Source of the DNA: a virus
Strand: one strand, 5' to 3'
Virus record (IMG/VR): IMGVR_UViG_3300048599_000816
Coordinates: 1-32,544 of that record
DNA: 32,544 bases
Made by a program: the position numbers and the translations under genes
Shown here: positions 1 to 32,544 of the stretch, in pieces
Position numbering within the stretch: the first letter of the stretch is position 1
Layout of the letters: each line of letters starts with the position of its first letter
The notes under the pieces: model-generated
Databases searched by the model: none
Seen by the model: the letters and a program-made list of their open reading frames with translations, nothing else
Told to the model about the DNA's origin: nothing

Positions 1-273
1 ATGATTACGCTTTTCATACGCAAACTCGGTACTATAGAAGTCAAAGAATCTGATTGTTCTATCAGAGACTTCATTGAATTCTCGATCTATTTCAGAGACT
101 ATATAGACAACCAACTTGAAGACTATAGATTCCAACCCCATCATAGAATAGTAAAAATCATCAAACACAAAAGCTCATGGTATCTATATTATCCATTATC
201 TACTAGCCCATGCACTGGTGGATTCAAACGTAAAACTGATGCGGTCAACTGGTTTATGAAAAACGGCAGATAA
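1..273 (+). CDS. hypothetical protein, possibly 5'-truncated at window edge
   Basis: ORF track; begins at window position 1; no recognisable motifs. Confidence 0.35.
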   Translation: MITLFIRKLGTIEVKESDCSIRDFIEFSIYFRDYIDNQLEDYRFQPHHRIVKIIKHKSSWYLYYPLSTSPCTGGFKRKTDAVNWFMKNGR

Positions 274-298
274 ATGGAAAACTCACGACATCATAACT
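264..298 (+). promoter_or_regulatory. plus-strand copy of the conserved gene-proximal motif (cGGCA-N13-CTCACGAcATcATAACT) upstream of gene 311..595
   Basis: Degenerate but ordered match to the consensus seen before minus-strand genes, in the orientation of the plus-strand gene it precedes; followed by AAGGAGG and ATG. Confidence 0.45.
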
Positions 299-310
299 CA
301 AGGAGGCTCT

Positions 311-595
311 ATGGGTGAAACACAACGCATCGTCCCGAAATTATCAGAAAAAGCTTTTCTACGCTTACGCAAAAAGTTCGAAACAGATGCTGCAATTGCA
401 CGTCACTTCGGCGTATCGCGTGAAAGAATAAGACAAATCCGCAACCGCTTAGGAATACAATCCAGATGGGACATCAAAAGAGAACTAAATGTCACTGTCA
501 GAACCCTATCAAAAAAAGGTGTTTCAAGATACGACATAGCCCAACAACTAAAAATATCTATCTACTCCGTCAGATATGCTCTAACTGGTCATTGA
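311..595 (+). CDS. small DNA-binding protein with sigma-70 region-4-like HTH (..AAIARHFGVSRERIRQIRNRL..) plus a second HTH
   Basis: Strong SD (AAGGAGG) 6 nt before ATG; VSRERIRQI matches the sigma70 region 4.2 recognition helix pattern (established knowledge of the family). Confidence 0.6.
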   Translation: MGETQRIVPKLSEKAFLRLRKKFETDAAIARHFGVSRERIRQIRNRLGIQSRWDIKRELNVTVRTLSKKGVSRYDIAQQLKISIYSVRYALTGH

Positions 596-610
596 TACAA
601 CGGACAAACT

Positions 611-1696
611 ATGAGTGACTACACAGATTATCGAAGCCCTTTAGGCAATGCAGCGCAAGAAATAGCACAACACGTTCTTACACATCTAGACTGTGAATTC
701 TTCAATGCAGGCTATGAAAACAAACTTTGTTCACCTAACTTCGAAAAAAAATTAAAAGGAAAATACAAAGACACTAGTCTCTATAGACACATAAGATTCA
801 TACTTGACTATATAGCAATCATGAGAAGGGGCACGCTTCTAAATCTTGAAATAAAAGGTTCTGTCGATAACTCTTTCTCCATCGAAAAAACTTCCTATGA
901 CACCTACATAGAAAAAGACAATGCAGCTAACATACTCAAAAAACATGGCATAAAACTCTATCCTCCTTCACTCGCTGTCTTCGTCTCACCCGACAATGTA
1001 CAAGCCCAATATATACACAAACTAAAATTCCAAGAAGGAGCAGAAAGATTCTGGAGTAATTCTCTGTCAAAATATGTCAATCTAGACGTTCTCGAAAACG
1101 ATAAACACTGGAACAACCCCTACGCACTATCAGAAAAACTTCTAGATGAATACAAGAAAAAAACAGGCTCAAGCGGCAATGTCTTCGCTCGCATCGACAA
1201 AAAAGCTTCAAACCTCAAAAAACTCATACCTGAAGAATATGTTCAACAATACAGAGAATTCTATCTAAACACTTTACTAAAACACAAAGTATCAATAAAA
1301 CACGAAACCCTTTCAAAACTACTAGAAAAATTACCAATTAAACAAAATATGACATTAGATGAATTTGAAGACGCACTGCGCTCCATAAACCCAAACTTCT
1401 CGCCCATCCTCATCATAGAAAACAAATACTACAAATTACTCACGCTTGAAGAATCTATTTCATATTTCGACTTCAAAAACTACAACCCAATCATAGCGCC
1501 TATTGTCTTAAACAAAATAAAACAACAATTTCAAACTCAAAATGAATACTTTGAAAACAGTAAACTACTAGGCAAAGAATCAACATTCATCCTCTGCAAC
1601 TCTACAGAATCACGTCTAAAAAAAATCAAAACAATCAAAAGACTTGAAGACAAATCACAAGAACTCTACACAAAAAAAGGCTTCACAAAAATCTAA
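611..1696 (+). CDS. hypothetical 361-aa protein; possible PD-(D/E)xK-like motif (D-x14-EIK), weak
   Basis: ORF track; follows previous gene by 15 nt (operon-like); weak SD. Confidence 0.5.
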   Translation: MSDYTDYRSPLGNAAQEIAQHVLTHLDCEFFNAGYENKLCSPNFEKKLKGKYKDTSLYRHIRFILDYIAIMRRGTLLNLEIKGSVDNSFSIEKTSYDTYIEKDNAANILKKHGIKLYPPSLAVFVSPDNVQAQYIHKLKFQEGAERFWSNSLSKYVNLDVLENDKHWNNPYALSEKLLDEYKKKTGSSGNVFARIDKKASNLKKLIPEEYVQQYREFYLNTLLKHKVSIKHETLSKLLEKLPIKQNMTLDEFEDALRSINPNFSPILIIENKYYKLLTLEESISYFDFKNYNPIIAPIVLNKIKQQFQTQNEYFENSKLLGKESTFILCNSTESRLKKIKTIKRLEDKSQELYTKKGFTKI

Positions 1697-2047
1697 ATCA
1701 GATACTAGCACGCGCTATAGCAAGCTTCAATAATCTACCCTATCAAAGTGCTCAACCCTATATACTCCAGTCGCTTAGCTATCCTATAATCATCAGGCAA
1801 CAGCTACAAGCGAGCTATAGCTAAATTCGCATAGTTACTAATTTTTCGCTACCCTATCAACTATATCAACCCTTTATTTTCCGGACGCAGGAAACAAGTA
1901 AGCTTAGGCGCTTTGAATATGGCCTCCCGCGAGGCCCTCTAGAATACCTCCTGGAACCTGCACCAGGGCCCCCTGCGACCTGCCCTAGAGGGCCTATGTA
2001 GTAGGGGGTATATAGATACCTATGTAGCAGGGGTAGTATGCCAGTGG
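1697..2047. other. convergent intergenic region with iteron-like direct repeats (ACCCTATCAA x2, GCTATAGC palindromes x2, CCTATGTAG(T/C)AGGGG x2) and nested GC-rich hairpins (GGCCTCCCGCGAGGCC; GGCCCTCTAG...CTAGAGGGCC)
   Basis: Seen directly in sequence; GC-rich island in AT-rich background between plus-strand and minus-strand gene blocks. Confidence 0.5.
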
Positions 2048-2158
2048 TCAAGAGATAATATTTGAAATGGTGGTAACGATTCTGAGAGCGATACCAGTGA
2101 TGGCAGCTATCGTGAATAGACCAGAGGTGATAAGTATTTTTGCGCTTGTGGAATCCAT
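2048..2158 (-). CDS. 36-aa hydrophobic (single-TM-like) peptide MDSTSAKILITSGLFTIAAITGIALRIVTTISNIIS
   Basis: Not in ORF track (too short); AAGGAGG 4 nt before ATG; degenerate upstream motif copy; translation done by hand. Confidence 0.35.
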   Translation of the reverse strand: MDSTSAKILITSGLFTIAAITGIALRIVTTISNIIS

Positions 2159-2345
2159 AAATCCTCCTTATGGTGGTGATAGAATTAGATATCGCAAGTT
2201 GCTTGGAATTTACCAAGCACTTGTTTAGCCTTGGATGATGCTATACCCTAAGATCAAAATGATGCTTATTAAATATAATCCCATAACTCTCTCCTTTGTT
2301 AGTGATAATAACTATATCGTGAGTTGTAGTGTAATTGCCAATAGC

Positions 2346-2365
2346 AAGCGCTAAAGCGCTTGCGC
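2346..2365. other. perfect palindrome GCAAGCGCTAAAGCGCTTGC immediately 3' of the Cys-rich gene stop; hairpin or operator
   Basis: Seen in sequence; no T-tract after it on the minus strand, so terminator role is uncertain. Confidence 0.35.
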
Positions 2366-2369
2366 TTGG

Positions 2370-2570
2370 TTACTGATTAAAGAATTTGAGATTTTCGCTT
2401 GGCTTGGGAATTACTTGCGTTTTCTTGCAGTGCTCTGGTGAATTATGATAGATGCATTTACTGCCACAAGGTTTTCCGTAAGCATAATCAGTATCAAGAC
2501 CTACGCAAGGTTGTCCGTTATCTGCTGTTTTGCAATACTGCCAGTAATTTTGATTTGTTTCGTTAGCCAT
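2370..2570 (-). CDS. 66-aa Cys-rich small protein (MANETNQNYWQYCKTADNGQPCVGLDTDYAYGKPCGSKCIYHNSPEHCKK..)
   Basis: Internal ATG of track ORF 2370..2645 preceded by AAAGGAG and the conserved motif; 6 Cys. Confidence 0.55.
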   Translation of the reverse strand: MANETNQNYWQYCKTADNGQPCVGLDTDYAYGKPCGSKCIYHNSPEHCKKTQVIPKPSENLKFFNQ

Positions 2571-2619
2571 AGTGTAACTCCTTTGAATGGTGATGATAGT
2601 TATATCGCAAGAGCGTTTG

Positions 2620-2820
2620 TTACTTGCCAATAATGATGTCGGCAAGTTTCATGTCAAGTAAAGCGTCAAGTTCTTGTTGTGAGGCATTGATAGTTTTGCC
2701 ATACTGTAGTGCATAAGTAATGAGCTCTTCTCTTGTACCAGGTTTGTCATTAGACGCTAGTTCTATCATCTTAAGAAGTTTAATGTTTCTTTCTCTCTTG
2801 CATCGTTTCGCTACAGCCAT
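2620..2820 (-). CDS. hypothetical 66-aa protein
   Basis: ORF track; AAGGAGAGA RBS; motif upstream (2844-2875). Confidence 0.65.
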   Translation of the reverse strand: MAVAKRCKRERNIKLLKMIELASNDKPGTREELITYALQYGKTINASQQELDALLDMKLADIIIGK

Positions 2821-2843
2821 AATCTCTCCTTTGGTTGTTAGTA

Positions 2844-2875
2844 GTTATATCGTGAGAAAGCGTGATACTGCCAGT
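2844..2875 (-). promoter_or_regulatory. conserved gene-proximal promoter-like motif (representative copy)
   Basis: TGGCA-N16-CGATATAAC then SD and ATG of 2620..2820. Confidence 0.55.
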
Positions 2876-2977
2876 GGAGTTGCGAGTTTGTTGAGCATCA
2901 TGCAAGAGTTATGTAAATGGTTCTATTGGCGAAAAACGGCAAAGGGCTCGTAGGCCCTCTTACTGATTGTAGGTTGA

Positions 2978-3493
2978 TTAAGCAGCCTTTGATTCAGGTG
3001 TTACTTCAGCAACCGGAGCAGCCTGGATAATTTTGGCAGTTGATTTCTTTTCAGTTGGTTTGGTAGATTTCTTTGCATCTTTCTTTGTTTCCTTGGCAGC
3101 CGGGGTAGTTACAACCGAAGTTACAGGAGCCGGTGTTGCTTTGGCAGTTGATGTAGCCTTGACAACCGGTTTGAGAGATACCAAGATGTTGAGAAGGTTG
3201 GAGAGTTCGTTGTTGTCTGCCACCTTTTTGATGGTACCGATGATTTTACCGCATCTGCCAGCTTCGAGGCGTTCTTTTGGATAAGGTGTGAAACGGTCCT
3301 TCATGTCAGCTGTTGATTCGGTAACTTCAAGGGTTGAGCCTTTGAGATACCAGGTGTGACCGTTGGCAGCCTTGAAGCATGAGCAAGATGTTTTGATTAT
3401 GGTTTCGATATCTTTGATCTTGATCTCTTTAACTGTGATAACTGATTTGGTTGAAGTTGTTGTGATTTCGGTGGTTTTTGTTGATGTTGTCAT
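2978..3493 (-). CDS. hypothetical 171-aa protein with Thr-rich N-terminus and Ala/Lys/Thr-rich low-complexity tail (histone-H1-like composition)
   Basis: ORF track; AAGGAGATACAAACATG RBS; motif upstream. Confidence 0.8.
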   Translation of the reverse strand: MTTSTKTTEITTTSTKSVITVKEIKIKDIETIIKTSCSCFKAANGHTWYLKGSTLEVTESTADMKDRFTPYPKERLEAGRCGKIIGTIKKVADNNELSNLLNILVSLKPVVKATSTAKATPAPVTSVVTTPAAKETKKDAKKSTKPTEKKSTAKIIQAAPVAEVTPESKAA

Positions 3494-3538
3494 GTTTGTA
3501 TCTCCTTGAAAGTTTGTTTGTTGTTTTGTTTGATAGTA

Positions 3539-3569
3539 ACTATATCGAGAGAAAATAAAAAACTGCCAG
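3539..3569 (-). promoter_or_regulatory. conserved promoter-like motif; its TGGCAG is the 3' arm of a terminator hairpin
   Basis: minus strand reads CTGCCAACACTGGCAG-TTTTTTATTTT-CTCTCGATATAGTTACTATCA. Confidence 0.55.
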
Positions 3570-3579
3570 TGTTGGCAGT
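3553..3579 (-). terminator. rho-independent terminator (6-bp stem CTGCCA/TGGCAG, loop ACAC, TTTTTTATTTT)
   Basis: Seen in sequence on minus strand downstream of gene 3758..4072 and the GC-rich repeat A. Confidence 0.6.
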
Positions 3580-3589
3580 GTCATGAGCA

Positions 3590-3735
3590 ACTCACGATAT
3601 AAGCCGCTCACGTAGCGCTTGAGTGCGTACTTCCGCTTACATGCGCTCATGCTCGCACACTTGTACGCACATTCGCTTGGCTCTAGTGCGCTTAAGTATA
3701 GGCGGCACTCACTGGCTACCTTCACATGAATGATG
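3590..3735 (-). repeat. GC-rich repeat element copy A (core ATGTGAAGGTAG-N3-GTGAGTGCC followed by ~100 nt GC-enriched sequence with AGCGCT/GCGCTTG)
   Basis: Shares ordered core blocks with copy B at 6000-6130; both lie directly 3' of a gene stop. Confidence 0.55.
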
Positions 3736-3757
3736 CAAGGGAATATTGTTGTGAATT

Positions 3758-4072
3758 TCAACAACCTGTAGCACCATAAAAATCACCATCAGTATCTGGA
3801 TTGTATTGACGTATGGTAGAAATATTGGGATTAAGCTCTGCCAAAGTATAGTAATCAGAATCACCTTCAAGAGTCAAACATTGATAGTAAATTTCGTTTT
3901 GAAAATTTCGTGTATTGCCATTAAAGAAAAACATAACGTTTGCAAAGTCACCTGTCTTATCCTCAGAATAAAAAACGTCATGTTTCTTGAGAGTTATTGA
4001 AGCAACTTTAGTTGCTATTCTCTGCTGTTCATCTTTATAAGCCTGTTGCTTTTTTGTAAGTTTCTTTGCCAT
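3758..4072 (-). CDS. hypothetical 104-aa protein
   Basis: ORF track; AAGGAGAGAGAATG RBS; motif upstream (4099-4130). Confidence 0.75.
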   Translation of the reverse strand: MAKKLTKKQQAYKDEQQRIATKVASITLKKHDVFYSEDKTGDFANVMFFFNGNTRNFQNEIYYQCLTLEGDSDYYTLAELNPNISTIRQYNPDTDGDFYGATGC

Positions 4073-4129
4073 TCTCTCTCCTTGGTTAGTTGATATATAC
4101 TATATCGAGAGAAGCACAACAAGCTACCA

Positions 4130-4453
4130 TCAAGACTTCAAGTAAAGCGCAAAAAGTTCAGGGAAGGTAGTTTCAAGTTGATTCAAACAACGCTTCTTAT
4201 GCAATTTCTCCGTAAGCTCTTCAAATGTCACACCATAAAGTCTCTTTGCAATATCGTCAAGCACACTAAAATGTGACACAGCACACTCAGGAAAATTCTT
4301 TACAACAAGTTCACCTACTGCTTTCCAATCAACTACAGCACTTGAAAAAATAATAGAACGTAAAAAACTTGCAATATCACCTGATCCCATATTCGTAAGA
4401 ACTGCAAGCTTCCTTGAAACAAACTCCTTAATCTCCTGCTCTGACCAATTCAT
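4130..4453 (-). CDS. hypothetical 107-aa protein
   Basis: ORF track; AAAGGAGAGTTATG RBS; motif upstream (4501-4533). Confidence 0.75.
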   Translation of the reverse strand: MNWSEQEIKEFVSRKLAVLTNMGSGDIASFLRSIIFSSAVVDWKAVGELVVKNFPECAVSHFSVLDDIAKRLYGVTFEELTEKLHKKRCLNQLETTFPELFALYLKS

Positions 4454-4541
4454 AACTCTCCTTTGTTTATTGATATGTGCTGTGCACCATCCTTTGGATG
4501 ACTACTATATCGAGAGAAAGCAACAAAACTACCAAAATAAT

Positions 4542-4577
4542 AAAGGCGCCCCAGAATTGAGCGCCTTAAGCCGGGCA
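4542..4577 (-). terminator. rho-independent terminator (AAGGCGC..GCGCCTT stem, TTTATTATTTT)
   Basis: Seen in sequence downstream of gene 4601..4879; followed directly by motif TGGTA-N17-CGATATAG. Confidence 0.55.
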
Positions 4578-4600
4578 TCACCCCAGCAACCGGAGAGAGA

Positions 4601-4879
4601 TTACTTATAATATTTTTTCAAGATTGCATTCAAATCAACTGTATCAGACACACCACGGATCACCGCTTTAATCGAACCCAGATGACAACTCACGATCACT
4701 TCATCAGAATAACGTTCCACGCGCTTTCCAAGCTCTTTAATCGGATTGGTAATTTCCAAAGCACGACCCTTAAGCACTGCCTTCTTTTCGCCCCGGATAA
4801 ACGTAACTGACGATTTCTTCTGTTCTACTGTAACGCCTTTGGGAAGAACGAGATCCTCGATAACGATTGCTTCAGCCAT
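4601..4879 (-). CDS. hypothetical 92-aa protein
   Basis: ORF track; AGGAGGATTTTTTATG RBS; two tandem motif copies upstream (near 4911 and 4983). Confidence 0.75.
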   Translation of the reverse strand: MAEAIVIEDLVLPKGVTVEQKKSSVTFIRGEKKAVLKGRALEITNPIKELGKRVERYSDEVIVSCHLGSIKAVIRGVSDTVDLNAILKKYYK

Positions 4880-4991
4880 AAAAAATCCTCCTGAATATTG
4901 TTGTTAGTTATATCGTTTCTTACCAGCTTCACTGCCAGGGTTTGTTTCACAAGTTGTTTTATTTCTTCCTGATAGTTACTATATCGTGAAA

Positions 4992-5303
4992 TTACGCCGG
5001 AATGCCAATCGCATTTTTACAACCAGCACATTCCTGCAAAGGATTATTACAAGTCTCAAGCTTACAAGTAGCATCTTCAGGATACTCTTGCTCTTCATCG
5101 CTAATATCGCTCTCAAGCGACTCCATTACTTCCTCAAGACATGGTCCATTAGACACATACTCGTTTGACACCTGCTTACCATACGCTTTCCATCGCTCAT
5201 AAAGACTTAAATTTGTACTTCTAAGCGCCTGATCAAATTCATTAAAAGCAGACTCAAGTCTTCCAGCAATCTCCTGTATTTCTTCAAATTCATCGCGTGT
5301 CAT
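4992..5303 (-). CDS. hypothetical acidic 103-aa protein
   Basis: ORF track; AAGGAGAGACTATG RBS; motif at 5329-5360. Confidence 0.75.
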   Translation of the reverse strand: MTRDEFEEIQEIAGRLESAFNEFDQALRSTNLSLYERWKAYGKQVSNEYVSNGPCLEEVMESLESDISDEEQEYPEDATCKLETCNNPLQECAGCKNAIGIPA

Positions 5304-5702
5304 AGTCTCTCCTTGTTTGTTGATAGCTACTATATCGTGAGAAACTCAGATGGCTGCCAGCAAATATACAAACGATATACTAACACGTACGTCCTTCCGT
5401 GCGTAGCATATCGGGGAAGTGTATCTATACAAGATCGTTAGACACAGTTTAGCACAAACAAAACAGCCCACCCATATATTATATAGGCAGGCTGCACTTA
5501 TAGGAGAGACGAATACTCGTGTTTATTTAATTGAAACTATTACCATCCTTGTCCTCTCAACTGTCGTATATTCTTTACCAACTTCATAACCAGCACCCTG
5601 ACGATCAGACATAAGAGAAAAAGTAAACTCCATACCCTTCAAATGACCTGTCAACATCCTCTTTGTTATCACCCATGTTCTCATCACAAACTCCTTTGTT
5701 GC

Positions 5703-5873
5703 TCAATACAATATCGCGAGATACCCGGCAACAGCCAACTGATTTTCTGCTTTAATACTTGAAGCTTCAGATATACAATCACTCTTCACTTCATCATTAC
5801 ATATATCAGCAAACTCACATATACTACAATCAATTCCCAACTCAATAATCTCTGCTTGCAAATTTCTTTCCAT
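5703..5873 (-). CDS. 56-aa Cys-rich protein (MERNLQAEIIELGIDCSICEFADICNDEVKSDC..)
   Basis: Not in track; AAGGAGAGAACATG RBS and motif upstream; hand translation. Confidence 0.5.
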   Translation of the reverse strand: MERNLQAEIIELGIDCSICEFADICNDEVKSDCISEASSIKAENQLAVAGYLAILY

Positions 5874-5999
5874 GTTCTCTCCTTGGTTGATAGAGACTAT
5901 ATCGTCTCAATGCAAACAAACTACCAACCAAATAATCTCTTTGCCTTCAGCCTGTGTAACAGAATCCATTATAATAGCAATCTGGTAATGTAAGTTTTC

Positions 6000-6130
6000 T
6001 ATGCGCGCGTATCGCGCTTGCGAGCTCATCCCTCGCTCGCTTATCACGCGTCGTATACACTTATACGTACATCGAAGCTAGCGAAGCTAGAGAGCATGCA
6101 CGGCACTCACCCTCTACCTTCACATATACT
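6000..6130 (-). repeat. GC-rich repeat element copy B (ATGTGAAGGTAG-AGG-GTGAGTGCC + GC-enriched tail)
   Basis: See copy A; lies directly 3' of gene 6150..6317. Confidence 0.55.
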
Positions 6131-6149
6131 TTCATTGGGAATTTATCGC

Positions 6150-6317
6150 TCATACCAATGCTAAAAACTCTTCCAAAGTACGAGCTGTTTCAAGTGCAAT
6201 TTTGAGATTCGCTATATCTTCTTCATTAATCACAGTATCTCGTTCCGGGCGTCCTGTAAGCTCAACAAAAATACTATTTGTTTTCTTCCTCGTTGATTTC
6301 TGCATTTCAGTCTCCAT
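6150..6317 (-). CDS. hypothetical 55-aa protein (METEMQKSTRKKTNSIFVELTGRPERDTV...)
   Basis: Internal ATG (M24 of track ORF 6150..6386) preceded by AAAGGAG and motif. Confidence 0.6.
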   Translation of the reverse strand: METEMQKSTRKKTNSIFVELTGRPERDTVINEEDIANLKIALETARTLEEFLALV

Positions 6318-6389
6318 AATCCCAACTCCTTTGTTAGATTTCATTTGGATATATACTATATCGTCATCATGCAACCCAACTACCATACA

Positions 6390-7260
6390 ATATATATCAT
6401 GCGCCCGAATTACTACTACAAAAGAAACGAAGCACGAGCGCCCATGCGCGAGTTTTTTTCATACACTTGCTACCTACAAGACAAGAATTGTTCCACGTGA
6501 AACATTTTTTTCACCCGGGCACATGTTTGCCTACAAGTGAATTTCTAGCGTAGCGTGCTCGTATCGCGCTCTTGTCATATACTCTTGCTTGAGCGCTCTT
6601 GTTCACTACCTGCACTTGTTCTCTTGTTTGCATGCGCATTTCCCTCATTTCTTATGCCCTGTCACCCGTATACTAAGTCGCAAGATGCGGGCAGCAAATA
6701 CCGGGCCTTAGTTTCTTATAAGCGTCCTGAAGTCTTAGTATCTATGTTTTGTCTTATAAGCGCCCGGAGACATTAGCGCCCAAGCAGTGGTACTTAAAGC
6801 GCTCTGGTGGTATATTGGTGCTTGTTGTATAGCGTTCTTGTAGCCCTGTACGTAGTAGCTAGAGTGTAGTAGAAGTAGATGATAGGTTCTTTTAAGGTTT
6901 TGTTATGTTTCTTTGATCTTGTGGTTTTTTTAAAGTAGAAAGTTGTTTTCAAGATATTTTTTTATAGTTGTTTTTGATTTTTTGTTGTTCCAGTGGGTTG
7001 TGTTGTTGTAAGCATGTAGAAGTAGAATTTTGTGGGTGTGTGTGGTGATGGGAGTGGGAATATTTAGATTTTCTTCTTTGATTGTTTCATCTATAGACAT
7101 TGTATCTTTTTCCATTCCGTAGTTTGTGAATTTGATGACAAGGGATTTGTGGATGATGAGGGGTGTGTGGGTTGAGTGTGCTAAACAAAACGCGTGGGGA
7201 ACTTAAGTCCCCACGTTTATAGAGGCAATGGAGGTATATGAATTGAAAAAGGAAAAGAGA
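6390..7260. other. ~870-bp non-coding region: two tandem plus-strand hairpin+T7 units each followed by GC(C/T)TACAAG, a GC-enriched block with GCGCTCT(T/G)G x3 and TCTTATAAGCG x2, then a ~450-bp G+T-rich (plus strand) tract with G-runs
   Basis: No credible ORF with RBS; strong strand compositional skew; seen directly. Confidence 0.5.
7183..7215 (-). terminator. rho-independent terminator (CGTGGGG..CCCCACG stem, then CGTTTTGTTT on minus strand)
   Basis: About 50 nt downstream of gene 7263..7901 stop. Confidence 0.6.
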
Positions 7261-7262
7261 GA

Positions 7263-7901
7263 TTACTTGATGTATGGTTTTGCTTTGCCGCAGAGTGTAC
7301 GAAGTCTTATGAGATTTGCCATGCCGTTGGCAATGCGGTAGAGTCTTTCACCGAATCCTTCTTTCATCGAGTATTTATGAGTTGTCATGAAGAATTTACT
7401 GAAGTCGGCTCCCATTTTTGCAACCAGTTCTTTTTTGAGTGTTTCATCTTCAAAGACTTCGGGACGGAGTATAACTGTAGAAGTTTTGATGACTTCGGTT
7501 GCATATTTGTCGCCCAGCAGAGTTTTCAGTGTTTCCTGGTCTTCTTTTTCCTGGGATGGTGAGAATTTGTCCTGGGTGATGAATGTGGCAGAAGTTTTTC
7601 CGTCGTCTGTGATGACCGTGTAAGAGCCGTGGAAGTCGTCTTTGAGACCATCGGTGTCCTGACGTTCAATGCAGTATTCAAGAAGTGGTCCTTCAGCTGC
7701 TCTCATGTTTCCTTCGGCTGCTTTGTATTCCTTTTTATAGCGAAGGAAGTCGATGAATTTGACTGACATATCTTTGTCAAGTTTGATGATGGGTTTGTCG
7801 CCTTTTTTGGGCGCTGAACTTGCTACGGTTGCTTCACCGAGCATTTGTTCGAACGATATTTCTTCGGGTCGGGTTGTAGTGGCTTTCTTTTTTCCTGCCA
7901 T
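7263..7901 (-). CDS. hypothetical 212-aa protein
   Basis: ORF track; AAGGAGATACAACAATG RBS; motif upstream (near 7938). Confidence 0.85.
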   Translation of the reverse strand: MAGKKKATTTRPEEISFEQMLGEATVASSAPKKGDKPIIKLDKDMSVKFIDFLRYKKEYKAAEGNMRAAEGPLLEYCIERQDTDGLKDDFHGSYTVITDDGKTSATFITQDKFSPSQEKEDQETLKTLLGDKYATEVIKTSTVILRPEVFEDETLKKELVAKMGADFSKFFMTTHKYSMKEGFGERLYRIANGMANLIRLRTLCGKAKPYIK

Positions 7902-7956
7902 TGTTGTATCTCCTTCTGAATGTTTTTTGCTTTTGATATATCGTTTTTTGTTGTTG

Positions 7957-8166
7957 TCATTGCCAACAGGTTTTTCGTTTGCAAAAGTTTAGACCTTCAT
8001 TCCATGCAGAGACATATTCAGGTTGACTATTAAGATATGCTTTACCTCGTACGCCAGCTCTGAAAGCTTCCAGCAAGTATGTTCTGTTCATATAATTTAG
8101 TTCATAATTACATGCAGGGCAAGACATATTGAATTCTAAATCGTGTGTTTCACAGTATCCTGACAT
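7957..8166 (-). CDS. 69-aa Cys-containing small protein (possible zinc-binding)
   Basis: ORF track; AAGGAGAGATTATG RBS; motif upstream (near 8203). Confidence 0.7.
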   Translation of the reverse strand: MSGYCETHDLEFNMSCPACNYELNYMNRTYLLEAFRAGVRGKAYLNSQPEYVSAWNEGLNFCKRKTCWQ

Positions 8167-8199
8167 AATCTCTCCTTGTTGAATACACTAACTATATCG

Positions 8200-8427
8200 T
8201 TAGTTGTGAGTCTGCTGCCAACAAGAACATTTGGGTCCAAGTAGAGACCTGCATTGTGGACAGAGTACTATGTCTCTGAAGTATGCAAAGACGATATCAA
8301 GATCTTCAATAAGAAGATTGTTGTCCAAGATGATGTCTTGGATTTTTTCAGAGTCTTCTTCGAAAAGATCAAATTGATCAATGACTTTTTCAGCCATTTC
8401 AAGAAGTGCGTCACTTACATGCGACAT
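8200..8427 (-). CDS. hypothetical acidic 75-aa protein with C-terminal CxxC..CxC
   Basis: ORF track; AAAGGAGTTACTTTATG RBS. Confidence 0.7.
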   Translation of the reverse strand: MSHVSDALLEMAEKVIDQFDLFEEDSEKIQDIILDNNLLIEDLDIVFAYFRDIVLCPQCRSLLGPKCSCWQQTHN

Positions 8428-8581
8428 AAAGTAACTCCTTTGAGCTTAAGGGACGTTCATGTCCATTGAATTCAATTGTGACGATGCCATTCCAGTTTAT
8501 AGCCCATTGTTTTGCTTCTTTTATGTCATGAGTCCAGTTGTAATGTTGGCCATACACATGATATTTTTTCTTCATTGACAT
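8411..8581 (-). CDS. possible 56-aa protein (MSMKKKYHVYGQHYNWTHDIKEAKQW...) overlapping both neighbours
   Basis: Hand translation; start overlaps stop of the 29-aa peptide (ATGTCAATGA); weak RBS; low confidence. Confidence 0.3.
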   Translation of the reverse strand: MSMKKKYHVYGQHYNWTHDIKEAKQWAINWNGIVTIEFNGHERPLSSKELLYVACK

Positions 8582-8661
8582 AGTAATGCACCCCCAATAA
8601 AACTAACAATGACAAGCATGATTGCTATGATAACGAGATATTTTGTTTTGGGATGTTTCAT
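8572..8661 (-). CDS. 29-aa membrane peptide MKHPKTKYLVIIAIMLVIVSFIGGALLCQ
   Basis: AAAAGGAGAGAAAATATG RBS plus motif copy (near 8688) plus upstream terminator; hand translation. Confidence 0.45.
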   Translation of the reverse strand: MKHPKTKYLVIIAIMLVIVSFIGGALLCQ

Positions 8662-8765
8662 ATTTTCTCTCCTTTTATATTATATGATATCGAGAGATTT
8701 TTTAGGTTTTGCCATGGAGATGAGTTGAAGAGGTGCGATTATATTTTGCGCTTTATAGATATAGA

Positions 8766-8794
8766 GCAAAGAAAAAGCCCTCTTGCAAGGGCTC
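8766..8794 (-). terminator. rho-independent terminator (AGCCCT..AGGGCT stem, TTTTTCTTT)
   Basis: Directly downstream of gene 8816..9019. Confidence 0.55.
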
Positions 8795-8815
8795 GAGTGA
8801 AGGTTTGCAGTGTCA

Positions 8816-9019
8816 TTACCAGTTGTCTACAGATTTTGCATTTTCTTCAAGCCAGCGATTGCCTCTGCAGTATGTTCGGATTGCTGCACGACGGTCTCCA
8901 GTAGCTTCATAAACTGTTTTTGCATCAACTAAACGTTGTGCTACGCTTCTATTGATTTGTGCTTGTTTTGCAAGACGCATTGTTATTTCTTTGTCAGCAA
9001 GACTTCCTTCTTCTTTCAT
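8816..9019 (-). CDS. hypothetical 67-aa protein
   Basis: ORF track; start overlaps upstream stop (TAAATAATG). Confidence 0.7.
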   Translation of the reverse strand: MKEEGSLADKEITMRLAKQAQINRSVAQRLVDAKTVYEATGDRRAAIRTYCRGNRWLEENAKSVDNW

Positions 9020-9399
9020 TATTTAGCTCCGTCTTCGAATTGAACTGAGAAGCCTTCATTGGGCATGTTGAGATTTGCTTTGGTGCCACAAGTGCAAGTG
9101 TAGTTCAAGTTGTGCAAAGAACTGTTTCCGCCTCCACCGTTTAGTTCCATGTTCTTTCCACATTTGGGGCACTTGATTTTAATGAAACGCTTTGCAACGT
9201 TGTAGATCGAGTTGCATGTTGAATGAAAATCGACTTTGTGTTTGAGAAAGTAGTCGATTGATAGATCACGATAGTCTTTGCGGCGATCTGATCTATCCTC
9301 AAAGCATGCATGTTCGACAATGTGCGTGGGATCAACTTCAATTTGACCGATCTTTACTCTTATGCCAGGAAGTTTACTATCAAAGTCTTCGATTTTCAT
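9019..9399 (-). CDS. 126-aa protein with zinc-ribbon-like CPKCG...CTCG
   Basis: ORF track; GAGGAGAGAATCATG RBS. Confidence 0.8.
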   Translation of the reverse strand: MKIEDFDSKLPGIRVKIGQIEVDPTHIVEHACFEDRSDRRKDYRDLSIDYFLKHKVDFHSTCNSIYNVAKRFIKIKCPKCGKNMELNGGGGNSSLHNLNYTCTCGTKANLNMPNEGFSVQFEDGAK

Positions 9400-9411
9400 G
9401 ATTCTCTCCTC

Positions 9412-9717
9412 TTAGTTGCTTAAATACTTGTTTAGCCATTGGTATGGTTTGCCGTTTGTTTCTTCGAATTTTTCCCATTCAGCTTTGTTTCGTTCAATAG
9501 CAGCGTTATATTCTGCTTTAGTTTCATATGTTGACCAGTAGCGGCCGTATGGACTGTCCCATTCAATCATGTCTTGACCGAGGTTGTTTACGTCAAAGTC
9601 AGAGATGACATCAGGTTCAAATTCATTATATTCAAATACTTCTTCATAAGTAGGGATGAAGACGTTCTCAATTTCGATTCTACTGTCTTGTTCGATTTCG
9701 ATTTGATATTTCGGCAT
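9412..9717 (-). CDS. hypothetical acidic 101-aa protein
   Basis: ORF track; AAGGAGAGAACATG RBS; motif near 9751. Confidence 0.8.
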   Translation of the reverse strand: MPKYQIEIEQDSRIEIENVFIPTYEEVFEYNEFEPDVISDFDVNNLGQDMIEWDSPYGRYWSTYETKAEYNAAIERNKAEWEKFEETNGKPYQWLNKYLSN

Positions 9718-9771
9718 GTTCTCTCCTTGATTGATATAAACTATATCGAGAGATTTTATGGCACTGCCATC

Positions 9772-10107
9772 TTAGCCTGGGAATCCAAAGTCATTCCAGT
9801 TTGTATGGTACAAAAAATCTCTTGTTTTAAGAAGCTCTTCATTAGTATCAAAGAGCATTTCTTCACAATAACAAAGGATTTTTGAATTAATTTGACTACA
9901 TCGTACGCTTTTTACCACATACTGTACTTCAGCTATTCTCATACGTTCTTTTTTCATGGTGCTGTCTTCATCAATTATAAGCCCTGGAAAAGGCTGTATG
10001 AAAAGCTGTGAAGTTTTACGGAGAATATAAATAGGATCTCCAAAGCTTTTCTTTTTAAGATTAAGACTTATTTGCAGAACAACTGGTACTGGCTTAATTT
10101 TAAACAT
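9772..10107 (-). CDS. hypothetical 111-aa protein (starts MFKIKPVPVV)
   Basis: Internal ATG (M48) of track ORF 9772..10248 with AAAGGAAG SD; start overlaps stop of 10100..10336. Confidence 0.55.
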   Translation of the reverse strand: MFKIKPVPVVLQISLNLKKKSFGDPIYILRKTSQLFIQPFPGLIIDEDSTMKKERMRIAEVQYVVKSVRCSQINSKILCYCEEMLFDTNEELLKTRDFLYHTNWNDFGFPG

Positions 10108-10336
10108 ACTGTTTCTTCCTTTTGATGATTCGAAGATTTGCTCTGTCATGCCAGCCGCACCAGCCATGACCAAAGTCAAGTTTGATTCTGTCAGGTGTTT
10201 TGTCAGAAGCGTCGTCAGGAATGACTGATCCGATTTTTCCAGCGACAAATCCTTTTTTTACTTCTAAAACATCACCTTCATTGAGAGGTTTGATAGTGCG
10301 AACTTTCTTTTGTTCGCCTTTATTAAGTGCATTCAT
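10100..10336 (-). CDS. 78-aa protein with KOW-like GDVLEVKKGFVAGKIGSV segment (tentative)
   Basis: ORF track; AGGAGAAAATAACATG RBS. Confidence 0.7.
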   Translation of the reverse strand: MNALNKGEQKKVRTIKPLNEGDVLEVKKGFVAGKIGSVIPDDASDKTPDRIKLDFGHGWCGWHDRANLRIIKRKKQYV

Positions 10337-10351
10337 GTTATTTTCTCCTGA

Positions 10352-10597
10352 TCAAAATTCTAAGCAAAAGTTTATGATAGATTCATCACCTGATCTTTTG
10401 AAGCCTTCATAGATCGAGAGAATTCTGTGTGAAATGTCTGAAGAAGAAATGCCTTGTTGAGTTTCAGCAAAATCTTTTTCCAGTGAATGAATAGCAGTAA
10501 GACGAACTAATTTTTGATCGACTGAATCAAGTGATTCGAACCAAACATTTTTTTCATCAAAACGTTCTTGAATAGTTTTTGTTGTTTCTGTTGTCAT
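10352..10597 (-). CDS. hypothetical 81-aa protein
   Basis: ORF track; AAGGAGAGACTTATG RBS; motif 10621-10652. Confidence 0.8.
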   Translation of the reverse strand: MTTETTKTIQERFDEKNVWFESLDSVDQKLVRLTAIHSLEKDFAETQQGISSSDISHRILSIYEGFKRSGDESIINFCLEF

Positions 10598-10656
10598 AAG
10601 TCTCTCCTTTTTGTGATGATAGCTATATCGTGAGAAAGAGTGAGTGTGCCAAAGGA

Positions 10657-10690
10657 GAGCCGGTTTGAAGTCCCGGCTTTAGGAGAGAGT
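10657..10690 (-). repeat. 34-bp exact direct repeat copy 1 (GAGCCGGTTTGAAGTCCCGGCTTTAGGAGAGAGT), contains hairpin AGCCGG..CCGGCT
   Basis: Identical to 11316-11349. Confidence 0.7.
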
Positions 10691-10694
10691 ATTT

Positions 10695-11024
10695 TTACCA
10701 AGATTTGTATTCAAAGACATGTTCTGGGTAGATGGGATCATGATAGTTACATGGAGCAAGAACGTCTTCAACCCATCTGATCCCTGCATCGAGTCTTTCT
10801 ACAGCGAAGTTACAGATGTCTTCCTGATTGACTGCAAAGAAAAGATCGTTTCTTCCGCCTTCACCGCCGTCACCGGGAAGTGTAACAATTTCTTCTAAGT
10901 ATTGGACCCGAACATTGAAGCTTTCTTTCATAAAGGAAACGAATTCATCGATTTTTTCAGCACCTACTAAGCATCCAGGCCATACACAAACCTGTTTGAA
11001 GCCTTCATTACGTTGAATTGTCAT
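10695..11024 (-). CDS. hypothetical 109-aa protein
   Basis: ORF track; AAGGAGAGATTATG RBS; motif near 11053. Confidence 0.8.
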   Translation of the reverse strand: MTIQRNEGFKQVCVWPGCLVGAEKIDEFVSFMKESFNVRVQYLEEIVTLPGDGGEGGRNDLFFAVNQEDICNFAVERLDAGIRWVEDVLAPCNYHDPIYPEHVFEYKSW

Positions 11025-11077
11025 AATCTCTCCTTGGTTATTGATGATAACTATATCGTGAGATTAAAAACTTTTGC

Positions 11078-11290
11078 CTAACTTTTTTTGCGAACTTCTA
11101 AGATTCCTGCTTCTCTGTCAGCCATTCTTTTCTTATGAAACTCTTTTGCTTTCTTTATTACATTTCGTCTTTTCAATTCAGCATAGACAAGACTATTCCA
11201 TTTGCTCTTGCCTTTATGAGTTATCCAAGTAGAATACTCTAAAAGAAGTTTATCTTCGCTTAAGCCTCGTAAGTATGAATCGTCAGTCAT
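11078..11290 (-). CDS. hypothetical basic 70-aa protein
   Basis: ORF track; GGAGTAAGAAGATG RBS; preceded by terminator-like repeat copy 2 rather than the standard motif. Confidence 0.65.
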   Translation of the reverse strand: MTDDSYLRGLSEDKLLLEYSTWITHKGKSKWNSLVYAELKRRNVIKKAKEFHKKRMADREAGILEVRKKS

Positions 11291-11315
11291 CTTCTTACTC
11301 CATGTTAAAAAAGAA

Positions 11316-11349
11316 GAGCCGGTTTGAAGTCCCGGCTTTAGGAGAGAGT
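11316..11349 (-). repeat. 34-bp exact direct repeat copy 2; here followed by CTTCTTTTTT (terminator-like)
   Basis: Identical to 10657-10690. Confidence 0.7.
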
Positions 11350-11418
11350 TGAGTTGGAGATTTTTGCATTGTGTTCATGATCTATGTCTTAATTGCTCCG
11401 GAGCAATGTACATGTTTT

Positions 11419-11817
11419 CTAACCATTTTTTGCTTCAATTAAAGAACCGGGACGAAGCATTGCAACTCTTGCTTGTTCTGTATATTGCCTGTTTTTTTCC
11501 GAGATGATTTCGTAAGCAGCTATGATTCTTTGGAAAGCTTCTTTGTCTCCACCTTTGTCTGTGTGAGCTGTCTTAACCAGTTTTGCCATTGCTGAACGAA
11601 CATCAGCTTGAGAAGCACCTTCTTTGAGACCCAGAATTTCATACGGGTCATAGACACCAAGTATAGCGATTGCTTCTTCCCTGGTCATTTTTACGTAGTC
11701 AAAAGTTTGTTTCCATTGTTCAAGACTTCCACGTTCACCTTCATAAGTGCCGTAAGCAGTTGTGGTATCAGTCCAGATATTTCTTCTTGGTTTGTTTGGA
11801 TCTCTTCTTCGTGGCAT
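11419..11817 (-). CDS. J-domain (DnaJ-like) protein, 132 aa, with HTD in place of the canonical HPD
   Basis: DPYEILGL...AS.ADVRSAMAKLVKTAHTDKGGDKEAFQRIIAAYEIIS matches the J-domain helix II-loop-helix III pattern; internal ATG (M20 of track ORF) has AAGGAGAGAACATG RBS and motif. Confidence 0.75.
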   Translation of the reverse strand: MPRRRDPNKPRRNIWTDTTTAYGTYEGERGSLEQWKQTFDYVKMTREEAIAILGVYDPYEILGLKEGASQADVRSAMAKLVKTAHTDKGGDKEAFQRIIAAYEIISEKNRQYTEQARVAMLRPGSLIEAKNG

Positions 11818-11842
11818 GTTCTCTCCTTGTTTGTTGATAGTA

Positions 11843-11875
11843 ACTATATCGAGAGAAAGATGTTTAGTTGCCAAT
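11843..11875 (-). promoter_or_regulatory. conserved promoter-like motif (near-consensus copy: TTGGCA-N17-CGATATAGTTACTATCAAC)
   Basis: Seen in sequence upstream of the J-domain gene. Confidence 0.55.
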
Positions 11876-12061
11876 TAGATTGCAATTGATAACTGTTGCA
11901 TTGTATGAAGTTTTTAGATGTTCTATTGCTTCATCGACAGAATAGTATTTAGTTTCAAGAGTGCCTGTTTGTCTTTTAGATCTGAGCGTGTGTTCTAATC
12001 CGATAAGGAAAACAAGTTCATAGATCTTATTAGAAGTATCTACATATAGTCTTGTGTTCAT
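11864..12061 (-). CDS. hypothetical 65-aa protein, translationally coupled (ATGA) to the upstream gene
   Basis: ORF track; ATG overlaps stop of 12058..12300. Confidence 0.5.
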   Translation of the reverse strand: MNTRLYVDTSNKIYELVFLIGLEHTLRSKRQTGTLETKYYSVDEAIEHLKTSYNATVINCNLIGN

Positions 12062-12300
12062 GAATCTTCACCTACTTCTTCAACATATTTCCAGTTGGAG
12101 TAGTTGAGTTCAAGTTTCATAGCTTCAGGTAGCATTTTGAAGATGCTTGAGACAAGTTTGTCTTGCATTTCAGCAATTGGTTCAACCTTTTCAGCTGCAA
12201 AAAGCATATCTCTTACTCTTGACAGTTGTTCTGCAGTGTATGTTTCAGGTGCACCAGTGTCATTGCATCCAAATTGTTGACCGTGATAAGCTTTCTTCAT
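12058..12300 (-). CDS. hypothetical 80-aa protein
   Basis: ORF track; ATGA overlap with upstream 58-aa GTG-start ORF. Confidence 0.7.
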   Translation of the reverse strand: MKKAYHGQQFGCNDTGAPETYTAEQLSRVRDMLFAAEKVEPIAEMQDKLVSSIFKMLPEAMKLELNYSNWKYVEEVGEDS

Positions 12301-12473
12301 GATTTTTCCTTTGCTTGTTCTTTGCCGAATCTGATTGCATTCATAATTTGGGCTTCAATTGCTCCTTGATAGTCACCTCTTGGCATGCCATCACCAGTAT
12401 GATAAGCTTCAGCTAATTCAAGGATTACATCAGAGATTTCCATTATTTTTCTTGATTCTTCAGGACTAATCAC
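12297..12473 (-). CDS. possible 58-aa protein with GTG start (VISPEESRKIMEISDVILELAEAYHTGDGMPRGDYQGAIEAQIMNAIRFGKEQAKEKS)
   Basis: AAGGAGAGAAT-GTG; the in-frame ATG is immediately followed by TGA; stop overlaps next ATG; hand translation. Confidence 0.4.
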   Translation of the reverse strand: MISPEESRKIMEISDVILELAEAYHTGDGMPRGDYQGAIEAQIMNAIRFGKEQAKEKS

Positions 12474-12493
12474 ATTCTCTCCTTGTTGATAGT

Positions 12494-12526
12494 AACTATA
12501 TCGAGAGAAACAAATGGAACTGCCAC
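12494..12526 (-). promoter_or_regulatory. conserved promoter-like motif (TGGCA-N17-CGATATAGTTACTATCAAC)
   Basis: Seen in sequence directly after terminator 12550-12587. Confidence 0.55.
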
Positions 12527-12547
12527 AAAGATCCCGCGACCTTCTCG

Positions 12548-12623
12548 AGCCTAAACAAAACGAGCCTTAGGTGTTTACCTAAGGCTCTAAAATTTGTGTG
12601 ACGCACTGTCCCGAACTGATTAA
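12548..12623 (-). repeat. ~75-bp 3'-UTR repeat R1 containing an 11-bp-stem terminator hairpin (GAGCCTTAGGT-AAAC-ACCTAAGGCTC + GTTTTGTTT)
   Basis: About 88% identical to R2 at 17329-17403; starts about 5 nt after the stop of gene 12628..13257. Confidence 0.7.
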
Positions 12624-12627
12624 GCGA

Positions 12628-13257
12628 TTACTTTTTGTGTTTGAGAGAAAAATCAAAGGATGTGAGTAGACCATTCCAAAAATCTACATTACCATCGACT
12701 TGCTTCGAAAGATGCTTTCTGTGAATGACATGTAATGAATCGCCAAGTACTTTGTATGAGTTAATATTTGCATCTTTGCCTGTTGTGACTAACCAAAGAT
12801 TTTTGTTTTGTTTGGGATCGAGGTTATACTTCTTGACACCATGACAAAATGTTCTTGCAAGATCTGAATATCTAATTGTCATCTCAGGATTATGTTTGAA
12901 CTTGCATTGAATGACAATATCTACACCATTTTTTACGCCAGTTGCATCAACACCAAAGTCATCTCTTAAAGGGACTGGTTTATAATTAAGAACTCCTTGA
13001 TTATTTGCAAGTGAGTTCACATTCATCAAGTACTCAGTAATGAGTTCAAGAGCGTCGCCTCTGAATGAAAGGTGTTCTTCTGGGTCAATTCCTTCCCAAA
13101 ACAAAGTTTTAGAAATATTAAAAACTGTTTCAACCCAAACATCAACAGTTGCTGCTTTTTTGAGTGCAACCATTGCTTCAAGAACTTGACGATGTTCTGT
13201 TGTGATTCTTTTAATACATGAATGTTTGAGTAAAACTTTTGGATATTTGATATTCAT
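12628..13257 (-). CDS. Mrr-like PD-(D/E)xK restriction-endonuclease-fold protein (GVDATG...VDIVIQCKFK)
   Basis: Motif pattern D-G-x-D-x-x-G ... (D)-x-V-I-Q-x-K is typical of the Mrr catalytic domain; 9-nt gap after the helicase gene with AAGGAGAGAGAATG RBS, no separate motif (co-transcribed). Confidence 0.65.
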   Translation of the reverse strand: MNIKYPKVLLKHSCIKRITTEHRQVLEAMVALKKAATVDVWVETVFNISKTLFWEGIDPEEHLSFRGDALELITEYLMNVNSLANNQGVLNYKPVPLRDDFGVDATGVKNGVDIVIQCKFKHNPEMTIRYSDLARTFCHGVKKYNLDPKQNKNLWLVTTGKDANINSYKVLGDSLHVIHRKHLSKQVDGNVDFWNGLLTSFDFSLKHKK

Positions 13258-13266
13258 TCTCTCTCC

Positions 13267-14793
13267 TTAGTTGATTATTGAAGCCAATACTTTATGTTTC
13301 TTATAGTAAGAAATACGTTGTAAAGAAGACATACTCTTAAGTCGTATAATATCTTCAAAAAGATGTGCAAACTGTGCATTTCTTTCTGCATGATCAGGAG
13401 TTTCTGGATCTAAAACAGATTCAGCTTCTTCAAATTGAGATGAAGTACTTATTGTTGGACCTTCACGGAATTCTGGTGTAACTTCATAAGTATTTCTAAT
13501 ACATTCTATCAATGATTCGTTTGTGTCAAGCGCTTTTTCATTTAGCAAAGGATTTTGTATAATCCAAAAAACTGGTTTCAAAAGCGCTCTTGATACTACA
13601 ATTTTATTGTTCTTATTGATTTTTGTTCTTAGATTTTTGTTTGCTTTGATTGTTGCTCTATCGTCTTTTTGAATTCTTGCAGCTCTTCCTGCAGTTTGGA
13701 GAAACTTTACTTTATTGAGTTCTCTTAAAGGAAGAATTGCAGTAATATTAGGAAGATCAATACCTTCTGTCAAGATATCATAATGCATTATGATTGCATT
13801 TGTTTTATCAGAAAGAGCTTGAAGAGTTTTTATTGCTTTCATACGTTCGCAAGACTTTCCATTAATGAAATAGCCTCTACTTGAAAAAGCAATAACTGTA
13901 TATTCTAATGCTTTTGACCATGAATTGAATTGTTCATTTTGAACGAGATCAAGCATGTCAGATACACCAGTACAAGAAACTAAAAGTTTTGCACCAATCT
14001 TACCTTTGCTGTATTTTTGCACTTTCTTTTTGTGTTCCATAAAAGAACATTTTATAATATTATGATCAGTATGTTTACCAGATTCAAGAATGACTCTGTG
14101 AACAATAGGTGGAAGGATATCGCCAGTATCTATTGCGTGTCTTGGCGAGATTTGTGCAAGCACTTCTCCATAGAATTCTTTGTTATCCATACCTCTTGTA
14201 TTGCAACCATGAACAGCAGTTGCTGTAAAGAAATATGTTTGATTGCAGTTTGGAAGGATTTGTTCGACAGATTCGTGCTTATCATTTTTTGTAACTTCAT
14301 GTGCTTCATCAAAACAAGCAATGTCAATTTGAGTTTTTGATAGTCTCGAAATTGATTGATATGTACTTACAATTAGTAAGTGTCTGTTGAGTTTCTTTGC
14401 TTTTTCTACAGCTTTCTCAATGTCAGCAGAAGTTGTTGTGCGTGAGATGTTGCATTTCTTTGAAAAATCTCTACAATCTTCAACAAGTTTGATAACATCA
14501 TCATCGTCAACACCTTCACTACCTACTGTAAGAACATCAAATTTGAGATCAAATTCTATTGCTCTTTTGAGAAGATTTTCGATGAGTTGTTCGCAAAGAA
14601 GGAGACGGTGAGCAGCAATAAGACTTATGCCTGTTTGTTTTGTTTGTAGCGTTTCAATGATTTTGTAGACCTGGACCCAAGTTTTCCCAGATCCTGTAGG
14701 CATAATGATCTGGCCTTTGAGTTGACCAATAGTTGCATCAATAGCTTTTTTTTGGTGAACGCTCATTTCTGAGTAAAAAGATTGCAGATTCAT
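13267..14793 (-). CDS. SF2 DEAH-box helicase (motif I MPTGSGKT, II FDEAHE, III TATA, VI QTAGRAAR), ResIII/phage-helicase-like
   Basis: All core SF2 motifs read directly from translation; AAGGAGAGAGAATG RBS; motif 14818-14848. Confidence 0.9.
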   Translation of the reverse strand: MNLQSFYSEMSVHQKKAIDATIGQLKGQIIMPTGSGKTWVQVYKIIETLQTKQTGISLIAAHRLLLCEQLIENLLKRAIEFDLKFDVLTVGSEGVDDDDVIKLVEDCRDFSKKCNISRTTTSADIEKAVEKAKKLNRHLLIVSTYQSISRLSKTQIDIACFDEAHEVTKNDKHESVEQILPNCNQTYFFTATAVHGCNTRGMDNKEFYGEVLAQISPRHAIDTGDILPPIVHRVILESGKHTDHNIIKCSFMEHKKKVQKYSKGKIGAKLLVSCTGVSDMLDLVQNEQFNSWSKALEYTVIAFSSRGYFINGKSCERMKAIKTLQALSDKTNAIIMHYDILTEGIDLPNITAILPLRELNKVKFLQTAGRAARIQKDDRATIKANKNLRTKINKNNKIVVSRALLKPVFWIIQNPLLNEKALDTNESLIECIRNTYEVTPEFREGPTISTSSQFEEAESVLDPETPDHAERNAQFAHLFEDIIRLKSMSSLQRISYYKKHKVLASIIN

Positions 14794-14852
14794 TCTCTCT
14801 CCTTAGTTGATTACACTAACTATATCGCGAGAAGGAGAGTGAGCTGCCTAAA

Positions 14853-16145
14853 TTAATATGTCTTGCCGTTCGGGTAGAGTTTGTGATAGTCAGGTAAGAA
14901 AGTCTTTGCATATTCTCTTATAAGATGACTTTTAGGATATCCAAAGAAAGAAAAGAGTTTGTCATCATCCCAAGACTGATTAAAGTCAAGCCAGGGAACT
15001 AATGCAAGTTCTCCAATATTCAAAGAACTATTTATTTTTATAATAGAAATACATAATCTAATAAAGTCTGTTTTGATAGCAGATAAAAAATTGTTTTTAT
15101 TTTCTTCTGAAGAAAAAATAAAAACAATTTCACCAGGAATAACATTAGAAATTGATCTTGGCAAAAAATTCTGTTTTTGTTTTACTCCTTTTATAGTTTT
15201 GACTTTCTCTACATTCATTGGTGACAAAGTATAAAAATTCGATTGTGGTTTATCGCGTTTATTAGTTCTAATAGTAGATAATTGAACGAAGATTTCATCT
15301 TTGTGAAAGACTTCAGCTTCTCTTGAAGAAATCCTTTGAGTCTCAAAGCTTCCATTTGTATTGATAAATTTTTGAAGTTTTGGAATTAAGTCTTTTAAGA
15401 GATACCAATTTTCTCCATGTAAAGAAATATCATTAATATCTTTTATATCAATAAATTTACTTGTGTTAAGAAATCTTACTTTAATTGGTTTTGTTCTTAC
15501 TTTTTCAAAATTGATTTTACTTATTACGCAATCTGTACCAAGACCAATTCCAAAAACTGGATTAGGGTCAAAAAACTCAACAGACTCGAGATGTTCATTT
15601 GTCAATGATCTCATTTTTTGAAAAAGTTGCTTTCCTCTATTAGAATCGAGTCTAGTCTTTATATCAACAAGCCAAGCAGATGGATGTACACATATCAACT
15701 TTTTGAGCATATTTACTTTTTTCAAAGCAAGAATAATTTTGAGATCTACATCTCTATAAGGCGGGTTTGAAAAAGTAACATCAGCAGCTTGATTCATTTT
15801 ACAACCCACAAAAAACTCCTTAATATTCTTTTGATTCTTAAGAATCTTGTCCCAATCTTCTTTTCCGATCAAGACAGATTCAACACCATAAATCTGTGAA
15901 AATGCTACTTTCTCTTCTGTATCACCAACATACTGTACTTTCTTCATGTCATAATTTCGAGAAACTAAAACTTCTAAAAACTCAAGATTGAAGAAAACTC
16001 TAACAGACCCTTGCAAATCTCGTGGAATCATCTTCTCTACTAAATCAAATGGTGTAAAAAAAGTTTGAAGACCATCATGTACAATGTGTTTGATTATCTC
16101 TTTTCTACTAAAACTATTTGAAAAAACATCTTCACGTGCTCTCAT
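14853..16145 (-). CDS. gamma-class N6-adenine DNA methyltransferase-like protein with motif X (FFTPFDLVEKM) and motif IV (FSNPPY) but degenerate motif I
   Basis: NPPY and TPxxLV motifs seen in translation; likely start is M24 of track ORF (AAGGAGAGAGAATG), preceded by a degenerate motif copy. Confidence 0.75.
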   Translation of the reverse strand: MRAREDVFSNSFSRKEIIKHIVHDGLQTFFTPFDLVEKMIPRDLQGSVRVFFNLEFLEVLVSRNYDMKKVQYVGDTEEKVAFSQIYGVESVLIGKEDWDKILKNQKNIKEFFVGCKMNQAADVTFSNPPYRDVDLKIILALKKVNMLKKLICVHPSAWLVDIKTRLDSNRGKQLFQKMRSLTNEHLESVEFFDPNPVFGIGLGTDCVISKINFEKVRTKPIKVRFLNTSKFIDIKDINDISLHGENWYLLKDLIPKLQKFINTNGSFETQRISSREAEVFHKDEIFVQLSTIRTNKRDKPQSNFYTLSPMNVEKVKTIKGVKQKQNFLPRSISNVIPGEIVFIFSSEENKNNFLSAIKTDFIRLCISIIKINSSLNIGELALVPWLDFNQSWDDDKLFSFFGYPKSHLIREYAKTFLPDYHKLYPNGKTY

Positions 16146-16188
16146 TCTCTCTCCTTGATTTGTTGTTACTAACGATATCGCAACAAAA

Positions 16189-16812
16189 TCAAATAAGAGC
16201 CATACGTTTTTCAAATAATTTAGAGTTTTCTTCTACACGACTATTTGTACAACTATCAAACAAATCTTTTACTTTCTCAGTCTCATCATACCACTTGTCT
16301 CTATATACCCAAATCCCAGTCTCTGCTTCATCTGGCAACTTGCTTCTTTGAGTTACATCACCCATCAACAATCTAATATCAGTCCCAAAAGTATAAAGAA
16401 GTCTATAACAAGAACTTGGTTGTAACTCACTAAACAAGTGTGTCTCGTTTAAAAACTTATCTATTTTAAAACTTTCACCTAAAAGACTATATTTTTTTCT
16501 AAGCATCCTGACAGAAAACTGACCATACCCAGCACACAGGTCTTCTGTAGTAAGTTCTTGATTTTGCCATTCTTCATCTGATAGTTTATCTAACATGTAG
16601 TCAACAAGCCATAGAGGTGTAAAAACTTCTCCATGTAAGTCTGATTTTTCTTTATTTGTAGTTACTTGTTGATTTTCAAGTGGCGGGTGAGAAAGATCTA
16701 CATTTTCTATTAAAGGATACTTCGACAAATCTACATTCAAATTTGTAGATTCTAAGAATCTCTTTTCTATGAACTCTATCTTGTTTCTAGTACTACTTTT
16801 TCTAGCAATCAT
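16189..16812 (-). CDS. methyltransferase N-terminal-like protein with motif X (VFTPLWLVDYM) and motif I (EDLCAGYGQF) but no NPPY
   Basis: Motifs seen in translation; unusual expression signals (no SD, no conserved motif; TATAAT 15 nt upstream of ATG). Confidence 0.65.
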   Translation of the reverse strand: MIARKSSTRNKIEFIEKRFLESTNLNVDLSKYPLIENVDLSHPPLENQQVTTNKEKSDLHGEVFTPLWLVDYMLDKLSDEEWQNQELTTEDLCAGYGQFSVRMLRKKYSLLGESFKIDKFLNETHLFSELQPSSCYRLLYTFGTDIRLLMGDVTQRSKLPDEAETGIWVYRDKWYDETEKVKDLFDSCTNSRVEENSKLFEKRMALI

Positions 16813-16896
16813 AGTTGATACTACATTATAAAAAGAGTAGAAAAAGCGTATTTTTTAATGGTTTTATCACTTGCTACAAATTAAAGGAGACAACAA

Positions 16897-17307
16897 ATGT
16901 TAAACAGCGAACTTTTAATAAAGAGTATAGTTGCATCATTTTCTGACATGTCAACACATGAACTTGAAAAGTTTATAGAAAAAAGATATAAAGAAAAAGC
17001 ACCACAAAGTGAAATTGACAAGTTAGAGAATGAATATGCTACAAGAGTATCTGAAGACGATTTGGATATGTCAGAAGGTATCTCTCTTGAAGAACAACTT
17101 AGAAACATGTATCATAGATATATTACTCCTAAAGATAGAGGAGGAATGGAAGAAGAAGACATTATAAACAACATGAGGTCTGCAATAGATAGTTACAGGG
17201 GCACATCTTCTAACTTTTCAGATAAACAAATCTTAGATGCTGCTAAAGATGTTTATATGCATCGAAAAAACTTGCTTTTAAAATACAAACAAAAACGTTT
17301 AAAATAG
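16897..17307 (+). CDS. hypothetical acidic 136-aa protein (plus strand)
   Basis: ORF track; TTAAAGGAGACAACAAATG RBS; divergent from 16189..16812. Confidence 0.8.
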   Translation: MLNSELLIKSIVASFSDMSTHELEKFIEKRYKEKAPQSEIDKLENEYATRVSEDDLDMSEGISLEEQLRNMYHRYITPKDRGGMEEEDIINNMRSAIDSYRGTSSNFSDKQILDAAKDVYMHRKNLLLKYKQKRLK

Positions 17308-17328
17308 ATCCTCCTATGACCCTCACGG

Positions 17329-17403
17329 GCCTAAACAAAACGAGCCATAGGAGATAACCTAAGGCTCTAAAATTTGTGTGTTGTAATGTCCCGAACTGAT
17401 CAA
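17329..17403. repeat. ~75-bp repeat R2 with terminator hairpin (GAGCCATAGG..CCTAAGGCTC), between convergent genes; overlaps the stop codon of 17400..17702
   Basis: About 88% identical to R1; hairpin flanked by A-run on one side and T-rich run on the other, so potentially a bidirectional terminator. Confidence 0.65.
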
Positions 17404-17702
17404 CAGCAGGCAGTGAGTTGGAGTGCCGGTGCACTGATTTTTGCCTTTGGTGCTTCTAAGGGAGTCCGACCATACTTACGACCTTTGAGTCCAGCAGCTT
17501 CAAGATGTTTGCATGAACCATGACGAATATTACCACGACATGAGCATGTCCACCAACCAGCAGCTGCATCGTAAGAAATCATGTATTTGTTGTTTGAAGA
17601 CTCTGACCTGACTGTAAAGCGAACTTTGTAACGATCAGTATCAGGGAAAACTTCAACTGCATTTCTTGGGATCAGGGAATTTGTTGTTGTAAGTTCGTTC
17701 AT
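17400..17702 (-). CDS. SWIM zinc-finger protein (WTCSCRGNIRHGSCKHL)
   Basis: CxCx(n)CxH pattern seen in translation; AAGGAGAGAACCATG RBS; motif near 17745. Confidence 0.8.
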   Translation of the reverse strand: MNELTTTNSLIPRNAVEVFPDTDRYKVRFTVRSESSNNKYMISYDAAAGWWTCSCRGNIRHGSCKHLEAAGLKGRKYGRTPLEAPKAKISAPALQLTACC

Positions 17703-17768
17703 GGTTCTCTCCTTGTTTGTTGGTTATAGAAGCTATATCGTGAGATTTGGAGAAACAACCAATCTTTT

Positions 17769-18014
17769 TTAACAGTTTAGCGCTTCAAGACCATCAATTT
17801 CTTTTGATAAATCTGACACAAGATTTCTTAAAAACTTTGAGTCGTTGTCATCTTTTAGAGCATGAGCTGCAAGTAAAAGACATGATTGAGCAATTTCAAT
17901 ACGCTTCTCATCCCAAGTGTAATGGGCTATATCAGGTGGTAAGTCGTTGAGCATCTGTAAAGTACGAGCAATTGAATCAATAACAGTAATGATCTCTGGT
18001 TTATCTTTAATCAT
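17769..18014 (-). CDS. hypothetical 81-aa protein
   Basis: ORF track; overlaps upstream gene end. Confidence 0.7.
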   Translation of the reverse strand: MIKDKPEIITVIDSIARTLQMLNDLPPDIAHYTWDEKRIEIAQSCLLLAAHALKDDNDSKFLRNLVSDLSKEIDGLEALNC

Positions 18015-18264
18015 TTTTTCTCTCCTTTGCCAGTTTAGAACAAATCTTATCTACAGATTTATGAATGAGCATTTTTTGCGCTTGATTATTTGTTGCAGGA
18101 TTTTGTAAGTTTGTAAAGTATTCAATGATTTCATCGTCAGTGAAAGACTTTTTTAACTCTGCAATCATTTGTTTAACAATTTTTGTTGCAGTACTTTTTT
18201 TCACTTCTGCATCAATCATGCCATTGACTTGATAGTCAATAATTTCTTGCATTGTTTGTTTCAT
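18007..18264 (-). CDS. hypothetical 85-aa protein
   Basis: ORF track; AAGGAGAGAAAAAATG RBS. Confidence 0.75.
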   Translation of the reverse strand: MKQTMQEIIDYQVNGMIDAEVKKSTATKIVKQMIAELKKSFTDDEIIEYFTNLQNPATNNQAQKMLIHKSVDKICSKLAKERKND

Positions 18265-18275
18265 TTTTTCTCTCC

Positions 18276-18629
18276 TTAAGTAAAATAGATTTGTTGAGCA
18301 TCTTTGATAAAGTCAAGTATTTCTTGAATTCTTATCTCATAGTATGAAGCATCTTTTCCTTGTTCAATGATTGGTGAATGACCTGATTTTTTATAGATAG
18401 TAGTTTTTGTTGTGAATTCACTTGGTGTATTGCGAACTACTTGAAGTAAAGTAGTAAGTTTGTTTTTTAGTATTTCAAGTTCACCGCCATCGATTGTCAC
18501 ACCAAAGTCTTTGATTTTGTAGTCTATCATAAACATAAGAGAGTCGAAGTTGCCGTTAGCAAAGCTGGGACCTTCTCTTGTTATAAGGCCAAAACGAGTA
18601 TTGATTTTGCCATAAATTGAGATAGACAT
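18276..18629 (-). CDS. hypothetical 117-aa protein
   Basis: ORF track; GGGAATAGAAAAATG weak SD, close-packed operon with neighbours. Confidence 0.75.
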   Translation of the reverse strand: MSISIYGKINTRFGLITREGPSFANGNFDSLMFMIDYKIKDFGVTIDGGELEILKNKLTTLLQVVRNTPSEFTTKTTIYKKSGHSPIIEQGKDASYYEIRIQEILDFIKDAQQIYFT

Positions 18630-18641
18630 TTTTCTATTCCC

Positions 18642-19019
18642 TTATCTTTTTTCGTATTCAGATTTCCAGACAACAAAGTTGTTATATTGACTTTCAGACC
18701 ATTCATATTCAACATCAGCACCGTCCATTAAACGTTGCCGTACAGCTTCAACAAGAGTTTCATGTACTTTTTGCGTGTATATGATTCCATAATGAGGAAA
18801 GCAATCTCTCATGCCTACAAAAAGGTGAGTGTCCAGTATGTAAATCAACTTGTGATTGGGCATTTCGATAAAGTCAAGAATGACCCTGACAACATTGTGC
18901 GTATGTTCAATTAGCACAGTTGGTATTTTCTCTGGGTGTTCAAAGTCAATATCAAGTTCTTTTTCGAACTGACTTAAAAAGAATTTGTACAAATTTGACT
19001 TTTCAGTTTCTCTATTCAT
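18642..19019 (-). CDS. hypothetical 125-aa protein
   Basis: ORF track; AGGAGGAAACTATG RBS; motif near 19037; terminator 19064-19099 upstream. Confidence 0.8.
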   Translation of the reverse strand: MNRETEKSNLYKFFLSQFEKELDIDFEHPEKIPTVLIEHTHNVVRVILDFIEMPNHKLIYILDTHLFVGMRDCFPHYGIIYTQKVHETLVEAVRQRLMDGADVEYEWSESQYNNFVVWKSEYEKR

Positions 19020-19063
19020 AGTTTCCTCCTAATAGCTATATCGTTAGAAGTAGTATGTGTTGC

Positions 19064-19099
19064 CAAAAACAAAAAAGGCCCTGGCATTCGCCAAGGGCC
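19064..19099 (-). terminator. rho-independent terminator (GGCCCTTGGC..GCCAGGGCC, TTTTTTGTTTTT) fused to next promoter motif
   Basis: Minus strand: hairpin, T-tract, then TGGCAACACATACTACTTCTAACGATATAG. Confidence 0.6.
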
Positions 19100-19187
19100 G
19101 TAAGGAAAGGAGAGAGATTTATAAAAAGACAAGACTATAAGTGTTTCCGTTTGAAGATTCAAACGACCATTCCTGTTTAAGCCTTGT

Positions 19188-19415
19188 CTATTTCTTCAAT
19201 GATTTGTTCTTTGAAAGATACTTTGCTAAGTACAAGAGCTTTAATTGTTCTTGACGTTGTTCTTGTTTTTTATCTTTGTTTTCTAATCTTTCATTTTCTT
19301 TTTCAGGATCATGAACTGCACAATACCAAGTTTCGTCTCTTTTTACAACAGCATCATTTTTGCATTGTCTCCAATGAAATACTCCATTGCCTTTAATTTG
19401 CTTTTGGCATTGCAT
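19188..19415 (-). CDS. 75-aa Cys-containing basic protein
   Basis: ORF track; starts 5 nt after upstream stop. Confidence 0.65.
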   Translation of the reverse strand: MQCQKQIKGNGVFHWRQCKNDAVVKRDETWYCAVHDPEKENERLENKDKKQEQRQEQLKLLYLAKYLSKNKSLKK

Positions 19416-19419
19416 TTTT

Positions 19420-19641
19420 TTATCTGCCTACTTCCATAGTTTGTGGTCCATGCATTACATAACCAGCACTATTTGGAGGACAATAAGAGACATTTACTTC
19501 AAAAGACTTCGCTAATTTTATTATTTCTTTTGGTGTCCAAGATTCTGAGTAAGTAAAAAATTCTAGCCATTTCAAAGAGCCAAAAAAGTTTTTATAATAC
19601 TCCTGATCTTTTTTAGCCAGAAGTTTTTTTGCTTTTTCCAT
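19420..19641 (-). CDS. hypothetical 73-aa protein (starts MEKAKKLLAKK)
   Basis: Internal ATG (M10 of track ORF 19420..19668) with GAGGTAACAATG SD, just after upstream stop. Confidence 0.6.
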   Translation of the reverse strand: MEKAKKLLAKKDQEYYKNFFGSLKWLEFFTYSESWTPKEIIKLAKSFEVNVSYCPPNSAGYVMHGPQTMEVGR

Positions 19642-19648
19642 TGTTACC

Positions 19649-19924
19649 TCACAAACCGAAAGTTTCAATTGCTTTGATTACAACGTTGCATGCTTCAGCA
19701 GTGAAATCAGCGCCATGAATGTCAGCTTCAACAATCTCAATGAATTTGTTGATCAGTTCGAGTTCTTCAGGTGTTGATGCATAAGCTTCTGGAGTAGCTT
19801 TGTATGCTTCAAGAAATTCAGCTAGACAATGTCCTTCTTCAAGTTCCAAGTTGTCGTCCCAACCAGGAAGCTTTGAGAAGTGATCTATAACGTGTAATTC
19901 GAGTTCTGTACGTTCATGTTTCAT
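19649..19924 (-). CDS. hypothetical acidic 91-aa protein
   Basis: ORF track; AAGGAGAGACTATG RBS; motif near 19953. Confidence 0.75.
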   Translation of the reverse strand: MKHERTELELHVIDHFSKLPGWDDNLELEEGHCLAEFLEAYKATPEAYASTPEELELINKFIEIVEADIHGADFTAEACNVVIKAIETFGL

Positions 19925-19981
19925 AGTCTCTCCTTTTGTTGATAGTTACTATATCGCGTGTTGCGAAATAGTTGCCAACAA

Positions 19982-20329
19982 TTATTTATTGCTTTTGACA
20001 CATATAGAATAAGAACCATCAACATAAGATTCGATTGAAAAACCAAAACCTTCACCAATTCTTCTTATCATATCTGAGGTTGCTGTTTGACAAAGTTTCT
20101 GGTATTTTGTTTCTTGAGTATTTGTGTTGCCATGAACTTTTTCGCCAGCAGCTTCAAAGAAGCCTTTTGTTTTTGATGCAGTCCAGAGTTTCTTAAGACC
20201 TTTGATATAGTTGCGTGCATTACTACGAGTTTCTTTGGGACAATCACGAGGTATTGCAAGTGTACCTTCGTTGATATGTATTTCCCAACCGTCTACATTG
20301 ATAAAACTTGGTGACGGAAACTTGTTCAT
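19982..20329 (-). CDS. hypothetical 115-aa protein
   Basis: ORF track; TAAGGAGAGTTTATG RBS. Confidence 0.8.
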   Translation of the reverse strand: MNKFPSPSFINVDGWEIHINEGTLAIPRDCPKETRSNARNYIKGLKKLWTASKTKGFFEAAGEKVHGNTNTQETKYQKLCQTATSDMIRRIGEGFGFSIESYVDGSYSICVKSNK

Positions 20330-20338
20330 AAACTCTCC

Positions 20339-20479
20339 TTATTCTAAACCAGCAAGTGTTCTGAGTTCTATTAAAAGATTTTCGACAGAAGAACTTTCAG
20401 GACCATTTGACATTTGAGCGATTTTTATCATACGAGCTTTTGAAGCAATCAAAATCATGTTGAAAGAAATTGGGTCCAT
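20339..20479 (-). CDS. possible 46-aa protein (MDPISFNMILIASKARMIKIAQMSNGPESSSVENLLIELRTLAGLE)
   Basis: AAGGAGAGAACATG RBS plus motif copy (20505-20536) plus upstream terminator; stop overlaps next RBS; hand translation. Confidence 0.45.
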   Translation of the reverse strand: MDPISFNMILIASKARMIKIAQMSNGPESSSVENLLIELRTLAGLE

Positions 20480-20537
20480 GTTCTCTCCTTTGTTTAGTGA
20501 TAGTAACTATATCGTGAGAAAGCGAGAGAGTTACCAA

Positions 20538-20563
20538 AACACAAAAAGGGGGCTTAAGCCCCG
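20538..20563 (-). terminator. rho-independent terminator (GGGGC-TTAA-GCCCC, TTTTTGTGTTTT)
   Basis: Immediately downstream of lipoprotein gene stop (20568). Confidence 0.6.
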
Positions 20564-20567
20564 CATT

Positions 20568-21401
20568 TTAGTAAGTGAGTTGAACGAATACTTGGTCATA
20601 AGTTGCACTGAAAGTAGAAGCACCTATTTCATTCCAAGTTGTGCCATCAGTAGATCCAAAGATAGTTATACTTGATGGTTCTTTGTAGAAGAAAGTTTCC
20701 CAAGATGCGATTTTAAGTTGTGTGAATACATAAGCTGCACCCATATCAACAGTCCATGACCAGGGAAACGTACTGAATTTTATATAACCACCACTTGCTG
20801 TAGTATCACCATTAAACAAAGATGACAGTTCATTGCCAGTCTCAATAGCTGAATGTGATACTGTTGTATAACCACCAACAACTGGAGTATTCACATTAAG
20901 AAATGATGTCTCTGTAAGAATGGCTTCATTAGGACCACCAATACCAATGCTGTTTACAGTAAGTTTATAATATCGGTATCCATAATTTGTGGGTTCTACC
21001 TCGCCCAAGATCTGTACGCTTCCAGTGACTCGGGATAATGTGACTGGTACAGCTGTTACTTCACCACCAGAGATATCTGCTGTAGATGTGCCTTCATATT
21101 GAGGAGCTCCAACAGAATCATAAATAGTAACTTTAAACGATCTTCCTTTTCCGACTGGAATCTCGTCAACTCTTCCACTTATTAAGTTGGGACTTACAGA
21201 CATACGCTTTGAAATTGTTTGCATACCATGTCCTGCAACTTGCAGATCAGCAGTTTTTATGACTTCCTGTTGAGCATTAGCAGTAGAAACTTGACATGTT
21301 ACTGTACCTGTACCGTCATCATGAGACAAAACTGATAGAGGACCTTTTCCACTACAGCTTACAAGTAACATTGTTGTGATAAAAACTAGAAATGTCTTCA
21401 T
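20568..21401 (-). CDS. predicted lipoprotein (signal peptide, lipobox LVSC) with C-terminal discoidin/F5-8 type C-like (galactose-binding-like) domain
   Basis: N-terminal MKTFLVFITTMLLVSCSG; C-terminal ..GDTTASGGYIKFSTFPWSWTVDMGAAYVF.. pattern; AAAGGAGGCTTCTTTATG RBS; motif 21442-21474. Confidence 0.75.
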   Translation of the reverse strand: MKTFLVFITTMLLVSCSGKGPLSVLSHDDGTGTVTCQVSTANAQQEVIKTADLQVAGHGMQTISKRMSVSPNLISGRVDEIPVGKGRSFKVTIYDSVGAPQYEGTSTADISGGEVTAVPVTLSRVTGSVQILGEVEPTNYGYRYYKLTVNSIGIGGPNEAILTETSFLNVNTPVVGGYTTVSHSAIETGNELSSLFNGDTTASGGYIKFSTFPWSWTVDMGAAYVFTQLKIASWETFFYKEPSSITIFGSTDGTTWNEIGASTFSATYDQVFVQLTY

Positions 21402-21543
21402 AAAGAAGCCTCCTTTGTTGTGATGTAATTAGTTGATAGCAACTATATCGTGAGAAAGCGAGAGAGGTGCCAAAAAGAAGGACTCCCTTTTTGCGACCAC
21501 AAACAAGTTCAAAGTTAAATGTCGTGGTCAAGGGAGTCCAGAA

Positions 21544-21915
21544 TTATTTTTTCCATGTGTAAAGAGTACATTCAGATTTTCCGTCATAGAAACCTTCATG
21601 CTCAGTGATTTTGTCAGCAGGTATTGGTGCTTTGATAGAGAGAAATACAGAGTAAGAATCAACAAACTTGTTTGACTTGCCAAATAGTCTTCCAGATTTT
21701 GTATGAGCATCACTTATAGTAGCAACCAAACCGATATCTTTAAGAATGTTTATAGCTCTTTGATGAAGTTGTTTGTCTGTTCTGTCAAGAACTTTTATAA
21801 CTAATTCAGGAGGATCGTCATCATCAAAGCAGATGAAGAAGTCTTCACCTGATAGCACTGGTTCTTTATAGATTTTTCCGTCTGTTGCTTGAACGTAAGT
21901 TGCTACTAAACTCAT
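21544..21915 (-). CDS. hypothetical 123-aa protein
   Basis: ORF track; AAAGGAAAAAAATG RBS. Confidence 0.75.
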   Translation of the reverse strand: MSLVATYVQATDGKIYKEPVLSGEDFFICFDDDDPPELVIKVLDRTDKQLHQRAINILKDIGLVATISDAHTKSGRLFGKSNKFVDSYSVFLSIKAPIPADKITEHEGFYDGKSECTLYTWKK

Positions 21916-21925
21916 TTTTTTCCTT

Positions 21926-22294
21926 TTAAAAAAAGAATCCCATAATATCTTTAGGTGTTGTTTTTGTTGTCAAGATTTTTTCTATATCGATGACATTAGA
22001 TGGTTTATATCTAATGTTCATTTTTTCAAGATATTGACGAATAGCATCCATACGGAGCTTTTTCATATGACCACTTTGCGTCAATTTTATCTCTTTAGTT
22101 ATTTGAACTTCAAGATTATCAAGCAATCCTTTTTGTTTTGCTTGTGTGTAATGCCTACACAATCTTCTAAAGCCAAAGCCCTTACATGAACATGAATCAT
22201 GAGTGATTTTGTATGTATGACCTGAGCCAGATATACATTCAACGTACCCTGATTTAAGGGTAAAGATATCGGGTCCTTCTATTTTAACACCCAT
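21926..22294 (-). CDS. SWIM zinc-finger protein (CSCKGFGFRRLCRH), 122 aa
   Basis: CxCx(n)CxH seen; start overlaps upstream gene by 11 nt. Confidence 0.75.
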   Translation of the reverse strand: MGVKIEGPDIFTLKSGYVECISGSGHTYKITHDSCSCKGFGFRRLCRHYTQAKQKGLLDNLEVQITKEIKLTQSGHMKKLRMDAIRQYLEKMNIRYKPSNVIDIEKILTTKTTPKDIMGFFF

Positions 22295-22595
22295 ATTCTA
22301 CCACGATTTCTCCAGTAGAGAAGATATTAATAAGAATCGGGATATCTTCAAAAAGAAGAACGACGCAAGTTCCATTGTCAGAGTAATCAACGTTTGTAAC
22401 TTTTCTGTTTATTACTTTTTCCAGTATTTCAATCCCATATTCTATCACTATTTTCTTTGAAGAAAAGATACTCATAGGGTCAAGCTCTTCTTCGAAGAAA
22501 AGAACGATGCAAGTGTTTTCGTCGGAAAAGTCGAATTTTACGAGTTTTTTCCCGACAGCTTTTTTCAAAGCTTCTATTGTTTTGGGATTTGCCAT
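22284..22595 (-). CDS. 103-aa protein made of two tandem ~45-aa repeats (..DFSDENTCIVLFFEE..IVIEYG / ..DYSDNGTCVVLLFED..IVVEYG)
   Basis: ORF track; AAAAGGAGAGTACATG RBS; motif near 22623; internal duplication visible in translation. Confidence 0.8.
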   Translation of the reverse strand: MANPKTIEALKKAVGKKLVKFDFSDENTCIVLFFEEELDPMSIFSSKKIVIEYGIEILEKVINRKVTNVDYSDNGTCVVLLFEDIPILINIFSTGEIVVEYGC

Positions 22596-22649
22596 GTACT
22601 CTCCTTTTGTTGTTACAAACTATATCGAGAGTTTTTTGATAGGTTGCCA

Positions 22650-22904
22650 TTAAAGAAGTTGATGTGTTCCCTCATACGGAACTATTTCTGAAGTTTCAGG
22701 TGTCGTCTTCAAGTCTCCAACTATTGTTTTAAGCAATTCCAGATTTCTTTTTAATGCTTCATGATCTAAATAGGGAAGACATTCATCATTTGCTACAATC
22801 CATTCAAGATCACTTATTGTGCACTTCAAGGGAAGTGTAAACTTTTCTAACTCATGGTCAGCTTTTCTTTTTTGAAAGACTGTACCTTTAAACTTTACTG
22901 GCAT
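22650..22904 (-). CDS. hypothetical 84-aa protein
   Basis: ORF track; TTAGGAGATAGTATG RBS. Confidence 0.75.
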   Translation of the reverse strand: MPVKFKGTVFQKRKADHELEKFTLPLKCTISDLEWIVANDECLPYLDHEALKRNLELLKTIVGDLKTTPETSEIVPYEGTHQLL

Positions 22905-22912
22905 ACTATCTC

Positions 22913-23125
22913 CTAATCATCATTATGACCTTCATACCAATCATCATCATGCCAAATAGATTCATGTTCATCGAGCATTTGCTCTAACCATGATTTTTGT
23001 ATCCTGGTAATCTTATGGTGTTTGTTTTTATGTTTGCTCGAGGGCCTTCGAGCTGATCCACGTTTTGGCTTTGGTGGTACCTTTGCGGATTCTAACATGG
23101 CTTCAAATGCATCCACGATCTTCAA
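22913..23125 (-). CDS. hypothetical basic/His-rich 70-aa protein; start codon uncertain (TTG/GTG/ATG candidates)
   Basis: ORF track; overlaps upstream gene 3' end. Confidence 0.5.
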   Translation of the reverse strand: MKIVDAFEAMLESAKVPPKPKRGSARRPSSKHKNKHHKITRIQKSWLEQMLDEHESIWHDDDWYEGHNDD

Positions 23126-23342
23126 CCTTTGTTACAATGTTAAGCCATTCAGCAACACAACGTACTGGTTCTTCACGTGATTCAACTTTAACATAGACTG
23201 CATTGTTGTCAGGTGCACCATACTCAACAACTTCACCTTGACCTTGAAATTGCTTTAAAAAGCCTGATGAACAATCTACAAGATCACCAACCCGAAGCCC
23301 ATAATACCGGTTGCGTTCTTCGTTGTCCCATGGTTTAGTCAT
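23103..23342 (-). CDS. hypothetical 79-aa protein (starts MTKPWDNEERNRYY)
   Basis: Internal ATG (M7 of track ORF) overlapping the stop of the upstream 46-aa gene (ATGACTAA). Confidence 0.55.
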   Translation of the reverse strand: MTKPWDNEERNRYYGLRVGDLVDCSSGFLKQFQGQGEVVEYGAPDNNAVYVKVESREEPVRCVAEWLNIVTKVEDRGCI

Positions 23343-23475
23343 CTCTAAATGCCTCTTCATTAGGATCTATTTCTTCATCAACAAATTTGTCTAACGTCTC
23401 TCGTAATTCTTCTTCAGGTACATCCCAAACTAGACCTTTGATAGACTTAAGATAGTCAAAAAGATCATCAGACAT
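23335..23475 (-). CDS. possible 46-aa acidic protein (MSDDLFDYLKSIKGLVWDVPEEELRETLDKFVDEEIDPNEEAFRDD)
   Basis: TAAGGAGGTAACTATG strong RBS; degenerate motif near 23513; hand translation. Confidence 0.5.
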   Translation of the reverse strand: MSDDLFDYLKSIKGLVWDVPEEELRETLDKFVDEEIDPNEEAFRDD

Positions 23476-23582
23476 AGTTACCTCCTTATAATAAGAAAGA
23501 GATATCGTCAAAAAAAAATCTTATGCCAAACAAAAAGAGCCTGCATTTAGCAGGCCCCTTCAGGAGATAACTATGGACAGAA

Positions 23583-24629
23583 TCATTCTTCGATAATGAA
23601 GCCTGCGCTTTTTAGAATTGCAGCACATTTTTTCACAATGCTTTTCTTATTCTTCCGGTCCATTTCTTTAAGATTTGGATCAGCATGAATGCAAAGTGCA
23701 AAGGTGATATCAAGTATTTCGCCAGCAGTAAGTTTTCCGAATTCTTCGATTGTGCTACCGGGTTCAGAAGTTTTGAGTGCTTCGATCTTCTGGAGATGCT
23801 CATTTTTAGCAGTCGTTTTGATAGAAGCTTTTTCCTGTTTCTGAGTTTTTTCTCCATTACGACGTTTACTTCCTTCAACAGCCTTTTCGATCAAGGGAAC
23901 TTTTGTTACAGAGATTTCTGTTCCTTTATTGAGGCCCATGACTTCATATCGACAAACCCGCATTTTCTGGTTGTTATAGTCATTAGGAACTGCAACAACA
24001 TCCCTCGGATTGACTTTGACTTCAATCAAAGTGCCGTAATTGCCACGAGCATAACTGAATGCAGCCACATGCAGACCTGATGAACAAGTTTCATTCCGGT
24101 TTGGATTTACCTTTTCTCTGGGCATAGTAACAACTGCACCAACATTATTGCAGAAAGTACCTGTGTGTGCATCGACCAGATCACCGTTTCCATTTTTCTT
24201 TACGCCCTTATAACCAAGAAAGCAACCATCATGAGTGATGGGCATCTTATTTGCTTCCAAGAAGAGAAACAAGTGCTCTCTGCTTTCTTTACTGGGATTC
24301 TCCTGCACATTGCGCCAGAAATTCAGAAGTGGAAGATGTGGTAAACCCTGTTTGCAGAAAGCAACAATACGATCGGTGATTGTATCATGTACTTCAACAC
24401 CGTCGATAATGACAAGACCAGAATCTTTGTCAACTTTGATTGTGCCCTGGGAGTATTCTTCGATTTTCGCCCCAACATCCAACTGTACTTTGAGTTCATC
24501 ATCAGATGCACCAGCTAAGAGCATAGCCATGACTTTGTCGTATTTTTCTGTGCCCTTTTCAAGGGTAATGGGACGACAGCCTGAAAGAGAAACTACCAGA
24601 TAATTTCCGGTAGACAACCAATTTGCCAT
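23583..24629 (-). CDS. hypothetical 348-aa protein, no motif recognised
   Basis: ORF track; CAGGAGAGAACATTATG RBS; motif near 24662. Confidence 0.85.
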   Translation of the reverse strand: MANWLSTGNYLVVSLSGCRPITLEKGTEKYDKVMAMLLAGASDDELKVQLDVGAKIEEYSQGTIKVDKDSGLVIIDGVEVHDTITDRIVAFCKQGLPHLPLLNFWRNVQENPSKESREHLFLFLEANKMPITHDGCFLGYKGVKKNGNGDLVDAHTGTFCNNVGAVVTMPREKVNPNRNETCSSGLHVAAFSYARGNYGTLIEVKVNPRDVVAVPNDYNNQKMRVCRYEVMGLNKGTEISVTKVPLIEKAVEGSKRRNGEKTQKQEKASIKTTAKNEHLQKIEALKTSEPGSTIEEFGKLTAGEILDITFALCIHADPNLKEMDRKNKKSIVKKCAAILKSAGFIIEE

Positions 24630-24674
24630 AATGTTCTCTCCTGTTGAGGTACTAAAATTATATCGTTTGTTTAT

Positions 24675-24977
24675 TTACTTTTTGCCAACTGTACAAAACT
24701 TAAGACTACCAGCAATGCACCGATAGGTAACAACCTTTTCAAGGATTTCGTATTCGCATTTGTCTAAGTCATAGAGTTTTTTGAAAGTTTCAATTGCTGT
24801 CCATTCATCTTTTGCTGTAAGCGTGCAGCATTCTTTTTTCATTTTAAGAATGTAAGTGTGCCAGTCAGCTGCAAACTTATTTAAAGCAGGAATACCGCCT
24901 ACACCAAGAGAAAGACCTTGTGTATAATAACCATCTTTCTTAATTTGTTCGATTTTTCGTTTTGTATCGGCGTTCAT
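24675..24977 (-). CDS. hypothetical 100-aa protein
   Basis: ORF track; AAGGAGAAAACATG RBS; variant motif near 25004 (TGATATAAT in place of CGATATAG). Confidence 0.8.
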   Translation of the reverse strand: MNADTKRKIEQIKKDGYYTQGLSLGVGGIPALNKFAADWHTYILKMKKECCTLTAKDEWTAIETFKKLYDLDKCEYEILEKVVTYRCIAGSLKFCTVGKK

Positions 24978-25127
24978 GTTTTCTCCTTGTTAGTTATTAT
25001 ATCACATGCTTCAGTCGAAACTACCAAAAAGATTGAGAGAGCCTTTCAAGTAAAAAACAAACGGGATCCATAATTTCCTATGGATCCCAATTTTAAGTGT
25101 GCTCTAACCTAACGAGACTGATTCAGA

Positions 25128-27302
25128 TTATATCAGTTTTTTATTAGCTATAAGGTCAGTTTCCATGAGTTCAATGTACTTTGCCATTGCAGTAACTGTA
25201 CTTGAATTAGACATTTCATAATTGTTTGCTATACTGAGAAGAGGAAACATCTTGTAAAGTTCTTTGATGTCAGCATTCAAATTTGAAAGTTGACTTACAC
25301 CAGAGTATTTGTCAATGAGGTTTGAAGGTAAAGAAACTGGTGCTGCAGGAACTGAATTCAAGACGTTTACCATGTCGCTGAATTTTTTTGATTTGAAAGG
25401 AATGTTCAAGAGCCATTTTCTTTCGCTCAAAATGCTGTGTATCTTTGCACCATCAATCATCTTTGTTATAATTGCTGGAGTCAATGCATCCAGTTTATCT
25501 TTGATGCTTCCGAAAAAGTTCACAAGTTTCGCACCACGATTTTTGTTTGCATAGATAATTCTAAAGTCTGGGAGTAAACCAGCTTTTACTGCATAACGAT
25601 ACATATTCATTTCTTCTGTGTTAGTATCAGGAAGAACGAGAATGTCATCAACAAAGCAAACTGCTGTATTTTCAGGTTTAAGTGGCGAACCACTTTCTGT
25701 TGTAACTTGAGTGTCAGTTACTTTAACATATACGTACGAACCAGGTCTTGATTGACCAGAACGTTTTGTATACTGTTGATCACTGATTGTCTGTACATAG
25801 ACTTTCAAAGTGTCAGTTGGTCGTGTAAAAGGAACTTTGGGTGTTGCACCAGATGCATCTTTCACGATTTTCATTTTATCAACTGACGAATAAAGCGAAT
25901 ATGCAATCCCAAGTTTTCCAAGCAATTCAACATCATGTAAGTATCTTCTCATTGATTTTGCAAGACCACGTTTCTCTTTGTAAGCGAGTTCACTGTATCT
26001 TAAGAACTTCGGGTCTGTAGGACGTATTGCAATGTATTCTTCATGTTTTGAAAAGATTGTTGCATCTTTCAAAGGAATGTATGATGATGTTTGATCGAAC
26101 AAGAATATAGGAGTTGTTGTAAGTTTTTTACTAACATCTGTTGTTCTTGTTCTTGAAACTTTACCACGATCAATCTCAACATTGAAGAATTGAAGTGTTT
26201 GAAAATGTTCGTCAAGTCTCAATTTCAATGACCGTTCATCAAACTTTGAAATTGTACTAAAGAAAGGATCATTGGAAGTTAGTTGCTGTTTGATGATTTT
26301 GAACCAGATATTTGAATCACGGTAATGATTGAAGATAGCAGCATCGATCCATGACTGGTTTTGTTTGTAAAGTGCTTCATAATTCGATTTGCAAAGATTA
26401 ACAAGTTCAACGAAACGTTTGTTGATTGCAGTTTTGGTTTTGTCATCGTACTGGAGAGTTTCTCTGTTTGCAGAAATTGTAAGTTCTCCAACGTTGAACT
26501 TGAAAATGATTAAAAAATCACTAACATAGTAATTTGCAAAGTTCATTGCACTCGTACTAATAGGATAGTAAATACCATCAAGCAAAAGTCCATAACCTGA
26601 GTTGAGAAGATCCTGTTCAATGATTAAGAAGTTTTCATCATCAAGAACTGGTTTAAGAACGATAGTATCGAACTTACGAGAGAAGTTTTTGTAGATGGGT
26701 CTCATTGGCCAGAAAGCAGTAGCTTTATAAACTTCACGTTCAAATTCTCTACGATCCTGTTCTTTGATCGGTATGATGATTGTTGTACCAGAATTCTCTG
26801 TTGATTCAGCAGAATCAATGCAGTAGATTTTTCCTTTACGACCCTCTTCGATTGCAGCAACATAAGTATATTTGATTCCTGCAACGATTGTTTCGATTGT
26901 GAAGTTGTCAGCATAACTGAAAGGTGTTTTTGCACCAAGACCAAAACCACCAGTGTAAGTGTCAGATTCACGTTTTGTGCTTGAGCCGTAGTTAACGAAA
27001 ACGTCAGCCATACGTTCTGGTGAGATACCAGGGCCAAAGTCCTTGAAAGAGATTGTCATGTCACTGGCAGACAAAGCAGAATGATTGATTGCGATCTCGA
27101 TAGGTACGTTGTTTTCTGATTCGCGGTTTGCATCCCTTGAATTTGATGCGATCTCTCTGCAAATTGCACCAATTGGATTTGAGTAAAGTTTAGAACGAAG
27201 TATTTCCAAAACCAGACCCATATCAGCATCTTTGATACCGAAACTGAATTCTTTAAAACTTTGGGATGTTGAAACTGTTGTTGGTTTGTTTTCAATAATC
27301 AT
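25128..27302 (-). CDS. GHKL-superfamily ATPase (Hsp90/histidine-kinase/MutL-like ATP-binding fold), 724 aa
   Basis: N-box EIASNSRDA, G1 DFGPGIS, G2 TGGFGLGAKTPF in the N-terminal ~130 aa; no Toprim EGDSA motif seen; AAGGAGAGAGAAAATG RBS; motif near 27351. Confidence 0.85.
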   Translation of the reverse strand: MIIENKPTTVSTSQSFKEFSFGIKDADMGLVLEILRSKLYSNPIGAICREIASNSRDANRESENNVPIEIAINHSALSASDMTISFKDFGPGISPERMADVFVNYGSSTKRESDTYTGGFGLGAKTPFSYADNFTIETIVAGIKYTYVAAIEEGRKGKIYCIDSAESTENSGTTIIIPIKEQDRREFEREVYKATAFWPMRPIYKNFSRKFDTIVLKPVLDDENFLIIEQDLLNSGYGLLLDGIYYPISTSAMNFANYYVSDFLIIFKFNVGELTISANRETLQYDDKTKTAINKRFVELVNLCKSNYEALYKQNQSWIDAAIFNHYRDSNIWFKIIKQQLTSNDPFFSTISKFDERSLKLRLDEHFQTLQFFNVEIDRGKVSRTRTTDVSKKLTTTPIFLFDQTSSYIPLKDATIFSKHEEYIAIRPTDPKFLRYSELAYKEKRGLAKSMRRYLHDVELLGKLGIAYSLYSSVDKMKIVKDASGATPKVPFTRPTDTLKVYVQTISDQQYTKRSGQSRPGSYVYVKVTDTQVTTESGSPLKPENTAVCFVDDILVLPDTNTEEMNMYRYAVKAGLLPDFRIIYANKNRGAKLVNFFGSIKDKLDALTPAIITKMIDGAKIHSILSERKWLLNIPFKSKKFSDMVNVLNSVPAAPVSLPSNLIDKYSGVSQLSNLNADIKELYKMFPLLSIANNYEMSNSSTVTAMAKYIELMETDLIANKKLI

Positions 27303-27374
27303 TTTCTCTCTCCTTATTAGTTAGTGTTCCTTTTCCTTACACTAACTATATCGCGAGTTATCGCGGTTTTGCCA

Positions 27375-27551
27375 TTATATTGTATCTACTTTTAGAGGCA
27401 TTATATCAATTTCAATTTCATCAAGATCAACAATTGAGTCACATTCATCCCATGAAAGAGGCCCCTTAGGAAGTTGATCTCTTTCCTGAGCTTCTTCGAC
27501 TAAAGACAAGAAAAAACTTTTGTTGCAAAAATCAGATGCACGAACTTTCAT
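27375..27551 (-). CDS. possible 58-aa acidic protein (MKVRASDFCNKSFFLSLVEEAQERDQLPKGPLSWDECDSIVDLDEIEIDIMPLKVDTI)
   Basis: GAGGCACTATG SD; hand translation; its ATG overlaps TGA of a possible upstream 44-aa basic ORF. Confidence 0.4.
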   Translation of the reverse strand: MKVRASDFCNKSFFLSLVEEAQERDQLPKGPLSWDECDSIVDLDEIEIDIMPLKVDTI

Positions 27552-27795
27552 AGTGCCTCATTTCTTCTTTTAGTTGCTTTCTTTTCACGATACTTTTTTA
27601 TGTTACGTTTATCACCTGCATCCAAAGTGTAACCTTGGGGCAAACTAGAAAGCGATTTTGGAACATTTTTTAATTTCATAATATTTTTATATCGTGATAA
27701 ATCCGATCATTGCCATTCTTTTATTTTTATACTAAAACAGAAAGAGCTCTCGGCATTTTTACCAAGAGCTCTTCTTTATCAAGGAGAGAGAGTTT

Positions 27796-28161
27796 TCAAG
27801 ATTGAGGTTTGTCAGGTTTTGTCGCTTTTTGCATGTCCATAAACATTGCCAAAGGGAAAAGCAAAAGTTTGATAGAAACAATTGCTCCAATATAAAGTCC
27901 TGTTATTACAATGACACCAATAGCATTTTCGAAAGTTCCTGATGAATATGCTGTTGGTTGTTTCCAAAAGTTATCAAAAAGCGAAACACCATTGATTACA
28001 ACTGGACGAGTACTAATAATAAAAAACAAAGGCAAGATAGAAAATATCAGAATTCTTTTGACTGTCTTGAGAAAGGGAAGAGCATTGCAAATCAATTTCT
28101 CAATTAGACCAAAAATAAAGATGAACACAATCACAAAAAAACTAACCAATATTAACGCCAT
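27796..28161 (-). CDS. small integral membrane protein, 121 aa, 3-4 predicted TM segments (holin-like size, unassigned)
   Basis: Hydrophobic stretches in translation; ATCAAGGAGGTTTTTATG strong RBS; motif near 28186. Confidence 0.8.
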   Translation of the reverse strand: MALILVSFFVIVFIFIFGLIEKLICNALPFLKTVKRILIFSILPLFFIISTRPVVINGVSLFDNFWKQPTAYSSGTFENAIGVIVITGLYIGAIVSIKLLLFPLAMFMDMQKATKPDKPQS

Positions 28162-28234
28162 AAAAACCTCCTTGATAATTTCGATATCGAGAGATAGTAG
28201 AGAACTGCCAGGAGCATTTTAGCTCCTGTGAGGA

Positions 28235-29044
28235 CTATATCGAGAGATTAGTTGTTTCAGCCACCTTTTTTTGTCTTCTTTTTTGTTGTGCTATTCTCAT
28301 GTTTTTGATTTGCTCTGGCGTTCTTTTTTGACCATAAACATTGCTTAAAATCCCTTTTCTTCCATAACTTGAATTGTTTTTGCCAGATCTTTCTTTGCTA
28401 TACAAATCTTTTAATTGTTTTGCTTTTTCTTCTCCATAAAACTCTTCATAAGTCTTTCCTTTTCTTGAAGATTCTCTTCCTGTTATATCACCAAAATTGC
28501 GATTACCTAACATTGCTTGACTATGTTGTTTTCGAAGTTTGTCACCTTTTTCTTTCCCGTAGATTTGTTCGTAAGTCTTGTTTTTACGTTTTTCACTGAT
28601 TAACTTTTTTGTAGATTCTAAGACAATCTTTCCTTTTTGTGACAAACTCATTTTTTGCTTTGTTTTTTCAGAATGTTTCCTACCAGAGAAAGTATCTCCT
28701 CCATCACCCCCAGGTGTCAAATTTGTTAAAGGTCCTACAAGTCCATTTTGTACTTTTCTTCGGCCTATGTTCTTTATCAAGTCTATTTCTAGATCATTTG
28801 CTTCTTTAAGGAAAAGATTTTCTTTTACTTTGATAATTATTGGTGTTAAACCTAAACTTACAATCTTTTGAATTTTCTTTGATTTCATAGTTCCATCAAG
28901 ATAAACCAAATGATCTAAGAATCTTTTGTTTCTTCCTCTTCCAACATAAAAAGGCTCGTAATCAAATTCATACTTGTCATACTTGTATTTTTTGTTTTTT
29001 CTTGGATCAAAGTAGATGTATACATAAAAGTTGTTCTTTAACAC
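28235..29044 (-). CDS. GIY-YIG homing endonuclease with three NUMOD3-like repeats (GRKHSEKTKQKMS.. / GRESSRKGKTYEEF.. / GKNNSSYGRKG..), GTG start
   Basis: N-terminal VYIYFD...PFYVGRGRNKRFLDH matches GIY-(10-11)-YIG + R + H pattern (established family signature); RBS AAGGAGA buried in a perfect hairpin; stop codon is the TAG of a motif copy. Confidence 0.8.
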   Translation of the reverse strand: MLKNNFYVYIYFDPRKNKKYKYDKYEFDYEPFYVGRGRNKRFLDHLVYLDGTMKSKKIQKIVSLGLTPIIIKVKENLFLKEANDLEIDLIKNIGRRKVQNGLVGPLTNLTPGGDGGDTFSGRKHSEKTKQKMSLSQKGKIVLESTKKLISEKRKNKTYEQIYGKEKGDKLRKQHSQAMLGNRNFGDITGRESSRKGKTYEEFYGEEKAKQLKDLYSKERSGKNNSSYGRKGILSNVYGQKRTPEQIKNMRIAQQKRRQKKVAETTNLSI

Positions 29045-29045
29045 A

Positions 29046-29068
29046 AAAATCTCCTTGAAGGAGATTTA
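29046..29068 (-). promoter_or_regulatory. perfect hairpin AAATCTCCTT-CA-AGGAGATTT sequestering the homing-endonuclease SD, followed by TTTTTGTGTT (also terminator-like for upstream gene)
   Basis: Seen in sequence; 3' arm contains AAGGAGA 5 nt before GTG start. Confidence 0.6.
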
Positions 29069-29093
29069 TATCTTACAAAGATTTTCTTATCAA

Positions 29094-29969
29094 TTATTTT
29101 GCTATTTCAATGATTGCATTCCATGCATTTTCTTTTAAATAAGAAGCACCAAGAACTGAATTTGCAAGCCTTGTTTCTGCATCAGCAGAACGGTAATGAT
29201 CAATCCATTCGACGTAACCATTGTACAAGTCGTAAGCAGTTCCCTTACCAGTGCCCATACCTGCTTCATAGCATTCTTTAACTTTGTTGATAAGATTTTC
29301 CTGCCGTGTCCCGCCTTTTTCACTGAAGCATTCTTTTATGAAAGCATCAACCATCTGAGCATCAAGTACCTTCTGTGCAAGAATTCTGCATTGATCTTCG
29401 AACTTCTTAAAGTATTCCATACCAGCAGCCAGAATTCTGAGAGCTTCACCTGCTTTGATTTCACCATTTTTTGTATGGTGAACTTTGCATTTGTTATCTT
29501 TTGCCCAGCCCCATAAGCCATTTTTGCAAATTTGACGCCATGTAGTGAACTGTGCAGTAAAGGGATATGAACCATCGAAAGTATTAACAAGTTGGATTTT
29601 ACGAAAGACTTCATCGCCTTTTCTGATTTCAATTGCTCCATTGACTGTAGCTTCAAGGATAACTTTCCGACCACCATCAATGACATAAGCACCTGTGTAT
29701 CGTGCATTGTGCTGTGCACATACTGTGTCAAACCAACTGTAAGCAAATGAAGGTTGAAGTGGTGTATAACGATCACCTACAACACCGACGATTGCATGAT
29801 TATCAGAACGAACTACAGCCTTCTGATCAGGGATAATGATACCACCAGGAATTGATCCTGTTGATTTTGTTGTCATGTCAACGAGTTCAGCAGTCCAATT
29901 TGACTGTGATTTGTCGAGCGCTTCTTCAGCTGTTTTAACTCCACCCAAATCGTAATAAATTGCTTTCAT
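29094..29969 (-). CDS. DUF932-like (plasmid/phage-associated) protein, 291 aa; assignment tentative
   Basis: Overall length and pattern recollection only; AAGGAGTTGAGATG RBS; motif near 30012. Confidence 0.6.
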   Translation of the reverse strand: MKAIYYDLGGVKTAEEALDKSQSNWTAELVDMTTKSTGSIPGGIIIPDQKAVVRSDNHAIVGVVGDRYTPLQPSFAYSWFDTVCAQHNARYTGAYVIDGGRKVILEATVNGAIEIRKGDEVFRKIQLVNTFDGSYPFTAQFTTWRQICKNGLWGWAKDNKCKVHHTKNGEIKAGEALRILAAGMEYFKKFEDQCRILAQKVLDAQMVDAFIKECFSEKGGTRQENLINKVKECYEAGMGTGKGTAYDLYNGYVEWIDHYRSADAETRLANSVLGASYLKENAWNAIIEIAK

Positions 29970-30042
29970 CTCAACTCCTTAGAAAGGTTGTATTGTTTTG
30001 ATATGAACAATATCGTGAGATTCTCGTTATACAGCCAAATAA

Positions 30043-30393
30043 TCACAAACATTTGCAGAAAAAACGCTCACCGAACTCATTGACAAAATAAACATTTTCT
30101 TCTCCACGATTAGTTTCTGAAATTGCTCCTATTCTCAGACGAGCTTCCATTTCCTTAATACTTAGTTCTGTACATTTTTCGCTTTCTTCTAATCTATATT
30201 CGATAAGCTGTTTCTCAATCAATCTTTTCGGCAAGATTTCATCCTTAATATGCTTTGCTGCATTATTCTCAAGAAATGTAATATCTGTATTGATATCAGA
30301 TTGCATTTTCAAAAGCGTTTCTTTATTTGCATTACAAACAAAGTTAAATATCGCTTCTCCTATTATTAGCTTTGACTTATCAATATTGAACAT
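30043..30393 (-). CDS. hypothetical 116-aa protein
   Basis: ORF track; TTAGGAGTGTAGAGATG RBS; motif 30436-30466. Confidence 0.75.
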   Translation of the reverse strand: MFNIDKSKLIIGEAIFNFVCNANKETLLKMQSDINTDITFLENNAAKHIKDEILPKRLIEKQLIEYRLEESEKCTELSIKEMEARLRIGAISETNRGEENVYFVNEFGERFFCKCL

Positions 30394-30472
30394 CTCTACA
30401 CTCCTAACTTATGTTACACATTGTTTTAACAATAAGCTATATCGTGAGAAGATTGTTGGGTGCCAAACTTAT

Positions 30473-30961
30473 TTATGATTGTGAAGCAACAGCTTCAAGA
30501 AGTCCAATTGGGTTTTTTGCTTTTAAGATTGATTCAACACTTACACGTAAATGTCTAGCAACTTGATGAACTGTACCGCCTTGCCAGCCAAGTAAGTAAC
30601 AAAGTCTCTCTGTATTAGTCAGTTCGGGCCGTTTAAGCCTTTCAATGTTTGATTTAGGTAGTTCATTTGGTAATTTCACGAAGGGTGTATGATACCACTC
30701 AAAATCACACGAGTGATTTTCGCAAAGTACTCTGCCTGTTTCATAATGCTTTACTGCACTATTGCATATAGGACAAACTTTTGGAGGCTCTCTCAAGCCT
30801 ACACCAAAGTTTTTATAAGCAGCTTTGCGAAGTTCTTTTATTGTTAGAGGAATCAGCCCATCTCTTTTGCAAAGAGAAACATAGTTCTCATAGTTACCAG
30901 GAGATTGAACATATTCGATGCTTGCTTCTACAGAACGATCAATTTCTTCTCTAGAACTCAT
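30473..30961 (-). CDS. putative transcription regulator: Zn-ribbon (CPICNSAVKHYETGRVLCENHSC) plus C-terminal sigma70-r4/LuxR-like HTH (TNTERLCYLLGWQGGTVHQVARHLRVSVESI)
   Basis: Motifs seen in translation; TAGGAGAGATCTATG RBS. Confidence 0.75.
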   Translation of the reverse strand: MSSREEIDRSVEASIEYVQSPGNYENYVSLCKRDGLIPLTIKELRKAAYKNFGVGLREPPKVCPICNSAVKHYETGRVLCENHSCDFEWYHTPFVKLPNELPKSNIERLKRPELTNTERLCYLLGWQGGTVHQVARHLRVSVESILKAKNPIGLLEAVASQS

Positions 30962-30970
30962 AGATCTCTC

Positions 30971-31138
30971 CTATGCAAAATACTTCATTTGAATACCAGC
31001 TTCAAAAATCATTGGTGTGTAACAATTGATTTGTACAGGTTTGTTATCTGTAATTTTAGCGTCAAACTTGTAGCATTTACTGTATTCACACCATAAACAA
31101 AAACGACATTCTTCTATTTTTTCTTTTTGTTGTACCAT
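30971..31138 (-). CDS. possible 55-aa Cys-rich protein (MVQQKEKIEECRFCLWCEYSKCYKFDAKITDNKPVQINCYTPMIF..)
   Basis: ATG immediately after upstream stop (TAAATG); stop followed by RBS of next gene; hand translation. Confidence 0.45.
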   Translation of the reverse strand: MVQQKEKIEECRFCLWCEYSKCYKFDAKITDNKPVQINCYTPMIFEAGIQMKYFA

Positions 31139-32062
31139 TTATCGTCCATTATGTCTTTTAAAAGTTTTGTTTGTTCGTAAGTAAGTCAAATACTCCTGAG
31201 CATTTTCAAGAGGAAGTGAATGTGTACCTTGATAACTGATGTATCTAATTTCAACTTTGTTGCGTTTCGAAGTTGCATTTGAACCAAACAATTGAGAAGT
31301 TTCTTTTCCTCTATCTGGATCTGAAGCTTCAGCTATTTTAAGCCAATTATTTATTTCATCAGCAACTTCCATTGCTGTCATATCTTTTACTTCTTTCGTT
31401 TCTCGTCCTTTTTTAACATAACCTGTAACTACAGGCTTTGCTTCTGCCGTTTTATCTTCAAGCAAATTGTTTTCACTTACAGGTAGTAATTTTTGAAGTA
31501 ATGAAGAATCAGCAGTAATGCCATGTTGACTTTGAAGAAAGACACCAAGTTGACAAGCAGCTTGAGTTTGCATCGATCCAAGTTCTTCTTCAGCTTGCTG
31601 AACTACAAAATCGTCGTTACTTGCAAAATGCGATTTGATTGTGTCAGATTGTGCAAGAAGTTCTTGCAACTTCTTTTTCCCAGCATTTCCTGATTGAAGA
31701 GCTTCATAAATGTCTTTATGAAGATCAGCAATACGGTCAGCAAGTTCTTTACGGCTTTCACCTAAACGTTCTTTCATTCTTCTATGAACTGTTTTAGGTT
31801 TTTCAACAGTTTCTGTTGTTAATTGACCATCAATACCTCGGTAACGTTCAAGCGTACAGGGAACTTCGCCATTGTACATAAGAGCACGTGTCATCTGTTC
31901 GAAAGTCAGAGCGACTCTTGCGACAATCTTATCATCAGGGTCTTTAAGAGTAAGGGATACAAAATGATGTTGAGGTACCATTGCACCATTCAACCATTGA
32001 CCACTTGATGAACACATTGTCATGCAAATTGAACTTGTATTTTTTTCTTCATCATGTCTCAT
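31139..32062 (-). CDS. hypothetical 307-aa protein
   Basis: ORF track; TTAAGGAGAGAAATATG RBS. Confidence 0.8.
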   Translation of the reverse strand: MRHDEEKNTSSICMTMCSSSGQWLNGAMVPQHHFVSLTLKDPDDKIVARVALTFEQMTRALMYNGEVPCTLERYRGIDGQLTTETVEKPKTVHRRMKERLGESRKELADRIADLHKDIYEALQSGNAGKKKLQELLAQSDTIKSHFASNDDFVVQQAEEELGSMQTQAACQLGVFLQSQHGITADSSLLQKLLPVSENNLLEDKTAEAKPVVTGYVKKGRETKEVKDMTAMEVADEINNWLKIAEASDPDRGKETSQLFGSNATSKRNKVEIRYISYQGTHSLPLENAQEYLTYLRTNKTFKRHNGR

Positions 32063-32083
32063 ATTTCTCTCCTTAAAAGATTT

Positions 32084-32446
32084 TCAGTCTAAGACGCCAA
32101 AACTTCTTGCATAAGCATTTACAGAATCAGATTGAAGTGCTGTCATTGAAATCGTTATTGTAGTTTCATTATAGATTCGAGCACTGAGTTTGTCAATGTG
32201 TGTTTTACAGAATTCATGAAAAGCAGCAACAACAGTTTTACTGCGGAATTGATAAGTTTTTTGCACTCTTTCGCTTGCTTCACATCTATAACCGAACTCC
32301 ATAGCTATAGAAGTAGCTTGTTCGATTTCTTCTTCTGTTGCTTCAACTTCAACTTTGTTGGGAGCAATGAAAGTTGCTGTTAGATCGAGAGCATTGTGAA
32401 AAGCTTGCGCATTAGGTTGATTAAAAAAATCGTATGTTTTTTTCAT
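32084..32446 (-). CDS. hypothetical 120-aa protein (starts MKKTYDFFNQ)
   Basis: Internal ATG (M15 of track ORF) 13 nt after the stop of the upstream partial gene, AAGAGAGAGAACGCTATG. Confidence 0.65.
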   Translation of the reverse strand: MKKTYDFFNQPNAQAFHNALDLTATFIAPNKVEVEATEEEIEQATSIAMEFGYRCEASERVQKTYQFRSKTVVAAFHEFCKTHIDKLSARIYNETTITISMTALQSDSVNAYARSFGVLD

Positions 32447-32459
32447 AGCGTTCTCTCTC

Positions 32460-32544
32460 TTATATTGGGTTAAGAATACCTTGTTCATGAAGTGTTGCGA
32501 TCTCTTCTTGAAGAGCCATCATGTCTAATATTTCATCAGCAATT
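32460..32544 (-). CDS. 3' end of a gene whose start lies beyond the window (..IADEILDMMALQEEIATLHEQGILNPI*)
   Basis: Open frame running into window edge on minus strand; hand translation. Confidence 0.4.
   Translation of the reverse strand, partial: IADEILDMMALQEEIATLHEQGILNPI

Follow-up and report, generated by a model that had tools for sequence, protein, structure and literature searches.

What is the short sequence that recurs upstream of genes throughout this 32,544-nt viral DNA (the window, meaning the whole stretch that was analysed), and what reads it? The sequence-only reading had listed 37 minus-strand copies and one degenerate plus-strand copy. We scored the window with a two-block weight matrix trained on 223 copies, solely from other genomes. 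There were 36 minus-strand and 2 plus-strand matches of at least 14 bits, whereas 20 trials with Markov-random sequences gave none and a top score of 10.6 bits. The 16-mer GATAGTAACTATATCG occurred 23 times with up to three mismatches, against 0.18 expected. The motif is genuine, with about 40 copies in the window. Each of the 37 listed minus-strand positions was a real copy, most being off by no more than a few nucleotides; 27680 became 27693, and 8203 became 8198. Beyond that list were a weak copy with the G of CGATAT at 2193 and two antisense (plus-strand) copies with this G at 3596 and 5374. Marginal by score were 23506 (10.0 bits), 2193 (9.3 bits), and the degenerate plus-strand copy at 264-298 (8.7 bits), and each has a Shine-Dalgarno (SD) site and ATG directly 3' of it. 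The last of these (cGGCA-N13-CTCACGAcAT, 263..303, before the HTH gene 311..595) is present as claimed, but it scores under the random maximum. It is kept in the close relative L127.

The consensus is tTGGCAr, about 10 variable nt, wwCTCwCGATATAGt, and then T-A at +11/+12, where such numbers count nucleotides downstream of the G of CGATAT. Only the two blocks are conserved, and the roughly 10 nt between them are not. C-G-A-T-A-T is invariant, and conservation is 79% both for the T at +11 and for the A at +12. The spacing given earlier, TGGYA and 16 or 17 nt to CGATAT, was right. Counted from the T of TGG, the G of GATAT comes 22 or 23 nt later; among 260 unique copies, this offset was 23 nt in 64% and 22 nt in 36%. 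No covariation was found in the ATAGT/ACTAT pseudo-palindrome of the motif, where pairing equaled the independence expectation and mutual information was at most 0.10.

On the minus strand (brackets give the G of CGATAT, the gene downstream, and the score), the weak copy 2177..2216 (2193; gene 2048..2158, ATG 2158; offset 22) is followed by 2302..2341 (2318; SD and ATG 2284 of a 19-aa ORF, 2225..2284; 42.8 bits, offset 22), 2590..2630 (2606; 2370..2570; 27.9 bits, offset 23), 2835..2874 (2851; 2620..2820; 38.7 bits, offset 22), and 3530..3569 (3546; 2978..3493; 43.2 bits). Copy 3546 contributes its TGGCAG to a terminator hairpin, 3579-3562, as the 3' arm. Back to back with this copy lies the antisense copy 3572..3612 (plus strand; 3596; 20.0 bits), an arrangement that recurs in L127 at 8156. 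Downstream of copy 3596 is GC-rich sequence without an SD. Farther along the minus strand are 4090..4130 (4106; 3758..4072; 35.6 bits) and 4495..4535 (4511; 4130..4453; 29.4 bits), the latter with a terminator, 4567-4543, immediately upstream. Copies 4898..4938 (4914; 23.8 bits) and 4969..5008 (4985; 35.2 bits) stand in tandem before gene 4601..4879, with 4985 as its putative upstream promoter.

These are followed by 5320..5360 (5336; 4992..5303; 38.6 bits), 5699..5738 (5715; 5523..5687; 27.9 bits), 5887..5927 (5903; 5703..5873; 29.7 bits), 6346..6386 (6362; 6150..6317; 23.8 bits), 7926..7966 (7942; 7263..7901; 16.3 bits), 8182..8221 (8198; 7957..8166; 28.5 bits), 8675..8715 (8691; SD and ATG 8659 of a small membrane-peptide ORF; 22.0 bits), 9731..9770 (9747; 9412..9717; 42.5 bits), 10613..10652 (10629; 10352..10597; 37.4 bits), 11041..11080 (11057; 10695..11024; 37.5 bits), 11834..11874 (11850; DnaJ-domain gene 11419..11817; 44.4 bits), and 12486..12526 (12502; 12297..12473; 42.1 bits). 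Upstream of copy 12502 are terminators at 12587-12562 and 12540-12522. The series continues with 14810..14850 (14826; helicase 13267..14793; 31.7 bits), 16163..16203 (16179; 14853..16145; 22.8 bits), 17723..17762 (17739; 17400..17702; 35.6 bits), and 19026..19066 (19042; 18642..19019; 31.0 bits), which has the shortest leader, its SD starting at +12. Then come 19939..19978 (19955; 19649..19924; 40.0 bits), 20497..20537 (20513; 20339..20479; 40.3 bits), 21433..21473 (21449; 20568..21401; 40.0 bits), whose cassette is replaced in L003, 22610..22650 (22626; 22284..22595; 39.3 bits), and the weak copy 23490..23529 (23506; 23335..23475).

The remaining copies are 24648..24688 (24664; rIIB 23583..24629; 24.6 bits), the TGATAT variant 24987..25027 (25003; 24675..24977; 16.5 bits), 27336..27375 (27352; rIIA 25128..27302, its leader carrying a conserved stem-loop; 34.4 bits), 27677..27716 (27693; SD-less ORF 27548..27679, ATG at +14; 14.4 bits), the tandem pair 28172..28211 (28188; 27796..28161; 34.8 bits) and 28225..28264 (28241; 24.2 bits), 29998..30038 (30014; DUF932 gene 29094..29969; 36.5 bits), and 30427..30466 (30443; 30043..30393; 26.4 bits).

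That the motif marks nearly every gene was overstated, since about 65 minus-strand genes share 38 copies. Copies are present only in front of genes separated from the upstream gene by at least about 33 nt. Genes without a copy overlap the upstream gene or lie within 15 nt of it and are therefore operon internal, and the operons headed by the motif have one to four genes each. The placement between a terminator and the ribosome-binding site was overstated too. A hairpin and T-run lie within 75 nt upstream of only 9 of 38 copies (versus 7% of random positions), and 17 of 38 copies are preceded by a GC-containing hairpin of any kind. No SD starts before +12, starts pile up from +15, and the motif-to-SD distance ranges from 12 to 44 nt.

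We then located the probable transcription start. In an SD-less protein family (MKRKRRW.KEYRC), the ATG is exactly at +12 in L003/L175, L164, L179, and L180, behind spacers of four different sequences. A conserved noncoding element, with 11 distinct instances in the clade, begins at +12 or +13. In the window it lies on the plus strand at 5386-5421, as a hairpin and GCAUAUCGGGGAAGUG from +12 of antisense copy 5374 (copy and element, 5350..5421; overlapping -35, TGGCTGCCA; 15.0 bits). Because the SD-less ATG and the noncoding element both begin at +12, transcription likely starts there, at the conserved A. The SD limit at +12 and the conserved T-A at +11/+12 also speak for this start. This start would put CGATAT at -13 to -8 and tTGGCAr at -36 to -30, which is normal geometry for the sigma-70 family. 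It is CGATAT(A) itself that forms the -10-like element and not, as had been proposed, a TATAGT 20 bp from TTGGCA.

The motif is conserved in relatives as distant as 57% rIIA identity, and it is missing where rIIA identity is 45% or lower. It was found in 33 of 35 metagenome stretches, at 1 to 3 copies per kb and in one orientation throughout; the phages that bear it come from sludge, landfill, and lake-sediment samples and span 31 to 48% GC. Both L003 (rIIA 91% identical) and a 424-kb phage (rIIA 57% identical; GC 46% versus 37%) keep it before orthologous and nonorthologous genes alike. On the 424-kb contig, all four matches to the strict form fall inside one 11.8-kb stretch, and the loose form has 30 copies in a block of about 21 kb, 2 over 13 kb on its upstream side, and none over 7 kb on its downstream side. 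In 185,579 bacterial and archaeal species genomes, the strict form gave three single chance matches and no multicopy occurrence, a search that is only a partial test because the strict form includes downstream positions. The gene block in which the motif is found contains rIIA, rIIB, a DnaJ-domain protein, a helicase, and dozens of ORFans.

As first read, the element acts like a promoter followed by a short leader and not like a random repeat. We conclude from its form and setting that it is probably a class-specific bipartite promoter of the sigma-70-family type, joined to an SD in one cassette and likely read by an alternative sigma. Each cassette would combine the promoter with a strong SD site, preceded in a quarter to a third of copies by an intrinsic terminator, and would head an operon of one to four genes. 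The operons would form a hyperplastic 20- to 35-kb block of early or host-takeover type in an uncultured phage of about 427 kb. A sigma region-4-like module would read tTGGCAr at about -36 to -30, and a region-2/3-like module would read CTCwCGATATA at about -17 to -7, where the A of CGA would be the base that flips at -11. Initiation at the conserved A, 12 nt 3' of the G of CGATAT, would leave leaders of just 0 to 25 nt and make the transcripts of some units leaderless or noncoding. As a side effect, the repeated cassettes may serve as recombination points for gene swapping.

The consensus is not a housekeeping one, it stays invariant over 31 to 48% GC, and bacterial genomes lack it; what reads it is therefore most likely an alternative sigma. 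It would be group-3/FliA-like or ECF-like and either encoded elsewhere in the phage genome or carried in the virion. The dedicated factor suggested earlier is the most economical reading of the motif, but neither of the candidates named for it found support. Only 3 homologues of the 94-aa HTH protein (311-595) turned up among 5.8 billion proteins, and neither the 424-kb nor the 158-kb contig that bears the motif carries one. For the 162-aa Zn-ribbon/HTH protein (30473-30961), the 41 kb surrounding the block in the 424-kb relative hold no full homologue, and this relative retains the motif. Searches for sigma and RNA polymerase genes were negative in the window, in those 41 kb, and in the remaining stretches that carry the motif, regions that amount to about 10% of the genomes. 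Since host polymerase in its unmodified form usually transcribes early genes, a phage sigma would need injection or an unseen immediate-early unit. The early-looking block therefore counts against a phage sigma as the reader.

Sigma appropriation, in which small phage proteins redirect the host holoenzyme as MotA and AsiA do at T4 middle promoters, is an unlikely alternative. TGGCA would be an activator box replacing the -35 element and TATAGT, which agrees with TAnnnT, would be the -10. The block has rIIA and rIIB, classic middle/early genes in T4, and many very small proteins of unknown function, some of which could be such factors. T4-like phages also provide a precedent in their PmSL cassettes, which are built on Mot-box promoters (PMC4122927). 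However, a TATAGT -10 would move the start to +14 to +16, cutting off the SD-less ATG at +12 and the start of the noncoding element. Mot boxes lie about 12 nt from the -10, whereas the distance to TATAGT here is 19 to 20 nt. The positions of TAnnnT also differ from the invariant C-G-A-T-A-T, and no match to the AsiA or MotA family was found.

We consider it improbable that these are ordinary early promoters of a host housekeeping sigma whose consensus differs from TTGACA/TATAAT. The block is of early type, TTGGCA matches TTGACA at 5 of 6 bases in the normal position, and its spacing to GATATA is 17 to 18 nt. But the motif does not vary across phages of such different GC and origin, its strict form is never multicopy in the species genomes (the partial test above), and it is missing from the more distant rIIA relatives. 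We know of no described housekeeping consensus with invariant C-13 and G-12 and without T at -7, as the -10 has here. TTGACA/TATAAT-type sites showed no excess in the window or relatives.

Equally improbable is a promoter for a sigma-free phage RNA polymerase, either single subunit (T7/N4-like) or multisubunit (phiKZ/AR9-like) and possibly injected. The motif is phage specific and highly stereotyped, it is confined within a very large phage genome to a block of early type, and an injected enzyme could read the first genes, as such enzymes do. However, two blocks around a variable spacer with 1 nt of play either way are a signature of sigma-70-family recognition, whereas T7-type promoters are contiguous (-17 to +6) and phiKZ/AR9 motifs are short and start proximal. 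The conserved hairpin of N4 early promoters is lacking, and the regions read hold no polymerase gene.

An RNA-level element in long polycistronic transcripts (a processing site, translational enhancer, or antitermination signal) is very improbable. It would suit the constant short distance to SD and ATG, and the downstream half (TATCAAC..AAGGAGAGA) would be in the transcript. But the upstream half, beyond a nonconserved spacer of fixed length, is a feature of DNA geometry, covariation is absent, and terminators lie upstream of a quarter of copies. Furthermore, the same motif precedes SD-less ORFs at +12 and opposite-strand noncoding elements, and its distance to the SD is variable. A sigma-54 (-24/-12) promoter, for which TGGCA(C) would be the -24 element and for which copies 4511, 5903, 6362, and 21449 happen to carry GC 10 nt 3' of GG, is refuted because the -12 element is missing (G in only 18% and C in 29% of copies), and the block spacing varies by 1 nt, the probable start is 32 to 33 nt from GG rather than 24, and no enhancer-binding protein was found.

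The preferred reading, a bipartite promoter for an alternative sigma, agrees with the earlier exclusion of sigma-70, sigma-54, and Bacteroidetes-type promoters. The proposed ECF "CGT"-type -10 was not borne out, the core being the CGATA(A/T) of FliA/SigD, and "AAC" is not a consensus feature at -35; an ECF-like factor may be compatible with the geometry alone. The sigma-28 fliC promoter has (-36)TCTAAAG(-30) and (-15)GCCGATAA(-8), with A-11 flipped (PMC12784957). Given a start at +12, the phage motif falls into this register, and FliA/SigD promoters share both core and geometry with it but differ at -35. The motif lacks the FliA -35 (TAAAG) and the FliA GC at -15/-14, and its own -35, TTGGCA, is one base from the housekeeping TTGACA. 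As a kind of phage device it is already known, the closest example being the PeSL cassette of T4-like phages, and its sequence form is new.

A search of the window for a CGATAT anchor with TGG(C/T) 22 or 23 nt upstream returned 38 minus-strand copies of the motif, from 2193 to 30443 (copies are named by the position of the G of CGATAT). All 37 positions listed in the sequence-only reading are among them, and copy 2193 is additional. The core 16-mer at up to 3 mismatches occurred 23 times in the window, against 0.18 expected. A formal motif search, which that reading had proposed, bore the repeat out. We built a two-block matrix from 223 copies, all from genomes other than the window's, and it found 36 minus-strand sites of at least 14 bits. 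With the same matrix, 20 Markov-random sequences gave 0 sites of at least 14 bits and a top score of 10.6 bits. The marginal copies at 23506 (10.0 bits) and 2193 (9.3 bits) each lie immediately 5' of an SD and ATG. A degenerate plus-strand copy proposed at 264-298 held up by position, immediately 5' of an SD and ATG, and was marginal by score (8.7 bits). Two good plus-strand copies were found in the matrix scan, at 3596 and 5374.

The window consensus is T-TGGCA, 11 variable nt, and (A/T)TCTC(A/T)CGATATAGT(T/A)nnTATCAAC. Pooling 260 unique copies gave tTGGCAr-N10-wwCTCwCGATATAGtTwnTATCAa. The T of TGG precedes the G of GATAT by 22 nt in 36% of these copies and by 23 nt in 64%. At the positions of TGGCA left free by the search, conservation is 93% for T, 90% for C, and 85% for A (the GG was imposed). 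Information sits in tTGGCAr and CTCwCGATATAGt, and about 10 positions between them are uninformative, which is the bipartite arrangement of the sigma-70 family.

A protein identical to the window's rIIA is recorded on a 426,911-bp JGI contig. Therefore, the window comes from a huge uncultured phage. A search with 20 kb of it against 50,697 phage records gave no nucleotide match. Nearly all genes from 32544 down to about 2050 are on the minus strand. Protein family searches identified rIIA (25128-27302), rIIB (23583-24629), a DEAD/ResIII helicase (13267-14793), a GIY-YIG homing endonuclease (28235-29044), a DUF932 protein (29094-29969), and a DnaJ-domain protein (11419-11817), all on that strand. 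None of the 46 remaining small window proteins had a credible Pfam or PHROG match.

Relatives included L003, a 158-kb Logan contig (rIIA 91% identical, GC 36%); Ga0265297_10000052 (IMGVR_UViG_3300029288_006769; 424,144 bp, rIIA 57% identical, GC 46%); and many short metagenome contigs. LR756500 (462 kb, rIIA 34% identical, GC 24%), the best protein-level relative with a full record, lacks the motif and was dropped. The rIIA relatives of at most 45% identity, LR756500 included, have neither the motif nor a comparable repeated word. The motif stands ahead of genes in L003 and also in the 424-kb phage, although protein identity to the latter is 57% and GC differs by 9 points. A 39-bit pattern matched 35 stretches in sludge, landfill, and sediment metagenomes. 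In 33 of the 35 there were many extra loose copies, at 1-3 per kb and essentially in one orientation, with GC from 31 to 48%. Bacterial and archaeal genomes (one per species, 185,579 species) gave only three single chance matches to this pattern. On these comparative grounds, we regard the motif as functional and clade-wide.

The motif is also restricted to one module. In the 424-kb relative, three loci were joined to give 41,360 nt read in block orientation. Thirty copies lie between 13.5 and 34.3 kb of this sequence, two more lie upstream at 2257 and 3615, and the 7 kb downstream of the block has 0 copies; there, GC falls from about 0.47 to 0.35. The strict pattern had 4 matches in the entire 424 kb, all inside one 11.8-kb stretch. 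In this relative, a Na/Ca exchanger gene is found downstream of the block. Just upstream of the block, with a motif copy nearby, a type IV pilin-like protein with an N-terminal methylation motif and a PilW domain is encoded (L173, a stretch of this relative, 16856-17959, minus strand), and this hints that the host may have type IV pili or a type II secretion system.

The window's block runs from beyond 32544 to about 2050, where it ends convergently against plus-strand genes. An ~350-nt noncoding region (1700-2050) separates the two, and its GC-rich core (1910-2040), with ggcc/ccc runs, folds no better than shuffled sequence (z = 0.17). Seven of the window's nine CTATAG/CTATATAG palindromes, often gaCTATAGa, lie below position 2000 in the plus-strand unit, which is not part of the block. 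These palindromes may serve as some other regulatory or modification site.

The window and the 424-kb relative have only about 17 of 62 block genes in common. Synteny breaks against L003 coincide with motif copies. The cassette at 21472..20541 is swapped for another in L003, the 5-kb helicase module (12460-17405) is missing from it, and the homing endonuclease gene (28235-29044) is an insertion in the window that is absent from that place in L003. This gene, GIY-YIG/NUMOD3 and minus strand, sits between the DUF932 gene and the next cassette and lacks its own motif copy.

The statement that nearly every gene is marked was too broad, as there are about 38 copies for about 65 genes. A copy is found wherever the intergenic gap is roughly 33 nt or more, and genes without one begin at most 15 nt behind the previous gene or overlap it. 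This is the pattern expected of operon heads, with one to four genes each. Most genes are preceded by strong AAGGAG SD sequences. Two tiny hydrophobic ORFs, of 19 aa (2225-2284, minus strand) and 29 aa (about 8570-8659, minus strand), each have their own copy and SD and would escape normal gene calling. An 875-nt stretch within the block (6387-7262), downstream of a terminator (7215-7193) and upstream of copy 6362, has no convincing gene.

Each copy had also been placed behind a terminator, and this stood for a minority. In the 75 nt upstream of each of the 38 copies, a hairpin with a T-run was present in 9 (7% at random positions). Any GC-containing hairpin was present in 17 of 38, against 21% at random positions. 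In several cases TGGCAG itself is the 3' arm of the terminator (e.g., 3579-3562). In the rIIA leader, a stem-loop (AGUUAGUGU...ACACUAACU) separates the promoter from the SD, and it is kept in all three lineages (window 27302-27352, minus strand; L003 9952-10000; and another relative, L004, 9950-10000).

Four sequence-level observations concur on a transcription start that is probably at +12, counted downstream from the G of CGATAT. The first is a pyrimidine-purine pair in the pooled copies, T at +11 and A at +12, with 79% conservation of each base. Among 226 copies with an SD and start codon, SD onset never fell before +12 (with one odd exception) and rose sharply at +15, and positions up to about +14 are left clear. 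A third observation comes from an SD-less gene family outside the window, MKRKRRW.KEYRC (L003 3508, L164 3087, L175 1501, L179 367, and L180 906, all on relatives' contigs), which encodes small, Cys-rich proteins of 54-75 aa and lies on the 5' side of the block. Four distinct lineages (L003/L175, L164, L179, and L180), each with a different 7-nt filler, have its ATG precisely at +12. In L176/177 the ATG is at +15, and L178 has a degenerate motif with an SD present. The mRNA of this family is probably leaderless. An SD-less ORF also begins at +14 of window copy 27693.

The fourth observation concerns 11 distinct antisense-oriented copies, each followed by a conserved noncoding element, not an ORF, with its onset at +12 or +13. 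The SD-less element occurs at 5350-5421 (plus strand) in the window and in its relatives at L127 7751 and 9535, L128 1430 (minus), L131 791 (minus), L133 1244 and 2684, L142 659, L143 276 and 886, and L174 10659 (minus). At its 5' end is a short hairpin in which one pair covaries (GC/AU/CG), and an invariant (G)CAUAUCGGGGAAGUG or GGAGAUCGGGGAAGUG follows. Rfam gave no match in the window or in the small-RNA-like regions. We consider the element a candidate phage small-RNA family. At 3565-3577 and 5351-5359, a sense and an antisense copy point away from each other, their -35 elements overlapping or adjoining (TGCCA..TGGCA; TGGCTGCCA), and by sequence these are predicted divergent promoter pairs. 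The 424-kb relative has the same arrangement (composite 31614 plus/31622 minus). The sequence after the 3596 plus-strand copy is GC-rich, SD-less, and kept in the close relative L127.

A start at +12 would place CGATATA at -13 to -7, the A of CGA at -11, and, in the 23-nt class, tTGGCAr at -36 to -30. The hexamer from -12 to -7 is then GATATA, with G-12 in 100% and A-7 in 83% of pooled copies. In sigma-70-family promoters, RNA synthesis begins 6-8 nt past the -10. Promoters of the group 3 factors FliA/sigma-28/SigD (TAAAG-N..-GCCGATAA(T)) have an identical -10 core, CGATA(A/T), and their geometry matches, with a 7-nt upstream element at -36 to -30, CGATA from -13, and the inferred start about 12 nt past the G. 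For sigma-28 at fliC, the elements are (-36)TCTAAAG(-30) and (-15)GCCGATAA(-8); A-11 is flipped there and -7 is not (PMC12784957). A-11 of the motif is likely the flipped base as well. The invariant CGATAT core is in register with the FliA -10 GCCGATAA(T) (-15 to -8), and the GC at -15/-14 is replaced by C-w. However, the -35 is TGGCA rather than TAAA(G), the extended -10 is CTCw where FliA promoters have GC, and the regulon is a phage gene block rather than flagellar genes. The regions searched gave no FliA-like gene.

We think it fairly probable that the motif is a promoter read by a phage-supplied alternative sigma factor. This is favored because the consensus is nonhousekeeping, phage specific, and invariant across a compositionally diverse clade. 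Two window proteins put forward as the factor fared poorly. The 94-aa HTH protein (311-595) had weak sigma region-4 similarity in a PDB sequence search (E = 0.009). Its homologues number just three across the entire protein collection, and neither the 424-kb nor the 158-kb contig carries one. For the 162-aa Zn-ribbon/HTH protein (30473-30961), a homologue was found in L003 and none near the block of the 424-kb relative. The PDB search reported no similarity for it or for a 307-aa protein.

One rival is T4-style appropriation of a host sigma factor. Searches for sigma, AsiA/MotA, and RNA polymerase families, which bear on the phage sigma and on this rival alike, found none in about 66 window proteins, in 41 kb of the 424-kb relative (including 20 block-flanking proteins), or in 40 larger ORFs of other motif-bearing stretches. 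An unusual host housekeeping sigma is a second rival. The housekeeping consensus itself is excluded by the invariant C-13 and G-12 and by the A at -7, where TTGACA-N17(+/-1)-TATAAT promoters have T. We agree with the sequence-only reading that this is not a housekeeping sigma-70 promoter; TATAGT is 19-20 nt from TTGGCA. In consensus scans, TTGACA/TATAAT-type sites were at chance level, equal to shuffles, in the window and relatives. The window's single perfect TTGACA-17-TATAAT (32196-32168, minus strand) precedes the conserved 307-aa gene by about 100 nt. It was considered as a bootstrap promoter and set aside; it lies inside an ORF (32084-32446), L003 matches it at 10/12, and the 424-kb relative lacks it.

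An ECF-type factor had been suggested from the -10 and an upstream AAC. ECF (group 4) spacing and geometry are compatible with the motif, but its -10 has CGA, never CGT, and TGGCA is followed by A/G and then T/C, so that AAC is not consensus. A sigma-independent phage polymerase is a further rival. A split motif with a spacer varying by 1 nt does not match the known promoters of T7- or phiKZ-type polymerases. T7-like single-subunit enzymes use one contiguous ~23-bp block (-17 to +6), whereas the motif has a separate block 17-18 nt upstream at variable spacing. For an N4 virion-RNA polymerase hairpin, pairing of the pseudo-palindrome was at the frequency expected from independence, with mutual information of at most 0.10 bit. 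The sequence-only reading was also right to set aside sigma-54, where the GC expected at -12, exactly 10 nt from GG at -24, is missing (G 18%, C 29%) and the block-to-block distance varies by 1 nt, and Bacteroidetes sigma-A, neither of whose elements (TTTG at -33, TAnnTTTG at -7) is in the consensus; genes of that type mostly have no SD, and here most have a strong one. A hairpin/cruciform or RNA-structure reading of ATAGT-T-ACTAT was rejected for lack of covariation. An archaeal TATA/BRE reading (two relatives are labelled "Nanoarchaeia" in NCBI) was rejected because the gene content is that of a bacterial phage and because, with the shortest leaders, it would put the start 3' of the SD.

The phage-supplied sigma factor would be encoded outside the block or delivered with the virion. 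A fuller proposal is more tentative, and we see it as possible rather than probable. It is that this clade of uncultured huge phages (about 425 kb) has a private transcription system, in which a phage sigma combining a FliA-type -10 with a new -35 specificity (TGGCA) would turn on a 20-35-kb, rapidly shuffling host-takeover module, with leaderless mRNAs and a family of antisense-oriented small RNAs under the same promoter.

Huge phages are, to our knowledge, known almost solely from metagenomes, and we know of nothing on how their gene expression is scheduled. The motif gives a sequence-defined temporal class of about 40 promoters marking one 20-35-kb module. With an annotated full genome, the predicted start site and specificity (FliA-like -10, new -35) should make it possible to trace the factor. 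The motif is also a compact, apparently orthogonal promoter and RBS part for testing.

A literature search with the motif string returned primers only. Dedicated sigma factors that read a noncanonical bipartite promoter class, as in the SPO1 systems and Synechocystis SigF, are similar in principle. The SPO1 phage sigmas gp28 and gp33/34 presumably use a late -10, GATATT, that is akin to GATAT of the motif. Synechocystis SigF has TAGGC at -32 (PMC2532724), and this T(A/T)GGC-type upstream element resembles TGGCA. For both, the sequences match only partly, and no homologous factor was found in the regions searched.

Of the devices described so far, the PeSL/PmSL cassette of T4-like phages comes closest. 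Its unit consists of a stem-loop, a promoter of early or middle type, an SD, and an ATG; it recurs in hyperplastic ORFan regions and has been linked to modular shuffling (Arbiol 2010, PMC2839356; Comeau 2014, PMC4122927). The motif belongs to a similar composite of -35/-10 promoter, SD, and start codon, with a stem-loop at some copies. It too is repeated tens of times ahead of small ORFan genes; the hyperplastic regions concerned also contain rII-type genes, and gene insertions and replacements between close relatives are bounded by its cassettes. However, PeSL promoters are sigma-70-like (TTGACA/TTTACW-N17-TATAAT-like) and PmSL use the TGCTT Mot box (PMC2839356; PMC4122927), whereas the motif is tTGGCAr-N16-CGATATA. 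Unlike in PeSL, a stem-loop accompanies only about 24-45% of copies, and the carrier is an uncultured ~425-kb phage rather than a T4-like myovirus of 160-250 kb. The motif is therefore not a PeSL member in the strict, sigma-70-like sense. This is no new principle, since repeated promoters of phage-specific type are familiar, as are dedicated sigmas. The motif carries the promoter-terminator cassette of T4-like phages over to another promoter chemistry and a much larger virus, and it is a well-defined, testable regulatory class in huge phages.

What the first reader, a model, noticed from the sequence alone, without database searches (positions are those of the whole stretch)
3553..20563. Terminator-promoter fusion punctuation: hairpin + T-tract immediately upstream of the motif, with TGGCA sometimes forming the 3' stem arm
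At least seven intergenic regions carry a GC hairpin plus T-run on the gene (minus) strand, directly followed by the TGGCA-N17-CGATATAG motif: 3553-3579, 4542-4577, 7183-7215, 8766-8794, 12550-12587, 19064-19099 and 20538-20563.

At 3563-3579 and 28213-28232 the TGGCA(G) of the motif is part of the hairpin itself (CTGCCAACACTGGCAG). This implies largely monocistronic transcription units for a long run of small genes. Such tight coupling is reminiscent of T4/T5-type early regions, but the signals are different.
Basis: seen in the sequence. Interest (0 to 1): 0.55.

Follow-up and report, generated by a model that had tools for sequence, protein, structure and literature searches.

The report
Terminator hairpins abutting phage promoters
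In the early-gene region of an uncultured ~427-kb phage, ordinary hairpin-plus-U-run transcription terminators often sit directly against the next gene's promoter; the arrangement is real and conserved in related phages, but it is a familiar kind of gene punctuation built from an undescribed promoter sequence.

Summary
The minus strand carries about 36 copies of tTGGCA-N16/17-CGATATAG, one before most genes. It also carries about 20 intergenic hairpins (-9 to -23 kcal/mol), most followed by a UUUU(U)GUUU tail.

In about 10 cases the tail runs straight into TGGCA or overlaps it. Two have 36- and 60-nt gaps. One (7183-7215) has no motif after it.

Across related metagenomic phages, 21 of 197 promoters have an adjacent terminator, against about 3 in shuffles. 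One orthologous hairpin shows compensatory changes at 8 of 10 pairs.

Best reading: these are intrinsic terminators that insulate sigma-type promoters. The -10 core matches the sigma-28 type and the -35 box resembles a primary-sigma -35. "Largely monocistronic" overstates it, because only 19 of 65 genes are followed by a hairpin and most promoters overlap the end of the upstream gene.

The "TGGCA in the stem" hairpin at 3562-3579 is also the shared centre of two back-to-back divergent promoters.

Which sigma factor or polymerase reads the motif is unresolved. The kind is known; the signals are new. Interest is moderate.

The parts
2189..30465 (-). Array of about 36 promoter-like motifs, tTGGCA-N16/17-(tCTCw)CGATATAGt..tATCA. 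Each lies 24-59 nt upstream of a start codon preceded by a Shine-Dalgarno sequence.
   Evidence: The two blocks are separated by 16 nt (15 copies) or 17 nt (20 copies). The motif is conserved in L011, L012, L015, L016 and about 30 metagenome loci.
3562..3579 (-). Hairpin ACUGCCA-ACAC-UGGCAGU followed by U6AU4. The -35 box TGGCA (3564-3568) forms the 3' arm, and the -10 box CGATAT lies at 3542-3547. The hairpin is also the centre of a divergent promoter pair; the plus-strand copy lies at 3573-3602.
   Evidence: (-10.2 kcal/mol, z -4.0).
4543..4567 (-). Terminator hairpin with tail UAUUAUUU. It abuts the -35 variant TGGTA at 4530-4534 (8 nt).
   Evidence: (-14.5 kcal/mol).
5373..5413 (-). Hairpin with tail UUUGUAUAUUU, 13 nt upstream of the -35 box at 5355-5359. 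Its arms contain CGATAT-like boxes. A plus-strand promoter copy (5351-5380) and a conserved block (up to about 5425) overlap it.
   Evidence: (-18.2 kcal/mol).
5463..5495 (-). Strong terminator hairpin with tail UUUGUUUG, 103 nt upstream of the next -35 box.
   Evidence: -21.7 kcal/mol, z -4.1.
7193..7215 (-). Terminator hairpin with tail CGUUUUGUUU. No promoter follows; an approximately 800-nt non-coding stretch comes next.
   Evidence: (-14.3 kcal/mol).
8775..8794 (-). Terminator hairpin with tail UUUCUUUG. The -35 box (8710-8714) lies 60 nt downstream.
   Evidence: (-12.2 kcal/mol).
10659..10677 (-). Hairpin GCCGG-GACUUCAAA-CCGGC with tail UCUCCUU, 7 nt from the -35 box at 10647-10651. The same hairpin sequence recurs at 11317-11337.
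   Evidence: (-10.8 kcal/mol).
11317..11337 (-). Second copy of the same hairpin, after the DnaJ-domain gene, with tail CUUCUUUUUU. No promoter follows before the next gene.
12562..12587 (-). Terminator hairpin with tail GUUUUGUUU. The -35 box (12521-12525) lies 36 nt downstream.
   Evidence: (-19.2 kcal/mol, z -5.2).
17311..17353 (-). Large-loop hairpin inside a roughly 100-nt repeat shared with the 12628-12473 intergenic gap. No promoter follows.
   Evidence: (-20.3 kcal/mol).
19077..19099 (-). Terminator hairpin followed by U6GU5, which runs into the -35 box at 19061-19065.
   Evidence: (-17.7 kcal/mol, z -4.4). The positional orthologue in L011 has a different stem.
20549..20562 (-). Short GC hairpin followed by CUUUUUGUGUUU, which runs into the -35 variant TGGTA at 20532-20536.
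   Evidence: (-9.8 kcal/mol). The orthologous junction in L011 has an unrelated stem.
21480..21539 (-). Composite long hairpin followed by UUCUUUU, which runs into the -35 box at 21468-21472.
   Evidence: (-19.2 kcal/mol).
23534..23560 (-). Terminator after rIIB. Its tail UUUUUGUU is fused to the -35 box at 23524-23528.
   Evidence: (-19.2 kcal/mol). The junction is conserved with different stems in L059, L012, L017 and L015.
25063..25088 (-). Terminator after rIIA, with tail GUUUGUUUUUU. The -35 variant TGGTA (25022-25026) lies 36 nt downstream.
   Evidence: -18 kcal/mol. Covariation in 7 orthologues: 8 of 10 pairs changed on both sides.
27741..27774 (-). Strong terminator hairpin with tail CUGUUUUAGU. 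The -35 box (27711-27715) lies 25 nt downstream.
   Evidence: (-23.2 kcal/mol, z -6.3).
28209..28228 (-). Hairpin CAGGAGC-UAAAAU-GCUCCUG, whose last two bases are the TG of the -35 box (28206-28210). The U-run is weak.
   Evidence: (-13.8 kcal/mol). In the L011 orthologue the whole TGGCA lies in the 3' arm.
2941..2960 (-). Terminator hairpin with tail GCCGUUUUUC. The -35 box (2869-2873) lies 67 nt downstream.
   Evidence: (-10.3 kcal/mol).
2344..2363 (-). Hairpin GCAAGCGC-UUUA-GCGCUUGC, 3 nt from the -35 box (2336-2340). It has no U-run, so it is doubtful as a terminator.
   Evidence: (-14.5 kcal/mol).
311..595 (+). Gene for a 94-aa protein with two helix-turn-helix motifs. The N-terminal half resembles region 4 of the primary sigma factor (FGVSRERIRQI). 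It is a candidate reader of, or competitor for, the TTGGCA box; this is an inference only.

Best explanation
THE ELEMENTS. The hairpins are Rho-independent (intrinsic) terminators of a hairpin- and U-tract-sensitive RNA polymerase. The TGGCA-N16/17-CGATATAG motif is a two-block, sigma-type promoter.

REGISTER. If the A of CGA is taken as position -11, as in sigma-28 promoters, then TGGCA occupies -35 to -31. Position +1 then falls on the A of the conserved ATCA, and leaders are about 20 nt long.

WHAT HAPPENS AT A JUNCTION. Roughly one promoter in three in this window is preceded by a terminator in the same intergenic gap. In about ten cases the U-run (consensus UUUU(U)GUUU) ends at the -35 box or overlaps it. 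The upstream transcript would then be released about 35-40 bp before the next start site.

LIKELY FUNCTION (inferred).
- The terminator shields the promoter from polymerases arriving from upstream, preventing promoter occlusion.
- It lets expression be set gene by gene in a very compact array.
- Released bacterial-type polymerase may re-initiate at the adjacent promoter. This is speculative.

THE OTHER PROMOTERS. They overlap the end of the upstream gene and have no terminator, so transcripts there are nested and read through.

SHOWN VERSUS INFERRED.
- Shown: sequence anatomy, stability, strand and position bias, conservation and covariation.
- Inferred: that the motif fires, that the hairpins terminate, and which sigma factor or polymerase is involved. 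It is probably a clade-specific sigma-like factor, because the motif matches no host-type consensus and is constant across relatives of 33-48% GC.
For: - MOTIF FREQUENCY AND PLACEMENT. The motif occurs 23 times against 0.36 expected. It is oriented with the genes and sits at a fixed distance from the Shine-Dalgarno sequence and start codon.
- TWO SPACER CLASSES. The 16- and 17-nt spacings between blocks are typical of recognition by two separate domains, as in sigma factors.
- MATCH TO SIGMA-28. The -10 core CGATAT matches the sigma-28 consensus (-15)GCCGATAA(-8) (PMC12784957). That register places +1 on the conserved ATCA block.
- NOT A SIGMA-70 ARRAY. Sigma-70-type sites are not enriched: 62 found against 57.6 expected, and 46 against 49.2.
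- HAIRPIN PROPERTIES. Hairpins fold at -9.8 to -23.2 kcal/mol, and 13 of 20 have z at or below -2.5. The U-rich tails lie on the gene strand.
- POSITION. 16 of 19 long intergenic gaps carry a hairpin, against 3 of 45 short ones.
- ADJACENCY. 21 of 197 promoters have an adjacent terminator, against 3.15 +/- 1.9 in shuffles and 6 of 613 at non-promoter TGGCA/TGGTA pentamers.
- COVARIATION. In the orthologous rIIA-downstream hairpin, 88% of cells are paired against 37-49% when the partner is slid. 8 of 10 pairs changed on both sides, and 0 of 500 shuffles reached the observed score.
- CONSERVED JUNCTION. The rIIB-downstream junction, hairpin-UUUUUGUU-TGGCA, keeps its layout with different stems in five relatives.
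- PLAUSIBILITY OF RECYCLING. Bacterial polymerase can stay on DNA after intrinsic termination and re-initiate nearby (PMC6978380, PMC6978322).
Against: - There are no RNA data, so neither 5' nor 3' ends are shown.
- Several hairpins have weak or absent U-runs (28209-28228, 2344-2363, 2200-2219, 10659-10677) and may be weak terminators or something else.
- My loose terminator scan is noisy: 142 sense against 111 antisense hits in 217 kb.
- Only about 11% of promoters across the related phages have a directly adjacent terminator, so 'fusion' is an option rather than a rule.
- No general A/T-rich UP-like tract lies upstream of the -35 box, only a mild T preference at -7 to -1. A dual role for the U-run in promoter strength is therefore unsupported.
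- No sigma region 2 or polymerase gene turned up among roughly 100 proteins scanned from the window and relatives.
Confidence: 0.75

Rival explanations
1. The palindromes that contain TGGCA are primarily DNA-level features. They would be the shared centre of back-to-back divergent promoters, or sites for a dimeric protein that binds TGGCA. Any RNA hairpin and termination would be secondary.
For: - A complete plus-strand motif copy lies at 3573-3602, and another at 5351-5380.
- The pattern ATATCG-N16/17-TGCCA-N0-20-TGGCA-N16/17-CGATAT recurs in L029, L057 and L137. In two of these only 2 nt separate the boxes, so no hairpin can form.
- The plus-strand copies lead into a block conserved in 11 loci.
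- The window encodes a helix-turn-helix protein resembling sigma region 4.
Against: - This applies to at most 3-5 of about 20 hairpins. The rest have unrelated stems that covary.
- The 3562-3579 hairpin is followed by a U6AU4 run that other promoter spacers lack, and this is conserved in L029. That fits termination as well.
Confidence: 0.3
2. The hairpins are RNA-processing or 3'-end-stabilising structures (RNase III/E sites or exonuclease blocks) in long read-through transcripts. They would not be sites of termination.
For: - Some hairpins lack a good U-run.
- Most promoters have no terminator, so long transcripts must exist.
- Conserved boxes (CUCUCC, AUCAGU) lie just 5' of many hairpins.
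Against: - 17 of 21 hairpins have at least 5 U among the 10 nt after the stem.
- They share a UUUU(U)GUUU tail.
- Stems are short, GC-rich and perfect, which is the intrinsic-terminator form rather than the long irregular stems typical of RNase III sites.
Confidence: 0.12
3. The hairpins are part of promoter recognition, as in N4-type hairpin promoters read by a virion polymerase, or they are copies of a mobile repeat.
For: - Proximity to the motif.
- One hairpin sequence (GCCGGGACUUCAAACCGGC) occurs twice in the window and identically in L011, L016, L062 and L064.
Against: - About two thirds of promoters in the window, and 89% across the related phages, have no adjacent hairpin.
- The distance to the -35 box ranges from -7 to more than 60 nt.
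- Apart from that one pair, stems differ in sequence.
- Three hairpins have no promoter after them at all.
Confidence: 0.03

Closest known systems
Intrinsic (Rho-independent) terminators of bacteria and phages
   Same: - GC-rich stem-loop of 5-15 bp followed at once by a U-rich run.
- Located after stop codons, on the gene strand.
- Stability of -9 to -23 kcal/mol.
- Stems covary between orthologues.
   Different: - The tail has a recurrent interrupted form, UUUU(U)GUUU.
- In about 10 cases the tail is also the upstream flank, or even the spacer, of the next promoter.
- Many are preceded by a CUCUCC box that resembles an anti-Shine-Dalgarno sequence.
T4 prereplicative (early/middle) gene arrays and the SPO1 host-takeover module
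   Same: - Long one-directional runs of small genes, many with their own strong stereotyped promoter and strong ribosome-binding site.
- rIIA and rIIB are present.
- T4 middle genes are also reached by extension of early transcripts (PMC2988021).
- The SPO1 module is organised as many short operons, each with its own predicted promoter (PMC6873191).
   Different: - T4 early and SPO1 early promoters are excellent matches to the host primary-sigma consensus. This motif is not, and TTGACA-17-TATAAT-type sites are not enriched.
- No MotA- or AsiA-like protein was found.
Sigma-28 (FliA/SigD, group 3) promoters
   Same: - The -10 core CGATA(A/T) is the same.
- The distance between the upstream block and CGA is the same (TAAA-N15-GCCGATAA equals N17 to CGA).
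- The -10 consensus and its register come from PMC12784957.
   Different: - The upstream block is TTGGCA, which resembles a primary-sigma -35 box, rather than TCTAAAG/TAAA.
- The extended -10 'GC' is replaced by C(T/A).
- The motif drives phage early-type genes, not flagellar genes.
Divergent promoters with overlapping upstream elements, and T4-type promoter-dependent replication origins
   Same: - Back-to-back promoters share a palindromic -35 region.
- The reverse copies lead into conserved non-coding DNA. From my own knowledge, this recalls the T4 origins oriF and oriG, which pair a promoter with a downstream element.
   Different: No evidence here for replication or for an RNA product. RNAalifold found no convincing structure.

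Membership tests
Intrinsic (Rho-independent) terminator | Stable GC-rich stem-loop | tested here: met
   20 folds at -9.8 to -23.2 kcal/mol; consensus scan.
Intrinsic (Rho-independent) terminator | U-rich run immediately 3' of the stem | tested here: met
   17 of 21 hairpins have at least 5 U among the next 10 nt. Four are weak or lack it: 28209-28228, 2344-2363, 2200-2219, and, for its first 8 nt, 10659-10677.
Intrinsic (Rho-independent) terminator | Lies downstream of a gene, on the gene's strand | tested here: met
   All lie in minus-strand intergenic gaps. 16 of 19 gaps of 85 nt or more carry one.
Intrinsic (Rho-independent) terminator | Pairing, not sequence, is conserved in orthologues | tested here: met
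   rIIA-downstream hairpin: 8 of 10 pairs show compensatory change, and 0 of 500 shuffles reach the observed score. The rIIB-downstream stems differ between relatives.
Intrinsic (Rho-independent) terminator | RNA 3' ends in the U-run; termination in vitro | not testable with these tools
   No transcript data are available.
Sigma-70-family two-block promoter | Two conserved blocks about 17 bp apart with limited spacer variation, upstream of genes | tested here: met
   TGGCA-N16 (15 copies) and TGGCA-N17 (20 copies) before CGATAT, 24-59 nt upstream of start codons.
Sigma-70-family two-block promoter | Match to the primary-sigma consensus TTGACA-17-TATAAT | tested here: not met
   The consensus scan shows no enrichment. 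With a 17-bp spacer the -10 hexamer would read CGATAT, which puts G at -11.
Sigma-28 (group 3) promoter | -10 element GCCGATAA, with CGA at -13 to -11 | tested here: inconclusive
   The core CGATAT is invariant, but the 'GC' is replaced by C(T/A). Consensus taken from PMC12784957.
Sigma-28 (group 3) promoter | -35 element TAAA / TCTAAAG | tested here: not met
   The upstream block is (t/a)TGGCA.
N4-type hairpin promoter | Every promoter contains a short hairpin at a fixed position | tested here: not met
   About two thirds of window promoters and 176 of 197 promoters in related loci have no adjacent hairpin, and distances vary.
T7-type single-subunit polymerase promoter | One contiguous conserved block of about 23 bp from -17 to +6, with no separate upstream element | tested here: not met
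   A separate TGGCA block lies at variable (16/17 nt) spacing. The resemblance of CTCACGATATAG to T7's CTCACTATAG is my own recollection and is treated as coincidence.
T4-type early/middle gene array | rIIA/rIIB plus many small genes with individual promoters in one orientation | tested here: met
   (Phage_T4_rIIB).
T4-type early/middle gene array | MotA/AsiA-type sigma appropriation factors | tested here: not met
   No such Pfam hit among about 100 proteins scanned. Only a small part of the genome was available.

The most novel reading that the evidence does not exclude
The terminator-promoter junctions would be one visible part of a clade-specific transcription system in phages of about 425 kb. 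Its parts would be:
- a phage-supplied sigma-like factor, possibly split, with the 94-aa protein resembling sigma region 4 (311-595) reading TTGGCA, and a sigma-28-like -10 reader;
- terminators placed so that released polymerase re-initiates at the abutting promoter;
- a CUCUCC anti-Shine-Dalgarno-like box 5' of the terminators that couples termination to translational insulation or mRNA end-pairing;
- reverse-facing promoter copies that make conserved non-coding transcripts, which could be primers for replication origins or regulatory RNAs.
Probability: 0.15. Interest if true: 0.65.

Novelty: new member of a known kind. Interest (0 to 1): 0.38.

Why it matters
- ANNOTATION. The result gives a ready transcription map (promoters, predicted start sites, terminators) for an uncultured group of roughly 425-kb phages found in several metagenome and assembly collections (JGI, ENA, including an activated-sludge assembly, Logan and NCBI). 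These signals would improve gene calling and help pick out early genes.
- TESTABLE QUESTION. A constant promoter that fits no host consensus, across relatives of 33-48% GC, points to a phage-determined specificity factor that can now be looked for.
- BUILDING BLOCKS. The compact terminator-promoter junctions are natural examples of minimal insulator parts.
- LIMIT. The punctuation itself teaches nothing new about how termination or initiation works.

Tried and rejected
SEARCHES THAT LED NOWHERE
- Megablast of 18 kb against 50,697 phage records gave no match.
- The motif scan of IMG/VR gave only single chance hits.
- The exact-protein look-up of rIIA failed, both for the window's copy and for P0001.
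- The closest deposited phage by rIIA (LR756500, 462 kb, 24% GC) does not use the motif.
- tRNA and Rfam scans of the window were empty.
- A literature search for CGATATAG found nothing relevant.

LOOKING FOR THE POLYMERASE OR SIGMA FACTOR
- Pfam and PHROGs scans of about 100 proteins from the window and relatives found only a small helix-turn-helix protein resembling sigma region 4.

IDEAS TESTED AND NOT SUPPORTED
- That the U-run doubles as an UP element: there is no general A/T tract upstream of the -35 box.
- N4-like hairpin promoters and mobile-repeat origin: rejected on counts and on stem diversity.
- A primary-sigma reading (TTGGCA plus TATAGT): it needs a 19-20 bp spacer.
- A T7-like reading: rejected because of the separate upstream block.
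- An RNA structure for the conserved block downstream of the reverse promoters: none was convincing.

TECHNICAL LIMITS
- A formal pair count on the rIIB-downstream junction was not attempted, because the alignment does not keep the stems in register.
- My first loose terminator scans had many false positives.

Full report
WHAT THE WINDOW IS

The 32.5-kb window (37% GC) is a one-directional array of about 65 mostly small genes on the minus strand, from 32544 down to about 2048. Three plus-strand genes at 1-1696 converge on it.

It encodes rIIA (25128-27302) and rIIB (23583-24629). It also encodes a DEAD/ResIII helicase, a DUF932 protein, a DnaJ-domain protein and a GIY-YIG homing endonuclease.

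The rIIA protein is 100% identical to a protein recorded on a 426,911-bp JGI contig. Relatives sit on contigs of 424, 158, 109 and 74 kb. The source is therefore an uncultured 'huge' phage. No deposited phage resembles it at the DNA level.

THE MOTIF

On the minus strand, tTGGCA-N16/17-(tCTCw)CGATATAGt..tATCA occurs far above chance: 23 hits against 0.36 expected at up to 2 mismatches. With a slightly looser definition it precedes 36 of the 65 genes. The C of CGATAT lies 24-59 nt before a start codon with a Shine-Dalgarno sequence, most often 31-36 nt.

The two blocks are separated by 16 nt (15 copies) or 17 nt (20 copies). That is the behaviour of a two-domain, sigma-type reader rather than of a single-subunit polymerase.

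The motif is conserved in relatives whose rIIA is only 55-60% identical and whose GC content ranges from 33 to 48%.

Primary-sigma-type sites are not enriched in the window.

The -10 core is the sigma-28 core. The published consensus is (-15)GCCGATAA(-8) with A-11 flipped out (PMC12784957). Using that register:
- TGGCA occupies -35 to -31.
- Position +1 falls on the A of the conserved ATCA block. This is an internal consistency I did not build in.
- The upstream block resembles the primary-sigma -35 box (TTGACA) rather than the sigma-28 -35 box.

I therefore read the motif as a sigma-type promoter with a hybrid specificity. Which factor reads it is not shown.

THE HAIRPINS

I found about a dozen more.
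- Of 21 hairpins, 17 have at least 5 U among the 10 nt after the stem. The tails share the form UUUU(U)GUUU.
- All lie in minus-strand intergenic gaps. 16 of the 19 gaps of 85 nt or more contain one, against 3 of 45 shorter gaps. A long gap here essentially means 'terminator present'.
- Only three of the hairpins (25063-25088, 27741-27774, 20549-20562) are symmetric enough to score on both strands.

IS THE COUPLING TO THE MOTIF REAL?

- 3562-3579: overlap
- 4543-4567: 8 nt
- 19077-19099: 11 nt
- 20549-20562: 12 nt

It does not hold at three sites:
- 12562-12587: 36 nt
- 8775-8794: 60 nt
- 7193-7215: no motif follows, and the next -35 box is 807 nt away.

Further direct junctions exist at 23534-23560, 21480-21539, 10659-10677, 5373-5413 and 2344-2363. 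The last has no U-run.

Across 26 non-redundant related loci, 21 of 197 promoters have a hairpin (at or below -9.5 kcal/mol) plus T-tail ending between -8 and +15 nt from TGGCA. Shuffles of the flanks give 3.15 +/- 1.9. TGGCA/TGGTA pentamers that are not promoters give 6 of 613.

The density of terminator ends falls steadily with distance from the -35 box. The junction is therefore real and favoured, but it applies to a minority of promoters.

CONSERVATION

The hairpin after rIIA can be aligned in seven relatives:
- 88% of cells pair, against 37-49% when the partner column is slid.
- 8 of 10 pairs have changes on both sides.
- No shuffle out of 500 reaches the observed covariation score.

The junction after rIIB keeps one layout in WIN, L059, L012, L017 and L015, with clearly different stems: box, hairpin, CUUUUUGUU, TGGCA.

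The junction at 20549-20562 has an unrelated stem at the orthologous place in L011.

Selection is therefore on the structure and its position. This is what is expected of terminators. It is not expected of a mobile repeat or of a sequence-specific protein site.

HOW IT MOST LIKELY WORKS

Shown: the anatomy, stability, strand and position bias, and covariation described above.

Inferred:
- The hairpin and U-run stop polymerases that started upstream, releasing RNA about 35-40 bp before the next start site.
- The next promoter is then not occluded, and each small gene's output is set by its own promoter.
- Where the -35 box lies on or inside the upstream stop codon (for example taaTGGCA at 22650 and 27375) there is no room for a terminator, and read-through must occur.

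The counts are 36 genes with a promoter, 19 followed by a hairpin and 14 with both. Promoter-to-promoter intervals have a median of 1 gene and a mean of 1.8. Terminator-delimited blocks average 3.2 genes. 'Largely monocistronic' is therefore only partly right.

Two further ideas:
- Bacterial polymerase can remain on DNA after intrinsic termination and re-initiate nearby, whereas T7-type polymerases fall off (PMC6978380, PMC6978322, PMC11347151). A promoter abutting a terminator would be well placed to profit from this, but that is speculation.
- I tested whether the U-run could double as an UP element. Promoters in general show only a mild T preference at -7 to -1 and no A/T tract further upstream, so this is not supported.

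THE 'TGGCA IN THE STEM' CASES

At 3562-3579 the hairpin arms are two inverted -35 boxes. A full plus-strand motif copy lies at 3573-3602, so this is a back-to-back divergent promoter pair.
- The same arrangement occurs at 5351-5380 / 5332-5359. There the two -35 boxes overlap by one base.
- It also occurs in L029, L057 and L137, in two of which the boxes are only 2 nt apart and no hairpin can form.
- The U6AU4 run in the spacer at 3552-3561, conserved in L029, still allows a terminator role. Both readings may hold.

At 28209-28228 only the TG of TGGCA is paired and the U-run is poor. In the L011 orthologue the whole TGGCA is paired.

WHO READS THE PROMOTER?

This is unresolved. Pfam and PHROGs scans of about 100 proteins from the window and relatives found no sigma region 2 and no polymerase.

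The one lead is the plus-strand gene at 311-595, which encodes a 94-aa protein:
- Its N-terminal half aligns with region 4 of the primary sigma factor, matching PDB 1rio_H and 1ku3_A with E-values near 0.01. The recognition helix reads FGVSRERIRQI against FGVTRERIRQI.
- Its C-terminal half is a second helix-turn-helix.
- It has only three homologues in 5.8 billion proteins.

From my own knowledge of sigma-70/-35 contacts, TTGGCA keeps every base of TTGACA that region 4 reads specifically, apart from position -32. This protein, or the host sigma factor's own region 4, could therefore read the box. None of this is tested. Some huge phages are reported to encode their own sigma-70 and anti-sigma factors (bioRxiv 10.1101/572362).

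COMPARISON WITH KNOWN SYSTEMS

In kind this is ordinary: intrinsic terminators and sigma-type promoters punctuating a phage early-type array.
- T4 is one precedent. Its early promoters are very strong matches to the host consensus, and its middle genes are also reached by extension of early transcripts (PMC2988021).
- The SPO1 host-takeover module is another, made of many short operons each with its own predicted promoter (PMC6873191).

It differs in three ways:
- the promoter sequence, for which I found no description;
- the frequent fusion of the U-run with the -35 flank;
- the accessory boxes described below.

It fails the defining tests for N4-type hairpin promoters and for T7-type promoters. 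It meets only part of the sigma-28 definition.

VERDICT

The feature is a new member of a known kind. Moderate interest comes from the undescribed, clade-wide promoter and the open question of its reader. Confidence in the terminator and promoter reading is 0.75.

Noticed in passing
Window minus strand, 3-9 nt 5' of terminator stems: about 27788, 23567, 19114, 11346, 10687, 5508 and 4597. Also in L011, L012, L015, L016 and L059.: A box reading CUCUCUCC(U), the exact reverse complement of the array's extended Shine-Dalgarno sequence AAGGAGAGAG, lies just upstream of many terminator hairpins. Six of the ten CTCTCC on the minus strand are at such places. Across related loci, 10 of 27 distinct terminators have the box, against 4.3% of random 25-nt windows. 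It might pair with a Shine-Dalgarno sequence, either the mRNA's own or the next gene's in read-through RNA. This is untested.
   Followed up: partly
Window plus strand 5351-5425 and 3573-3602. Also L029, L030, L057, L095, L098, L136, L137 and L012.: Promoter copies facing against the gene array lead, after 35-60 nt, into one of two conserved blocks: ...CCGTGYGTAGCATAYCGGGGWAGTGTA or ...CTGCTAAACGGCAAGRGCTTGTGCAGGGAGAYCGGGGAAGTGTA. The block is often followed by GC-rich stretches dense in GCGC. RNAalifold found no convincing fold. This could be a small RNA or a promoter-dependent replication origin.
   Followed up: partly
Window 3603-3757, 5990-6130 and 6318-6929 (minus-strand intergenic gaps of 264, 276 and 612 nt).: Unusually GC-rich non-coding stretches in a 37% GC phage. 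They contain recurring GCGC-containing words (GCGCTTATAAG, AAGCGC...). Two of them share a 25-nt end, CGGCACTCAC..CTACCTTCACAT (3703-3727 and 6101-6125). There is no Rfam or tRNA hit.
   Followed up: no
Window 311-595 (+).: A 94-aa protein whose N-terminal half aligns with region 4 of the primary sigma factor (FGVSRERIRQI) and whose C-terminal half is a second helix-turn-helix. Only three homologues were found, one of them 163 aa long.
   Followed up: partly
Window 28235-29044 (-) and 29047-29067.: A GIY-YIG/NUMOD3 homing endonuclease gene lies between the DUF932 gene and the next gene; it is absent at this place in L011. Its Shine-Dalgarno sequence is sequestered in the hairpin AAAUCUCCUU-CAA-GGAGAUUU. 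Its 3' end carries a second CTCTCGATATAG copy at 28237-28248.
   Followed up: no
Window 27303-27352; L011, L012, L015 and L016 upstream of rIIA.: The rIIA leader contains a conserved hairpin, GUUAGUGUAAGGAAAAGGAACACUAAC, between the promoter and the Shine-Dalgarno sequence.
   Followed up: no
Window 25095-25122; L011, L012, L015, L016, L017, L041 and L036.: A conserved 3'-UTR box, AUCAG-N4-G-W-UAGG..GAGCA, lies between the rIIA stop codon and its terminator. Related AUCAGU words precede the terminators at 12587, 17353, 2960 and 2363.
   Followed up: partly
Window 12474-12627 and 17300-17399.: A repeat of about 100 nt (CAGTTCGGGACA..ACACAAATTTTAGAGCCTTAGGT..GGCTCGTTTTGTTTAGGC) is shared by two intergenic gaps. 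The second copy is followed by a possible plus-strand gene (16897-17307) inside the minus-strand array.
   Followed up: no
Window 1697-2047.: A 350-nt non-coding stretch where the plus and minus gene arrays converge. It has GC-rich pairing-prone segments (GGCCCTCTAGGGC..., GAGGGCCTCGCGGGAGGCC) and a direct repeat, CTACCCTATCAA (1735 and 1849). There is no Rfam hit.
   Followed up: no
Window 10659-10677 and 11317-11337; L011, L016, L062 and L064.: One terminator hairpin (GCCGGGACUUCAAACCGGC, with a 9-nt loop) is identical in sequence in divergent relatives and is duplicated in the window. The other terminators, by contrast, covary.
   Followed up: no

Follow-up and report, generated by a model that had tools for sequence, protein, structure and literature searches.

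Two related, non-coding modules of about 160 bases, here called islands A and B, each follow a small early gene in an uncultured phage from activated sludge. We tentatively read them as sequence-specific RNA modules at the 3′ ends of two early mRNAs; they may be sibling 3′UTR-derived regulatory RNAs. All positions refer to the window, the whole 32,544-nucleotide stretch of DNA that was analysed, in which the minus strand is the gene strand.

Results

Two paralogous islands with a common core

The initial annotation had described two GC-enriched islands that share a core and lie after gene stops, and this description holds: the 24-nt core ATGTGAAGGTAG-NNN-GTGAGTGCC, with three free positions, occurs in the window only at 3704-3727 and 6102-6125 of the minus strand (0 expected by chance), and local GC is 0.53-0.54 at the islands versus 0.37 for the window. 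The search for other copies that the annotation had suggested ended at these two, with no further core site in the window when up to three mismatches were allowed and 0 in 100 dinucleotide shuffles. No third copy of the whole island was found in the window or the other loci searched (nhmmer, E ≤ 10), and the phage has two islands within the ~39 kb of the source contig examined. A and B are paralogous over the entire island, beyond the core, as judged by an nhmmer profile, and begin ~10-25 nt after the stop on the minus strand (TGA at 3758-3760 for A and at 6150-6152 for B).

about 3596..3757, minus strand: island A, full extent of the homology, following the 104-aa gene at 3758..4072 (nhmmer profile, 3594-3750, and alignments)
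about 5990..6149, minus strand: island B, full extent of the homology, following the 55-aa gene at 6150..6317 (nhmmer profile, 5992-6148, and alignments)
3703..3720, minus strand: sub-core of A, GGTAG-CCA-GTGAGTGCCG (exact pattern twice in the window, 0 expected; the loop positions alone vary among 10 variants)
6101..6118, minus strand: sub-core of B, GGTAG-AGG-GTGAGTGCCG (pattern scan and alignments)
3739..3758, minus strand: upstream boxes of A, AAATTCAC at 3751-3758, abutting the stop codon, and ATTCCC at 3739-3744 (conserved in the A/B alignment)
6137..6144, minus strand: upstream box of B, AAATTCCC (sequence and A/B alignment)

Across lineages the sub-core GGTAG-N3-GTG(A/G)GTGCCG is nearly invariant, and all variable positions of the core (the NNN, an A→G and a TG→AA change) lie between the complementary tetrads GGUA and UGCC, which themselves never vary; the A sub-core could form the hairpin GGUA[GNNNGUGAG]UGCC. 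The TTCCC previously noticed ahead of the core is part of ATTCCC, which stands at an identical distance from the core in both copies, and AAUUCAC of the A upstream box could base-pair with GUGAGUU in the 3′ flank. Roughly 50% of positions differ between A and B, and every type of change occurs. Because the genes that flank A are unrelated to those that flank B, the island is an independent module.

Conservation in relatives and database searches

Whether related phages carry the islands had been left as a check, and each of five related metagenome lineages retains both copies in synteny, with no presence/absence polymorphism among them. The A→G core change is identical in both copies of the L052 lineage, as is expected if both copies must match one partner.

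An Rfam scan, likewise suggested with the initial annotation, came back empty: the Rfam 15 covariance models gave 0 matches over the whole window at the gathering threshold and none overlapping either island at E ≤ 5. ARAGORN found 0 tRNA or tmRNA genes in the window, blastn against 50,697 phage records returned no match, and scanning for the exact core gave 0 hits in IMG/VR, in the JGI metagenome collection and in GTDB genomes. A looser, 15-base sub-core had 33 matches in IMG/VR, which we attribute to chance because all of them lie on unrelated high-GC contigs that lack the promoter motif. Protein-guided scans yielded zero loci in IMG/VR or GTDB genomes and a single metagenome locus, a duplicate of the L052 lineage. 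The small proteins beside the islands, among them the 104-aa protein with its basic N-terminus, had no Pfam or PHROG match. The islands are a new, uncharacterised family, with no known RNA family matched.

Transcription signals around the islands

With no terminator between them, each upstream gene and its island are obligatorily co-transcribed. Three further signals adjoin the islands, and those at A, a conserved antisense promoter and an intrinsic terminator, did not figure in the initial annotation.

3552..3579, minus strand: intrinsic terminator ACTGCCAACACTGGCAGT with a T-run, directly after island A (terminator scan)
3572..3603, plus strand: antisense phage-type promoter TTGGCA-N18-GATATA, aimed into island A (promoter motif scan and PWM)
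5965..6002, minus strand: block conserved after B, CATAGAAAACTT(A/G)CATT(A/G)CCAG ... TATAAT (sequences of the B lineages)

L004 and L052 retain the hairpin and T-run of the terminator but have a different loop, and the terminator arms double as two back-to-back -35 boxes. The antisense promoter contains the sole exact match on the plus strand to the -10 block CGATAT[AT][AG], of which the minus strand has 39 matches, 32 with a TTGGCA-like -35; its PWM score of 22.4 lies inside the range of genuine promoters, and its counterparts score 25.4 (L004) and 19.1 (L052) with varying spacers. A second plus-strand promoter lies at 5347-5381, ahead of another conserved intergenic element, and opposite-strand transcription units therefore exist in this phage.

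Copy B has no intrinsic terminator after it, and therefore no defined 3′ end, and no phage-type promoter was found on its opposite strand in any lineage; nor does a terminator follow the core on the plus strand. The block after B contains a -10 hexamer, TATAAT, that is perfect on the gene strand in all B lineages, and the block is probably a promoter in its own right, serving the next gene and lying outside the island.

Folding of the islands

The initial annotation had favoured a structured RNA or a protein-binding site, and the RNA part of that claim is weakly supported. In an alignment of 10 sequences from 5 lineages, three consensus helices have 95.9% of cells paired versus 92.2 ± 1.2 in shuffles (1/500), with three pairs changed on both sides; controls slid by ±2 still pair 65%, because the sequence alternates between purines and pyrimidines (R/Y). 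The pair types of helix P2 are C-G/U-A/U·G and U-A/C-G/U·G, so that half of its A-U pairs are G·U in other sequences, and these G·U pairs would become C·A mismatches if read on the opposite strand. The local hairpins are as follows.

3601..3620, minus strand: terminal GC hairpin of A, AAGCGCU-ACGUG-AGCGgCUU (consensus helix, columns 144-148/171-175; U-A to G-C covariation between A and B)
6003..6040, minus strand: B-type hairpins, GCGAGC-N9-GCUCGC (6020-6040) and terminal GCGCG-AUA-CGCGC (6003-6017)

The terminal B hairpin is lengthened in L005 by 16 nt, tolerated as a loop insertion, and between the window copy of B and that of L048 the pairing of the long hairpin is kept by an A→G plus a U→C change. 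The consensus folds at -19 kcal/mol on the gene strand versus -7 on the antisense strand, and single-sequence minimum free energies (MFEs) favour the gene strand by 6-16 kcal/mol. Their z-scores range from -0.6 to -2.7, without significance for A, and folds of the plus strand, where the G·U pairs are lost, are weaker (z from +0.1 to -1.9). When the consensus structure was forced, it cost 7.5-24.6 kcal/mol relative to the MFE of each sequence; in the lineage-specific MFE folds the helix partner of the core differs from lineage to lineage, and no robust common fold was found across lineages. Support for RNA structure is weak to moderate, and the few compensatory and G·U-compatible changes in the alignment would favour the gene strand as the one that folds.

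Composition and evolutionary rate of the body

Behind the core lies a body of ~100 nt whose composition is retained while its sequence turns over, as the initial annotation had proposed and as the rates, R/Y alternation and GG/CC counts now bear out.

3606..3702, minus strand: body of A (GC 0.55; R/Y alternation 0.65; GG+CC 3 observed versus 14.3 expected; six RAGCG)

The six RAGCG of the A body, all read on the gene strand, are four AAGCG and two GAGCG. GG+CC in B number 2 versus 15.2 expected, and in every lineage the body is ~5-fold depleted in GG/CC, has a GC content of 0.50-0.57 and alternates between purines and pyrimidines (z 2.8-4.0). AAGCG is 18-fold enriched in the body, on one strand; a Chi-like cluster was rejected, as the motif is not over-represented genome-wide (27 and 38 per strand versus ~22 expected, by our own estimate). 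B has an excess of six-mer palindromes (8 versus 1.6 ± 1.2). The enrichment in AGCGCT and GCGC reported earlier stands for GCGC, 31 of 40 occurrences falling within the first 8 kb and clustering in non-coding islands (2348-2362, 3615-3688, 6003-6014 and 6401-6799), but AGCGCT is absent from copy B. The other GC-rich non-coding stretches (5345-5520, 6390-6840 and 1700-2370) have no homology to the islands.

The B core shows 1/24 differences, against 0.27-0.30 at four-fold degenerate sites, and, when the more distant lineages are compared, divergence of the body is close to the synonymous rate. Its unusual compositional rule (no GG/CC, R/Y alternation, one-stranded AAGCG) persists through sequence turnover, and current models of RNA structure or of protein-binding sites do not explain it.

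Comparison with known systems

OmrA/OmrB and CpxQ are sibling or 3′UTR-derived bacterial small RNAs. Like these, the islands are two paralogues with a near-identical short 5′ segment and a diverged remainder, copy A occupies an mRNA 3′ tail with a Rho-independent terminator at its end, and an A/U-rich box, where processing could occur, precedes the conserved segment; unlike them, copy B lacks a terminator, and the body is unusually GC-rich, R/Y-alternating and GG/CC-free.

In the lambda nut site, boxA CGCTCTTA lies upstream of a boxB hairpin with a 5-bp stem and a 5-nt loop, which acts with N protein, and the put sites of HK022 act as structured RNA of ~70 nt. The islands resemble nutL/nutR and putL/putR as two co-oriented cis elements per phage, placed in early transcripts behind a short gene and ahead of terminators, and in having a short conserved box at a fixed distance from a small hairpin. 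They differ from lambda nut in lying in one gene array, not in two divergent operons, and in that nearly every gene of this phage has its own promoter. The motifs of a lambda-type nut site are absent: in place of boxA CGCTCTTA and a boxB with 5-bp stem and pentaloop, the islands have an AAATTCC box and a stem that may reach 4 bp and enclose a 9-nt loop. Among the neighbouring small proteins, Pfam and PHROG pointed to no N-like protein.

The ops/JUMPStart element is a 12-mer, GGCGGTAGCGTG, that recruits RfaH (PMC5995543). The islands likewise carry GGTAG and then GTG in transcribed intergenic DNA, on the non-template strand, and their core is orientation- and sequence-specific, not structure-specific. 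Identity with an ops/RfaH site was rejected: the core reads GAAGGTAG-N3-GTG, with GGTAG-N3-GTG versus GGTAG-N1-GTG in ops, and the equivalent of ops C3 is A. None of the 67 window ORFs scanned (57 distinct) contains a NusG/KOW domain.

Several other identities were tried and discarded. Integron attC sites have terminal R″ (RYYYAAC) and R′ (GTTRRRY) boxes and fold as one imperfect hairpin; the boxes are absent from the islands, whose MFE folds are multi-branched. A DGR template/variable repeat pair does not fit changes that are not restricted to adenines, and no RT domain was found in the window. As a sigma-54, ECF or plus-strand phage-type promoter, the core fails on spacing and -10 positions, which are not conserved across variants. 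A SECIS or readthrough signal is contradicted by a core ~37 nt from the stop, by TAA in B′ and by island-less relatives that still end in TGA.

Discussion

In the reading that we tentatively prefer, A and B would be paralogous, cis-encoded RNA modules that are transcribed with the gene strand and form the 3′ untranslated ends of two early mRNAs unrelated to each other; we infer RNA, not DNA, to be the functional form. Each module would open with a 5′ recognition element, an AAAUUC box and then GGUAG-N3-GUGRGUGCCG, which may be displayed as a 4-bp hairpin with a 9-nt loop and would be read by a trans-acting partner, either a protein or a complementary RNA. The GC-rich body behind it would form local hairpins, its exact sequence being free to drift. 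As copy A ends at the intrinsic terminator, cleavage close to the AAAUUC box would free a separate RNA of ~170-200 nt, of which the convergent promoter would produce a perfect antisense. The most likely mode of action would be that of sibling 3′UTR-derived regulatory RNAs with a shared seed and divergent scaffolds; alternatively, the modules may act on the transcribing polymerase as nut/put-like elements. Several observations count against an RNA function: GG/CC depletion, R/Y alternation and oriented AAGCG are unexpected in an ordinary structured RNA, the neighbourhood is full of DNA-level cis elements (parS, iteron-like repeats), the body evolves at a near-synonymous rate, and copy B lacks a terminator.

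A serious rival, though on balance an unlikely one, is that the islands act in cis at the level of DNA: a phage or host protein would bind or nick the asymmetric bipartite core GGTAG-N3-GTGAGTGCCG, and the GC-rich, R/Y-alternating, GG/CC-free body would provide a physical property or an oriented AAGCG array. The islands could then serve as Z-DNA or a supercoil sink, as a topoisomerase site, as a roadblock, or as a signal for single-strand initiation or priming. Such a role would suit a core conserved as sequence, with a free 3-bp spacer and without covariation, and a body that retains composition and neither sequence nor fold. The alternation throughout the lineages, the GG+CC deficit of both copies, the strand-asymmetric AAGCG and the overabundant short palindromes of B agree with it, as do the conserved canonical parS and iteron-like repeats nearby and a 724-aa GHKL-ATPase protein encoded in the window. 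However, the compensatory and G·U-compatible substitutions point to a single-stranded fold of one strand, no candidate binding protein was found, AAGCG is not enriched genome-wide, and there are only two sites in the ~39 kb of source contig examined. More speculative, and in our estimate improbable, is a new type of phage cis element that combines a sequence-specific asymmetric core with a ~100-bp body selected only for composition (GC-rich, R/Y-alternating, GG/CC-free, with oriented AAGCG repeats) and acts with the nearby parS/iteron region in replication, segregation or defence evasion. Selection would then bear on the physical state of the nucleic acid, not on fold or code, through Z-form or other non-B DNA or through an R-loop or priming platform fed by the convergent promoter at A.

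The functional product might instead be a plus-strand small RNA: transcription from the promoter at 3572-3603 would cross island A in reverse, enter gene 3758..4072 at its 3′ end and control the mRNA of that gene. Lambda OOP is such a cis-antisense RNA, overlapping the 3′ end of a gene, and the convergent promoter of A would similarly yield an RNA complementary to the 3′ tail and 3′ coding end of the upstream gene. The unique -10 block, the score, conservation in three A lineages despite a drifting spacer and the plus-strand promoter that drives another intergenic element speak for this; unlike OOP, it concerns copy A alone and no terminator delimits the RNA, copy B shares the core yet lacks the promoter in every lineage, and the plus strand folds less well. 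We regard it as quite unlikely for the pair, since such an antisense RNA would more plausibly regulate island A than explain why both islands exist. It is also quite unlikely that the islands descend from a small palindromic module, mobile or duplicated, and are now decaying copies without a function of their own. They do resemble MITE-like palindromic elements (REP, Correia, RPE) and yeast mitochondrial GC clusters, being GC- and palindrome-rich, 100-160 bp long and intergenic in an AT-rich genome; they follow unrelated genes, their ends are imperfectly complementary over 7-9 bp (AAATTCAC/GTGAGTT in A, AATGAAAGT/ACTTACATT in B), the body diverges near-neutrally, and the phage duplicates other 3′ modules (an 86-nt repeat at 12538-12623 and 17318-17403, 86% identical, each directly after a stop). 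Yet only two copies exist, syntenic in all five lineages, with no target-site duplication visible and no sign of recent mobility; the asymmetric core is much more conserved than synonymous sites, and the GC and dinucleotide biases are upheld against a 37% GC background. A small protein translationally coupled to the upstream gene, in the frame FP..VKV..ECR, had been judged unlikely from the start, and its remaining probability is very small. The frame is open in both window copies and overlaps the upstream stop (TTGTTGA in A, ATGA in B), and the ORFs are as first described, 74 aa at 3540..3764 and 30 aa at 6061..6153; the former, however, runs through terminator and promoter, and the variable NNN is out of codon alignment. 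Relatives have in-frame TAG or TAA between start and core (L004/L006 and L052 for A, L005/L004 for B) with no conserved start beyond, and in six-frame translation of the 10 variants each frame is stopped in at least one lineage, so that these comparative sequence data already refute the protein.

Practical value will be limited until host or expression data exist, and none of the proteins encoded around the islands has a known function. Should the islands prove to be sibling regulatory RNAs or elements that modify the polymerase, they would offer a first handle on the timing of early genes in one uncultured lineage of large phages from activated sludge.

Extent and conservation of the paired islands

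In a pattern scan of the window, the 24-nt core ATGTGAAGGTAG-NNN-GTGAGTGCC was found at 3704-3727 (-) and 6102-6125 (-), once in each of the islands A (3596-3757, -) and B (5990-6149, -); no other site in the window matched with up to three mismatches, and shuffles gave no match. Each island starts just 3' of a minus-strand stop codon (that of a 104-aa gene for A and a 55-aa gene for B), has an ATTCCC box at the same distance upstream of the core, and reaches a GC peak of 0.53-0.54, compared with 0.37 for the window. By profile search, the homology between A and B spans ~155 nt (3594-3750 and 5992-6148), and the element is larger than its core.

Homologues of the flanking genes were looked up by exact protein match, and the related contigs retrieved in this way represent five lineages, with 10 distinct island sequences and one partial copy. 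In every lineage with enough sequence, a single A-type copy follows the 104-aa gene and a single B-type copy the 55-aa gene. A search for a third copy, covering ~39 kb of the source contig and the loci of the relatives, found none, and the island after the 104-aa gene is missing in more distant relatives, in which the 104-aa protein is 56-67% identical. The core was not found in IMG/VR, the searchable JGI metagenome collection or GTDB genomes; 33 IMG/VR matches to a shortened core were dismissed as chance.

The near-invariant segment is GGTAG-N3-GTG(A/G)GTGCCG, and the ATGTGAA 5' of it is replaced in the A copy of the related contig L004. Only 1 of the 24 B core positions differs across lineages. 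The core varies at the NNN positions, by an A-to-G change shared by the two L052-lineage copies and L047 (two further relatives), and by a TG-to-AA change in one contig; every one of these variations falls between the complementary, invariant tetrads GGUA and UGCC. The B core of L004 (7650-7670) has GGAAAGTGCC in place of GGTGAGTGCC in an island otherwise the same as that of the related contig L005; this could reflect genuine variation tolerated in the loop or a misassembly.

The body, the ~100 nt 3' of the core, diverges by 0.33-0.36, close to the 0.27-0.30 seen at four-fold degenerate sites in the neighbouring genes, and in the closest comparison is ~3 times better conserved than such sites. 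Kept in every lineage are a GC content of 0.50-0.57, a purine/pyrimidine alternation of 0.64-0.68 (z 2.8-4.0; the islands' values are among the window's highest), a ~5-fold depletion of GG and CC (3 observed vs 14.3 expected in A; 2 vs 15.2 in B), and an enrichment of AAGCG/AGCG on one strand (13 AAGCG in the pooled bodies vs 0.7 expected). AGC is far commoner than its complement GCT in the A body, and short palindromes are in excess in copy B. These divergence and composition figures bear out the initial annotation, which had described a conserved core and a body that keeps its composition but not its sequence; the two core occurrences, GC peak and post-stop position that it reported were likewise confirmed.

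Away from the islands, a perfect 6-bp GC hairpin, AAGCGC-TTTA-GCGCTT, lies at 2346-2362 (-) just upstream of a promoter -35 box, and its AAGCGC is the word repeated in the islands. A similar palindrome containing CAAGCGC lies upstream of a promoter in the distant relative L013.

Coding potential and modularity

One frame (FP..VKV..ECR) is open in both window copies; in L004/L006, L052 and L005 it is interrupted by in-frame stops 5' of the core. Each of the other frames, whichever the strand, is closed in at least one lineage, in keeping with the earlier view that a conserved protein was unlikely. Neither the two upstream genes (104 aa at A, 55 aa at B) nor the two downstream genes (171 aa at A, 56 aa at B) are related to each other, so the island is a module of its own that was not co-duplicated with a gene; none of the four flanking proteins had an informative family match. 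The mechanical 78-aa ORF at 6150-6386 (-) includes its own promoter, with the CGATATAG block at 6363..6356, and the ATG at 6317 is most likely the true start of the gene, giving 55 aa, in line with the relatives' 55-aa proteins.

Transcription signals

Almost all window genes lie on the minus strand, and nearly every small gene is preceded by a stereotyped promoter-plus-RBS cassette, TTGGCA-N16-17-CGATATAG-TTACTATCAAC..AAGGAGAGA..ATG, reminiscent of the modular promoter cassettes in plastic regions of T4-type phages. A PWM scan of the window located ~37 cassette promoters on the - strand.

Promoter and terminator features in the window
2302-2341, -, promoter cassette (PWM scan)
3530-3569, -, promoter cassette (PWM scan)
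3579..3552, -, hairpin plus T-run directly after island A (terminator scan)
3572-3603, +, promoter TTGGCA-N18-GATATA, sole exact CGATAT[AT][AG] core match on the + strand
4090-4129, -, promoter cassette (PWM scan)
11834-11873, -, promoter cassette (PWM scan)

No terminator was found between either island and its upstream gene, so both islands must be transcribed as 3' tails. The two arms of the hairpin after A double as back-to-back -35 boxes. The + strand promoter at 3572-3603 has a PWM score of 22.4, inside the genuine-promoter range, and is kept with a changed spacer in the L004 (25.4) and L052 (19.1) lineages; island A therefore very probably undergoes convergent transcription. No + strand promoter of this type is present at island B. 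On its 3' side, a conserved block ending in gene-strand TATAAT, perfect in all B lineages, probably serves the next gene as an additional promoter.

A second phage-type + strand promoter at 5347-5381 (PWM 17.7; 25.9 in L052) points to opposite-strand units as a feature of this phage. It faces a conserved element, GTGCGTAGCATATCGGGGAAGTGTATCTATA, at 5398-5428 (+), which is directed towards a hairpin at 5463-5495 and, in L010, a distant relative, likewise follows an antisense promoter; promoter and element form a candidate opposite-strand small RNA unit.

Predicted RNA structure

RNAalifold, run on all 10 island sequences, identified three elements: the invariant core hairpin (GGUA/UGCC); P2, a helix that follows it immediately on the 3' side (pair types C-G/U-A/U.G and U-A/C-G/U.G) and shows many A-U to G.U alternations; and a terminal GC hairpin, in which one pair covaries (U-A to G-C) and the loop length varies. 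Their 15 pairs were 95.9% paired vs 92.2 ± 1.2 in shuffles (1/500), and partners slid by ±2 columns were still ~65% paired because the island sequence alternates R and Y. In family-specific folds, a closing helix joins the island ends (AAUUCAC/GUGAGUU in A, AAUGAAAGU/ACUUACAUU in B), and a long hairpin over the B core is kept through an A-to-G plus a U-to-C change between the window and the related locus L048.

Folding models consistently favoured the gene strand over the antisense strand, with a consensus energy of -19 vs -7 kcal/mol, five conserved stems vs one, and single-sequence MFEs 6-16 kcal/mol lower. MFE z-scores ranged from -0.6 to -2.7 and were not significant for A, enforcing the consensus structure costs 7.5-24.6 kcal/mol, and the core's pairing partner differs in each lineage; for these reasons, we regard a gene-strand single-stranded fold as plausible but not demonstrated.

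Genomic setting

The window comes from the 52-kb JGI metagenome contig Ga0498943_002299, and one of its proteins is also encoded on contigs of up to 427 kb. The window matched no known phage at the DNA level, and a close relative was recovered from an activated-sludge assembly. The helicase shares only ~30% identity with those of T4-like cyanophages.

At 6489-6504 (+), TGTTCCACGTGAAACA matches the canonical chromosomal parS consensus perfectly; it lies within an 870-nt non-coding stretch (6390-7260), and its position is conserved in every related contig covering that place. Between parS and the gene at 7263..7901, the non-coding 6830-7260 has a strong G/T skew (+ strand GC skew reaching +0.8) and a terminator-like hairpin (7193-7215) at its end. 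At 1735-1774, 1849-1888 and 1900-2040, iteron-like CTACCCTATCAA..CAACCCT repeats adjoin a non-coding stretch of GC 0.6, from which GGCCCTCTAGAATACCTCCTGGAACCTGCACCAGGGCC recurs inverted in L013 (~1195-1235); this region, the meeting point of two convergent gene arrays, may be an origin. An 86-nt repeat (12538-12623 and 17318-17403; 86% identity), each copy of which immediately follows the stop of a different gene, includes the terminator hairpin GAGCCTTAGG..CCTAAGGCTC and is a recently duplicated 3' module. A 40-nt intergenic repeat, AAAGGAGAGCCGGTTTGAAGTCCCGGCTTTAGGAGAGAGT, with a small hairpin inside, occurs at 10651-10690 and 11310-11349 (98% identity).

Discussion

The islands are real, conserved, non-coding and new. 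Our preferred reading, a tentative one, is that they are a gene-strand RNA module that two early mRNAs bear in their 3' tails. In such a module, an element recognised by its specific sequence would precede a GC-rich scaffold, and the antisense transcript at A would regulate that copy. The main rival, a DNA-level site, is somewhat less likely. It agrees well with the bipartite core and its free spacer, with the body's compositional rule and with the orientation of the AAGCG repeats, as well as with the nearby conserved canonical parS and iteron-like repeats. It is improbable that an antisense RNA is the primary product, as copy B would be left unexplained, and quite improbable that the islands are a functionless duplicated or mobile remnant, which would account for neither the core nor the maintained composition. 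Set against MITEs, the islands have imperfectly complementary ends of 7-9 bp, no visible target-site duplication and two copies in the ~39 kb examined. An encoded peptide, contradicted by the in-frame stops, is very improbable indeed.

The layout most resembles that of sibling or 3'UTR-derived small RNAs: the islands likewise pair a common 5' segment with bodies that have diverged, and copy A has a terminator. The likeness to nut/put antitermination elements is less close, and the defining boxes of nut are missing. The RfaH ops element, GGCGGTAGCGTG (PMC5995543), has GGTAG...GTG in common with the core but differs in spacing; a scan of 67 window ORFs (57 distinct) found no NusG paralogue. The islands belong to no Rfam or tRNA family and, by the attC and DGR criteria, to neither of those classes. 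By these comparisons, the islands constitute an uncharacterised family in the broad class of phage intergenic regulatory elements. For the phage itself, parS suggests ParB-type segregation or loading, and the phage may be plasmid-like.

Follow-up and report, generated by a model that had tools for sequence, protein, structure and literature searches.

Gene content of the window and its relatives

The window, i.e. the whole 32,544-nt stretch of viral DNA analysed here, carries every gene from ~1866 to its right end on the minus strand, among them those for a DEAD-type helicase, rIIB and rIIA (Table 1). Contigs from the 0.2-1 Mb range, up to 426,911 nt in length, encode proteins identical to ones of the window, placing the phage genome at 427 kb or more. 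On the minus strand the motif nCGATATAGT was counted 27 times, where 1.3 copies would be expected. A TTGGCA/TGGTAG box stands in front of every copy, and every copy is followed after 20-40 nt by a ribosome-binding site with its small ORF; the motif is the standard promoter of this phage. A tRNA/tmRNA scan returned no match.

A sequence-only reading had flagged 6390-7260 as a candidate origin, packaging or regulatory hub. This flagged region comprises two unrelated things, a G+T tract on the right and a non-coding hub on the left. It is bounded on the right by a 212-aa gene, whose intrinsic terminator (7215-7193; -14.3 kcal/mol, z = -2.85) is kept in the related loci L008 and L009, and on the left by a 55-aa gene with its own promoter. 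The hub has a G-poor gene block on one side and an early-type promoter on the other. The 55-aa protein had no match in Pfam, and AlphaFold modelled it, at moderate confidence (mean pLDDT 73.6), as a hairpin of two helices; with these two results, the idea that it is a ribbon-helix-helix centromere-binding protein was unsupported.

Relatives were recovered with the flanking 212-aa protein as marker. DNA identity to the window was ~88-91% for L008 and L013 and ~80% for L002 and L009, and the marker protein of the more distant L015/L016 was only 54-56% identical to that of the window. All relatives aligned with the window up to the terminator at 7215-7193 and then again from ~6730 leftwards. Among 50,697 phage records none had DNA similarity to the window, and the 212-aa protein found no match in the same collection. 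The 424-kb relative L138 showed no hub in the stretch covered, up to 20 kb from its marker gene. The best match to rIIA (34% identity) came from the 462-kb genome LR756500.1 (GC 24%), which lacks the parS site described below, ACTAGGGCCC and the promoter motif of the present phage; at such a distance it is uninformative on the hub.

Table 1. Features of the window in order of position, and hubs of distant relatives
Feature	Position	Strand	Basis or remark
55-aa gene, first after the hub, good ribosome-binding site	6150..6317	-	directly left of the flagged region
Promoter of 55-aa gene, ATGGTAG ... ACGATATAGT	6355..6386	-	nCGATATAGT copy at 6364-6355
Island C, ATGGGCGCTCG..GCTTCGTTT.TTTTG...TTCGGGC.CATGATATATA	6395..6450		46/56 columns invariant (82%), gapless
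A7/T7 tracts	6453..6459 and 6505-6511		52 bp apart, ~five helical turns
Island B, holds parS	6473..6547		66/75 columns invariant (88%), gapless
Canonical chromosomal-type parS (predicted ParB/Spo0J site)	6489..6504	plus TGTTCCACGTGAAACA, minus TGTTTCACGTGGAACA	consensus match
Variable spacer, CAAGAG(CGC) repeats, lineage-specific indels	6548..6649		32% invariant, 31 gapped columns
Island A, AAGAWACTARGGCCCRGTATTTGCTGCCCGCATCTTGCGACTTAGTAT..GTGTGACAGGGYATAAGAA	6650..6722	-	63/73 columns invariant (86%), gapless
Five GRRCGCT repeats, then T/A-rich bases (GGGCGCTTATAAG type)	6721..6837	-	iteron-like, irregular 16-40 bp spacing
G-poor tail downstream of remnant, runs into hub	6851..6929	-	nearly identical in L008
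Remnant of G-poor gene, 5'-truncated, 90 open codons	6930..7199	-	BLASTP to L008
Deletion junction, 8-bp microhomology CACACCCC (gene strand)	7160..7167		two copies in L008
Intrinsic terminator of 212-aa gene	7193..7215	-	terminator scan; the upstream transcription unit in fact ends here
212-aa gene	7263-7901	-	directly right of the flagged region
DEAD-type helicase	13267-14793		
rIIB	23583-24629		
rIIA	25128-27302		
Hubs of distant relatives	L012 430-745; L015 60-1010; L006 (truncated)		

The G+T tract on the right

The flagged region had been taken as ~870 bp of non-coding DNA. This held for 6395-6850 and not for 6930-7199, where a frame of 90 open codons, read from 7199 to 6930, aligned by BLASTP with residues 50-126 of a 126-aa ORF of L008 at 89% identity (E = 6e-51) and with in-frame indels only. 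The 61-aa ATG ORF within this remnant (6930-7115) has neither a ribosome-binding site nor a promoter, in line with the earlier statement that the region contains no ORF with a ribosome-binding site. A 34-aa ORF of L009 retains the motif TPLIVHK.LVIKFT.YG of the remnant.

L008 aligns to the entire 7170-6000 tract of the window and carries the intact 126-aa gene together with 1.7 kb more genes at this locus; extra genes of 1.3-3.4 kb were present at the locus in L008, L009 and L002. The 8-bp word CACACCCC occurs twice in L008, one copy following the terminator (~1795-1802) and the other lying inside the 126-aa ORF (~3511-3518). Compared with L008, the junction in the window consists of the flank of the left copy joined to the flank of the right copy, so that post-terminator sequence runs directly into mid-gene sequence. 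These results demonstrate that genes were lost from the window by a deletion at the 8-bp microhomology beside the 7215-7193 terminator.

The strand-skewed composition described by the sequence-only reading was confirmed, with G making up only 5-11% of the gene strand over 6830-7200. Low G is a property of the whole gene block, in which G accounts for 7-13% of the coding strand as against 19-25% elsewhere, and because the coding strand is so extremely G-poor, its antisense appears as G+T-rich sequence with G-runs. These runs had been considered capable of forming G-quadruplexes; we found no canonical motif, only patterns with two-G runs. What reads as a G+T tract is thus the opposite strand of a truncated, G-poor gene, and its strand asymmetry belongs to the gene block and not to an origin. 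The two features on which the case for an origin or pac site had mainly rested, strand asymmetry and G-runs, accordingly lie outside the hub. The tract at 6830-7200 is a deletion scar without a function of its own. As a practical lesson, a strong local anomaly in strand composition was here the deletion remnant of a G-poor gene and not a signal.

The non-coding hub and its parS site

The left part, ~6395-6850, is a non-coding hub. Indels in the relatives break all its ORFs on both strands, and hence there is no conserved ORF in ~6850-6395. Conservation was scored as invariant columns in a five-sequence alignment, in which islands A, B and C reached 82-88%, compared with 73% for the adjacent 55-aa coding sequence (6317-6150) and 9-32% for the inter-island segments (6860-6723 and 6649-6548). 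With conserved islands, same-strand repeats and a recognisable, predicted protein-binding site in non-coding DNA, the term 'regulatory hub' used by the sequence-only reading appears fair for 6395-6850.

The GRRCGCT motif was found 13 times in the window against 5.3 expected, with 8 of the 13 copies within 6437-6837 and 7 of these 8 on the minus strand. It is kept among the relatives, where copy number and spacing vary, and the hub of L015, too, has GCGCTT(T)AAG. GCGC was enriched as well (9 of 40 window sites inside 6401-6799), and island C includes a further GGGCGCT repeat. The short direct repeats reported earlier were all present, the GCGCTCT(T/G)G type in four copies (family D3) and TCTTATAAGCG (D9) and GTAGAAGTAGA (D17) twice each. 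The A7/T7 tracts, which the earlier reading had listed as T7 runs on the plus strand, are likewise real (6453-6459 and 6505-6511), and their phasing suggests a DNA bend. A weak minus-strand hairpin in island C is kept in neither L002 nor L009.

ACTAGGGCCC is the hallmark core of this hub family and also occurs in the non-coding DNA of L012, L015 and L006. In these distant relatives the hubs occupy other positions in the gene order, each following G-poor sequence and preceding a promoter. Exact and degenerate island A patterns gave no match in IMG/VR and none in 185,579 genomes, and the island A pattern search added at least one further metagenome contig, L013, of the L008 type. An nhmmer profile search of all the relatives' loci recovered only the partial hub of L012 and the palindromes of L015. 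ACTAGGG was absent from 70 kb of flanking sequence.

Island B contains the near-perfect 16-bp palindrome already noticed in the sequence-only reading (TGTTCCACGTGAAACA, 6489-6504), which missed that it is a canonical parS. The site has zero mismatches to the parS consensus TGTTNCACGTGAAACA and one mismatch to a perfect palindrome; it abuts an A7 tract, and two CTTGTAGG words lie on either side. TGTTNCACGTGAAACA is the chromosomal parS consensus of Bacillus, Corynebacterium, Burkholderia chromosome 1 and others, spanning Firmicutes, Actinobacteria and Proteobacteria (PMC7022226), and the exact 16-mer of the window appears in experimental papers on B. subtilis ParB-parS. The chance expectation for such a match is 0.0006 per window. 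The window has this one parS in 32.5 kb, the next best match having two mismatches and a broken core.

Across the five variants of the window clade, 14 of the 16 parS positions were invariant. Only positions 5 and 12 changed, which are the degenerate N of the consensus and its palindromic mirror. The form TGTTTCACGTGGAACA is found in the window, L008, L013, L017 and L009, and TGTTCCACGTGAAACA in L002, where both changes occurred, flipping the orientation of the site and keeping the consensus. The asymmetric position of L002 is therefore in the other half of the palindrome from that of the window. No one strand could form a G-U-tolerant hairpin in both, whereas a double-stranded protein site fits both. 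In L015/L016, TGTTCCACGTGGAACA is present twice at a distance of 88 bp, in a ~900-bp non-coding hub that also contains the words ACTAGGGCCC, CTTGTAGG and GCGCTTAAG; TGTTCCACGTGGAACA is close to the Myxococcus parS consensus TGTTCCACGTGGAACG (PMC7022226). In the L012 hub only a degenerate remnant was seen, its core changed to CAAGTG with 11/16 matches (counted by eye), and in L138 no parS lies less than 20 kb from the marker. Not every hub, then, includes a parS.

No ParB of the phage's own was found nearby. Neither the window nor 17 related loci had an ORF of 80 aa or more with the ParB box II motif (GERRxRA), and no ParB or ParA Pfam family occurred among the called genes of the window and the related loci. 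A CCCGGG at 6514-6519 was considered as a Noc-binding site and rejected, being conserved in neither L002 nor L009; its flanks, too, presumably do not fit such a site.

Possible roles of the hub

For the locus as a whole we favour, with a probability of roughly 55%, the reading that the right part is a deletion scar and the left part a cis-acting DNA hub that would load ParB through its canonical parS. What the match points to is a chromosomal-type centromere site, predicted, orphan and set in the non-coding hub of a huge phage. Binding of ParB to 6489-6504, and all that would follow from binding, is deduced from the sequence. A ParB dimer, supplied by the host or by the phage as a protein of the same specificity encoded elsewhere in its genome, would recognise the 16-bp palindrome, close as a CTP-dependent clamp and slide onto neighbouring phage DNA. 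The resulting partition-type nucleoprotein complex might work with ParA or SMC to position phage genomes or to segregate them, for instance in a carrier or episomal state. It might also modulate the early promoter ~150 bp away by KorB-like silencing, and the phage sites might titrate the ParB of the host. For the remaining conserved parts (the GRRCGCT repeats, the ACTAGGGCCC island and the phased A-tracts) the likeliest role is the binding of further proteins, and they could be part of a replication origin beside the centromere, as in bacterial chromosomes.

That the hub is itself a replication origin, with GRRCGCT/CAAGAG iterons, an unwinding region of A-tracts and ATGATATATA, and a parS that is merely origin-proximal, is compatible with the favoured reading and seems to us rather unlikely as the account of the hub. 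It would explain the eight clustered GRRCGCT copies, seven in one orientation, the CAAGAG repeats and the phased A7 tracts. The cumulative GC-skew check put forward with the sequence-only reading gave a local minimum of origin-type polarity at 6700-6800, but the global minimum of the window lies elsewhere (~32300, at the right end), and the local switch extends only ~2 kb to each side and follows gene blocks of extreme composition (G 7-13% vs 19-25%). The boundary at which a G-poor block gives way to the hub and then to G-normal genes recurs in L008, L009, L012 and L015. Bacterial parS sites cluster near oriC (PMC7022226), and extrachromosomal mycobacteriophage prophages are reported to have origins alongside parABS (PMC7157519). 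Against an origin, the flanking genes gave no initiator, Rep, DnaA or primase match, no DnaA box was seen by eye, and the repeats are unevenly spaced, in a pattern that changes from relative to relative.

An RNA role, in which the hub or island A would act as a minus-strand 3'-UTR or ncRNA through a hairpin with a self-complementary AGGGCCC loop, is improbable. It draws on the near-invariance of island A and on two stems compared by eye between L008 and L012 (stem 1, GGGC-GC/GCUGCCC vs GAGCAGC/GCUGCUC; stem 2, AUACU/GGUAU vs AAACU/AGUUU), which differ by two compensatory and two G-U to A-U changes in one divergent sequence and whose G-U pairs exist on the minus strand only. L008 has in addition a UGCCC/GGGCA pairing with one G-C to G-U change, and L008 and L009 have no terminator between the G-poor genes and the hub. 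The hub of the window, however, stands behind a strong terminator with no intervening promoter, which counts toward a DNA-level reading, and its own copy of island A breaks both stems, weakening the putative hairpin or palindrome; nor are the stems kept in L015 and L006. The hub folded no better than shuffled sequences (minus strand, z = -0.76; plus strand, z = -1.19), RNAalifold reported covariation in 3 of 81 pairs, and Rfam gave no match at the gathering threshold; with the cutoff relaxed to E <= 10, nothing rose above chance level (E >= 0.4). It is more doubtful still that the palindrome matches parS by chance or as a relic without function, in a hub conserved for another reason, such as control upstream of the early promoter. 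The single site in the window and the degenerate copy in L012 would suit it, but the low chance expectation, the confinement of variation to the tolerated position, the duplication in L015 and the place of island B among the most conserved stretches of the region argue against it. We give least credence to the proposal that two hairpin+T7 units act as plus-strand terminators or that the region is a pac/cos packaging site. Plus-strand T7 runs do follow short palindromes, yet the two stems are weak and non-significant (-9.0 and -4.6 kcal/mol; z = -1.7 and -0.8), the palindrome fails as a terminator hairpin, a terminator scan found no plus-strand terminator in 6390-7260, and ~1700-32544 holds no plus-strand genes to terminate. 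For packaging, the fragmentary contigs L006, L012 and L017 end 70-500 bp from the hub, and one unrelated phage contig has a parS cluster between terS and terL; contig breaks are, however, expected at a hypervariable indel hotspot, and the window has no terminase gene.

The favoured reading, a ParB-loading hub, can be set beside known systems. ParB-parS is the near-universal bacterial system of chromosome segregation and SMC loading, and bacterial chromosomes usually have several parS sites. The phage site resembles the sites of chromosomal ParB (Spo0J) in its identical 16-bp palindromic sequence, its tolerance at the N position and its non-coding, repeat-rich setting; it differs in lying on a huge phage genome, once per 32 kb instead of in an origin-proximal cluster, and in having no adjacent parAB operon. 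P1 parABS, N15 sopABC and actinobacteriophage parABS are partition cassettes of plasmid-prophages, and we know of no phage use of ParB-parS other than in plasmid-prophages with their own ParAB and their own site. There, a centromere-like site is used to segregate the extrachromosomal phage genome (PMC7157519; PMC10286716). A phage genome with a centromere-like site is common to both cases, but the cassettes have their own ParA/ParB beside an element-specific parS, whereas the site described here is of the host-chromosome type and orphan, and rIIA/rIIB and the early-gene architecture of the present phage are typical of lytic phages.

KorB-OB of plasmid RK2, a long-range transcriptional repressor, offers a second parallel. 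The likeness, one of operator-promoter distance, is that a ParB-type palindrome lies ~110-150 bp upstream of a promoter, the centre of parS being ~110 bp from the -35-like box of the 55-aa gene promoter. On a purely hypothetical analogy, a sliding clamp could reach and silence this phage promoter in the manner of KorB, itself a CTP clamp of the ParB family (PMC13229309). The site sequence differs from OB, and no KorA/KorB homologue was identified. Iteron-type origins (lambda ori, P1 oriR) and promoter-linked origins (T4, T7) share with the hub same-strand repeats, A/T tracts, an adjoining strong promoter and a local GC-skew switch; the hub differs in having no adjacent initiator gene, in the irregular spacing and number of its repeats, and in a skew that stems largely from gene-block composition.

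An orphan host-type parS in a strongly conserved non-coding hub, on a phage genome of 427 kb or more, suggests possible direct hijacking of host ParB, and opens to test the positioning, maintenance or silencing of very large phage genomes in the cell. A literature search found no description of host-type orphan parS in phages, although such absence is no proof of novelty. When IMG/VR was scanned with the parS consensus, at least 120 contigs were obtained. Allowing no more than one mismatch, the matches listed comprised 171 sites, of which 119 are perfect palindromes; only 38% of the listed sites lay inside ORFs of at least 100 aa, which cover 80% of bases. Among these same matches, 28 loci had two to six parS sites and an ORF with a ParB-like box II was nearby in 6 of 120 loci. 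Orphan canonical parS is thus frequent in bona fide phage contigs and, among the matches listed, mostly intergenic. We tentatively suggest, as a possibility short of even odds, that huge phages and many ordinary tailed phages of IMG/VR carry orphan host parS deliberately, such that the host ParB-CTP clamp would load and, with ParA or SMC, position, segregate, compact or silence the phage genome, or that the sites would drain host ParB. Since Enterobacteriaceae, to our knowledge, have no ParB-parS system, parS could also give a clue to host range. The three multi-site contigs that were examined encode terminase, capsid, portal or connector proteins.

parS sites in other viral contigs and in a related locus

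We scanned IMG/VR with the parS consensus. The results showed that canonical parS is frequent in viral contigs, with at least 171 sites in at least 120 loci (L018-L137). Among the matches listed, 70% of the sites were perfect palindromes; the sites were largely intergenic, numbered up to six per locus, and seldom had a ParB-like gene close by. One of these loci, L048, carries five parS sites between terS and terL.

In the related locus L015, the second parS is abutted by a 12-bp palindrome, ATATGCGCATAT, whose central 10 bp are common to the Burkholderia chromosome-2 parS, gTTTATGCGCATAAAc (PMC7022226). L015 also contains a repeated GC-rich non-coding module, with one copy upstream of each of two consecutive genes, one of which encodes an FtsK/SpoIIIE-like ATPase.

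Composition and variability around the hub

The hub, the conserved non-coding region that carries parS in the window, was directly preceded by a G-poor block in every case (the window, L008, L009, L012 and L015). Base composition of the sense strand of these blocks was extremely G-poor (G 7-13%, A+C ~68-75%), which could reflect mRNA-level selection or mutational bias.

Small-gene content at the insertion/deletion hotspot differed by 1.3-3.4 kb between relatives. The contigs of L006, L012 and L017 terminate within 70-500 bp of the hub, probably as a result of assembly breakage at the variable hotspot.

Promoter-like motifs, ORFs and a conserved hairpin

A phage-specific promoter-like consensus, tTGGCA - ~16 nt - TCTC nCGATATAGT, occurred 27 times on the minus strand of the window compared to 1.3 expected copies, and preceded nearly all of its small genes. 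The G-poor genes of relatives carry a variant of this consensus, CACGATATAA/C.

The 69-aa and 212-aa ORFs are separate in the window and in the relatives represented by proteins P0006 and P0009, and a single fused protein of 277-314 aa replaces the pair in seven relatives; this arrangement is a natural split/fusion polymorphism. The ORF with GIY-YIG and NUMOD3 signatures, flanked by a DUF932 gene and rIIA, is likely a homing endonuclease. Alignment showed that the hairpin lying in the non-coding stretch past the 55-aa and 30-aa ORFs is retained in L002, L009 and L017; possible roles are those of a terminator and of a further binding site.

Locations of the features described
Feature	Location	Strand	Remark
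Example parS-bearing IMG/VR loci	L048 2657-3429; L087; L024; L051		
Insertion/deletion hotspot	window 7152-7170; equivalent site in L002, L008, L009		just past the terminator of the 212-aa gene
Palindrome ATATGCGCATAT	L015 360-396		
GC-rich module, ~130 nt	L015 790-930 and 1440-1575		
G-poor gene/sequence blocks	window 6830-7200; L008 1900-3744; L009 5630-6860; L012 1-430; L015 60-300		
Promoter-like consensus sites	window 2311-30445	minus	27 sites
69-aa CxxC-rich ORF	window 7957-8166	minus	
212-aa ORF	window 7263-7901	minus	
GIY-YIG (LEM-3-like) domain + NUMOD3 motif ORF	window 28235-29044	minus	
Hairpin GCGAGC-GAGGGATGA-GCTCGC	window 6020-6040	minus	conserved

What the first reader, a model, noticed from the sequence alone, without database searches (positions are those of the whole stretch)
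12628..16812. Colinear cluster: two paralogous N6-adenine MTase-like proteins + SF2 DEAH helicase + Mrr-like PD-(D/E)xK nuclease
Four consecutive minus-strand genes make up the cluster. 16189..16812 has MTase motif X (FTPLWLVDYM) and motif I (DLCAGYGQF) but no NPPY. 14853..16145 has motif X (FFTPFDLVEKM) and motif IV (FSNPPY) but a glycine-less motif I. 13267..14793 is a complete SF2 helicase. 12628..13257 is an Mrr-catalytic-like nuclease, following the helicase after a 9-nt gap and so co-transcribed.

The set (adenine MTase + helicase + PD-(D/E)xK nuclease) is the domain inventory of a Type III-like or Type ISP-like restriction-modification enzyme, here split into separate ORFs. It could also be an unrelated defence/anti-defence or replication module carried by a phage. 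The two MTase-like paralogs with complementary motif sets are unusual, suggesting a heterodimeric or split methyltransferase or a pseudogenised duplicate.

The first MTase-like gene is the only gene in the block lacking both the conserved motif and an SD. It has TATAAT 15 nt before the ATG, which suggests separate acquisition or regulation.
Basis: partly seen in the sequence, partly recalled or inferred. Interest (0 to 1): 0.82.

Follow-up and report, generated by a model that had tools for sequence, protein, structure and literature searches.

The report
Split Type ISP-like restriction system in phage
A huge uncultured phage carries a four-gene operon holding all the parts of a motor-driven "Type ISP" restriction-modification enzyme (DNA-cutting nuclease, ATP motor, adenine methyltransferase with DNA-reading domain) as separate proteins, with the methyltransferase itself split in two; this layout has not been described and can be tested in a cultured cyanophage that has the same genes.

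The parts
16189..16812 (-). mtA: 207-aa half-methyltransferase subunit. It has motif X (GEVFTP), a canonical SAM-binding motif I (DLCAGYGQF), motif II-like E129 and motif III-like G151-D152. It has no motif IV.
   Evidence: ORF. Family of more than 242 clusters with these residues invariant. No Pfam hit. PHROG 'DNA methyltransferase' at 2.6e-5. Bacterial relatives match N6_Mtase and MmeI_Mtase. The AF2 model of a natural fusion shows strands b1-b3 plus a hairpin.
14853..16145 (-). mtB: 430-aa subunit. It has an N-terminal degenerate half (motif X present, glycine loop of motif I deleted), then a catalytic core with invariant NPPY (127-130), then a C-terminal TRD-like region.
13267..14793 (-). 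SF2 DEAH translocase/helicase (508 aa), Type ISP-motor-like.
   Evidence: Pfam ResIII 5.5e-14, DEAD and Helicase_C. Motifs. Family profile matches LlaBIII 4.3e-13 and LlaGI 4.5e-13 best. Fused to the nuclease family in at least 11 proteins.
12628..13257 (-). Mrr-type PD-QxK nuclease (209 aa). Catalytic candidates are E71/E75, D104 and Q117-x-K119.
16825..16830 (-). TATAAT hexamer 12 nt upstream of the mtA ATG. There is no SD and no clear -35. It lies in the divergent intergenic region 16813-16896.
16168..16180 (-). Phage-wide promoter-like element CGATATCGTTAGT upstream of mtB.
   Evidence: 21 copies versus 2.1 expected.
14815..14827 (-). Phage-wide promoter-like element CGATATAGTTAGT upstream of the helicase gene.
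12562..12587 (-). Terminator-like hairpin (11-bp stem, 6 GC pairs) followed by a T-rich tail, 40 nt after the nuclease stop codon. It is the likely end of the transcription unit.

Best explanation
The four genes encode the subunits of one Type ISP-like, ATP-dependent restriction-modification machine that is dispersed over four polypeptides and permuted in gene order. mtA and mtB together form a gamma-class N6-adenine DNA methyltransferase with a C-terminal target-recognition domain. mtA carries the canonical SAM-binding motifs. mtB carries the catalytic NPPY and the DNA-reading part. The helicase is a LlaGI/LlaBIII-type dsDNA translocase, and the 209-aa protein is the Mrr-type PD-QxK nuclease. 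By analogy with Type ISP enzymes, the complex would recognise a short asymmetric site, methylate one adenine on one strand to mark the phage's own DNA, translocate on unmodified DNA using ATP, and cut after collision between converging complexes. In a huge lytic-type phage, where the operon sits in an rII-containing region with phage-specific promoter-like elements, the likely use is to destroy host or competing-phage DNA while the phage genome is protected by the methyl mark. Shown here: the folds, the motifs, the family relationships, the fusions and the synteny. Inferred: formation of a complex, methylation, translocation-collision cleavage, and the biological role.
Against: There are no methylation, ATPase or cleavage data. 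mtB lacks the glycine loop of motif I throughout its family, so it is unclear where SAM binds. In the AF2 fusion model the mtB part shows a complete b1-b7 strand pattern of its own and mtA forms a separate half-domain pattern, which does not explain how mtA's SAM site would reach NPPY. The mtA/mtB pair occurs without helicase or nuclease within 7 kb in L006, L012, L013, L015, L073 and L074. Helicase homologs (about 29% identity) stand alone in 419 T4-like cyanophage records. No PADLOC model recognises the window proteins as a known system with a strong score. The coupler domain of Type ISP enzymes was not identified. How a replicating phage genome would stay protected is unknown.
Confidence: 0.6

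Rival explanations
1. There are two independent modules that are often neighbours. mtA+mtB would be an orphan protective (anti-restriction) methyltransferase that marks phage DNA against host restriction enzymes. The helicase-nuclease pair would be a separate DNA-processing machine for host-chromosome degradation, recombination or repair, not targeted by the MTase.
For: The MTase pair occurs alone in several huge-phage contigs and in L073 and L074. The helicase alone is widespread in T4-like cyanophages. Most nuclease-family members in the representative search are stand-alone ~200-aa proteins whose context is unknown. Orphan MTases are common in jumbo phages (PMC7824862).
Against: Linkage is kept across 9 loci with mtA identities down to about 36%, and it survives gene-order shuffling in S-CAM7. 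P0326 fuses nuclease, helicase and MTase in one chain. The bacterial analogues and PADLOC model PDLC03626 link the same MTase type to a ResIII helicase. The closest solved relatives of the motor and nuclease are R-M enzymes, not replication or repair helicases.
Confidence: 0.2
2. The MTase-like proteins no longer methylate. mtB, without the glycine loop, would serve only as a sequence-recognition module, and mtA as a SAM-binding sensor or regulatory subunit. The complex would then be a site-targeted or SAM-gated translocating nuclease aimed at host DNA, with phage DNA protected by some other means such as base modification or site avoidance.
For: The motif I loop deletion is conserved throughout the mtB family. 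mtA has invariant SAM motifs but no catalytic motif. mtA is preceded by a different type of element (TATAAT) from mtB and hel, which carry the phage-wide element.
Against: NPPY is invariant, and motif X (T31, P32) and the b2-end acid D75 are invariant or nearly so in mtB, which fits a retained catalytic role. The architectures mtA|mtB-C (L073) and mtA-mtB-C fused (P0024, P0046) reconstitute a full canonical motif set X-I-II-III-IV. Bacterial large subunits keep a semi-canonical motif I.
Confidence: 0.12
3. The cluster is an anti-defence device of the DarB type: a methyltransferase plus helicase that protects incoming phage DNA from host Type I restriction, with the nuclease as an unrelated neighbour.
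For: Phage P1 DarB combines an adenine MTase domain with a helicase domain (my own knowledge, not tested here). Many viral loci found with the mtA profile encode 1300-2000-aa proteins with an internal gamma-MTase motif region.
Against: The nuclease is tightly coupled (9-nt gap, RBS overlapping the hel stop). It is fused to the helicase in other genomes, and its catalytic residues are invariant. The proteins are small and separate, not a giant virion protein. The helicase is closest to R-M translocases.
Confidence: 0.05

Closest known systems
[quoted passage not shown]
   Different: There are four polypeptides instead of one. Gene order is MTase-helicase-nuclease rather than nuclease-helicase-MTase-TRD. 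The MTase is split into a SAM-motif half-subunit and an NPPY/TRD subunit whose own N-terminal half lacks the glycine loop. No coupler domain was identified. The system is encoded by huge phages rather than by bacterial plasmids or chromosomes.
Type IIL/IIG enzymes and gamma-class MTases with a TaqI-type TRD (MmeI, M.TaqI, M.BseCI, CamA, DrdV)
   Different: Those enzymes have an unsplit catalytic domain with a canonical motif I, and no helicase motor.
Bacterial three-gene relatives (e.g. Planctomycetota OY780932, Acidobacteria Mor1 CP011806): small MTase-like ORF + Eco57I-domain ORF + T5orf172-ResIII protein
   Same: They have the same two-protein MTase arrangement. The small subunit reads 'HGEVFTPLWMVEEML...EPACGSGNFL', very like mtA, and the large subunit carries NPPY. 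A ResIII helicase with a nuclease domain follows immediately.
   Different: The nuclease is a GIY-YIG-type T5orf172 domain fused to the N-terminus of the helicase, not a separate Mrr-type protein. The large subunit keeps a semi-canonical motif I. The helicase was not detected by the phage helicase HMM. These systems are cellular, not viral.
Type III R-M (Mod + Res)
   Same: It is a multi-subunit system. Res combines an SF2 helicase-like ATPase with a PD-(D/E)xK nuclease placed after the helicase, as in the window's gene order. There are weak PADLOC and Pfam ResIII hits.
   Different: Type III Mod is a beta-class MTase with a central TRD (established knowledge). Here the MTase is gamma-class with a C-terminal TRD. 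In natural fusions of this family the nuclease is N-terminal to the helicase.
MANTIS (Gao_RL) and Hachiman
   Same: MANTIS couples hemimethylation of asymmetric sites to a helicase-nuclease effector that prefers inverted site pairs (bioRxiv 10.64898/2026.09.23.753747). Hachiman is a separate nuclease plus SF2 helicase pair (abstracts).
   Different: MANTIS needs an AAA+ ATPase and a co-regulator, which are absent here. Hachiman has no MTase. No PADLOC model of either system matched the window proteins.

Membership tests
Type ISP R-M | Mrr-like nuclease domain, typically PD-QxK | tested here: met
Type ISP R-M | SF2 helicase-like dsDNA translocase related to LlaGI/LlaBIII | tested here: met
   Family profile A6 matches LlaBIII at 4.3e-13 and LlaGI at 4.5e-13, covering RecA1 and motifs V-VI. 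Translocation itself was not tested.
Type ISP R-M | Gamma-class N6-adenine methyltransferase domain | tested here: inconclusive
Type ISP R-M | C-terminal target-recognition domain | tested here: met
   343 and 336 residues of the model align with MmeI and LlaBIII, more than the catalytic domain alone. The middle of the C-terminal region is variable between paralogs in L073. Aligned ranges were not reported by the tool, so this rests on aligned lengths.
Type ISP R-M | Single polypeptide in the order nuclease - translocase - (coupler) - MTase - TRD | tested here: not met
   There are four ORFs in the order mtA, mtB, helicase, nuclease. A single-chain relative exists elsewhere (P0326).
Type ISP R-M | Coupler domain between motor and MTase | not tested
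   No coordinates of the models were available. The roles of the helicase C-terminal ~120 aa and the mtA N-terminal ~50 aa are unassigned.
Type ISP R-M | One-strand m6A at an asymmetric site, and ATP-driven translocation with cleavage between head-to-head sites | not testable with these tools
   This requires methylome sequencing and biochemistry.
Type III R-M | Beta-class Mod methyltransferase with a central TRD | tested here: not met
Type I R-M | Separate HsdS specificity subunit with two TRDs, and M2S1 / R2M2S1 assembly | tested here: not met
   No HsdS-like gene is in the operon, and the TRD is part of mtB. Only weak HsdR-type hits were found for the helicase.
Known phage-defence systems in PADLOC (BREX, DISARM, Gao_RL/MANTIS, Hachiman, Druantia and others) | Match to system-specific marker proteins | tested here: not met
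   Only weak generic hits were found: PbeA 7.9e-9 over 130 residues, REase_III 2e-5, and MTase_II/IIG 2e-3.
Split / heteromeric gamma-class MTase (mtA + mtB family defined here) | Small subunit with invariant GEVFTP...DLCxGxGQF, partnered or fused with an NPPY + TRD subunit | tested here: met

The most novel reading that the evidence does not exclude
The methyltransferase is a true heteromeric enzyme with exchangeable halves. mtA would supply the only functional SAM-binding half-Rossmann domain in trans. The N-terminal half of mtB, which lacks the loop, would be a pseudo-half that occupies the same position on the NPPY core and keeps it off. Replacement of that half by mtA would switch the complex between methylation and restriction modes. 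mtA has a different upstream element and could therefore be expressed at a different time; one mtA is shared by two NPPY/TRD subunits in L073; and mtB-N is a separate ORF in L007 and L009. This would give a phage a timed self/non-self switch for a motor-driven nuclease, and it would parallel METTL3-METTL14-type division of labour in a DNA R-M system.
Probability: 0.12. Interest if true: 0.85.

Novelty: new variant of a known kind. Interest (0 to 1): 0.6.

Why it matters
Type ISP enzymes are defined as single-chain machines, and they are the simplest model for how recognition, methylation, ATP-driven translocation and cleavage are coupled. A natural version in which each activity sits on its own polypeptide, and in which even the methyltransferase fold is divided, shows that the coupling can work in trans. 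It links the ISP class to the multi-subunit Type I and Type III systems in evolutionary terms, and it offers separable parts for mechanistic work. It also adds a concrete case of huge, apparently lytic phages, plus one cultured cyanophage, carrying a complete motor-driven restriction system. That bears on how phages destroy host or rival DNA. The conserved half-methyltransferase subunit mtA has more than 240 clusters, no Pfam family, and bacterial counterparts, so it is an unannotated protein family with a testable role.

Tried and rejected
(1) A near-identical DNA search of the 5.5-kb region in INPHARED found no match, and mtA by tblastn in phages found no match. (2) Aeh1 ORF085c as a divergent mtA was rejected (hhalign probability 0.2%). 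The Aeromonas T4-like phages have only the NPPY-to-C-terminus part of mtB. (3) The sequence profile of the nuclease family against PDB sequences gave only a spurious TEX1 hit, so structure comparison was needed. (4) The sequence profiles of mtA and mtB against the PDB gave only weak hits: LlaGI motif X-I at E 0.44, and an RsmD-like protein around (D/N)PPY at E 0.014. (5) PADLOC and NCBIfam assigned no known system. (6) The pseudogene idea for either MTase-like gene was rejected on family-wide conservation. (7) Type III membership was rejected on MTase class. (8) MANTIS/Gao_RL and Hachiman were considered and rejected. (9) A look-up of the window's own contig through P0001 found nothing on record. 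(10) Literature searches for a phage-encoded or split Type ISP-like system found no description. This covers only the open-access library searched. (11) The geometry between mtA and mtB could not be examined because model coordinates and aligned ranges are not returned by the tools. (12) Site-avoidance or strand-bias analysis was not attempted: the target site is unknown, the window is only 32 kb, and almost all of it is transcribed from one strand.
Full report
OBSERVATION. The four minus-strand ORFs are real and lie at the stated coordinates. They are mtA 16189-16812 (207 aa), mtB 14853-16145 (430 aa from the ATG; a TTG-extended ORF reaches 16214), a helicase 13267-14793 (508 aa) and a nuclease 12628-13257 (209 aa). 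The gaps are 43, 59 and 9 nt. mtA has FTP(64) and DLCAGYG(91) and no NPPY. mtB has FTP(30) and NPPY(127), and no glycines where motif I should be. The helicase has GSGKT, DEAH, TAT and QxxGRxxR.

Pfam alone recognises only the helicase, with ResIII at 5.5e-14 plus DEAD and Helicase_C. It gives a sub-threshold Mrr_cat_2 hit for the nuclease (E 0.019) and nothing for either MTase-like protein.

CONTEXT. The window carries rIIA (25128-27302) and rIIB (23583-24629). The proteins are recorded on a JGI contig of 426,911 bp. The nearest rIIA is in an uncultured 462-kb phage record, and no close DNA relative exists in INPHARED. This is an uncultured huge phage.

The cluster looks like a discrete unit. 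mtA follows a divergent intergenic region (16813-16896, with a + strand ORF from 16897). It has a TATAAT at 16830-16825, 12 nt before its ATG, and no SD. mtB, hel and nuc share a nearly identical RBS, AAGGAGAGAGA-ATG. mtB and hel are also preceded by CGATAT(A/C)GTTAGT. Both elements are phage-wide, with 17 and 21 copies against 0.5 and 2.1 expected. The module therefore uses the phage's own signals. A strong hairpin plus T-tract lies at 12587-12562, just after the nuclease gene. The operon is more AT-rich than the rest of the window (GC 0.327 versus 0.374).

WHAT THE PROTEINS ARE.

(a) MTase pair. Both proteins belong to conserved, unannotated families: 70 clusters for mtB and more than 242 for mtA. 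In mtB, NPPY and motif X (T31, P32) are invariant. The b2-end acid D75 is nearly invariant, and the glycine-less 'VLFNLEFLE' is the family consensus. In mtA, GEVFTP, DLCxGxGQF, E129 and G151-D152 are invariant or nearly so. Profile-profile comparison aligns the two only over motif X and b1 (probability 73%). It shows that mtB lacks the six-residue glycine loop. They are thus distant paralogs over the N-terminal half only, and neither is decaying.

(c) Helicase. A profile of nine module helicases matches LlaBIII and LlaGI at 4e-13, over RecA1 and motifs V-VI. XPB (1e-8), HsdR (1e-7) and UvrB are well behind.

ARE THE FOUR PARTS ONE SYSTEM? Three kinds of evidence say yes.

First, fusions. mtA and mtB are joined, in that order, in P0045, P0049, P0050, P0053, P0057 and P0068. 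In P0024 and P0046, mtA is joined directly to mtB lacking its first ~90-100 residues. The exhaustive search with the nuclease profile found 386 clusters. At least 11 of them are full-length proteins with the nuclease at the N-terminus followed by this helicase family (helicase E-values down to 2e-115). P0326 (1251 aa) runs nuclease 28-206, ResIII helicase 213-711, then N6_Mtase/Eco57I 848-1046 plus a C-terminal region. That is the canonical Type ISP order.

Second, synteny. All four components co-occur in the window, L002, L003/4, L005 (a 446-kb contig, where the MTase is fused), L007, L008, L009 and L051. They also co-occur in the cultured cyanophage S-CAM7 in a different order: nuc, mtB, hel, then a short mtA.

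Third, analogy in bacteria. In more than 15 bacterial genomes a ~225-aa mtA-like ORF (N6_Mtase/MmeI_Mtase, motifs X-I) directly precedes a ~530-aa Eco57I-domain ORF. In the two loci inspected, an ~850-aa T5orf172-ResIII protein follows. One PADLOC model of 1359 positions spans both the helicase and the large MTase ORF.

THE SPLIT METHYLTRANSFERASE. The architectures vary:
- A | N-C: the window, L002, L003, L008 and L010.
- A-N-C fused: L005, L074 and P0045-type proteins.
- A | N | C: L007 and L009.
- A | C: L073 and L012-L015. P0033 starts 'MKKFKEAPDVTFSNPPY', at b4.
- A-C fused: P0024 and P0046.

In L073 one mtA is flanked by two C subunits that are 40% identical. Their cores and C-termini are conserved and the middle is divergent, which fits two specificities sharing one mtA. 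In the N-less forms, mtA must supply the N-terminal half of the catalytic fold and the only motif I. In the window's form, the AF2 secondary-structure pattern gives the mtB part a complete strand set of its own. This leaves open where SAM binds and what mtA contacts. Bacterial large subunits keep a semi-canonical motif I, 'LDPCTKSGVFL'. The small subunit is therefore an old partner, and the loop deletion is a feature of the phage lineage. This is the least understood and most interesting part of the finding.

MECHANISM. Inferred by analogy with LlaGI and LlaBIII: site recognition and one-strand adenine methylation by mtA/mtB; ATP-driven translocation by the helicase on unmodified DNA; and nicking and breakage by the Mrr-type nuclease on collision of converging complexes. 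The biological role in a huge phage is also inferred. It is probably destruction of host or competitor DNA, with self-protection by the methyl mark.

CAVEATS AND RIVALS. The MTase pair occurs without helicase or nuclease within 7 kb in six loci, so it can function as an orphan MTase. Helicases about 29% identical occur alone in 419 T4-like cyanophage records. In the one locus inspected (S-SM1) the neighbours have no MTase or nuclease signature. No defence-system model recognises the cluster. No experiment has shown methylation or cleavage.

The rivals are: two independent modules (0.2); a non-methylating, recognition-only MTase relic guiding a nuclease (0.12); and a DarB-like anti-restriction device (0.05).

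COMPARISON AND NOVELTY. The cluster works like a Type ISP enzyme and shares ancestry with one. It fails the defining 'single polypeptide in fixed order' criterion, and its MTase is split. It is not Type III, because the MTase is gamma-class rather than beta-class. It is not Type I, because there is no HsdS. It is not MANTIS, BREX or Hachiman. I found no description of such a multi-subunit, phage-borne Type ISP-like system or of the mtA family in the searched literature. I rate it a new variant of a known kind, with interest 0.6. S-CAM7 provides a cultured system for direct tests.

Noticed in passing
window, about 21 sites, e.g. 27341-27353, 16168-16180, 14815-14827, 12491-12503, 8187-8199 (minus strand): There is a phage-wide promoter-like element, CGATAT(A/C)GTTAGT (21 matches versus 2.1 expected). 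It usually sits 10-25 nt upstream of a very uniform RBS, AAGGAGAGA(N2-3)ATG (17 matches versus 0.5 expected). It is probably the phage's own early or middle promoter plus SD.
   Followed up: partly
L097 (Synechococcus phage S-SM1 GU071094, 42275-43519) and 418 other cyanophage records: T4-like cyanophages carry a stand-alone ResIII helicase ('T4-GC 36', ~414 aa) that is about 29% identical to the module helicase. In S-SM1 it has no MTase or nuclease neighbour. A widespread cyanophage gene may derive from, or have given rise to, an R-M translocase.
   Followed up: partly
L096 (Synechococcus phage S-CAM7 KU686213, 41781-45522): A cultured phage has the module in permuted order: nuclease (S420910_054), mtB-like (055), helicase (056), then a short 133-aa mtA-like protein (057). 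The three non-helicase genes are annotated hypothetical.
   Followed up: partly
L075 6983-11784, L084 6920-11782, and about 15 other bacterial loci (L076-L093): Bacterial genomes have a small mtA-like ORF followed by an Eco57I-domain ORF (an apparently split gamma-class MTase). In the two loci inspected, a T5orf172(GIY-YIG-like)-ResIII helicase follows, making a three-gene operon. This looks like a cellular split Type ISP-like system with a different nuclease.
   Followed up: partly
L073 149-2675: One mtA gene is flanked by two short mtB genes, both starting at motif IV. They are 40% identical with a divergent middle region, which suggests two specificity subunits sharing one SAM-motif subunit.
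   Followed up: partly
L001 (Aeromonas phage Aeh1 ORF084c) and 11 other Aeromonas T4-like phage records: A homolog of the NPPY-to-C-terminus part of mtB (28% identity) carries a ~150-aa C-terminal extension. No mtA, helicase or nuclease of these families is nearby. Its partner, if any, is unknown.
   Followed up: partly
viral loci L022, L025, L040, L041, L044, L045, L054, L064, L067, L069 and others: These are very large ORFs (1300-2000 aa) in viral and giant-virus contigs, with an internal gamma-MTase motif X-I region matching the mtA profile. They may be DarB-like MTase-helicase giants.
   Followed up: no
window 12628-16812: The operon is more AT-rich than the rest of the window (GC 0.327 versus 0.374; mtB 0.299), although it carries the phage's own regulatory motifs. 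This may reflect an old horizontal acquisition.
   Followed up: no
window 28235-29044 (minus): This ORF matches a homing-endonuclease PHROG (phrog_314, 2.8e-13) a few kb from rIIA.
   Followed up: no
window 17400-17702 and 11419-11874 (minus): By eye, the 100-aa ORF has a SWIM-type zinc-finger-like pattern (CxC...C.H). The 151-aa ORF has a J-domain-like segment ('...KTAHTDKGG') with HTD in place of HPD. Neither was tested with tools.
   Followed up: no

Follow-up and report, generated by a model that had tools for sequence, protein, structure and literature searches.

A gene located at positions 25128..27302 of the window (the whole 32,544-nt stretch of viral DNA analysed in this work) codes for a large GHKL ATPase, and the question raised by this locus is what such an ATPase does in a phage. 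The original prediction, made from the sequence alone, regarded its role as unknown. The analysis carried out here has revealed that the protein is a homologue of T4 rIIA, encoded just upstream of an overlooked rIIB homologue, and the gene is very probably the rIIA of an uncultured jumbo phage, forming a classical rIIA-rIIB module with the downstream rIIB. The rIIA gene is among the oldest phage genes known. The gene and the signal preceding it are the following:

25128..27302, minus strand: rIIA homologue, the gene of the original prediction (724 aa, ATG start)
27310..27315, minus strand: Shine-Dalgarno AAGGAG, 7 nt 5' of the rIIA ATG, read from the sequence

A PHROG profile search matched the 724-aa protein to phrog_612, 'RIIA lysis inhibitor', over aa 1-386 (E=2.8e-65), and it also matched six more RIIA PHROGs and one RIIB PHROG (phrog_609). 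The protein was also aligned to T4 rIIA by BLASTP (32% identity, aa 31-300, E=1e-28) and, with the family profile, by hhalign (E=8.4e-30, aa 17-316). Significant homology to T4 rIIA or the rIIA profile was found over the N-terminal ~300-380 aa; as judged from the alignments, homology to T4 rIIA itself spans the first ~315 residues. The protein has the architecture of rIIA (~650-1000 aa, an N-terminal GHKL domain, a variable C-terminal region and no transmembrane helix), its maximum Kyte-Doolittle hydropathy over 19 residues being 1.19. When deposited phage records were searched by tblastn, 2,912 of 50,697 matched the 724-aa protein and, among the matches listed, those annotated were mostly called rIIA, which contradicts the earlier statement that GHKL ATPases outside topoisomerases are unusual in phages. 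Metagenomes hold full-length homologues with 30-91% identity, which shows that the gene is genuine and conserved rather than a chance ORF. The nearest of these full-length relatives (57-91% identity) are metagenomic proteins without annotation, and some carry a wrong label as archaeal MAG proteins. On sequence grounds, the 724-aa protein is a diverged rIIA and belongs, as an ordinary member, to a common phage module directed against host defence.

The N-terminal part of the protein, with two domains and their motifs, is organized as follows:

26718..27230, minus strand: GHKL (Bergerat-fold) ATPase domain, aa ~25-195
27129..27155, minus strand: N-box EIASNSRDA, aa 50-58 (motif search)
27021..27041, minus strand: G1 DFGPGIS, aa 88-94 (motif search)
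26964..26984, minus strand: ATP-lid segment SSTKRES
26919..26954, minus strand: G2 TGGFGLGAKTPF, aa 117-128 (motif search)
26445..26717, minus strand: second domain, beta-rich, aa ~196-286, read as transducer-like
26445..26477, minus strand: ISANRE motif, invariant (R280, E281), closing the second domain

The ORF and the Bergerat motifs quoted in the original prediction are present on the minus strand and conserved in the homologues. The GHKL signature is complete, with the N-box (E-x3-N-x2-D), G1 (DxGxG) and G2 (GxxGxG, with the core GGFGLG), and the Pfam models HATPase_c_3 (31.2 bits vs a cut-off of 25) and HATPase_c (28.9 bits vs 26.4) both pass their curated thresholds. Nine ATP-site residues (E50, N54, D57, D88, G90, G92, G118, G121 and G123) are invariant across 65 homologues and also in a 34-sequence alignment that includes T4 rIIA. 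To judge from these residues, the GHKL ATP-binding and catalytic site is intact and invariant.

The 724-aa protein displays the Bergerat alpha/beta sandwich fold. Over its N-terminal ~285 aa it resembles in fold the ATPase and second ("transducer") domains of Hsp90, MutL, GyrB and MORC, and not histidine kinases. The second domain can be superposed on its transducer counterpart in MutL, GyrB/ParE and MORC, and the superposition on the MutL NTD covers only the N-terminal ~245 aa. Searches of the PDB gave CpxA as the best match to the single protein sequence (E=0.059) and 0 matches to the family profile at E<=0.01, so that no solved rIIA relative was found and the similarity to solved GHKL proteins is visible at fold level only. 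Profile-level sequence similarity of the protein to solved members of Hsp90/TRAP1/GRP94, MutL, GyrB/ParE/topo II and MORC is nil, the Toprim, MutL_C, Hsp90 M/C and CW/S5 signatures of the GHL families are absent, and the protein belongs to none of these families.

These data bear on two other readings of the ATPase. A diverged GHL-class DNA enzyme, either a topoisomerase ATPase subunit or a MutL-like protein, is highly improbable: there is no Toprim or EGDS motif, Pfam gave no match to DNA_gyraseB, Toprim, MutL_C or DNA_mis_repair, the Topo VI-B NCBIfam models scored 17-29 bits vs cut-offs of 274-1143, the window ORFs that were scanned with PHROGs and Pfam include no A-subunit partner, and the specific homology of the protein is to rIIA. 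The earlier view that it is not a type II topoisomerase subunit is upheld. The original prediction would have been overturned by placement of the protein as an ordinary GyrB/ParE or MutL homologue whose phage role is known; this holds in spirit, with rIIA in the place of GyrB or MutL. Equally hard to sustain is an Hsp90-like chaperone working with the phage J-domain protein, as had been suggested. The J-domain ORF is real (11419..11874, Pfam DnaJ E=1e-9), but it lies 13 kb from rIIA with more than 20 ORFs between them. The NCBIfam HSP90 model reached 34 bits vs a cut-off of 455 and covered aa 29-192 only, Pfam detected no Hsp90 middle or C-terminal domain, and the C-terminal region had no PDB match. 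Furthermore, canonical J-domains pair with Hsp70, not Hsp90.

The identification as rIIA is accompanied by that of its partner, located 0.5 kb downstream of rIIA on the same strand:

23583..24629, minus strand: rIIB homologue, 348 aa (phrog_609 'RIIB lysis inhibitor', E=1.4e-61)

Aligned to T4 rIIB, this protein is 34% identical over 232 aa (E=7e-44). Pfam, NCBIfam and PADLOC scans of the window rIIB gave no match, and the Pfam family PF26926 (Phage_T4_rIIB) appears only in the precomputed annotations of the orthologous genes of relatives. A survey of the gene neighbourhood in homologues, which had been proposed as a check, found rIIB downstream of rIIA, on the same strand, in each of the four relatives covered (L008, 91% identity; L004/L005, 57%; L006, 41%; L007, ~28%). 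The 1055-position profile of phrog_609 matches both proteins of the window, rIIA at profile positions 32-304 and rIIB at positions 830-1042, and BFVD lists a natural fusion, a 1049-aa 'RIIA-RIIB' protein of phage RB43.

The remainder of rIIA corresponds to a single region:

25131..26444, minus strand: rIIA-specific C-terminal region, aa ~287-724

No sequence or profile similarity to T4 rIIA was detected by BLASTP or hhalign past aa ~316, and a structure search of the PDB with the C-terminal ~440 aa gave no match to any solved structure. In the model of this region, a helical segment is followed by an alpha/beta domain and, after a low-confidence linker (aa ~464-497), by a beta-rich domain and then a helical bundle. 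Modelled alone, as had also been proposed, it retrieved from BFVD the corresponding C-terminal parts of proteins annotated as rIIA in widely different phages, including the T4-like rIIA of PF-CE2, RB43 and KVP40, whose predicted C-terminal fold resembles that found here; the global TM-scores were low (0.23-0.41) and the rmsd high. The predicted fold of the C-terminal ~440 aa is found in other rIIA proteins only, and this retrieval indicates that the whole protein is rIIA-like. To our knowledge, no experimental structure exists of the rIIA-specific C-terminal domains. The earlier description of the last ~590 aa as showing nothing recognisable is therefore only partly correct, since the rIIA PHROG profile matches as far as residue ~386 and the rest is rIIA-like in predicted structure. 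In sequence, the C-terminal 60% of the protein resembles no experimentally studied rIIA.

The original prediction had also considered a MORC-like defence core. A MORC-like or other GHKL core of a phage-carried defence or superinfection-exclusion system, unrelated to rII, is very unlikely: PADLOC gave no match for the rIIA protein or its two downstream neighbours, the specific rIIA homology is far stronger (E=2.8e-65 vs 2.6e-7), rIIB is adjacent, the C-terminal fold matches rIIA only, and the structural scores to MORC were lower than those to Hsp90 and MutL.

Rex-type systems consist of a sensor and a membrane channel that depolarises the cell. The most likely role of the protein described here would be that of the ATPase half of a rIIAB module blocking Rex-type abortive infection, a function that would be transferred by homology from ~32% identity over the N-terminal 40% only. 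RexAB is counteracted by divergent rIIAB pairs (PMC11879866; bioRxiv 10.1101/2025.11.20.689424; PMC8594841), and knockdown of rIIA or rIIB in T4, MM02, EdH4, SUSP1 and N4, whose rIIA and rIIB proteins show less than 40% identity to one another, reduced plating on lambda RexAB cells (PMC11879866).

In the mechanism proposed, host prophages would carry a Rex-type abortive-infection system, and the rIIA-rIIB pair would protect the infection against it. The rIIA protein may use ATP to drive a conformational switch or clamp of the GyrB-Hsp90-MutL type, in which ATP binding would close the lid (aa ~103-121) and the gamma-phosphate would be sensed in the transducer-like domain, where R280 is the candidate residue. 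The fast-evolving C-terminal region could carry the specificity for rIIB and/or the host target.

It is also possible, though not probable, that the protein belongs to the rIIA family while its module is directed not at a Rex-type system but at another target, such as a different abortive-infection or membrane-targeting defence, or that it has a general role as 'membrane integrity protector' or in lysis timing, with the specificity set by the clade-specific C-terminal region. This region evolves fast: sequence comparison places its last ~410 aa in only 18 cluster representatives among 1.84 billion, and the C-terminal part is highly variable across the rIIA family (PMC7824862). The same possibility is favoured by the question, raised by the authors of PMC11879866, of whether divergent rII systems have adapted to other immune systems, by the ranking of the Bas37 RIIA and RIIB orthologues by HIDEN-SEQ among the strongest-effect genes on clinical E. 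coli isolates (bioRxiv 10.1101/2025.11.20.689424), and by the T4 record, which calls rIIA 'membrane integrity protector' and links its effects to various prophages. However, each of the five divergent rIIAB pairs that have been tested so far was required against lambda RexAB (PMC11879866), and no other rIIA target was demonstrated in the literature found.

The space between the two rII genes contains two features:

25062..25089, minus strand: intrinsic-terminator-like hairpin, 12-bp stem then TTTGTTTTTT (consensus scan and sequence; a pattern match only)
24675..24977, minus strand: lineage-specific 100-aa ORF in the rIIA-rIIB slot

The hairpin starts 39 nt past the rIIA stop codon. The 100-aa ORF gave no PHROG, Pfam, NCBIfam, PADLOC or PDB match and was found in only 4 clusters among 5.8 billion. 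In the relative with rIIA at 91% and rIIB at 92% identity, this ORF has 66%, and in the 57% relative the same slot is occupied by a 99-aa ORF without similarity to it; the slot holds 0-4 unrelated small ORFs in the relatives. The rIIB gene has been reported in ~5% of database phages, in an operon with rIIA (review, PMC13434031). Co-transcription of both genes as one operon is putative here because the terminator-like hairpin and an unrelated ORF lie between them. A broader proposal, which combines two statements and is unlikely as a whole, is that rIIAB has been retargeted to a non-RexAB defence through the fast-evolving C-terminal ~440 aa of rIIA in this clade of jumbo phages and that the inter-rII slot is a hotspot of small accessory anti-defence genes. 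As a precedent, Acinetobacter phage 133 reportedly carries beside rIIAB a CARD-only inhibitor, which protects the phage against a gasdermin system that RIIB triggers.

An identical protein is encoded on a record from a 426,911-bp metagenomic contig (~427 kb), and the source is an uncultured jumbo (giant) phage. Window neighbours of phage type include a GIY-YIG homing endonuclease, a DUF932/phrog_1221 protein and a helicase (phrog_16), and there was no match to cellular families. No structural genes were found within the 32,544-nt window, and tRNA and Rfam scans of the window gave nothing. A megablast search with 12.5 kb against deposited phage genomes found no near-identical DNA, indicating a phage without a sequenced cultured close relative. 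The occurrence of rIIA orthologues in jumbo/huge phages has been described (Iyer et al. 2021, PMC7824862). Within the phage collection, LR756500, from an uncultured 462-kb phage, matched best; its 785-aa rIIA-like ORF is 34.5% identical over aa 17-444 (the N-terminal ~60% alone aligns) and has a 342-aa ORF directly 3' of it.

The rIIA protein of T4 (NP_049616) is 725 aa long, compared to 724 aa here, and shares the N-terminal GHKL ATPase plus second domain, all the ATP-site motifs and a SANRE/SREA-type motif; it also lacks a transmembrane segment and is followed by rIIB on the same strand. However, rIIA and rIIB are adjacent in T4, a 169-kb T-even phage, whereas in the uncultured ~427-kb jumbo phage the hairpin and the 100-aa ORF are located between them.

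As it stands, the importance of this finding is small, since a 'hypothetical protein' or mysterious GHKL ATPase becomes a routine rIIA annotation with an overlooked rIIB partner. The invariant ATP site and the second-domain motif (D242, Y246, G272, R280-E281) are common to rIIA proteins from T4 through huge phages, and the models point to an ATPase-transducer unit of GyrB/Hsp90/MutL style that is linked to C-terminal domains specific to rIIA, so that residues and domain boundaries are now concrete for mutagenesis and structural work. The wider value of the module is only that of comparative material for a 70-year-old question, the biochemical action of rIIA and rIIB, including those of T4.

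Sequence analysis has confirmed the large open reading frame, which runs from 27302 to 25128 on the minus strand with an ATG start and an AAGGAG ribosome-binding site 7 nt 5' of it, and encodes a protein of 724 aa. Full-length homologues with 30-91% identity were found in metagenomes, and an identical protein is on record from a 426,911-bp contig. The three ATP-site motifs quoted in the original prediction were all found at the protein positions claimed for them:

aa 50-58: N-box, EIASNSRDA
aa 88-94: G1 motif, DFGPGIS
aa 117-128: G2 motif, TGGFGLGAKTPF

Two Pfam families were matched above their curated thresholds, HATPase_c_3 with 31.2 bits (cut-off 25) and HATPase_c with 28.9 bits (cut-off 26.4). 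The catalytic and ATP-binding residues E50, N54, D57, D88, G90, G92, G118, G121 and G123 were invariant in 65 homologue sequences and also in a 34-sequence alignment including T4 rIIA, so that the ATP site looks functional from its sequence. A motif search of the protein found no EGDS/Toprim motif after the GHKL motifs, as had been proposed, and the Toprim, DNA_gyraseB and MutL_C signatures were absent, which excludes a topoisomerase or MutL-type enzyme and bears out the view that this is not a type II topoisomerase subunit.

The role of this ATPase had been considered unknown, a description that no longer holds because the protein is a rIIA homologue. A PHROGs scan matched it to phrog_612 'RIIA lysis inhibitor' (E=2.8e-65, aa 1-386), followed by six more RIIA families and one RIIB family (phrog_609). 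A tblastn search of 50,697 deposited phage genomes gave matches in 2,912 records, and the annotated best matches were mostly called rIIA (e.g. KVP40, CC31 and RiverRider). T4 rIIA was aligned by BLASTP with 32% identity over aa 31-300 (E=1e-28) and by hhalign with the 65-homologue profile over aa 17-316 (E=8.4e-30), both proteins sharing the N-box, G1, G2 and a downstream S-x-RE motif. The identity of the product as rIIA is close to certain. A MORC-like defence core, also suggested originally, is disfavoured, since PADLOC gave no match and rIIA is the family to which the protein has specific homology. The locus shows all the defining features of rIIA that could be tested, apart from explicit proof that the genome is that of a virulent tailed phage, which is the likely source of this 32-kb window without structural genes. 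Jumbo-phage orthologues of rIIA have already been described (PMC7824862), and what is new here is one more member of the family, from an uncultured phage of ~427 kb, unlike T4. A standard phage annotation pipeline based on PHROGs would name rIIA correctly. Two close full-length homologues with 56% identity (P0006 and P0012) carry the NCBI name 'MAG: ATP-binding protein [Candidatus Nanoarchaeia archaeon]'; the 74-kb and 109-kb contigs that encode them probably come from jumbo phages and were wrongly binned with archaeal MAGs.

AlphaFold2, run with the 65 homologues, gave a confident model of the protein (mean pLDDT 84.2), in which only aa 1-24, the ATP lid and a linker at aa ~464-497 scored low. 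Two N-terminal domains were delimited:

aa 25-195: ATPase domain, ~170 residues
aa ~196-286: second domain, read as transducer-like

Because the ATPase domain has only ~170 residues, alignments of ~245-260 residues must take in the second domain, which in the model may be read as transducer-like, in the manner of GyrB, Hsp90, MutL and MORC, with D242, Y246, G272, R280 and E281 invariant. The gamma-phosphate of ATP is sensed by K337 in GyrB, K307 in MutL and R380 in Hsp90, and by analogy R280 is a candidate for this function. The C-terminal sequence has diverged from that of T4 rIIA, nothing past aa ~316 being aligned by BLASTP or hhalign. Identity to distant family members in 40-residue blocks was 0.44-0.67 in the first 200 residues and about 0.09-0.26 past residue 320. 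A phmmer search of 1.84 billion cluster representatives with aa 317-724 retrieved only 18 proteins, all of them of rIIA length or fragments and matched at the equivalent position, and the C-terminal 60% is nearly private by sequence. When the C-terminal model was compared with the predicted viral structures of BFVD (E<=0.001), every named match was the rIIA of an unrelated phage, including Vibrio KVP40, Streptomyces Bmoc, Salmonella maane, Escherichia RB43, Enterobacter PF-CE2 and Serratia 2050H1, with E values of 8e-11 to 1e-4 and 10-14% identity over 450-540 alignment columns. Their global TM-scores were low, at 0.23-0.41, which is to be expected when the domains of multi-domain proteins are oriented differently. 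Since only rIIA was retrieved among the named matches, the model indicates that all 724 aa are rIIA-like, beyond the ATPase alone. The PDB sequence set contained no rIIA relatives.

A rIIB homologue is located 0.5 kb 3' of rIIA on the same strand:

23583..24629, minus strand: rIIB, 348 aa

It matched phrog_609 (E=1.4e-61) and T4 rIIB (34% identity over 232 aa, E=7e-44). The conserved core aligns aa 4-231 with T4 aa 81-304; T4 rIIB has a ~80-aa N-terminal extension absent from the window protein, which in turn has a ~115-aa C-terminal extension (aa 233-348, consisting of a lysine-rich linker and a small segment at the end) absent from T4. The 1055-position profile of phrog_609 was matched by rIIA at positions 32-304 and by rIIB at 830-1042, and BFVD holds a 1049-aa 'RIIA-RIIB' protein of phage RB43; such natural fusions are independent evidence that both proteins work together. 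The order rIIA-then-rIIB is kept in all relatives with a contig retrieved. The slot between both genes is variable, with 0, 1, 2 or 4 small unrelated ORFs (percentages are identities to the window rIIA):

Window 24675..24977, minus strand: one 100-aa ORF
L008:8323-8619 (91%): one 98-aa ORF
L004:8320-8992 (L004/L005, 57%): two small ORFs
L006:7118-7179 (41%): no ORF, rIIA and rIIB directly adjacent
L007:7034-8127 (~28%): four small ORFs

For the 100-aa ORF only 4 clusters were found among 5.8 billion proteins, and family and PDB searches gave no match, which makes it an orphan. It is 66% identical in L008, against 91% for the flanking rIIA and 92% for rIIB, and thus evolves much faster than its neighbours.

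This lineage-specific ORF and a terminator-like hairpin (25089..25062) separate rIIA from rIIB in the window, unlike in T4:

25062..25089, minus strand: strong intrinsic-terminator-like hairpin, GGGATCCATAGGAAATTATGGATCCC then TTTGTTTTTT, 39 nt past the rIIA stop codon

Given this hairpin, rIIA and rIIB may not form one simple operon. A comparable hairpin (27774..27741) follows the membrane-protein ORF upstream of rIIA. The 32.5-kb window contains four copies of the -10-like octamer GATATAAT, against 1.35 expected, and four copies were reached in 4 of 100 shuffles. All copies lie inside the 2.75-kb rII locus, and three are readable as the extended form TGATATAAT:

27400-27407, minus strand: 97 nt 5' of rIIA
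25127-25134, minus strand: across the rIIA stop codon
24996-25003, minus strand: 18 nt before the 100-aa ORF
24657-24664, minus strand: 27 nt before rIIB

With a copy placed before each gene, rIIA, the 100-aa ORF and rIIB may each have their own promoter.

Other genes were identified in the window, most remaining ORFs having no family match and tRNA and Rfam scans giving none:

29094..29969: DUF932 gene
28235..29044, minus strand: GIY-YIG/NUMOD3 homing endonuclease (Pfam LEM-3_GIY-YIG and NUMOD3, phrog_314)
27796..28161, minus strand: very hydrophobic 121-aa ORF
20568..21401, minus strand: 277-aa protein with a C-terminal F5/8 type C (galactose-binding-like) domain
13267..14793, minus strand: DEAD/ResIII superfamily-2 helicase (phrog_16)
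11419..11874, minus strand: J-domain ORF (Pfam DnaJ, E=1e-9, aa 76-129)

The endonuclease and the hydrophobic ORF sit between the DUF932 gene and rIIA. In L008, 110-aa and 52-aa ORFs separate the DUF932 gene from rIIA; the endonuclease is absent there and so appears to be a mobile element inserted recently. In T4, too, a homing-endonuclease remnant (mobA) is found near rIIA. The J-domain ORF, on which a chaperone-related alternative had been based, is real, and a weak DnaJ ORF occurs in the 57% relative ~3 kb 3' of rIIB (L004:13271-13621). However, an Hsp90-like chaperone acting with it is disfavoured: the NCBIfam HSP90 score was 34 bits (cut-off 455), the J-domain ORF lies 13 kb from rIIA with no evidence found tying it functionally to rIIA, and the partner of J-domain proteins is Hsp70, not Hsp90.

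T4 can do without rIIA and rIIB on ordinary hosts but needs them on cells expressing lambda RexAB (PMC8594841; bioRxiv 10.1101/2025.11.20.689424), which is thought to abort infection when RexA activates the RexB membrane channel and the cell is depolarised (PMC12894663; PMC11077077). Knockdown of rIIA or rIIB in five phages of four subfamilies, whose rII proteins are <40% identical to one another, lowered plating efficiency on lambda RexAB cells (PMC11879866), and the way in which rIIAB counters RexAB has been called unclear (PMC10312443). In the best-supported reading, transferred by homology, the window rIIA would be the ATPase half of a rIIAB counter-defence module directed against a Rex-type abortive-infection system in the host. 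We infer that it may act as an ATP-driven conformational switch of the GHL type, its variable C-terminal region providing partner or target specificity. The module of this clade may instead counter a defence other than RexAB, the sole live rival, which disputes the target and not the identity as rIIA. In Acinetobacter phage 133 a small CARD-only anti-defence gene lies beside rIIAB (PMC10312443); by analogy, the inserts between rIIA and rIIB may be accessory anti-defence genes, and this precedent makes the slot worth surveying.

What the first reader, a model, noticed from the sequence alone, without database searches (positions are those of the whole stretch)
28170..29070. Free-standing GIY-YIG/NUMOD3 homing endonuclease with hairpin-sequestered RBS and a 3' end that overlaps a promoter-motif copy
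The homing endonuclease (28235..29044) has no motif or promoter of its own. Its SD (AAGGAGA) forms the 3' arm of a perfect 10-bp-arm hairpin, AAATCTCCTT-CA-AGGAGATTT (29046-29068). That is the arrangement used by T4 homing endonuclease genes to keep translation off in read-through transcripts.

Its last codons and stop (..AATCTCTCGATATAG) are a complete copy of the gene-proximal motif core. A second motif copy follows about 55 bp downstream (near 28186), separated from the first by a hairpin (CAGGAGC-ATTTTA-GCTCCTG). This tandem duplication of the host signal around the homing-endonuclease 3' end looks like the footprint of the homing insertion, possibly with the motif itself as the homing target.
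Basis: partly seen in the sequence, partly recalled or inferred. Interest (0 to 1): 0.6.

Follow-up and report, generated by a model that had tools for sequence, protein, structure and literature searches.

The report
Mobile homing-endonuclease cassette in a jumbo phage
This is an ordinary but well-documented selfish gene, a Seg-like GIY-YIG homing endonuclease that has recently copied itself between strains of an uncultivated giant phage, and its start site is buried in an RNA hairpin while its last codons are a copy of the phage's promoter, as in the classic phage T4 examples.

Summary
ORF 28235..29044 (-) is a GIY-YIG + NUMOD3 endonuclease that lies between two complete genes. Its Shine-Dalgarno sequence and GTG start sit in the most stable start-region structure of the 53 I scored. 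Its last ~10 codons and stop are a promoter copy (TGGCT-N12-CTCTCGATATAG), and a second copy lies 53 bp downstream.

Six distinct HEG-less relatives have DUF932, one terminator/promoter module, then the small membrane-protein gene. The closest (L006) shows that an 865-bp cassette (29093..28229) replaces 9 nt. The hairpin between the two motif copies and the downstream copy are resident there; the 5' hairpin and the upstream copy have no counterpart.

Two strains that differ by 4.4-6.6% elsewhere are identical over 1,666 bp centred on the gene. That is a co-conversion signature of recent homing.

The two motif copies share only consensus positions, so this is not a target-site duplication. The motif as cleavage target is unlikely. 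The nearest homologue sits at the same locus without either feature.

T4 seg/mob genes already show each feature: promoter-less cassettes, RBS-sequestering hairpins and embedded promoters. Verdict: a new member of a known kind.

The parts
29094..29969 (-). DUF932 gene, the resident gene immediately upstream. Its transcript is the presumed source of HEG mRNA.
   Evidence: Pfam DUF932, E 2.1e-30. Homologues at 48-91% identity occur in related phage contigs.
30008..30037 (-). Promoter-motif copy upstream of DUF932 (TGGCT-N13-CTCACGATAT). It is the nearest upstream copy that could drive read-through into the HEG.
   Evidence: Motif listings. No other copy lies between it and 29044.
28229..29093 (-). 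The 865-bp inserted cassette relative to the closest HEG-less relative. It comprises a 49-nt leader, the 810-nt ORF and 6 nt.
   Evidence: Gapped alignment with L006. Window 29200..29094 aligns with L006 6770..6876, and 28228..28167 aligns with L006 6886..6947 (55 of 62 identical). L006 has only 9 nt in between (sequences).
29047..29067 (-). 5' hairpin: a 9-bp stem (AAAUCUCCU/AGGAGAUUU) with a UCA loop, followed by U5. Its 3' arm is the SD. It is also terminator-like.
   Evidence: Folds. Terminator scan (9 pairs, 3 G-C). Unique in the window.
29051..29057 (-). Shine-Dalgarno sequence AAGGAGA, 6 nt upstream of the GTG start at 29044..29042.
   Evidence: Sequence. GGAG unpaired probability is 0.00.
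29065..29093 (-). Lead only: TTGATA-N17-TATAAA(T), a sigma-70-like or T4-late-like box that abuts the 5' arm. A start about 7 nt downstream would omit the 5' arm.
   Evidence: Read from the sequence. TATAAAT occurs only twice on the minus strand of the window. It is not enriched or positionally conserved in relatives. Sigma-70-like matches are at chance level.
28235..29044 (-). Free-standing GIY-YIG/NUMOD3 homing endonuclease gene, 269 aa.
   Evidence: Pfam. Profile hit to PDB GIY-YIG chain 9u75, E 5.6e-7, and a weak hit to the I-TevI DNA-binding domain 1i3j. The AF2 model has pLDDT 85-98 for residues 1-90 and Foldseek hits to GIY-YIG nucleases. Conserved Y7, Y9, Y33, G35, G37, E86 and N108 are present.
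28235..28263 (-). Promoter-motif copy 1 (TGGCT-N12-CTCTCGATATAG). It encodes the last ~10 codons and the TAG stop of the HEG. The usual downstream TTnnTATCAA consensus is absent.
   Evidence: Homology to the nearest homologue P0037 ends at residue 256, about nt 28277, just upstream. It has no counterpart in any HEG-less relative.
28209..28228 (-). Resident hairpin CAGGAGC-N6-GCTCCTG. It is the DUF932 terminator stem in the HEG-less relative, and its 3' arm overlaps the TGGCA of copy 2. The U7 tail seen in L006 is lost here.
   Evidence: fold; L006: GCTCCTGGCAGTTTTTTTATATCG. Alignment.
28184..28210 (-). Promoter-motif copy 2 (TGGCA-N12-CTCTCGATAT), the resident promoter of the downstream gene.
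   Evidence: It is conserved in the empty site of L006.
27796..28161 (-). Downstream resident gene p121, predicted from its hydrophobic sequence to be a small membrane protein. It diverges quickly (41% identity to the L006 orthologue).
   Evidence: ORF. tblastn. Orthologues directly follow DUF932 in HEG-less relatives.
27674..29339 (.). A 1,666-bp tract with zero differences between the window strain and the L002/L003/L005 strain(s). I read it as a co-conversion tract of recent homing.
   Evidence: Divergence is 4.4-6.6% on either side, and the next-longest identical run is 131 bp.

Best explanation
An 865-bp free-standing Seg-like homing-endonuclease cassette lies in a variable early region of an uncultivated jumbo phage that carries rIIA and rIIB. 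It sits between the stop codon of the DUF932 gene and that gene's resident terminator/promoter module.

Shown:
- The protein has an intact-looking GIY-YIG domain followed by NUMOD3-type repeats.
- The cassette is present in one strain cluster and absent from six distinct related lineages.
- It lies at the centre of a 1.67-kb tract of perfect identity between strains that are otherwise about 5% diverged. This is what double-strand-break repair homing with flank co-conversion produces.

Inferred:
- The gene has no phage promoter of its own, so it is transcribed by read-through from the DUF932 promoter.
- On such transcripts its SD, GTG start and first codons are locked in a helix of -15 kcal/mol. 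With its U5 tail, the helix may also stop some transcripts. Both effects would keep endonuclease levels low.
- The promoter copy that forms the ORF's last ~10 codons belongs to the inserted segment rather than to the resident DNA. It is probably the promoter that followed the gene in an earlier arrangement, or a recombination joint that replaced a longer C-terminus. It now sits in tandem with the resident promoter of the downstream membrane-protein gene.
- The cleavage site is expected to lie in HEG-less DNA of this locus, within the converted tract, not in the generic promoter motif.
For: - Identity: Pfam GIY-YIG and NUMOD3 above their cut-offs. Profile and fold hits to GIY-YIG nucleases. 312 homologues with E <= 1e-10; the two whose contigs I fetched (P0038, P0040) lie between complete genes.
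- Free-standing: it is flanked by complete genes, and Rfam finds no intron.
- Presence/absence: L006/L007, L011-14/18, L015, L020/30, L021 and L022 lack it and have one motif copy.
- Mobility: 0 differences over 1,666 bp against 4.4-6.6% outside the tract, in independent assemblies from different samples.
- Locus specificity: the nearest homologue (54% identity) also follows the DUF932 C-terminus and precedes rIIA.
- Expression control: no motif copy upstream. Lowest start-region free energy of those scored and SD unpaired probability 0.00. GTG start.
- Precedent: T4 seg/mob genes are promoter-less cassettes. They carry embedded promoters for downstream genes (segG/gene 32, segA, segE, mobB, mobC), RBS hairpins (I-TevI/II/III, segB, Aeh1 mobE) and 5' terminators (mobE, segF) (PMC2988022).
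Against: - No cleavage activity or target site is known.
- The protein lacks the ~90-residue C-terminal extension of its two nearest homologues, so it could be a truncated, inactive copy. The identical tract could then come from ordinary recombination or a sweep.
- The RBS hairpin is not conserved in the nearest homologue (-5.5 kcal/mol, z = -0.27). All carriers of this allele are 100% identical, so there is no covariation evidence.
- The hairpin has only 3 G-C pairs, and whether it terminates is unknown.
- The promoter motif's polymerase or sigma factor, its start site and its activity are unknown. 'Promoter' is itself an inference from its position upstream of SD-led genes.
- Copy 1 is redundant with the intact resident copy, unlike the T4 cases where the resident promoter was displaced.
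Confidence: 0.75

Rival explanations
1. The 5' hairpin is mainly an intrinsic terminator or attenuator that came with the cassette. It takes over from the displaced DUF932 terminator, and the overlap with the SD is incidental. Low HEG expression would then be a by-product of termination rather than of translational masking.
For: - A 9-bp stem followed by TTTTT meets the terminator pattern.
- In the HEG-less relative the DUF932 terminator has a U7 tail, and that tail is lost in the window.
- In the nearest homologue's locus a strong terminator precedes the HEG.
- T4 mobE and segF have terminators at their 5' ends.
Against: - The stem has only 3 G-C pairs and -8.8 kcal/mol, whereas the longer-stemmed terminator-like sites in the window have 4-6 G-C pairs.
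- The helix extends to pair the start codon and codons 2-3, which a terminator does not need.
- The two roles are not mutually exclusive.
Confidence: 0.35
2. The two motif copies are a footprint of insertion: a duplication of the resident promoter made when the element inserted. The promoter motif itself is the endonuclease's target.
For: - The empty site has one copy and the occupied site has two.
- Copy 1 ends exactly at the cassette's right boundary.
Against: - The copies share only consensus positions, with 3 of 12 spacer bases identical and different flanks, so this is not a recent duplication.
- Homing by break repair creates no target duplication (established mechanism).
- About 26 copies in this window alone would be self-targets.
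- The homologous HEG at the same locus in L017 does not overlap a motif.
- The resident copy is intact and sits 34 nt beyond the junction.
Confidence: 0.07
3. The gene is a decaying, no longer mobile remnant that has been truncated at its 3' end by fusion to a promoter. The identical tract reflects ordinary homologous recombination or a recent sweep of this segment, for example one driven by the fast-evolving membrane-protein gene next to it.
For: - It is 86 residues shorter than the nearest homologue, and homology ends about 14 nt upstream of where promoter copy 1 begins.
- The tract extends further on the p121 side (561 bp) than on the DUF932 side (295 bp).
- p121 is highly variable between lineages.
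Against: - The reading frame is open, and all residues conserved in the family are kept.
- The catalytic domain is modelled with high confidence.
- Homologues of 226-246 aa that also end after the NUMOD3 repeats exist.
- The tract is centred on the HEG and is 12 times longer than any other identical run.
Confidence: 0.15

Closest known systems
Phage T4 Seg endonucleases (SegA-SegG): free-standing GIY-YIG homing endonucleases
   Same: - An intergenic, promoter-less cassette between conserved genes.
- A GIY-YIG catalytic domain with an extended DNA-binding tail.
- Presence/absence polymorphism among related phages.
- Co-conversion of flanking markers.
- A phage that carries rIIA and rIIB.
   Different: - No detectable sequence similarity to T4 Seg proteins in the phage-record search. 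The best named hits there are 'Seg-like' and 'homing endonuclease' proteins at 28-38% identity.
- The host phage is an uncultivated jumbo phage (contigs of 424-427 kb) with an unrelated promoter motif.
- Cleavage has not been tested.
RBS-sequestering hairpins of T4 I-TevI/II/III, segB and Aeh1 mobE
   Same: The SD and start codon are buried in a stable stem on read-through transcripts from upstream promoters.
   Different: In T4 a mapped late (or middle) promoter starts transcripts inside the hairpin and frees the RBS. Here there is only an unverified TATAAAT/TTGATA-N17-TATAAA box. The hairpin is absent from the nearest homologue.
Embedded promoters in T4 segG (gene 32), segA, segE, mobB and mobC
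   Same: A promoter for the downstream gene lies inside the endonuclease's coding region.
   Different: In T4 the insert displaced the resident start, so the embedded promoter is needed. Here the resident promoter is intact 53 bp downstream, so the embedded copy is redundant or a relic.
PeSL (promoter-early stem-loop) cassettes of RB49/phi1
   Same: A repeated promoter plus overlapping stem-loop modules punctuate a hyperplastic region of small ORFans. Gene content differs between relatives at these modules.
   Different: The promoter is not sigma-70-like. No mini-circles or module-to-module recombination joints were shown, and the HEG is not flanked by two modules.
I-TevI (intron-encoded GIY-YIG endonuclease)
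   Same: A GIY-YIG domain with a NUMOD3-type minor-groove helix region. The profile gives a weak hit to the I-TevI DNA-binding domain 1i3j, E 0.12.
   Different: - It is not intron-encoded.
- No zinc-finger or helix-turn-helix domain came up in the Pfam scan.
- The catalytic domain belongs to the LEM-3-like Pfam family. Its closest solved structures are the PD-T4-3 GIY-YIG nucleases.

Membership tests
GIY-YIG homing endonuclease (free-standing, Seg-like) | GIY-YIG catalytic domain with the conserved Tyr...Tyr-x-Gly, Arg, Glu and Asn residues | tested here: met
   PF22945, E 7.7e-7, above its cut-off. Y7, Y9, Y33, G35, G37, E86 and N108 are invariant in 29 homologues, H45 is nearly so, and all are present here. 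Profile hit to PDB 9u75, E 5.6e-7. The model has pLDDT 85-98 and a Foldseek hit to GIY-YIG folds at E 3e-4.
GIY-YIG homing endonuclease (free-standing, Seg-like) | C-terminal DNA-binding extension (NUMOD-type modules) | tested here: met
   NUMOD3 scores 23.3 bits against a cut-off of 20.4 at residues 121-139. By eye there are further NUMOD3-like repeats up to about residue 256. A weak profile hit to the I-TevI DNA-binding domain. The terminal domain seen in P0037 and P0038 is absent.
GIY-YIG homing endonuclease (free-standing, Seg-like) | Located between genes, not inside an intron or intein | tested here: met
   The flanking genes are complete and adjacent in HEG-less relatives. No Rfam intron was found.
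GIY-YIG homing endonuclease (free-standing, Seg-like) | Presence/absence polymorphism at a fixed locus in related genomes | tested here: met
   Present in the window strain and L002-L005, with a homologue in L017 at the same locus. Absent in six distinct lineages.
GIY-YIG homing endonuclease (free-standing, Seg-like) | Co-conversion of flanking sequence with the element | tested here: met
   A 1,666-bp tract of zero divergence is centred on the gene, against a background of 4.4-6.6%.
GIY-YIG homing endonuclease (free-standing, Seg-like) | Site-specific double-strand cleavage of the HEG-less allele | not testable with these tools
   This needs purified protein and L006-type substrate DNA.
T4-type translational masking of endonuclease genes | The SD and start codon are paired in a stable RNA structure on read-through transcripts | tested here: met
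   -15.0 kcal/mol, z = -4.1. GGAG unpaired probability is 0.00. It is the most stable of the 53 start regions scored. This is a prediction only.
T4-type translational masking of endonuclease genes | A later promoter positioned so that its transcripts lack the 5' arm | tested here: inconclusive
   TTGATA-N17-TATAAA(T) lies at 29093..29064 and abuts the 5' arm. TATAAAT is rare in the window, but there is no evidence that this phage uses such promoters and no conservation. Sigma-70-like matches are at chance level.
T4-type translational masking of endonuclease genes | The structure is conserved, or covaries, in homologous cassettes | tested here: not met
   All carriers are 100% identical. The nearest homologue's leader folds no better than shuffled sequence.
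Embedded promoter for the downstream gene (T4 segG/gene 32 type) | A promoter sequence lies inside the endonuclease ORF and faces the downstream gene | tested here: met
   TGGCT-N12-CTCTCGATATAG at 28263..28235. Its activity was not tested. Its score on a fixed-register matrix is low (10.3), mainly because the downstream half does not match.
Embedded promoter for the downstream gene (T4 segG/gene 32 type) | The resident promoter was displaced, so the embedded one is required | tested here: not met
   The resident copy at 28210..28184 is intact and 89% identical in context to the empty site.
PeSL-like mobile regulatory cassette | Repeated promoter plus stem-loop modules in a hyperplastic region | tested here: met
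   Twenty-six minus-strand copies. Hairpins overlap or precede the TGGCA, for example at 28228..28209, 3579..3562 and 20562..20549. Gene content between DUF932 and rIIA varies among relatives.
PeSL-like mobile regulatory cassette | The insert is bounded by two modules as recombination joints | tested here: not met
   No module lies on the 5' side. The resemblance of the HEG leader to a promoter module is not better than shuffled sequence (926 of 2,000 shuffles reach the observed score).
Transposon-type target-site duplication | Identical direct repeats flank the insert | tested here: not met
   Both motif copies lie 3' of the ORF and share only consensus positions. No direct repeat brackets the insert, although a 15/17 match joins the HEG and p121 start regions (D13).

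The most novel reading that the evidence does not exclude
The promoter copy fused to the endonuclease's 3' end is a functional, portable part of the element. It would be an outward-facing promoter that the cassette carries so that it can land upstream of any gene without a polar cost. Its about 26 genomic homologues in this window could also give it recombination handles for hopping between intergenic modules of the hyperplastic region, combining homing with PeSL-type shuffling. A stronger variant is that the enzyme recognises the terminator/promoter junction itself.
Probability: 0.1. Interest if true: 0.55.

Novelty: new member of a known kind. Interest (0 to 1): 0.3.

Why it matters
It shows that the regulatory solutions worked out for T4 homing endonucleases recur in a very distant, uncultivated jumbo phage that uses a different promoter type. 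Those solutions are a promoter-less cassette, a masked ribosome-binding site and a promoter inside the coding region.

It also provides a clean natural example of homing seen purely in metagenome assemblies. There are occupied and empty alleles, exact insertion boundaries, and a 1.67-kb co-conversion tract.

For practical annotation, it marks the DUF932-to-rIIA interval as a hyperplastic locus. It also gives a defined substrate, the L006-type empty site, for testing a new GIY-YIG specificity.

Tried and rejected
1. Close relatives in curated collections. Megablast of 8.5 kb against phage records found nothing. tblastn of DUF932 and the HEG found only distant hits below 40% identity. IMG/VR scans with DUF932 and with the HEG pair alignment gave no close relatives. 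The useful relatives came from the protein database and its contig look-ups, and from the metagenome scan.

2. Covariation in the 5' hairpin. All four carrier contigs are 100% identical over the region, so no test was possible.

3. The idea that the HEG leader is a decayed copy of the resident promoter/5'UTR module. The idea came from a 15/17 match of the two start regions (D13). Without the SD-to-start segment the similarity is no better than shuffled sequence (926 of 2,000). With it the result is marginal (50 of 1,000) and is explained by the shared SD and T-run. Rejected.

4. A T4-late-like TATAAAT promoter. The box abuts the hairpin and is rare in the window. It shows no positional conservation or enrichment in related loci. 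No late-gene region of this phage was available. I keep it only as a lead.

5. Single-sequence search of the PDB missed everything. A profile was needed.

6. Contexts of more distant HEG homologues (P0038 next to a RecA-like gene, P0040 next to a TnsA-like gene) are in unrelated phages and say nothing about the origin of promoter copy 1.

7. Other HEGs in the window. Pfam and PHROG scans of the larger ORFs found none.
Full report
**1. What is in the sequence**

The ORF at 28235..29044 on the minus strand encodes 269 aa from a GTG start.
- Pfam places residues 7-104 in the LEM-3-like GIY-YIG family (E 7.7e-7, above the gathering score). Residues 121-139 fall in NUMOD3, also above its cut-off.
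- A profile of 29 homologues hits a solved GIY-YIG nuclease (9u75, E 5.6e-7). It weakly hits the I-TevI DNA-binding domain (1i3j, E 0.12).
- An AlphaFold model has pLDDT 85-98 over residues 1-90. Its best PDB matches are GIY-YIG nucleases (PD-T4-3, E 3e-4; UvrC N-terminal domain, weaker).
- The residues that are invariant in the family are all present: Y7, Y9, Y33, G35, G37, E86 and N108.
- The gene lies between two complete genes, and Rfam finds no intron. It is therefore free-standing.

**2. The repeated motif**

- The 12-mer has 27 matches with up to 2 mismatches against 3.2 expected. Twenty-six are on the minus strand, and most lie 25-45 nt upstream of an AAGGAGAG Shine-Dalgarno sequence and a start codon.
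- It is not sigma-70-like, and sigma-70-type matches in the window are at chance level.
- That it is a promoter is an inference from its position. The polymerase or sigma factor that reads it is unknown.
- Both copies near the endonuclease's 3' end are complete bipartite copies. Copy 1 (28263..28235, TGGCT-N12-CTCTCGATATAG) encodes the last ~10 codons and the TAG stop. Copy 2 (28210..28184) precedes the next gene.
- No copy lies between the DUF932 promoter (core 30019..30010) and the endonuclease start.

**3. The 5' hairpin**

- AAAUCUCCU-UCA-AGGAGAUUU (29067..29047) folds at -8.8 kcal/mol alone.
- In context the helix continues, with interruptions, through the GUG start and codons 2-3. The energy is then -15.0 kcal/mol, z = -4.1, and no shuffle out of 200 folds as well.
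- I scored 52 other SD-linked start regions of the window in the same way, some of them spurious internal ORFs. This one has the lowest energy, and its GGAG has an unpaired probability of 0.00.
- The stem is followed by U5 and also meets a simple terminator pattern. It has only 3 G-C pairs, whereas the longer-stemmed terminator-like sites in the window have 4-6.

**4. Related genomes: empty and occupied sites**

Curated phage records and IMG/VR hold no close relative. The protein database, its contig look-ups and a metagenome scan gave 35 related loci. Some come from contigs of 424 and 427 kb, so this is a jumbo phage. It carries rIIA (25128..27302) and rIIB (23583..24629).

Six distinct lineages lack the endonuclease: L006/L007 (DUF932 91% identical), L011-14/18, L015, L020/30, L021 and L022. 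In each, DUF932 is followed by a single promoter copy, usually preceded by a hairpin, and then by the orthologue of the small membrane protein.

Alignment with L006 fixes the boundaries.
- Window 29093..28229 (865 bp) replaces 9 nt of L006.
- Homology resumes at the CAGGAGC hairpin and runs at 89% identity through copy 2 and the SD.
- So the hairpin between the two motif copies, and copy 2, match the resident DNA of the empty site.
- The 5' hairpin, the ORF and copy 1 have no counterpart there.
- In L006 the resident hairpin carries a U7 tail and so looks like the DUF932 terminator. In the window that tail is lost.

**5. Evidence of recent mobility**

Contigs from three other samples (L002, L003, L005) carry the same endonuclease.
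- Against the window they differ by 4.4-6.6% in DUF932, rIIA and the genes beyond.
- They show no difference at all over 1,666 bp (29339..27674), which includes the endonuclease, 295 bp upstream and 561 bp downstream.
- The next-longest identical run is 131 bp.
- This is the pattern expected from double-strand-break repair homing with co-conversion of flanks (mechanism as reviewed in PMC2988022).
- It does not by itself exclude ordinary recombination or a sweep.

**6. The nearest homologue**

P0037 (54% identity, 355 aa) lies on L017, again directly after a DUF932 C-terminus and upstream of rIIA. The family therefore appears to be specific to this locus. The homologue differs from the window's gene in three ways:
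- It is preceded by a strong terminator.
- Its leader folds no better than shuffled sequence.
- Its ORF carries about 90 more C-terminal residues and stops 27 nt before a single promoter copy.

Homology between the two proteins ends at residue 256, about nt 28277, just upstream of the TGGCT of copy 1 at 28263. The window gene's tail thus looks like a fusion of the ORF to a promoter. This could be a deletion or a recombination joint. Whether DNA binding suffered is unknown, and homologues of 226-246 aa that also end after the NUMOD3 repeats exist.

**7. Is the doubled motif a footprint of insertion?**

The proposed mechanism does not.
- The copies agree only at consensus positions, with 3 of 12 spacer bases identical and different 3' flanks.
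- Both copies lie 3' of the ORF.
- Homing makes no target duplication.

The motif as the cleavage target is unlikely. The carrier genome has about 26 copies in this window alone, and the L017 homologue occupies the same locus without touching a motif.

I also tested whether the endonuclease's leader is a decayed promoter module, which would fit a PeSL-type integration. Apart from the shared SD and T-run, the similarity is at chance level.

**8. Comparison with what is known**

Each feature has a described counterpart among the T4 endonucleases (PMC2988022).
[quoted passage not shown] - RBS-sequestering hairpins, bypassed by late promoters, control I-TevI/II/III, segB and Aeh1 mobE.
- mobE and segF carry terminators at their 5' ends.

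The promoter-plus-stem-loop modules in a variable ORFan region resemble the PeSLs of RB49/phi1 (PMC2839356).

The differences here are:
- The embedded promoter is redundant, because the resident one is intact.
- No bypass promoter is established. A TTGATA-N17-TATAAA(T) box abuts the 5' arm, and TATAAAT is rare in the window, but it is not conserved or enriched in relatives.
- The hairpin is not conserved in the nearest homologue.

**9. Verdict**

This is a real, probably active, Seg-like free-standing homing endonuclease in a new jumbo-phage lineage, and its regulation looks like that of the T4 endonucleases. It is a new member of a known kind, of modest interest. Its main value is the clean comparative evidence: empty and occupied alleles, exact boundaries and a co-conversion tract.

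Noticed in passing
window, about 26 sites on the minus strand (for example cores at 12507..12498, 20518..20509, 11855..11846): The gene-proximal motif is bipartite and long: TGGC[A/T]-N12/13-CTCNCGATATAGTT..TATCAA. It is unlike sigma-70, sigma-54 or T7-type promoters. What reads it (a phage sigma factor or a phage polymerase) is unknown. A more distant relative (L025) has a different repeated element, TTATAATTATAAATAA, upstream of several of its genes.
   Followed up: partly
window 32196..32168 (-): A perfect 12/12 sigma-70 consensus, TTGACA-17-TATAAT, the only one in the window. It lies about 106 nt upstream of the 307-aa gene (start 32062) and inside the end of the preceding ORF. It could be a host-polymerase immediate-early promoter, or chance.
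   Followed up: no
window 25128..27302 (-) and 23583..24629 (-): rIIA-like (724 aa, GHKL ATPase N-terminus) and rIIB-like genes (PHROG E 2.8e-65 and 1.4e-61). Relatives come from contigs of 424-427 kb, so the window belongs to an uncultivated jumbo phage.
   Followed up: partly
window 30100..30420, compared with L002 3970..4122 and L003: The 116-aa gene (30043..30393) is reduced to a 50-aa C-terminal remnant in the L002/L003 strain. This is a strain-level indel between two promoter-motif copies (cores at 30448 and 30019), in keeping with a hyperplastic region.
   Followed up: partly
window 27796..28161 (-), and orthologues in L006, L011, L015, L020 and L021: The small gene downstream of the HEG, membrane-protein-like by its hydrophobic sequence, is only 41% identical to its L006 orthologue. 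The flanking DUF932 and rIIA are 90-91% identical. It is a very fast-evolving gene at a fixed position.
   Followed up: no
many minus-strand 5' regions in the window (for example starts at 28161, 10597, 5303, 14793): In folds that include the promoter core, the core's UCUCUC pairs with the GGAGAG of the downstream SD (SD unpaired probability 0.04-0.25). Read-through transcripts might therefore translate these genes less well than transcripts started at the gene's own promoter. This applies only to the CTCTC variants of the core and may be coincidental.
   Followed up: no
L014 (NCBI GCA_028717785.1, contig JAQUND010000003.1, 109 kb): A contig deposited as 'Candidatus Nanoarchaeia archaeon' carries FtsK-like, DUF932, rIIA and rIIB genes in the same order as these phage contigs. 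It is probably a phage contig mis-binned into an archaeal MAG.
   Followed up: no
Foldseek result for the HEG model: The closest solved structures to the catalytic domain are the PD-T4-3 5hmC-specific GIY-YIG restriction endonucleases, which are anti-phage defence proteins, rather than I-TevI.
   Followed up: no
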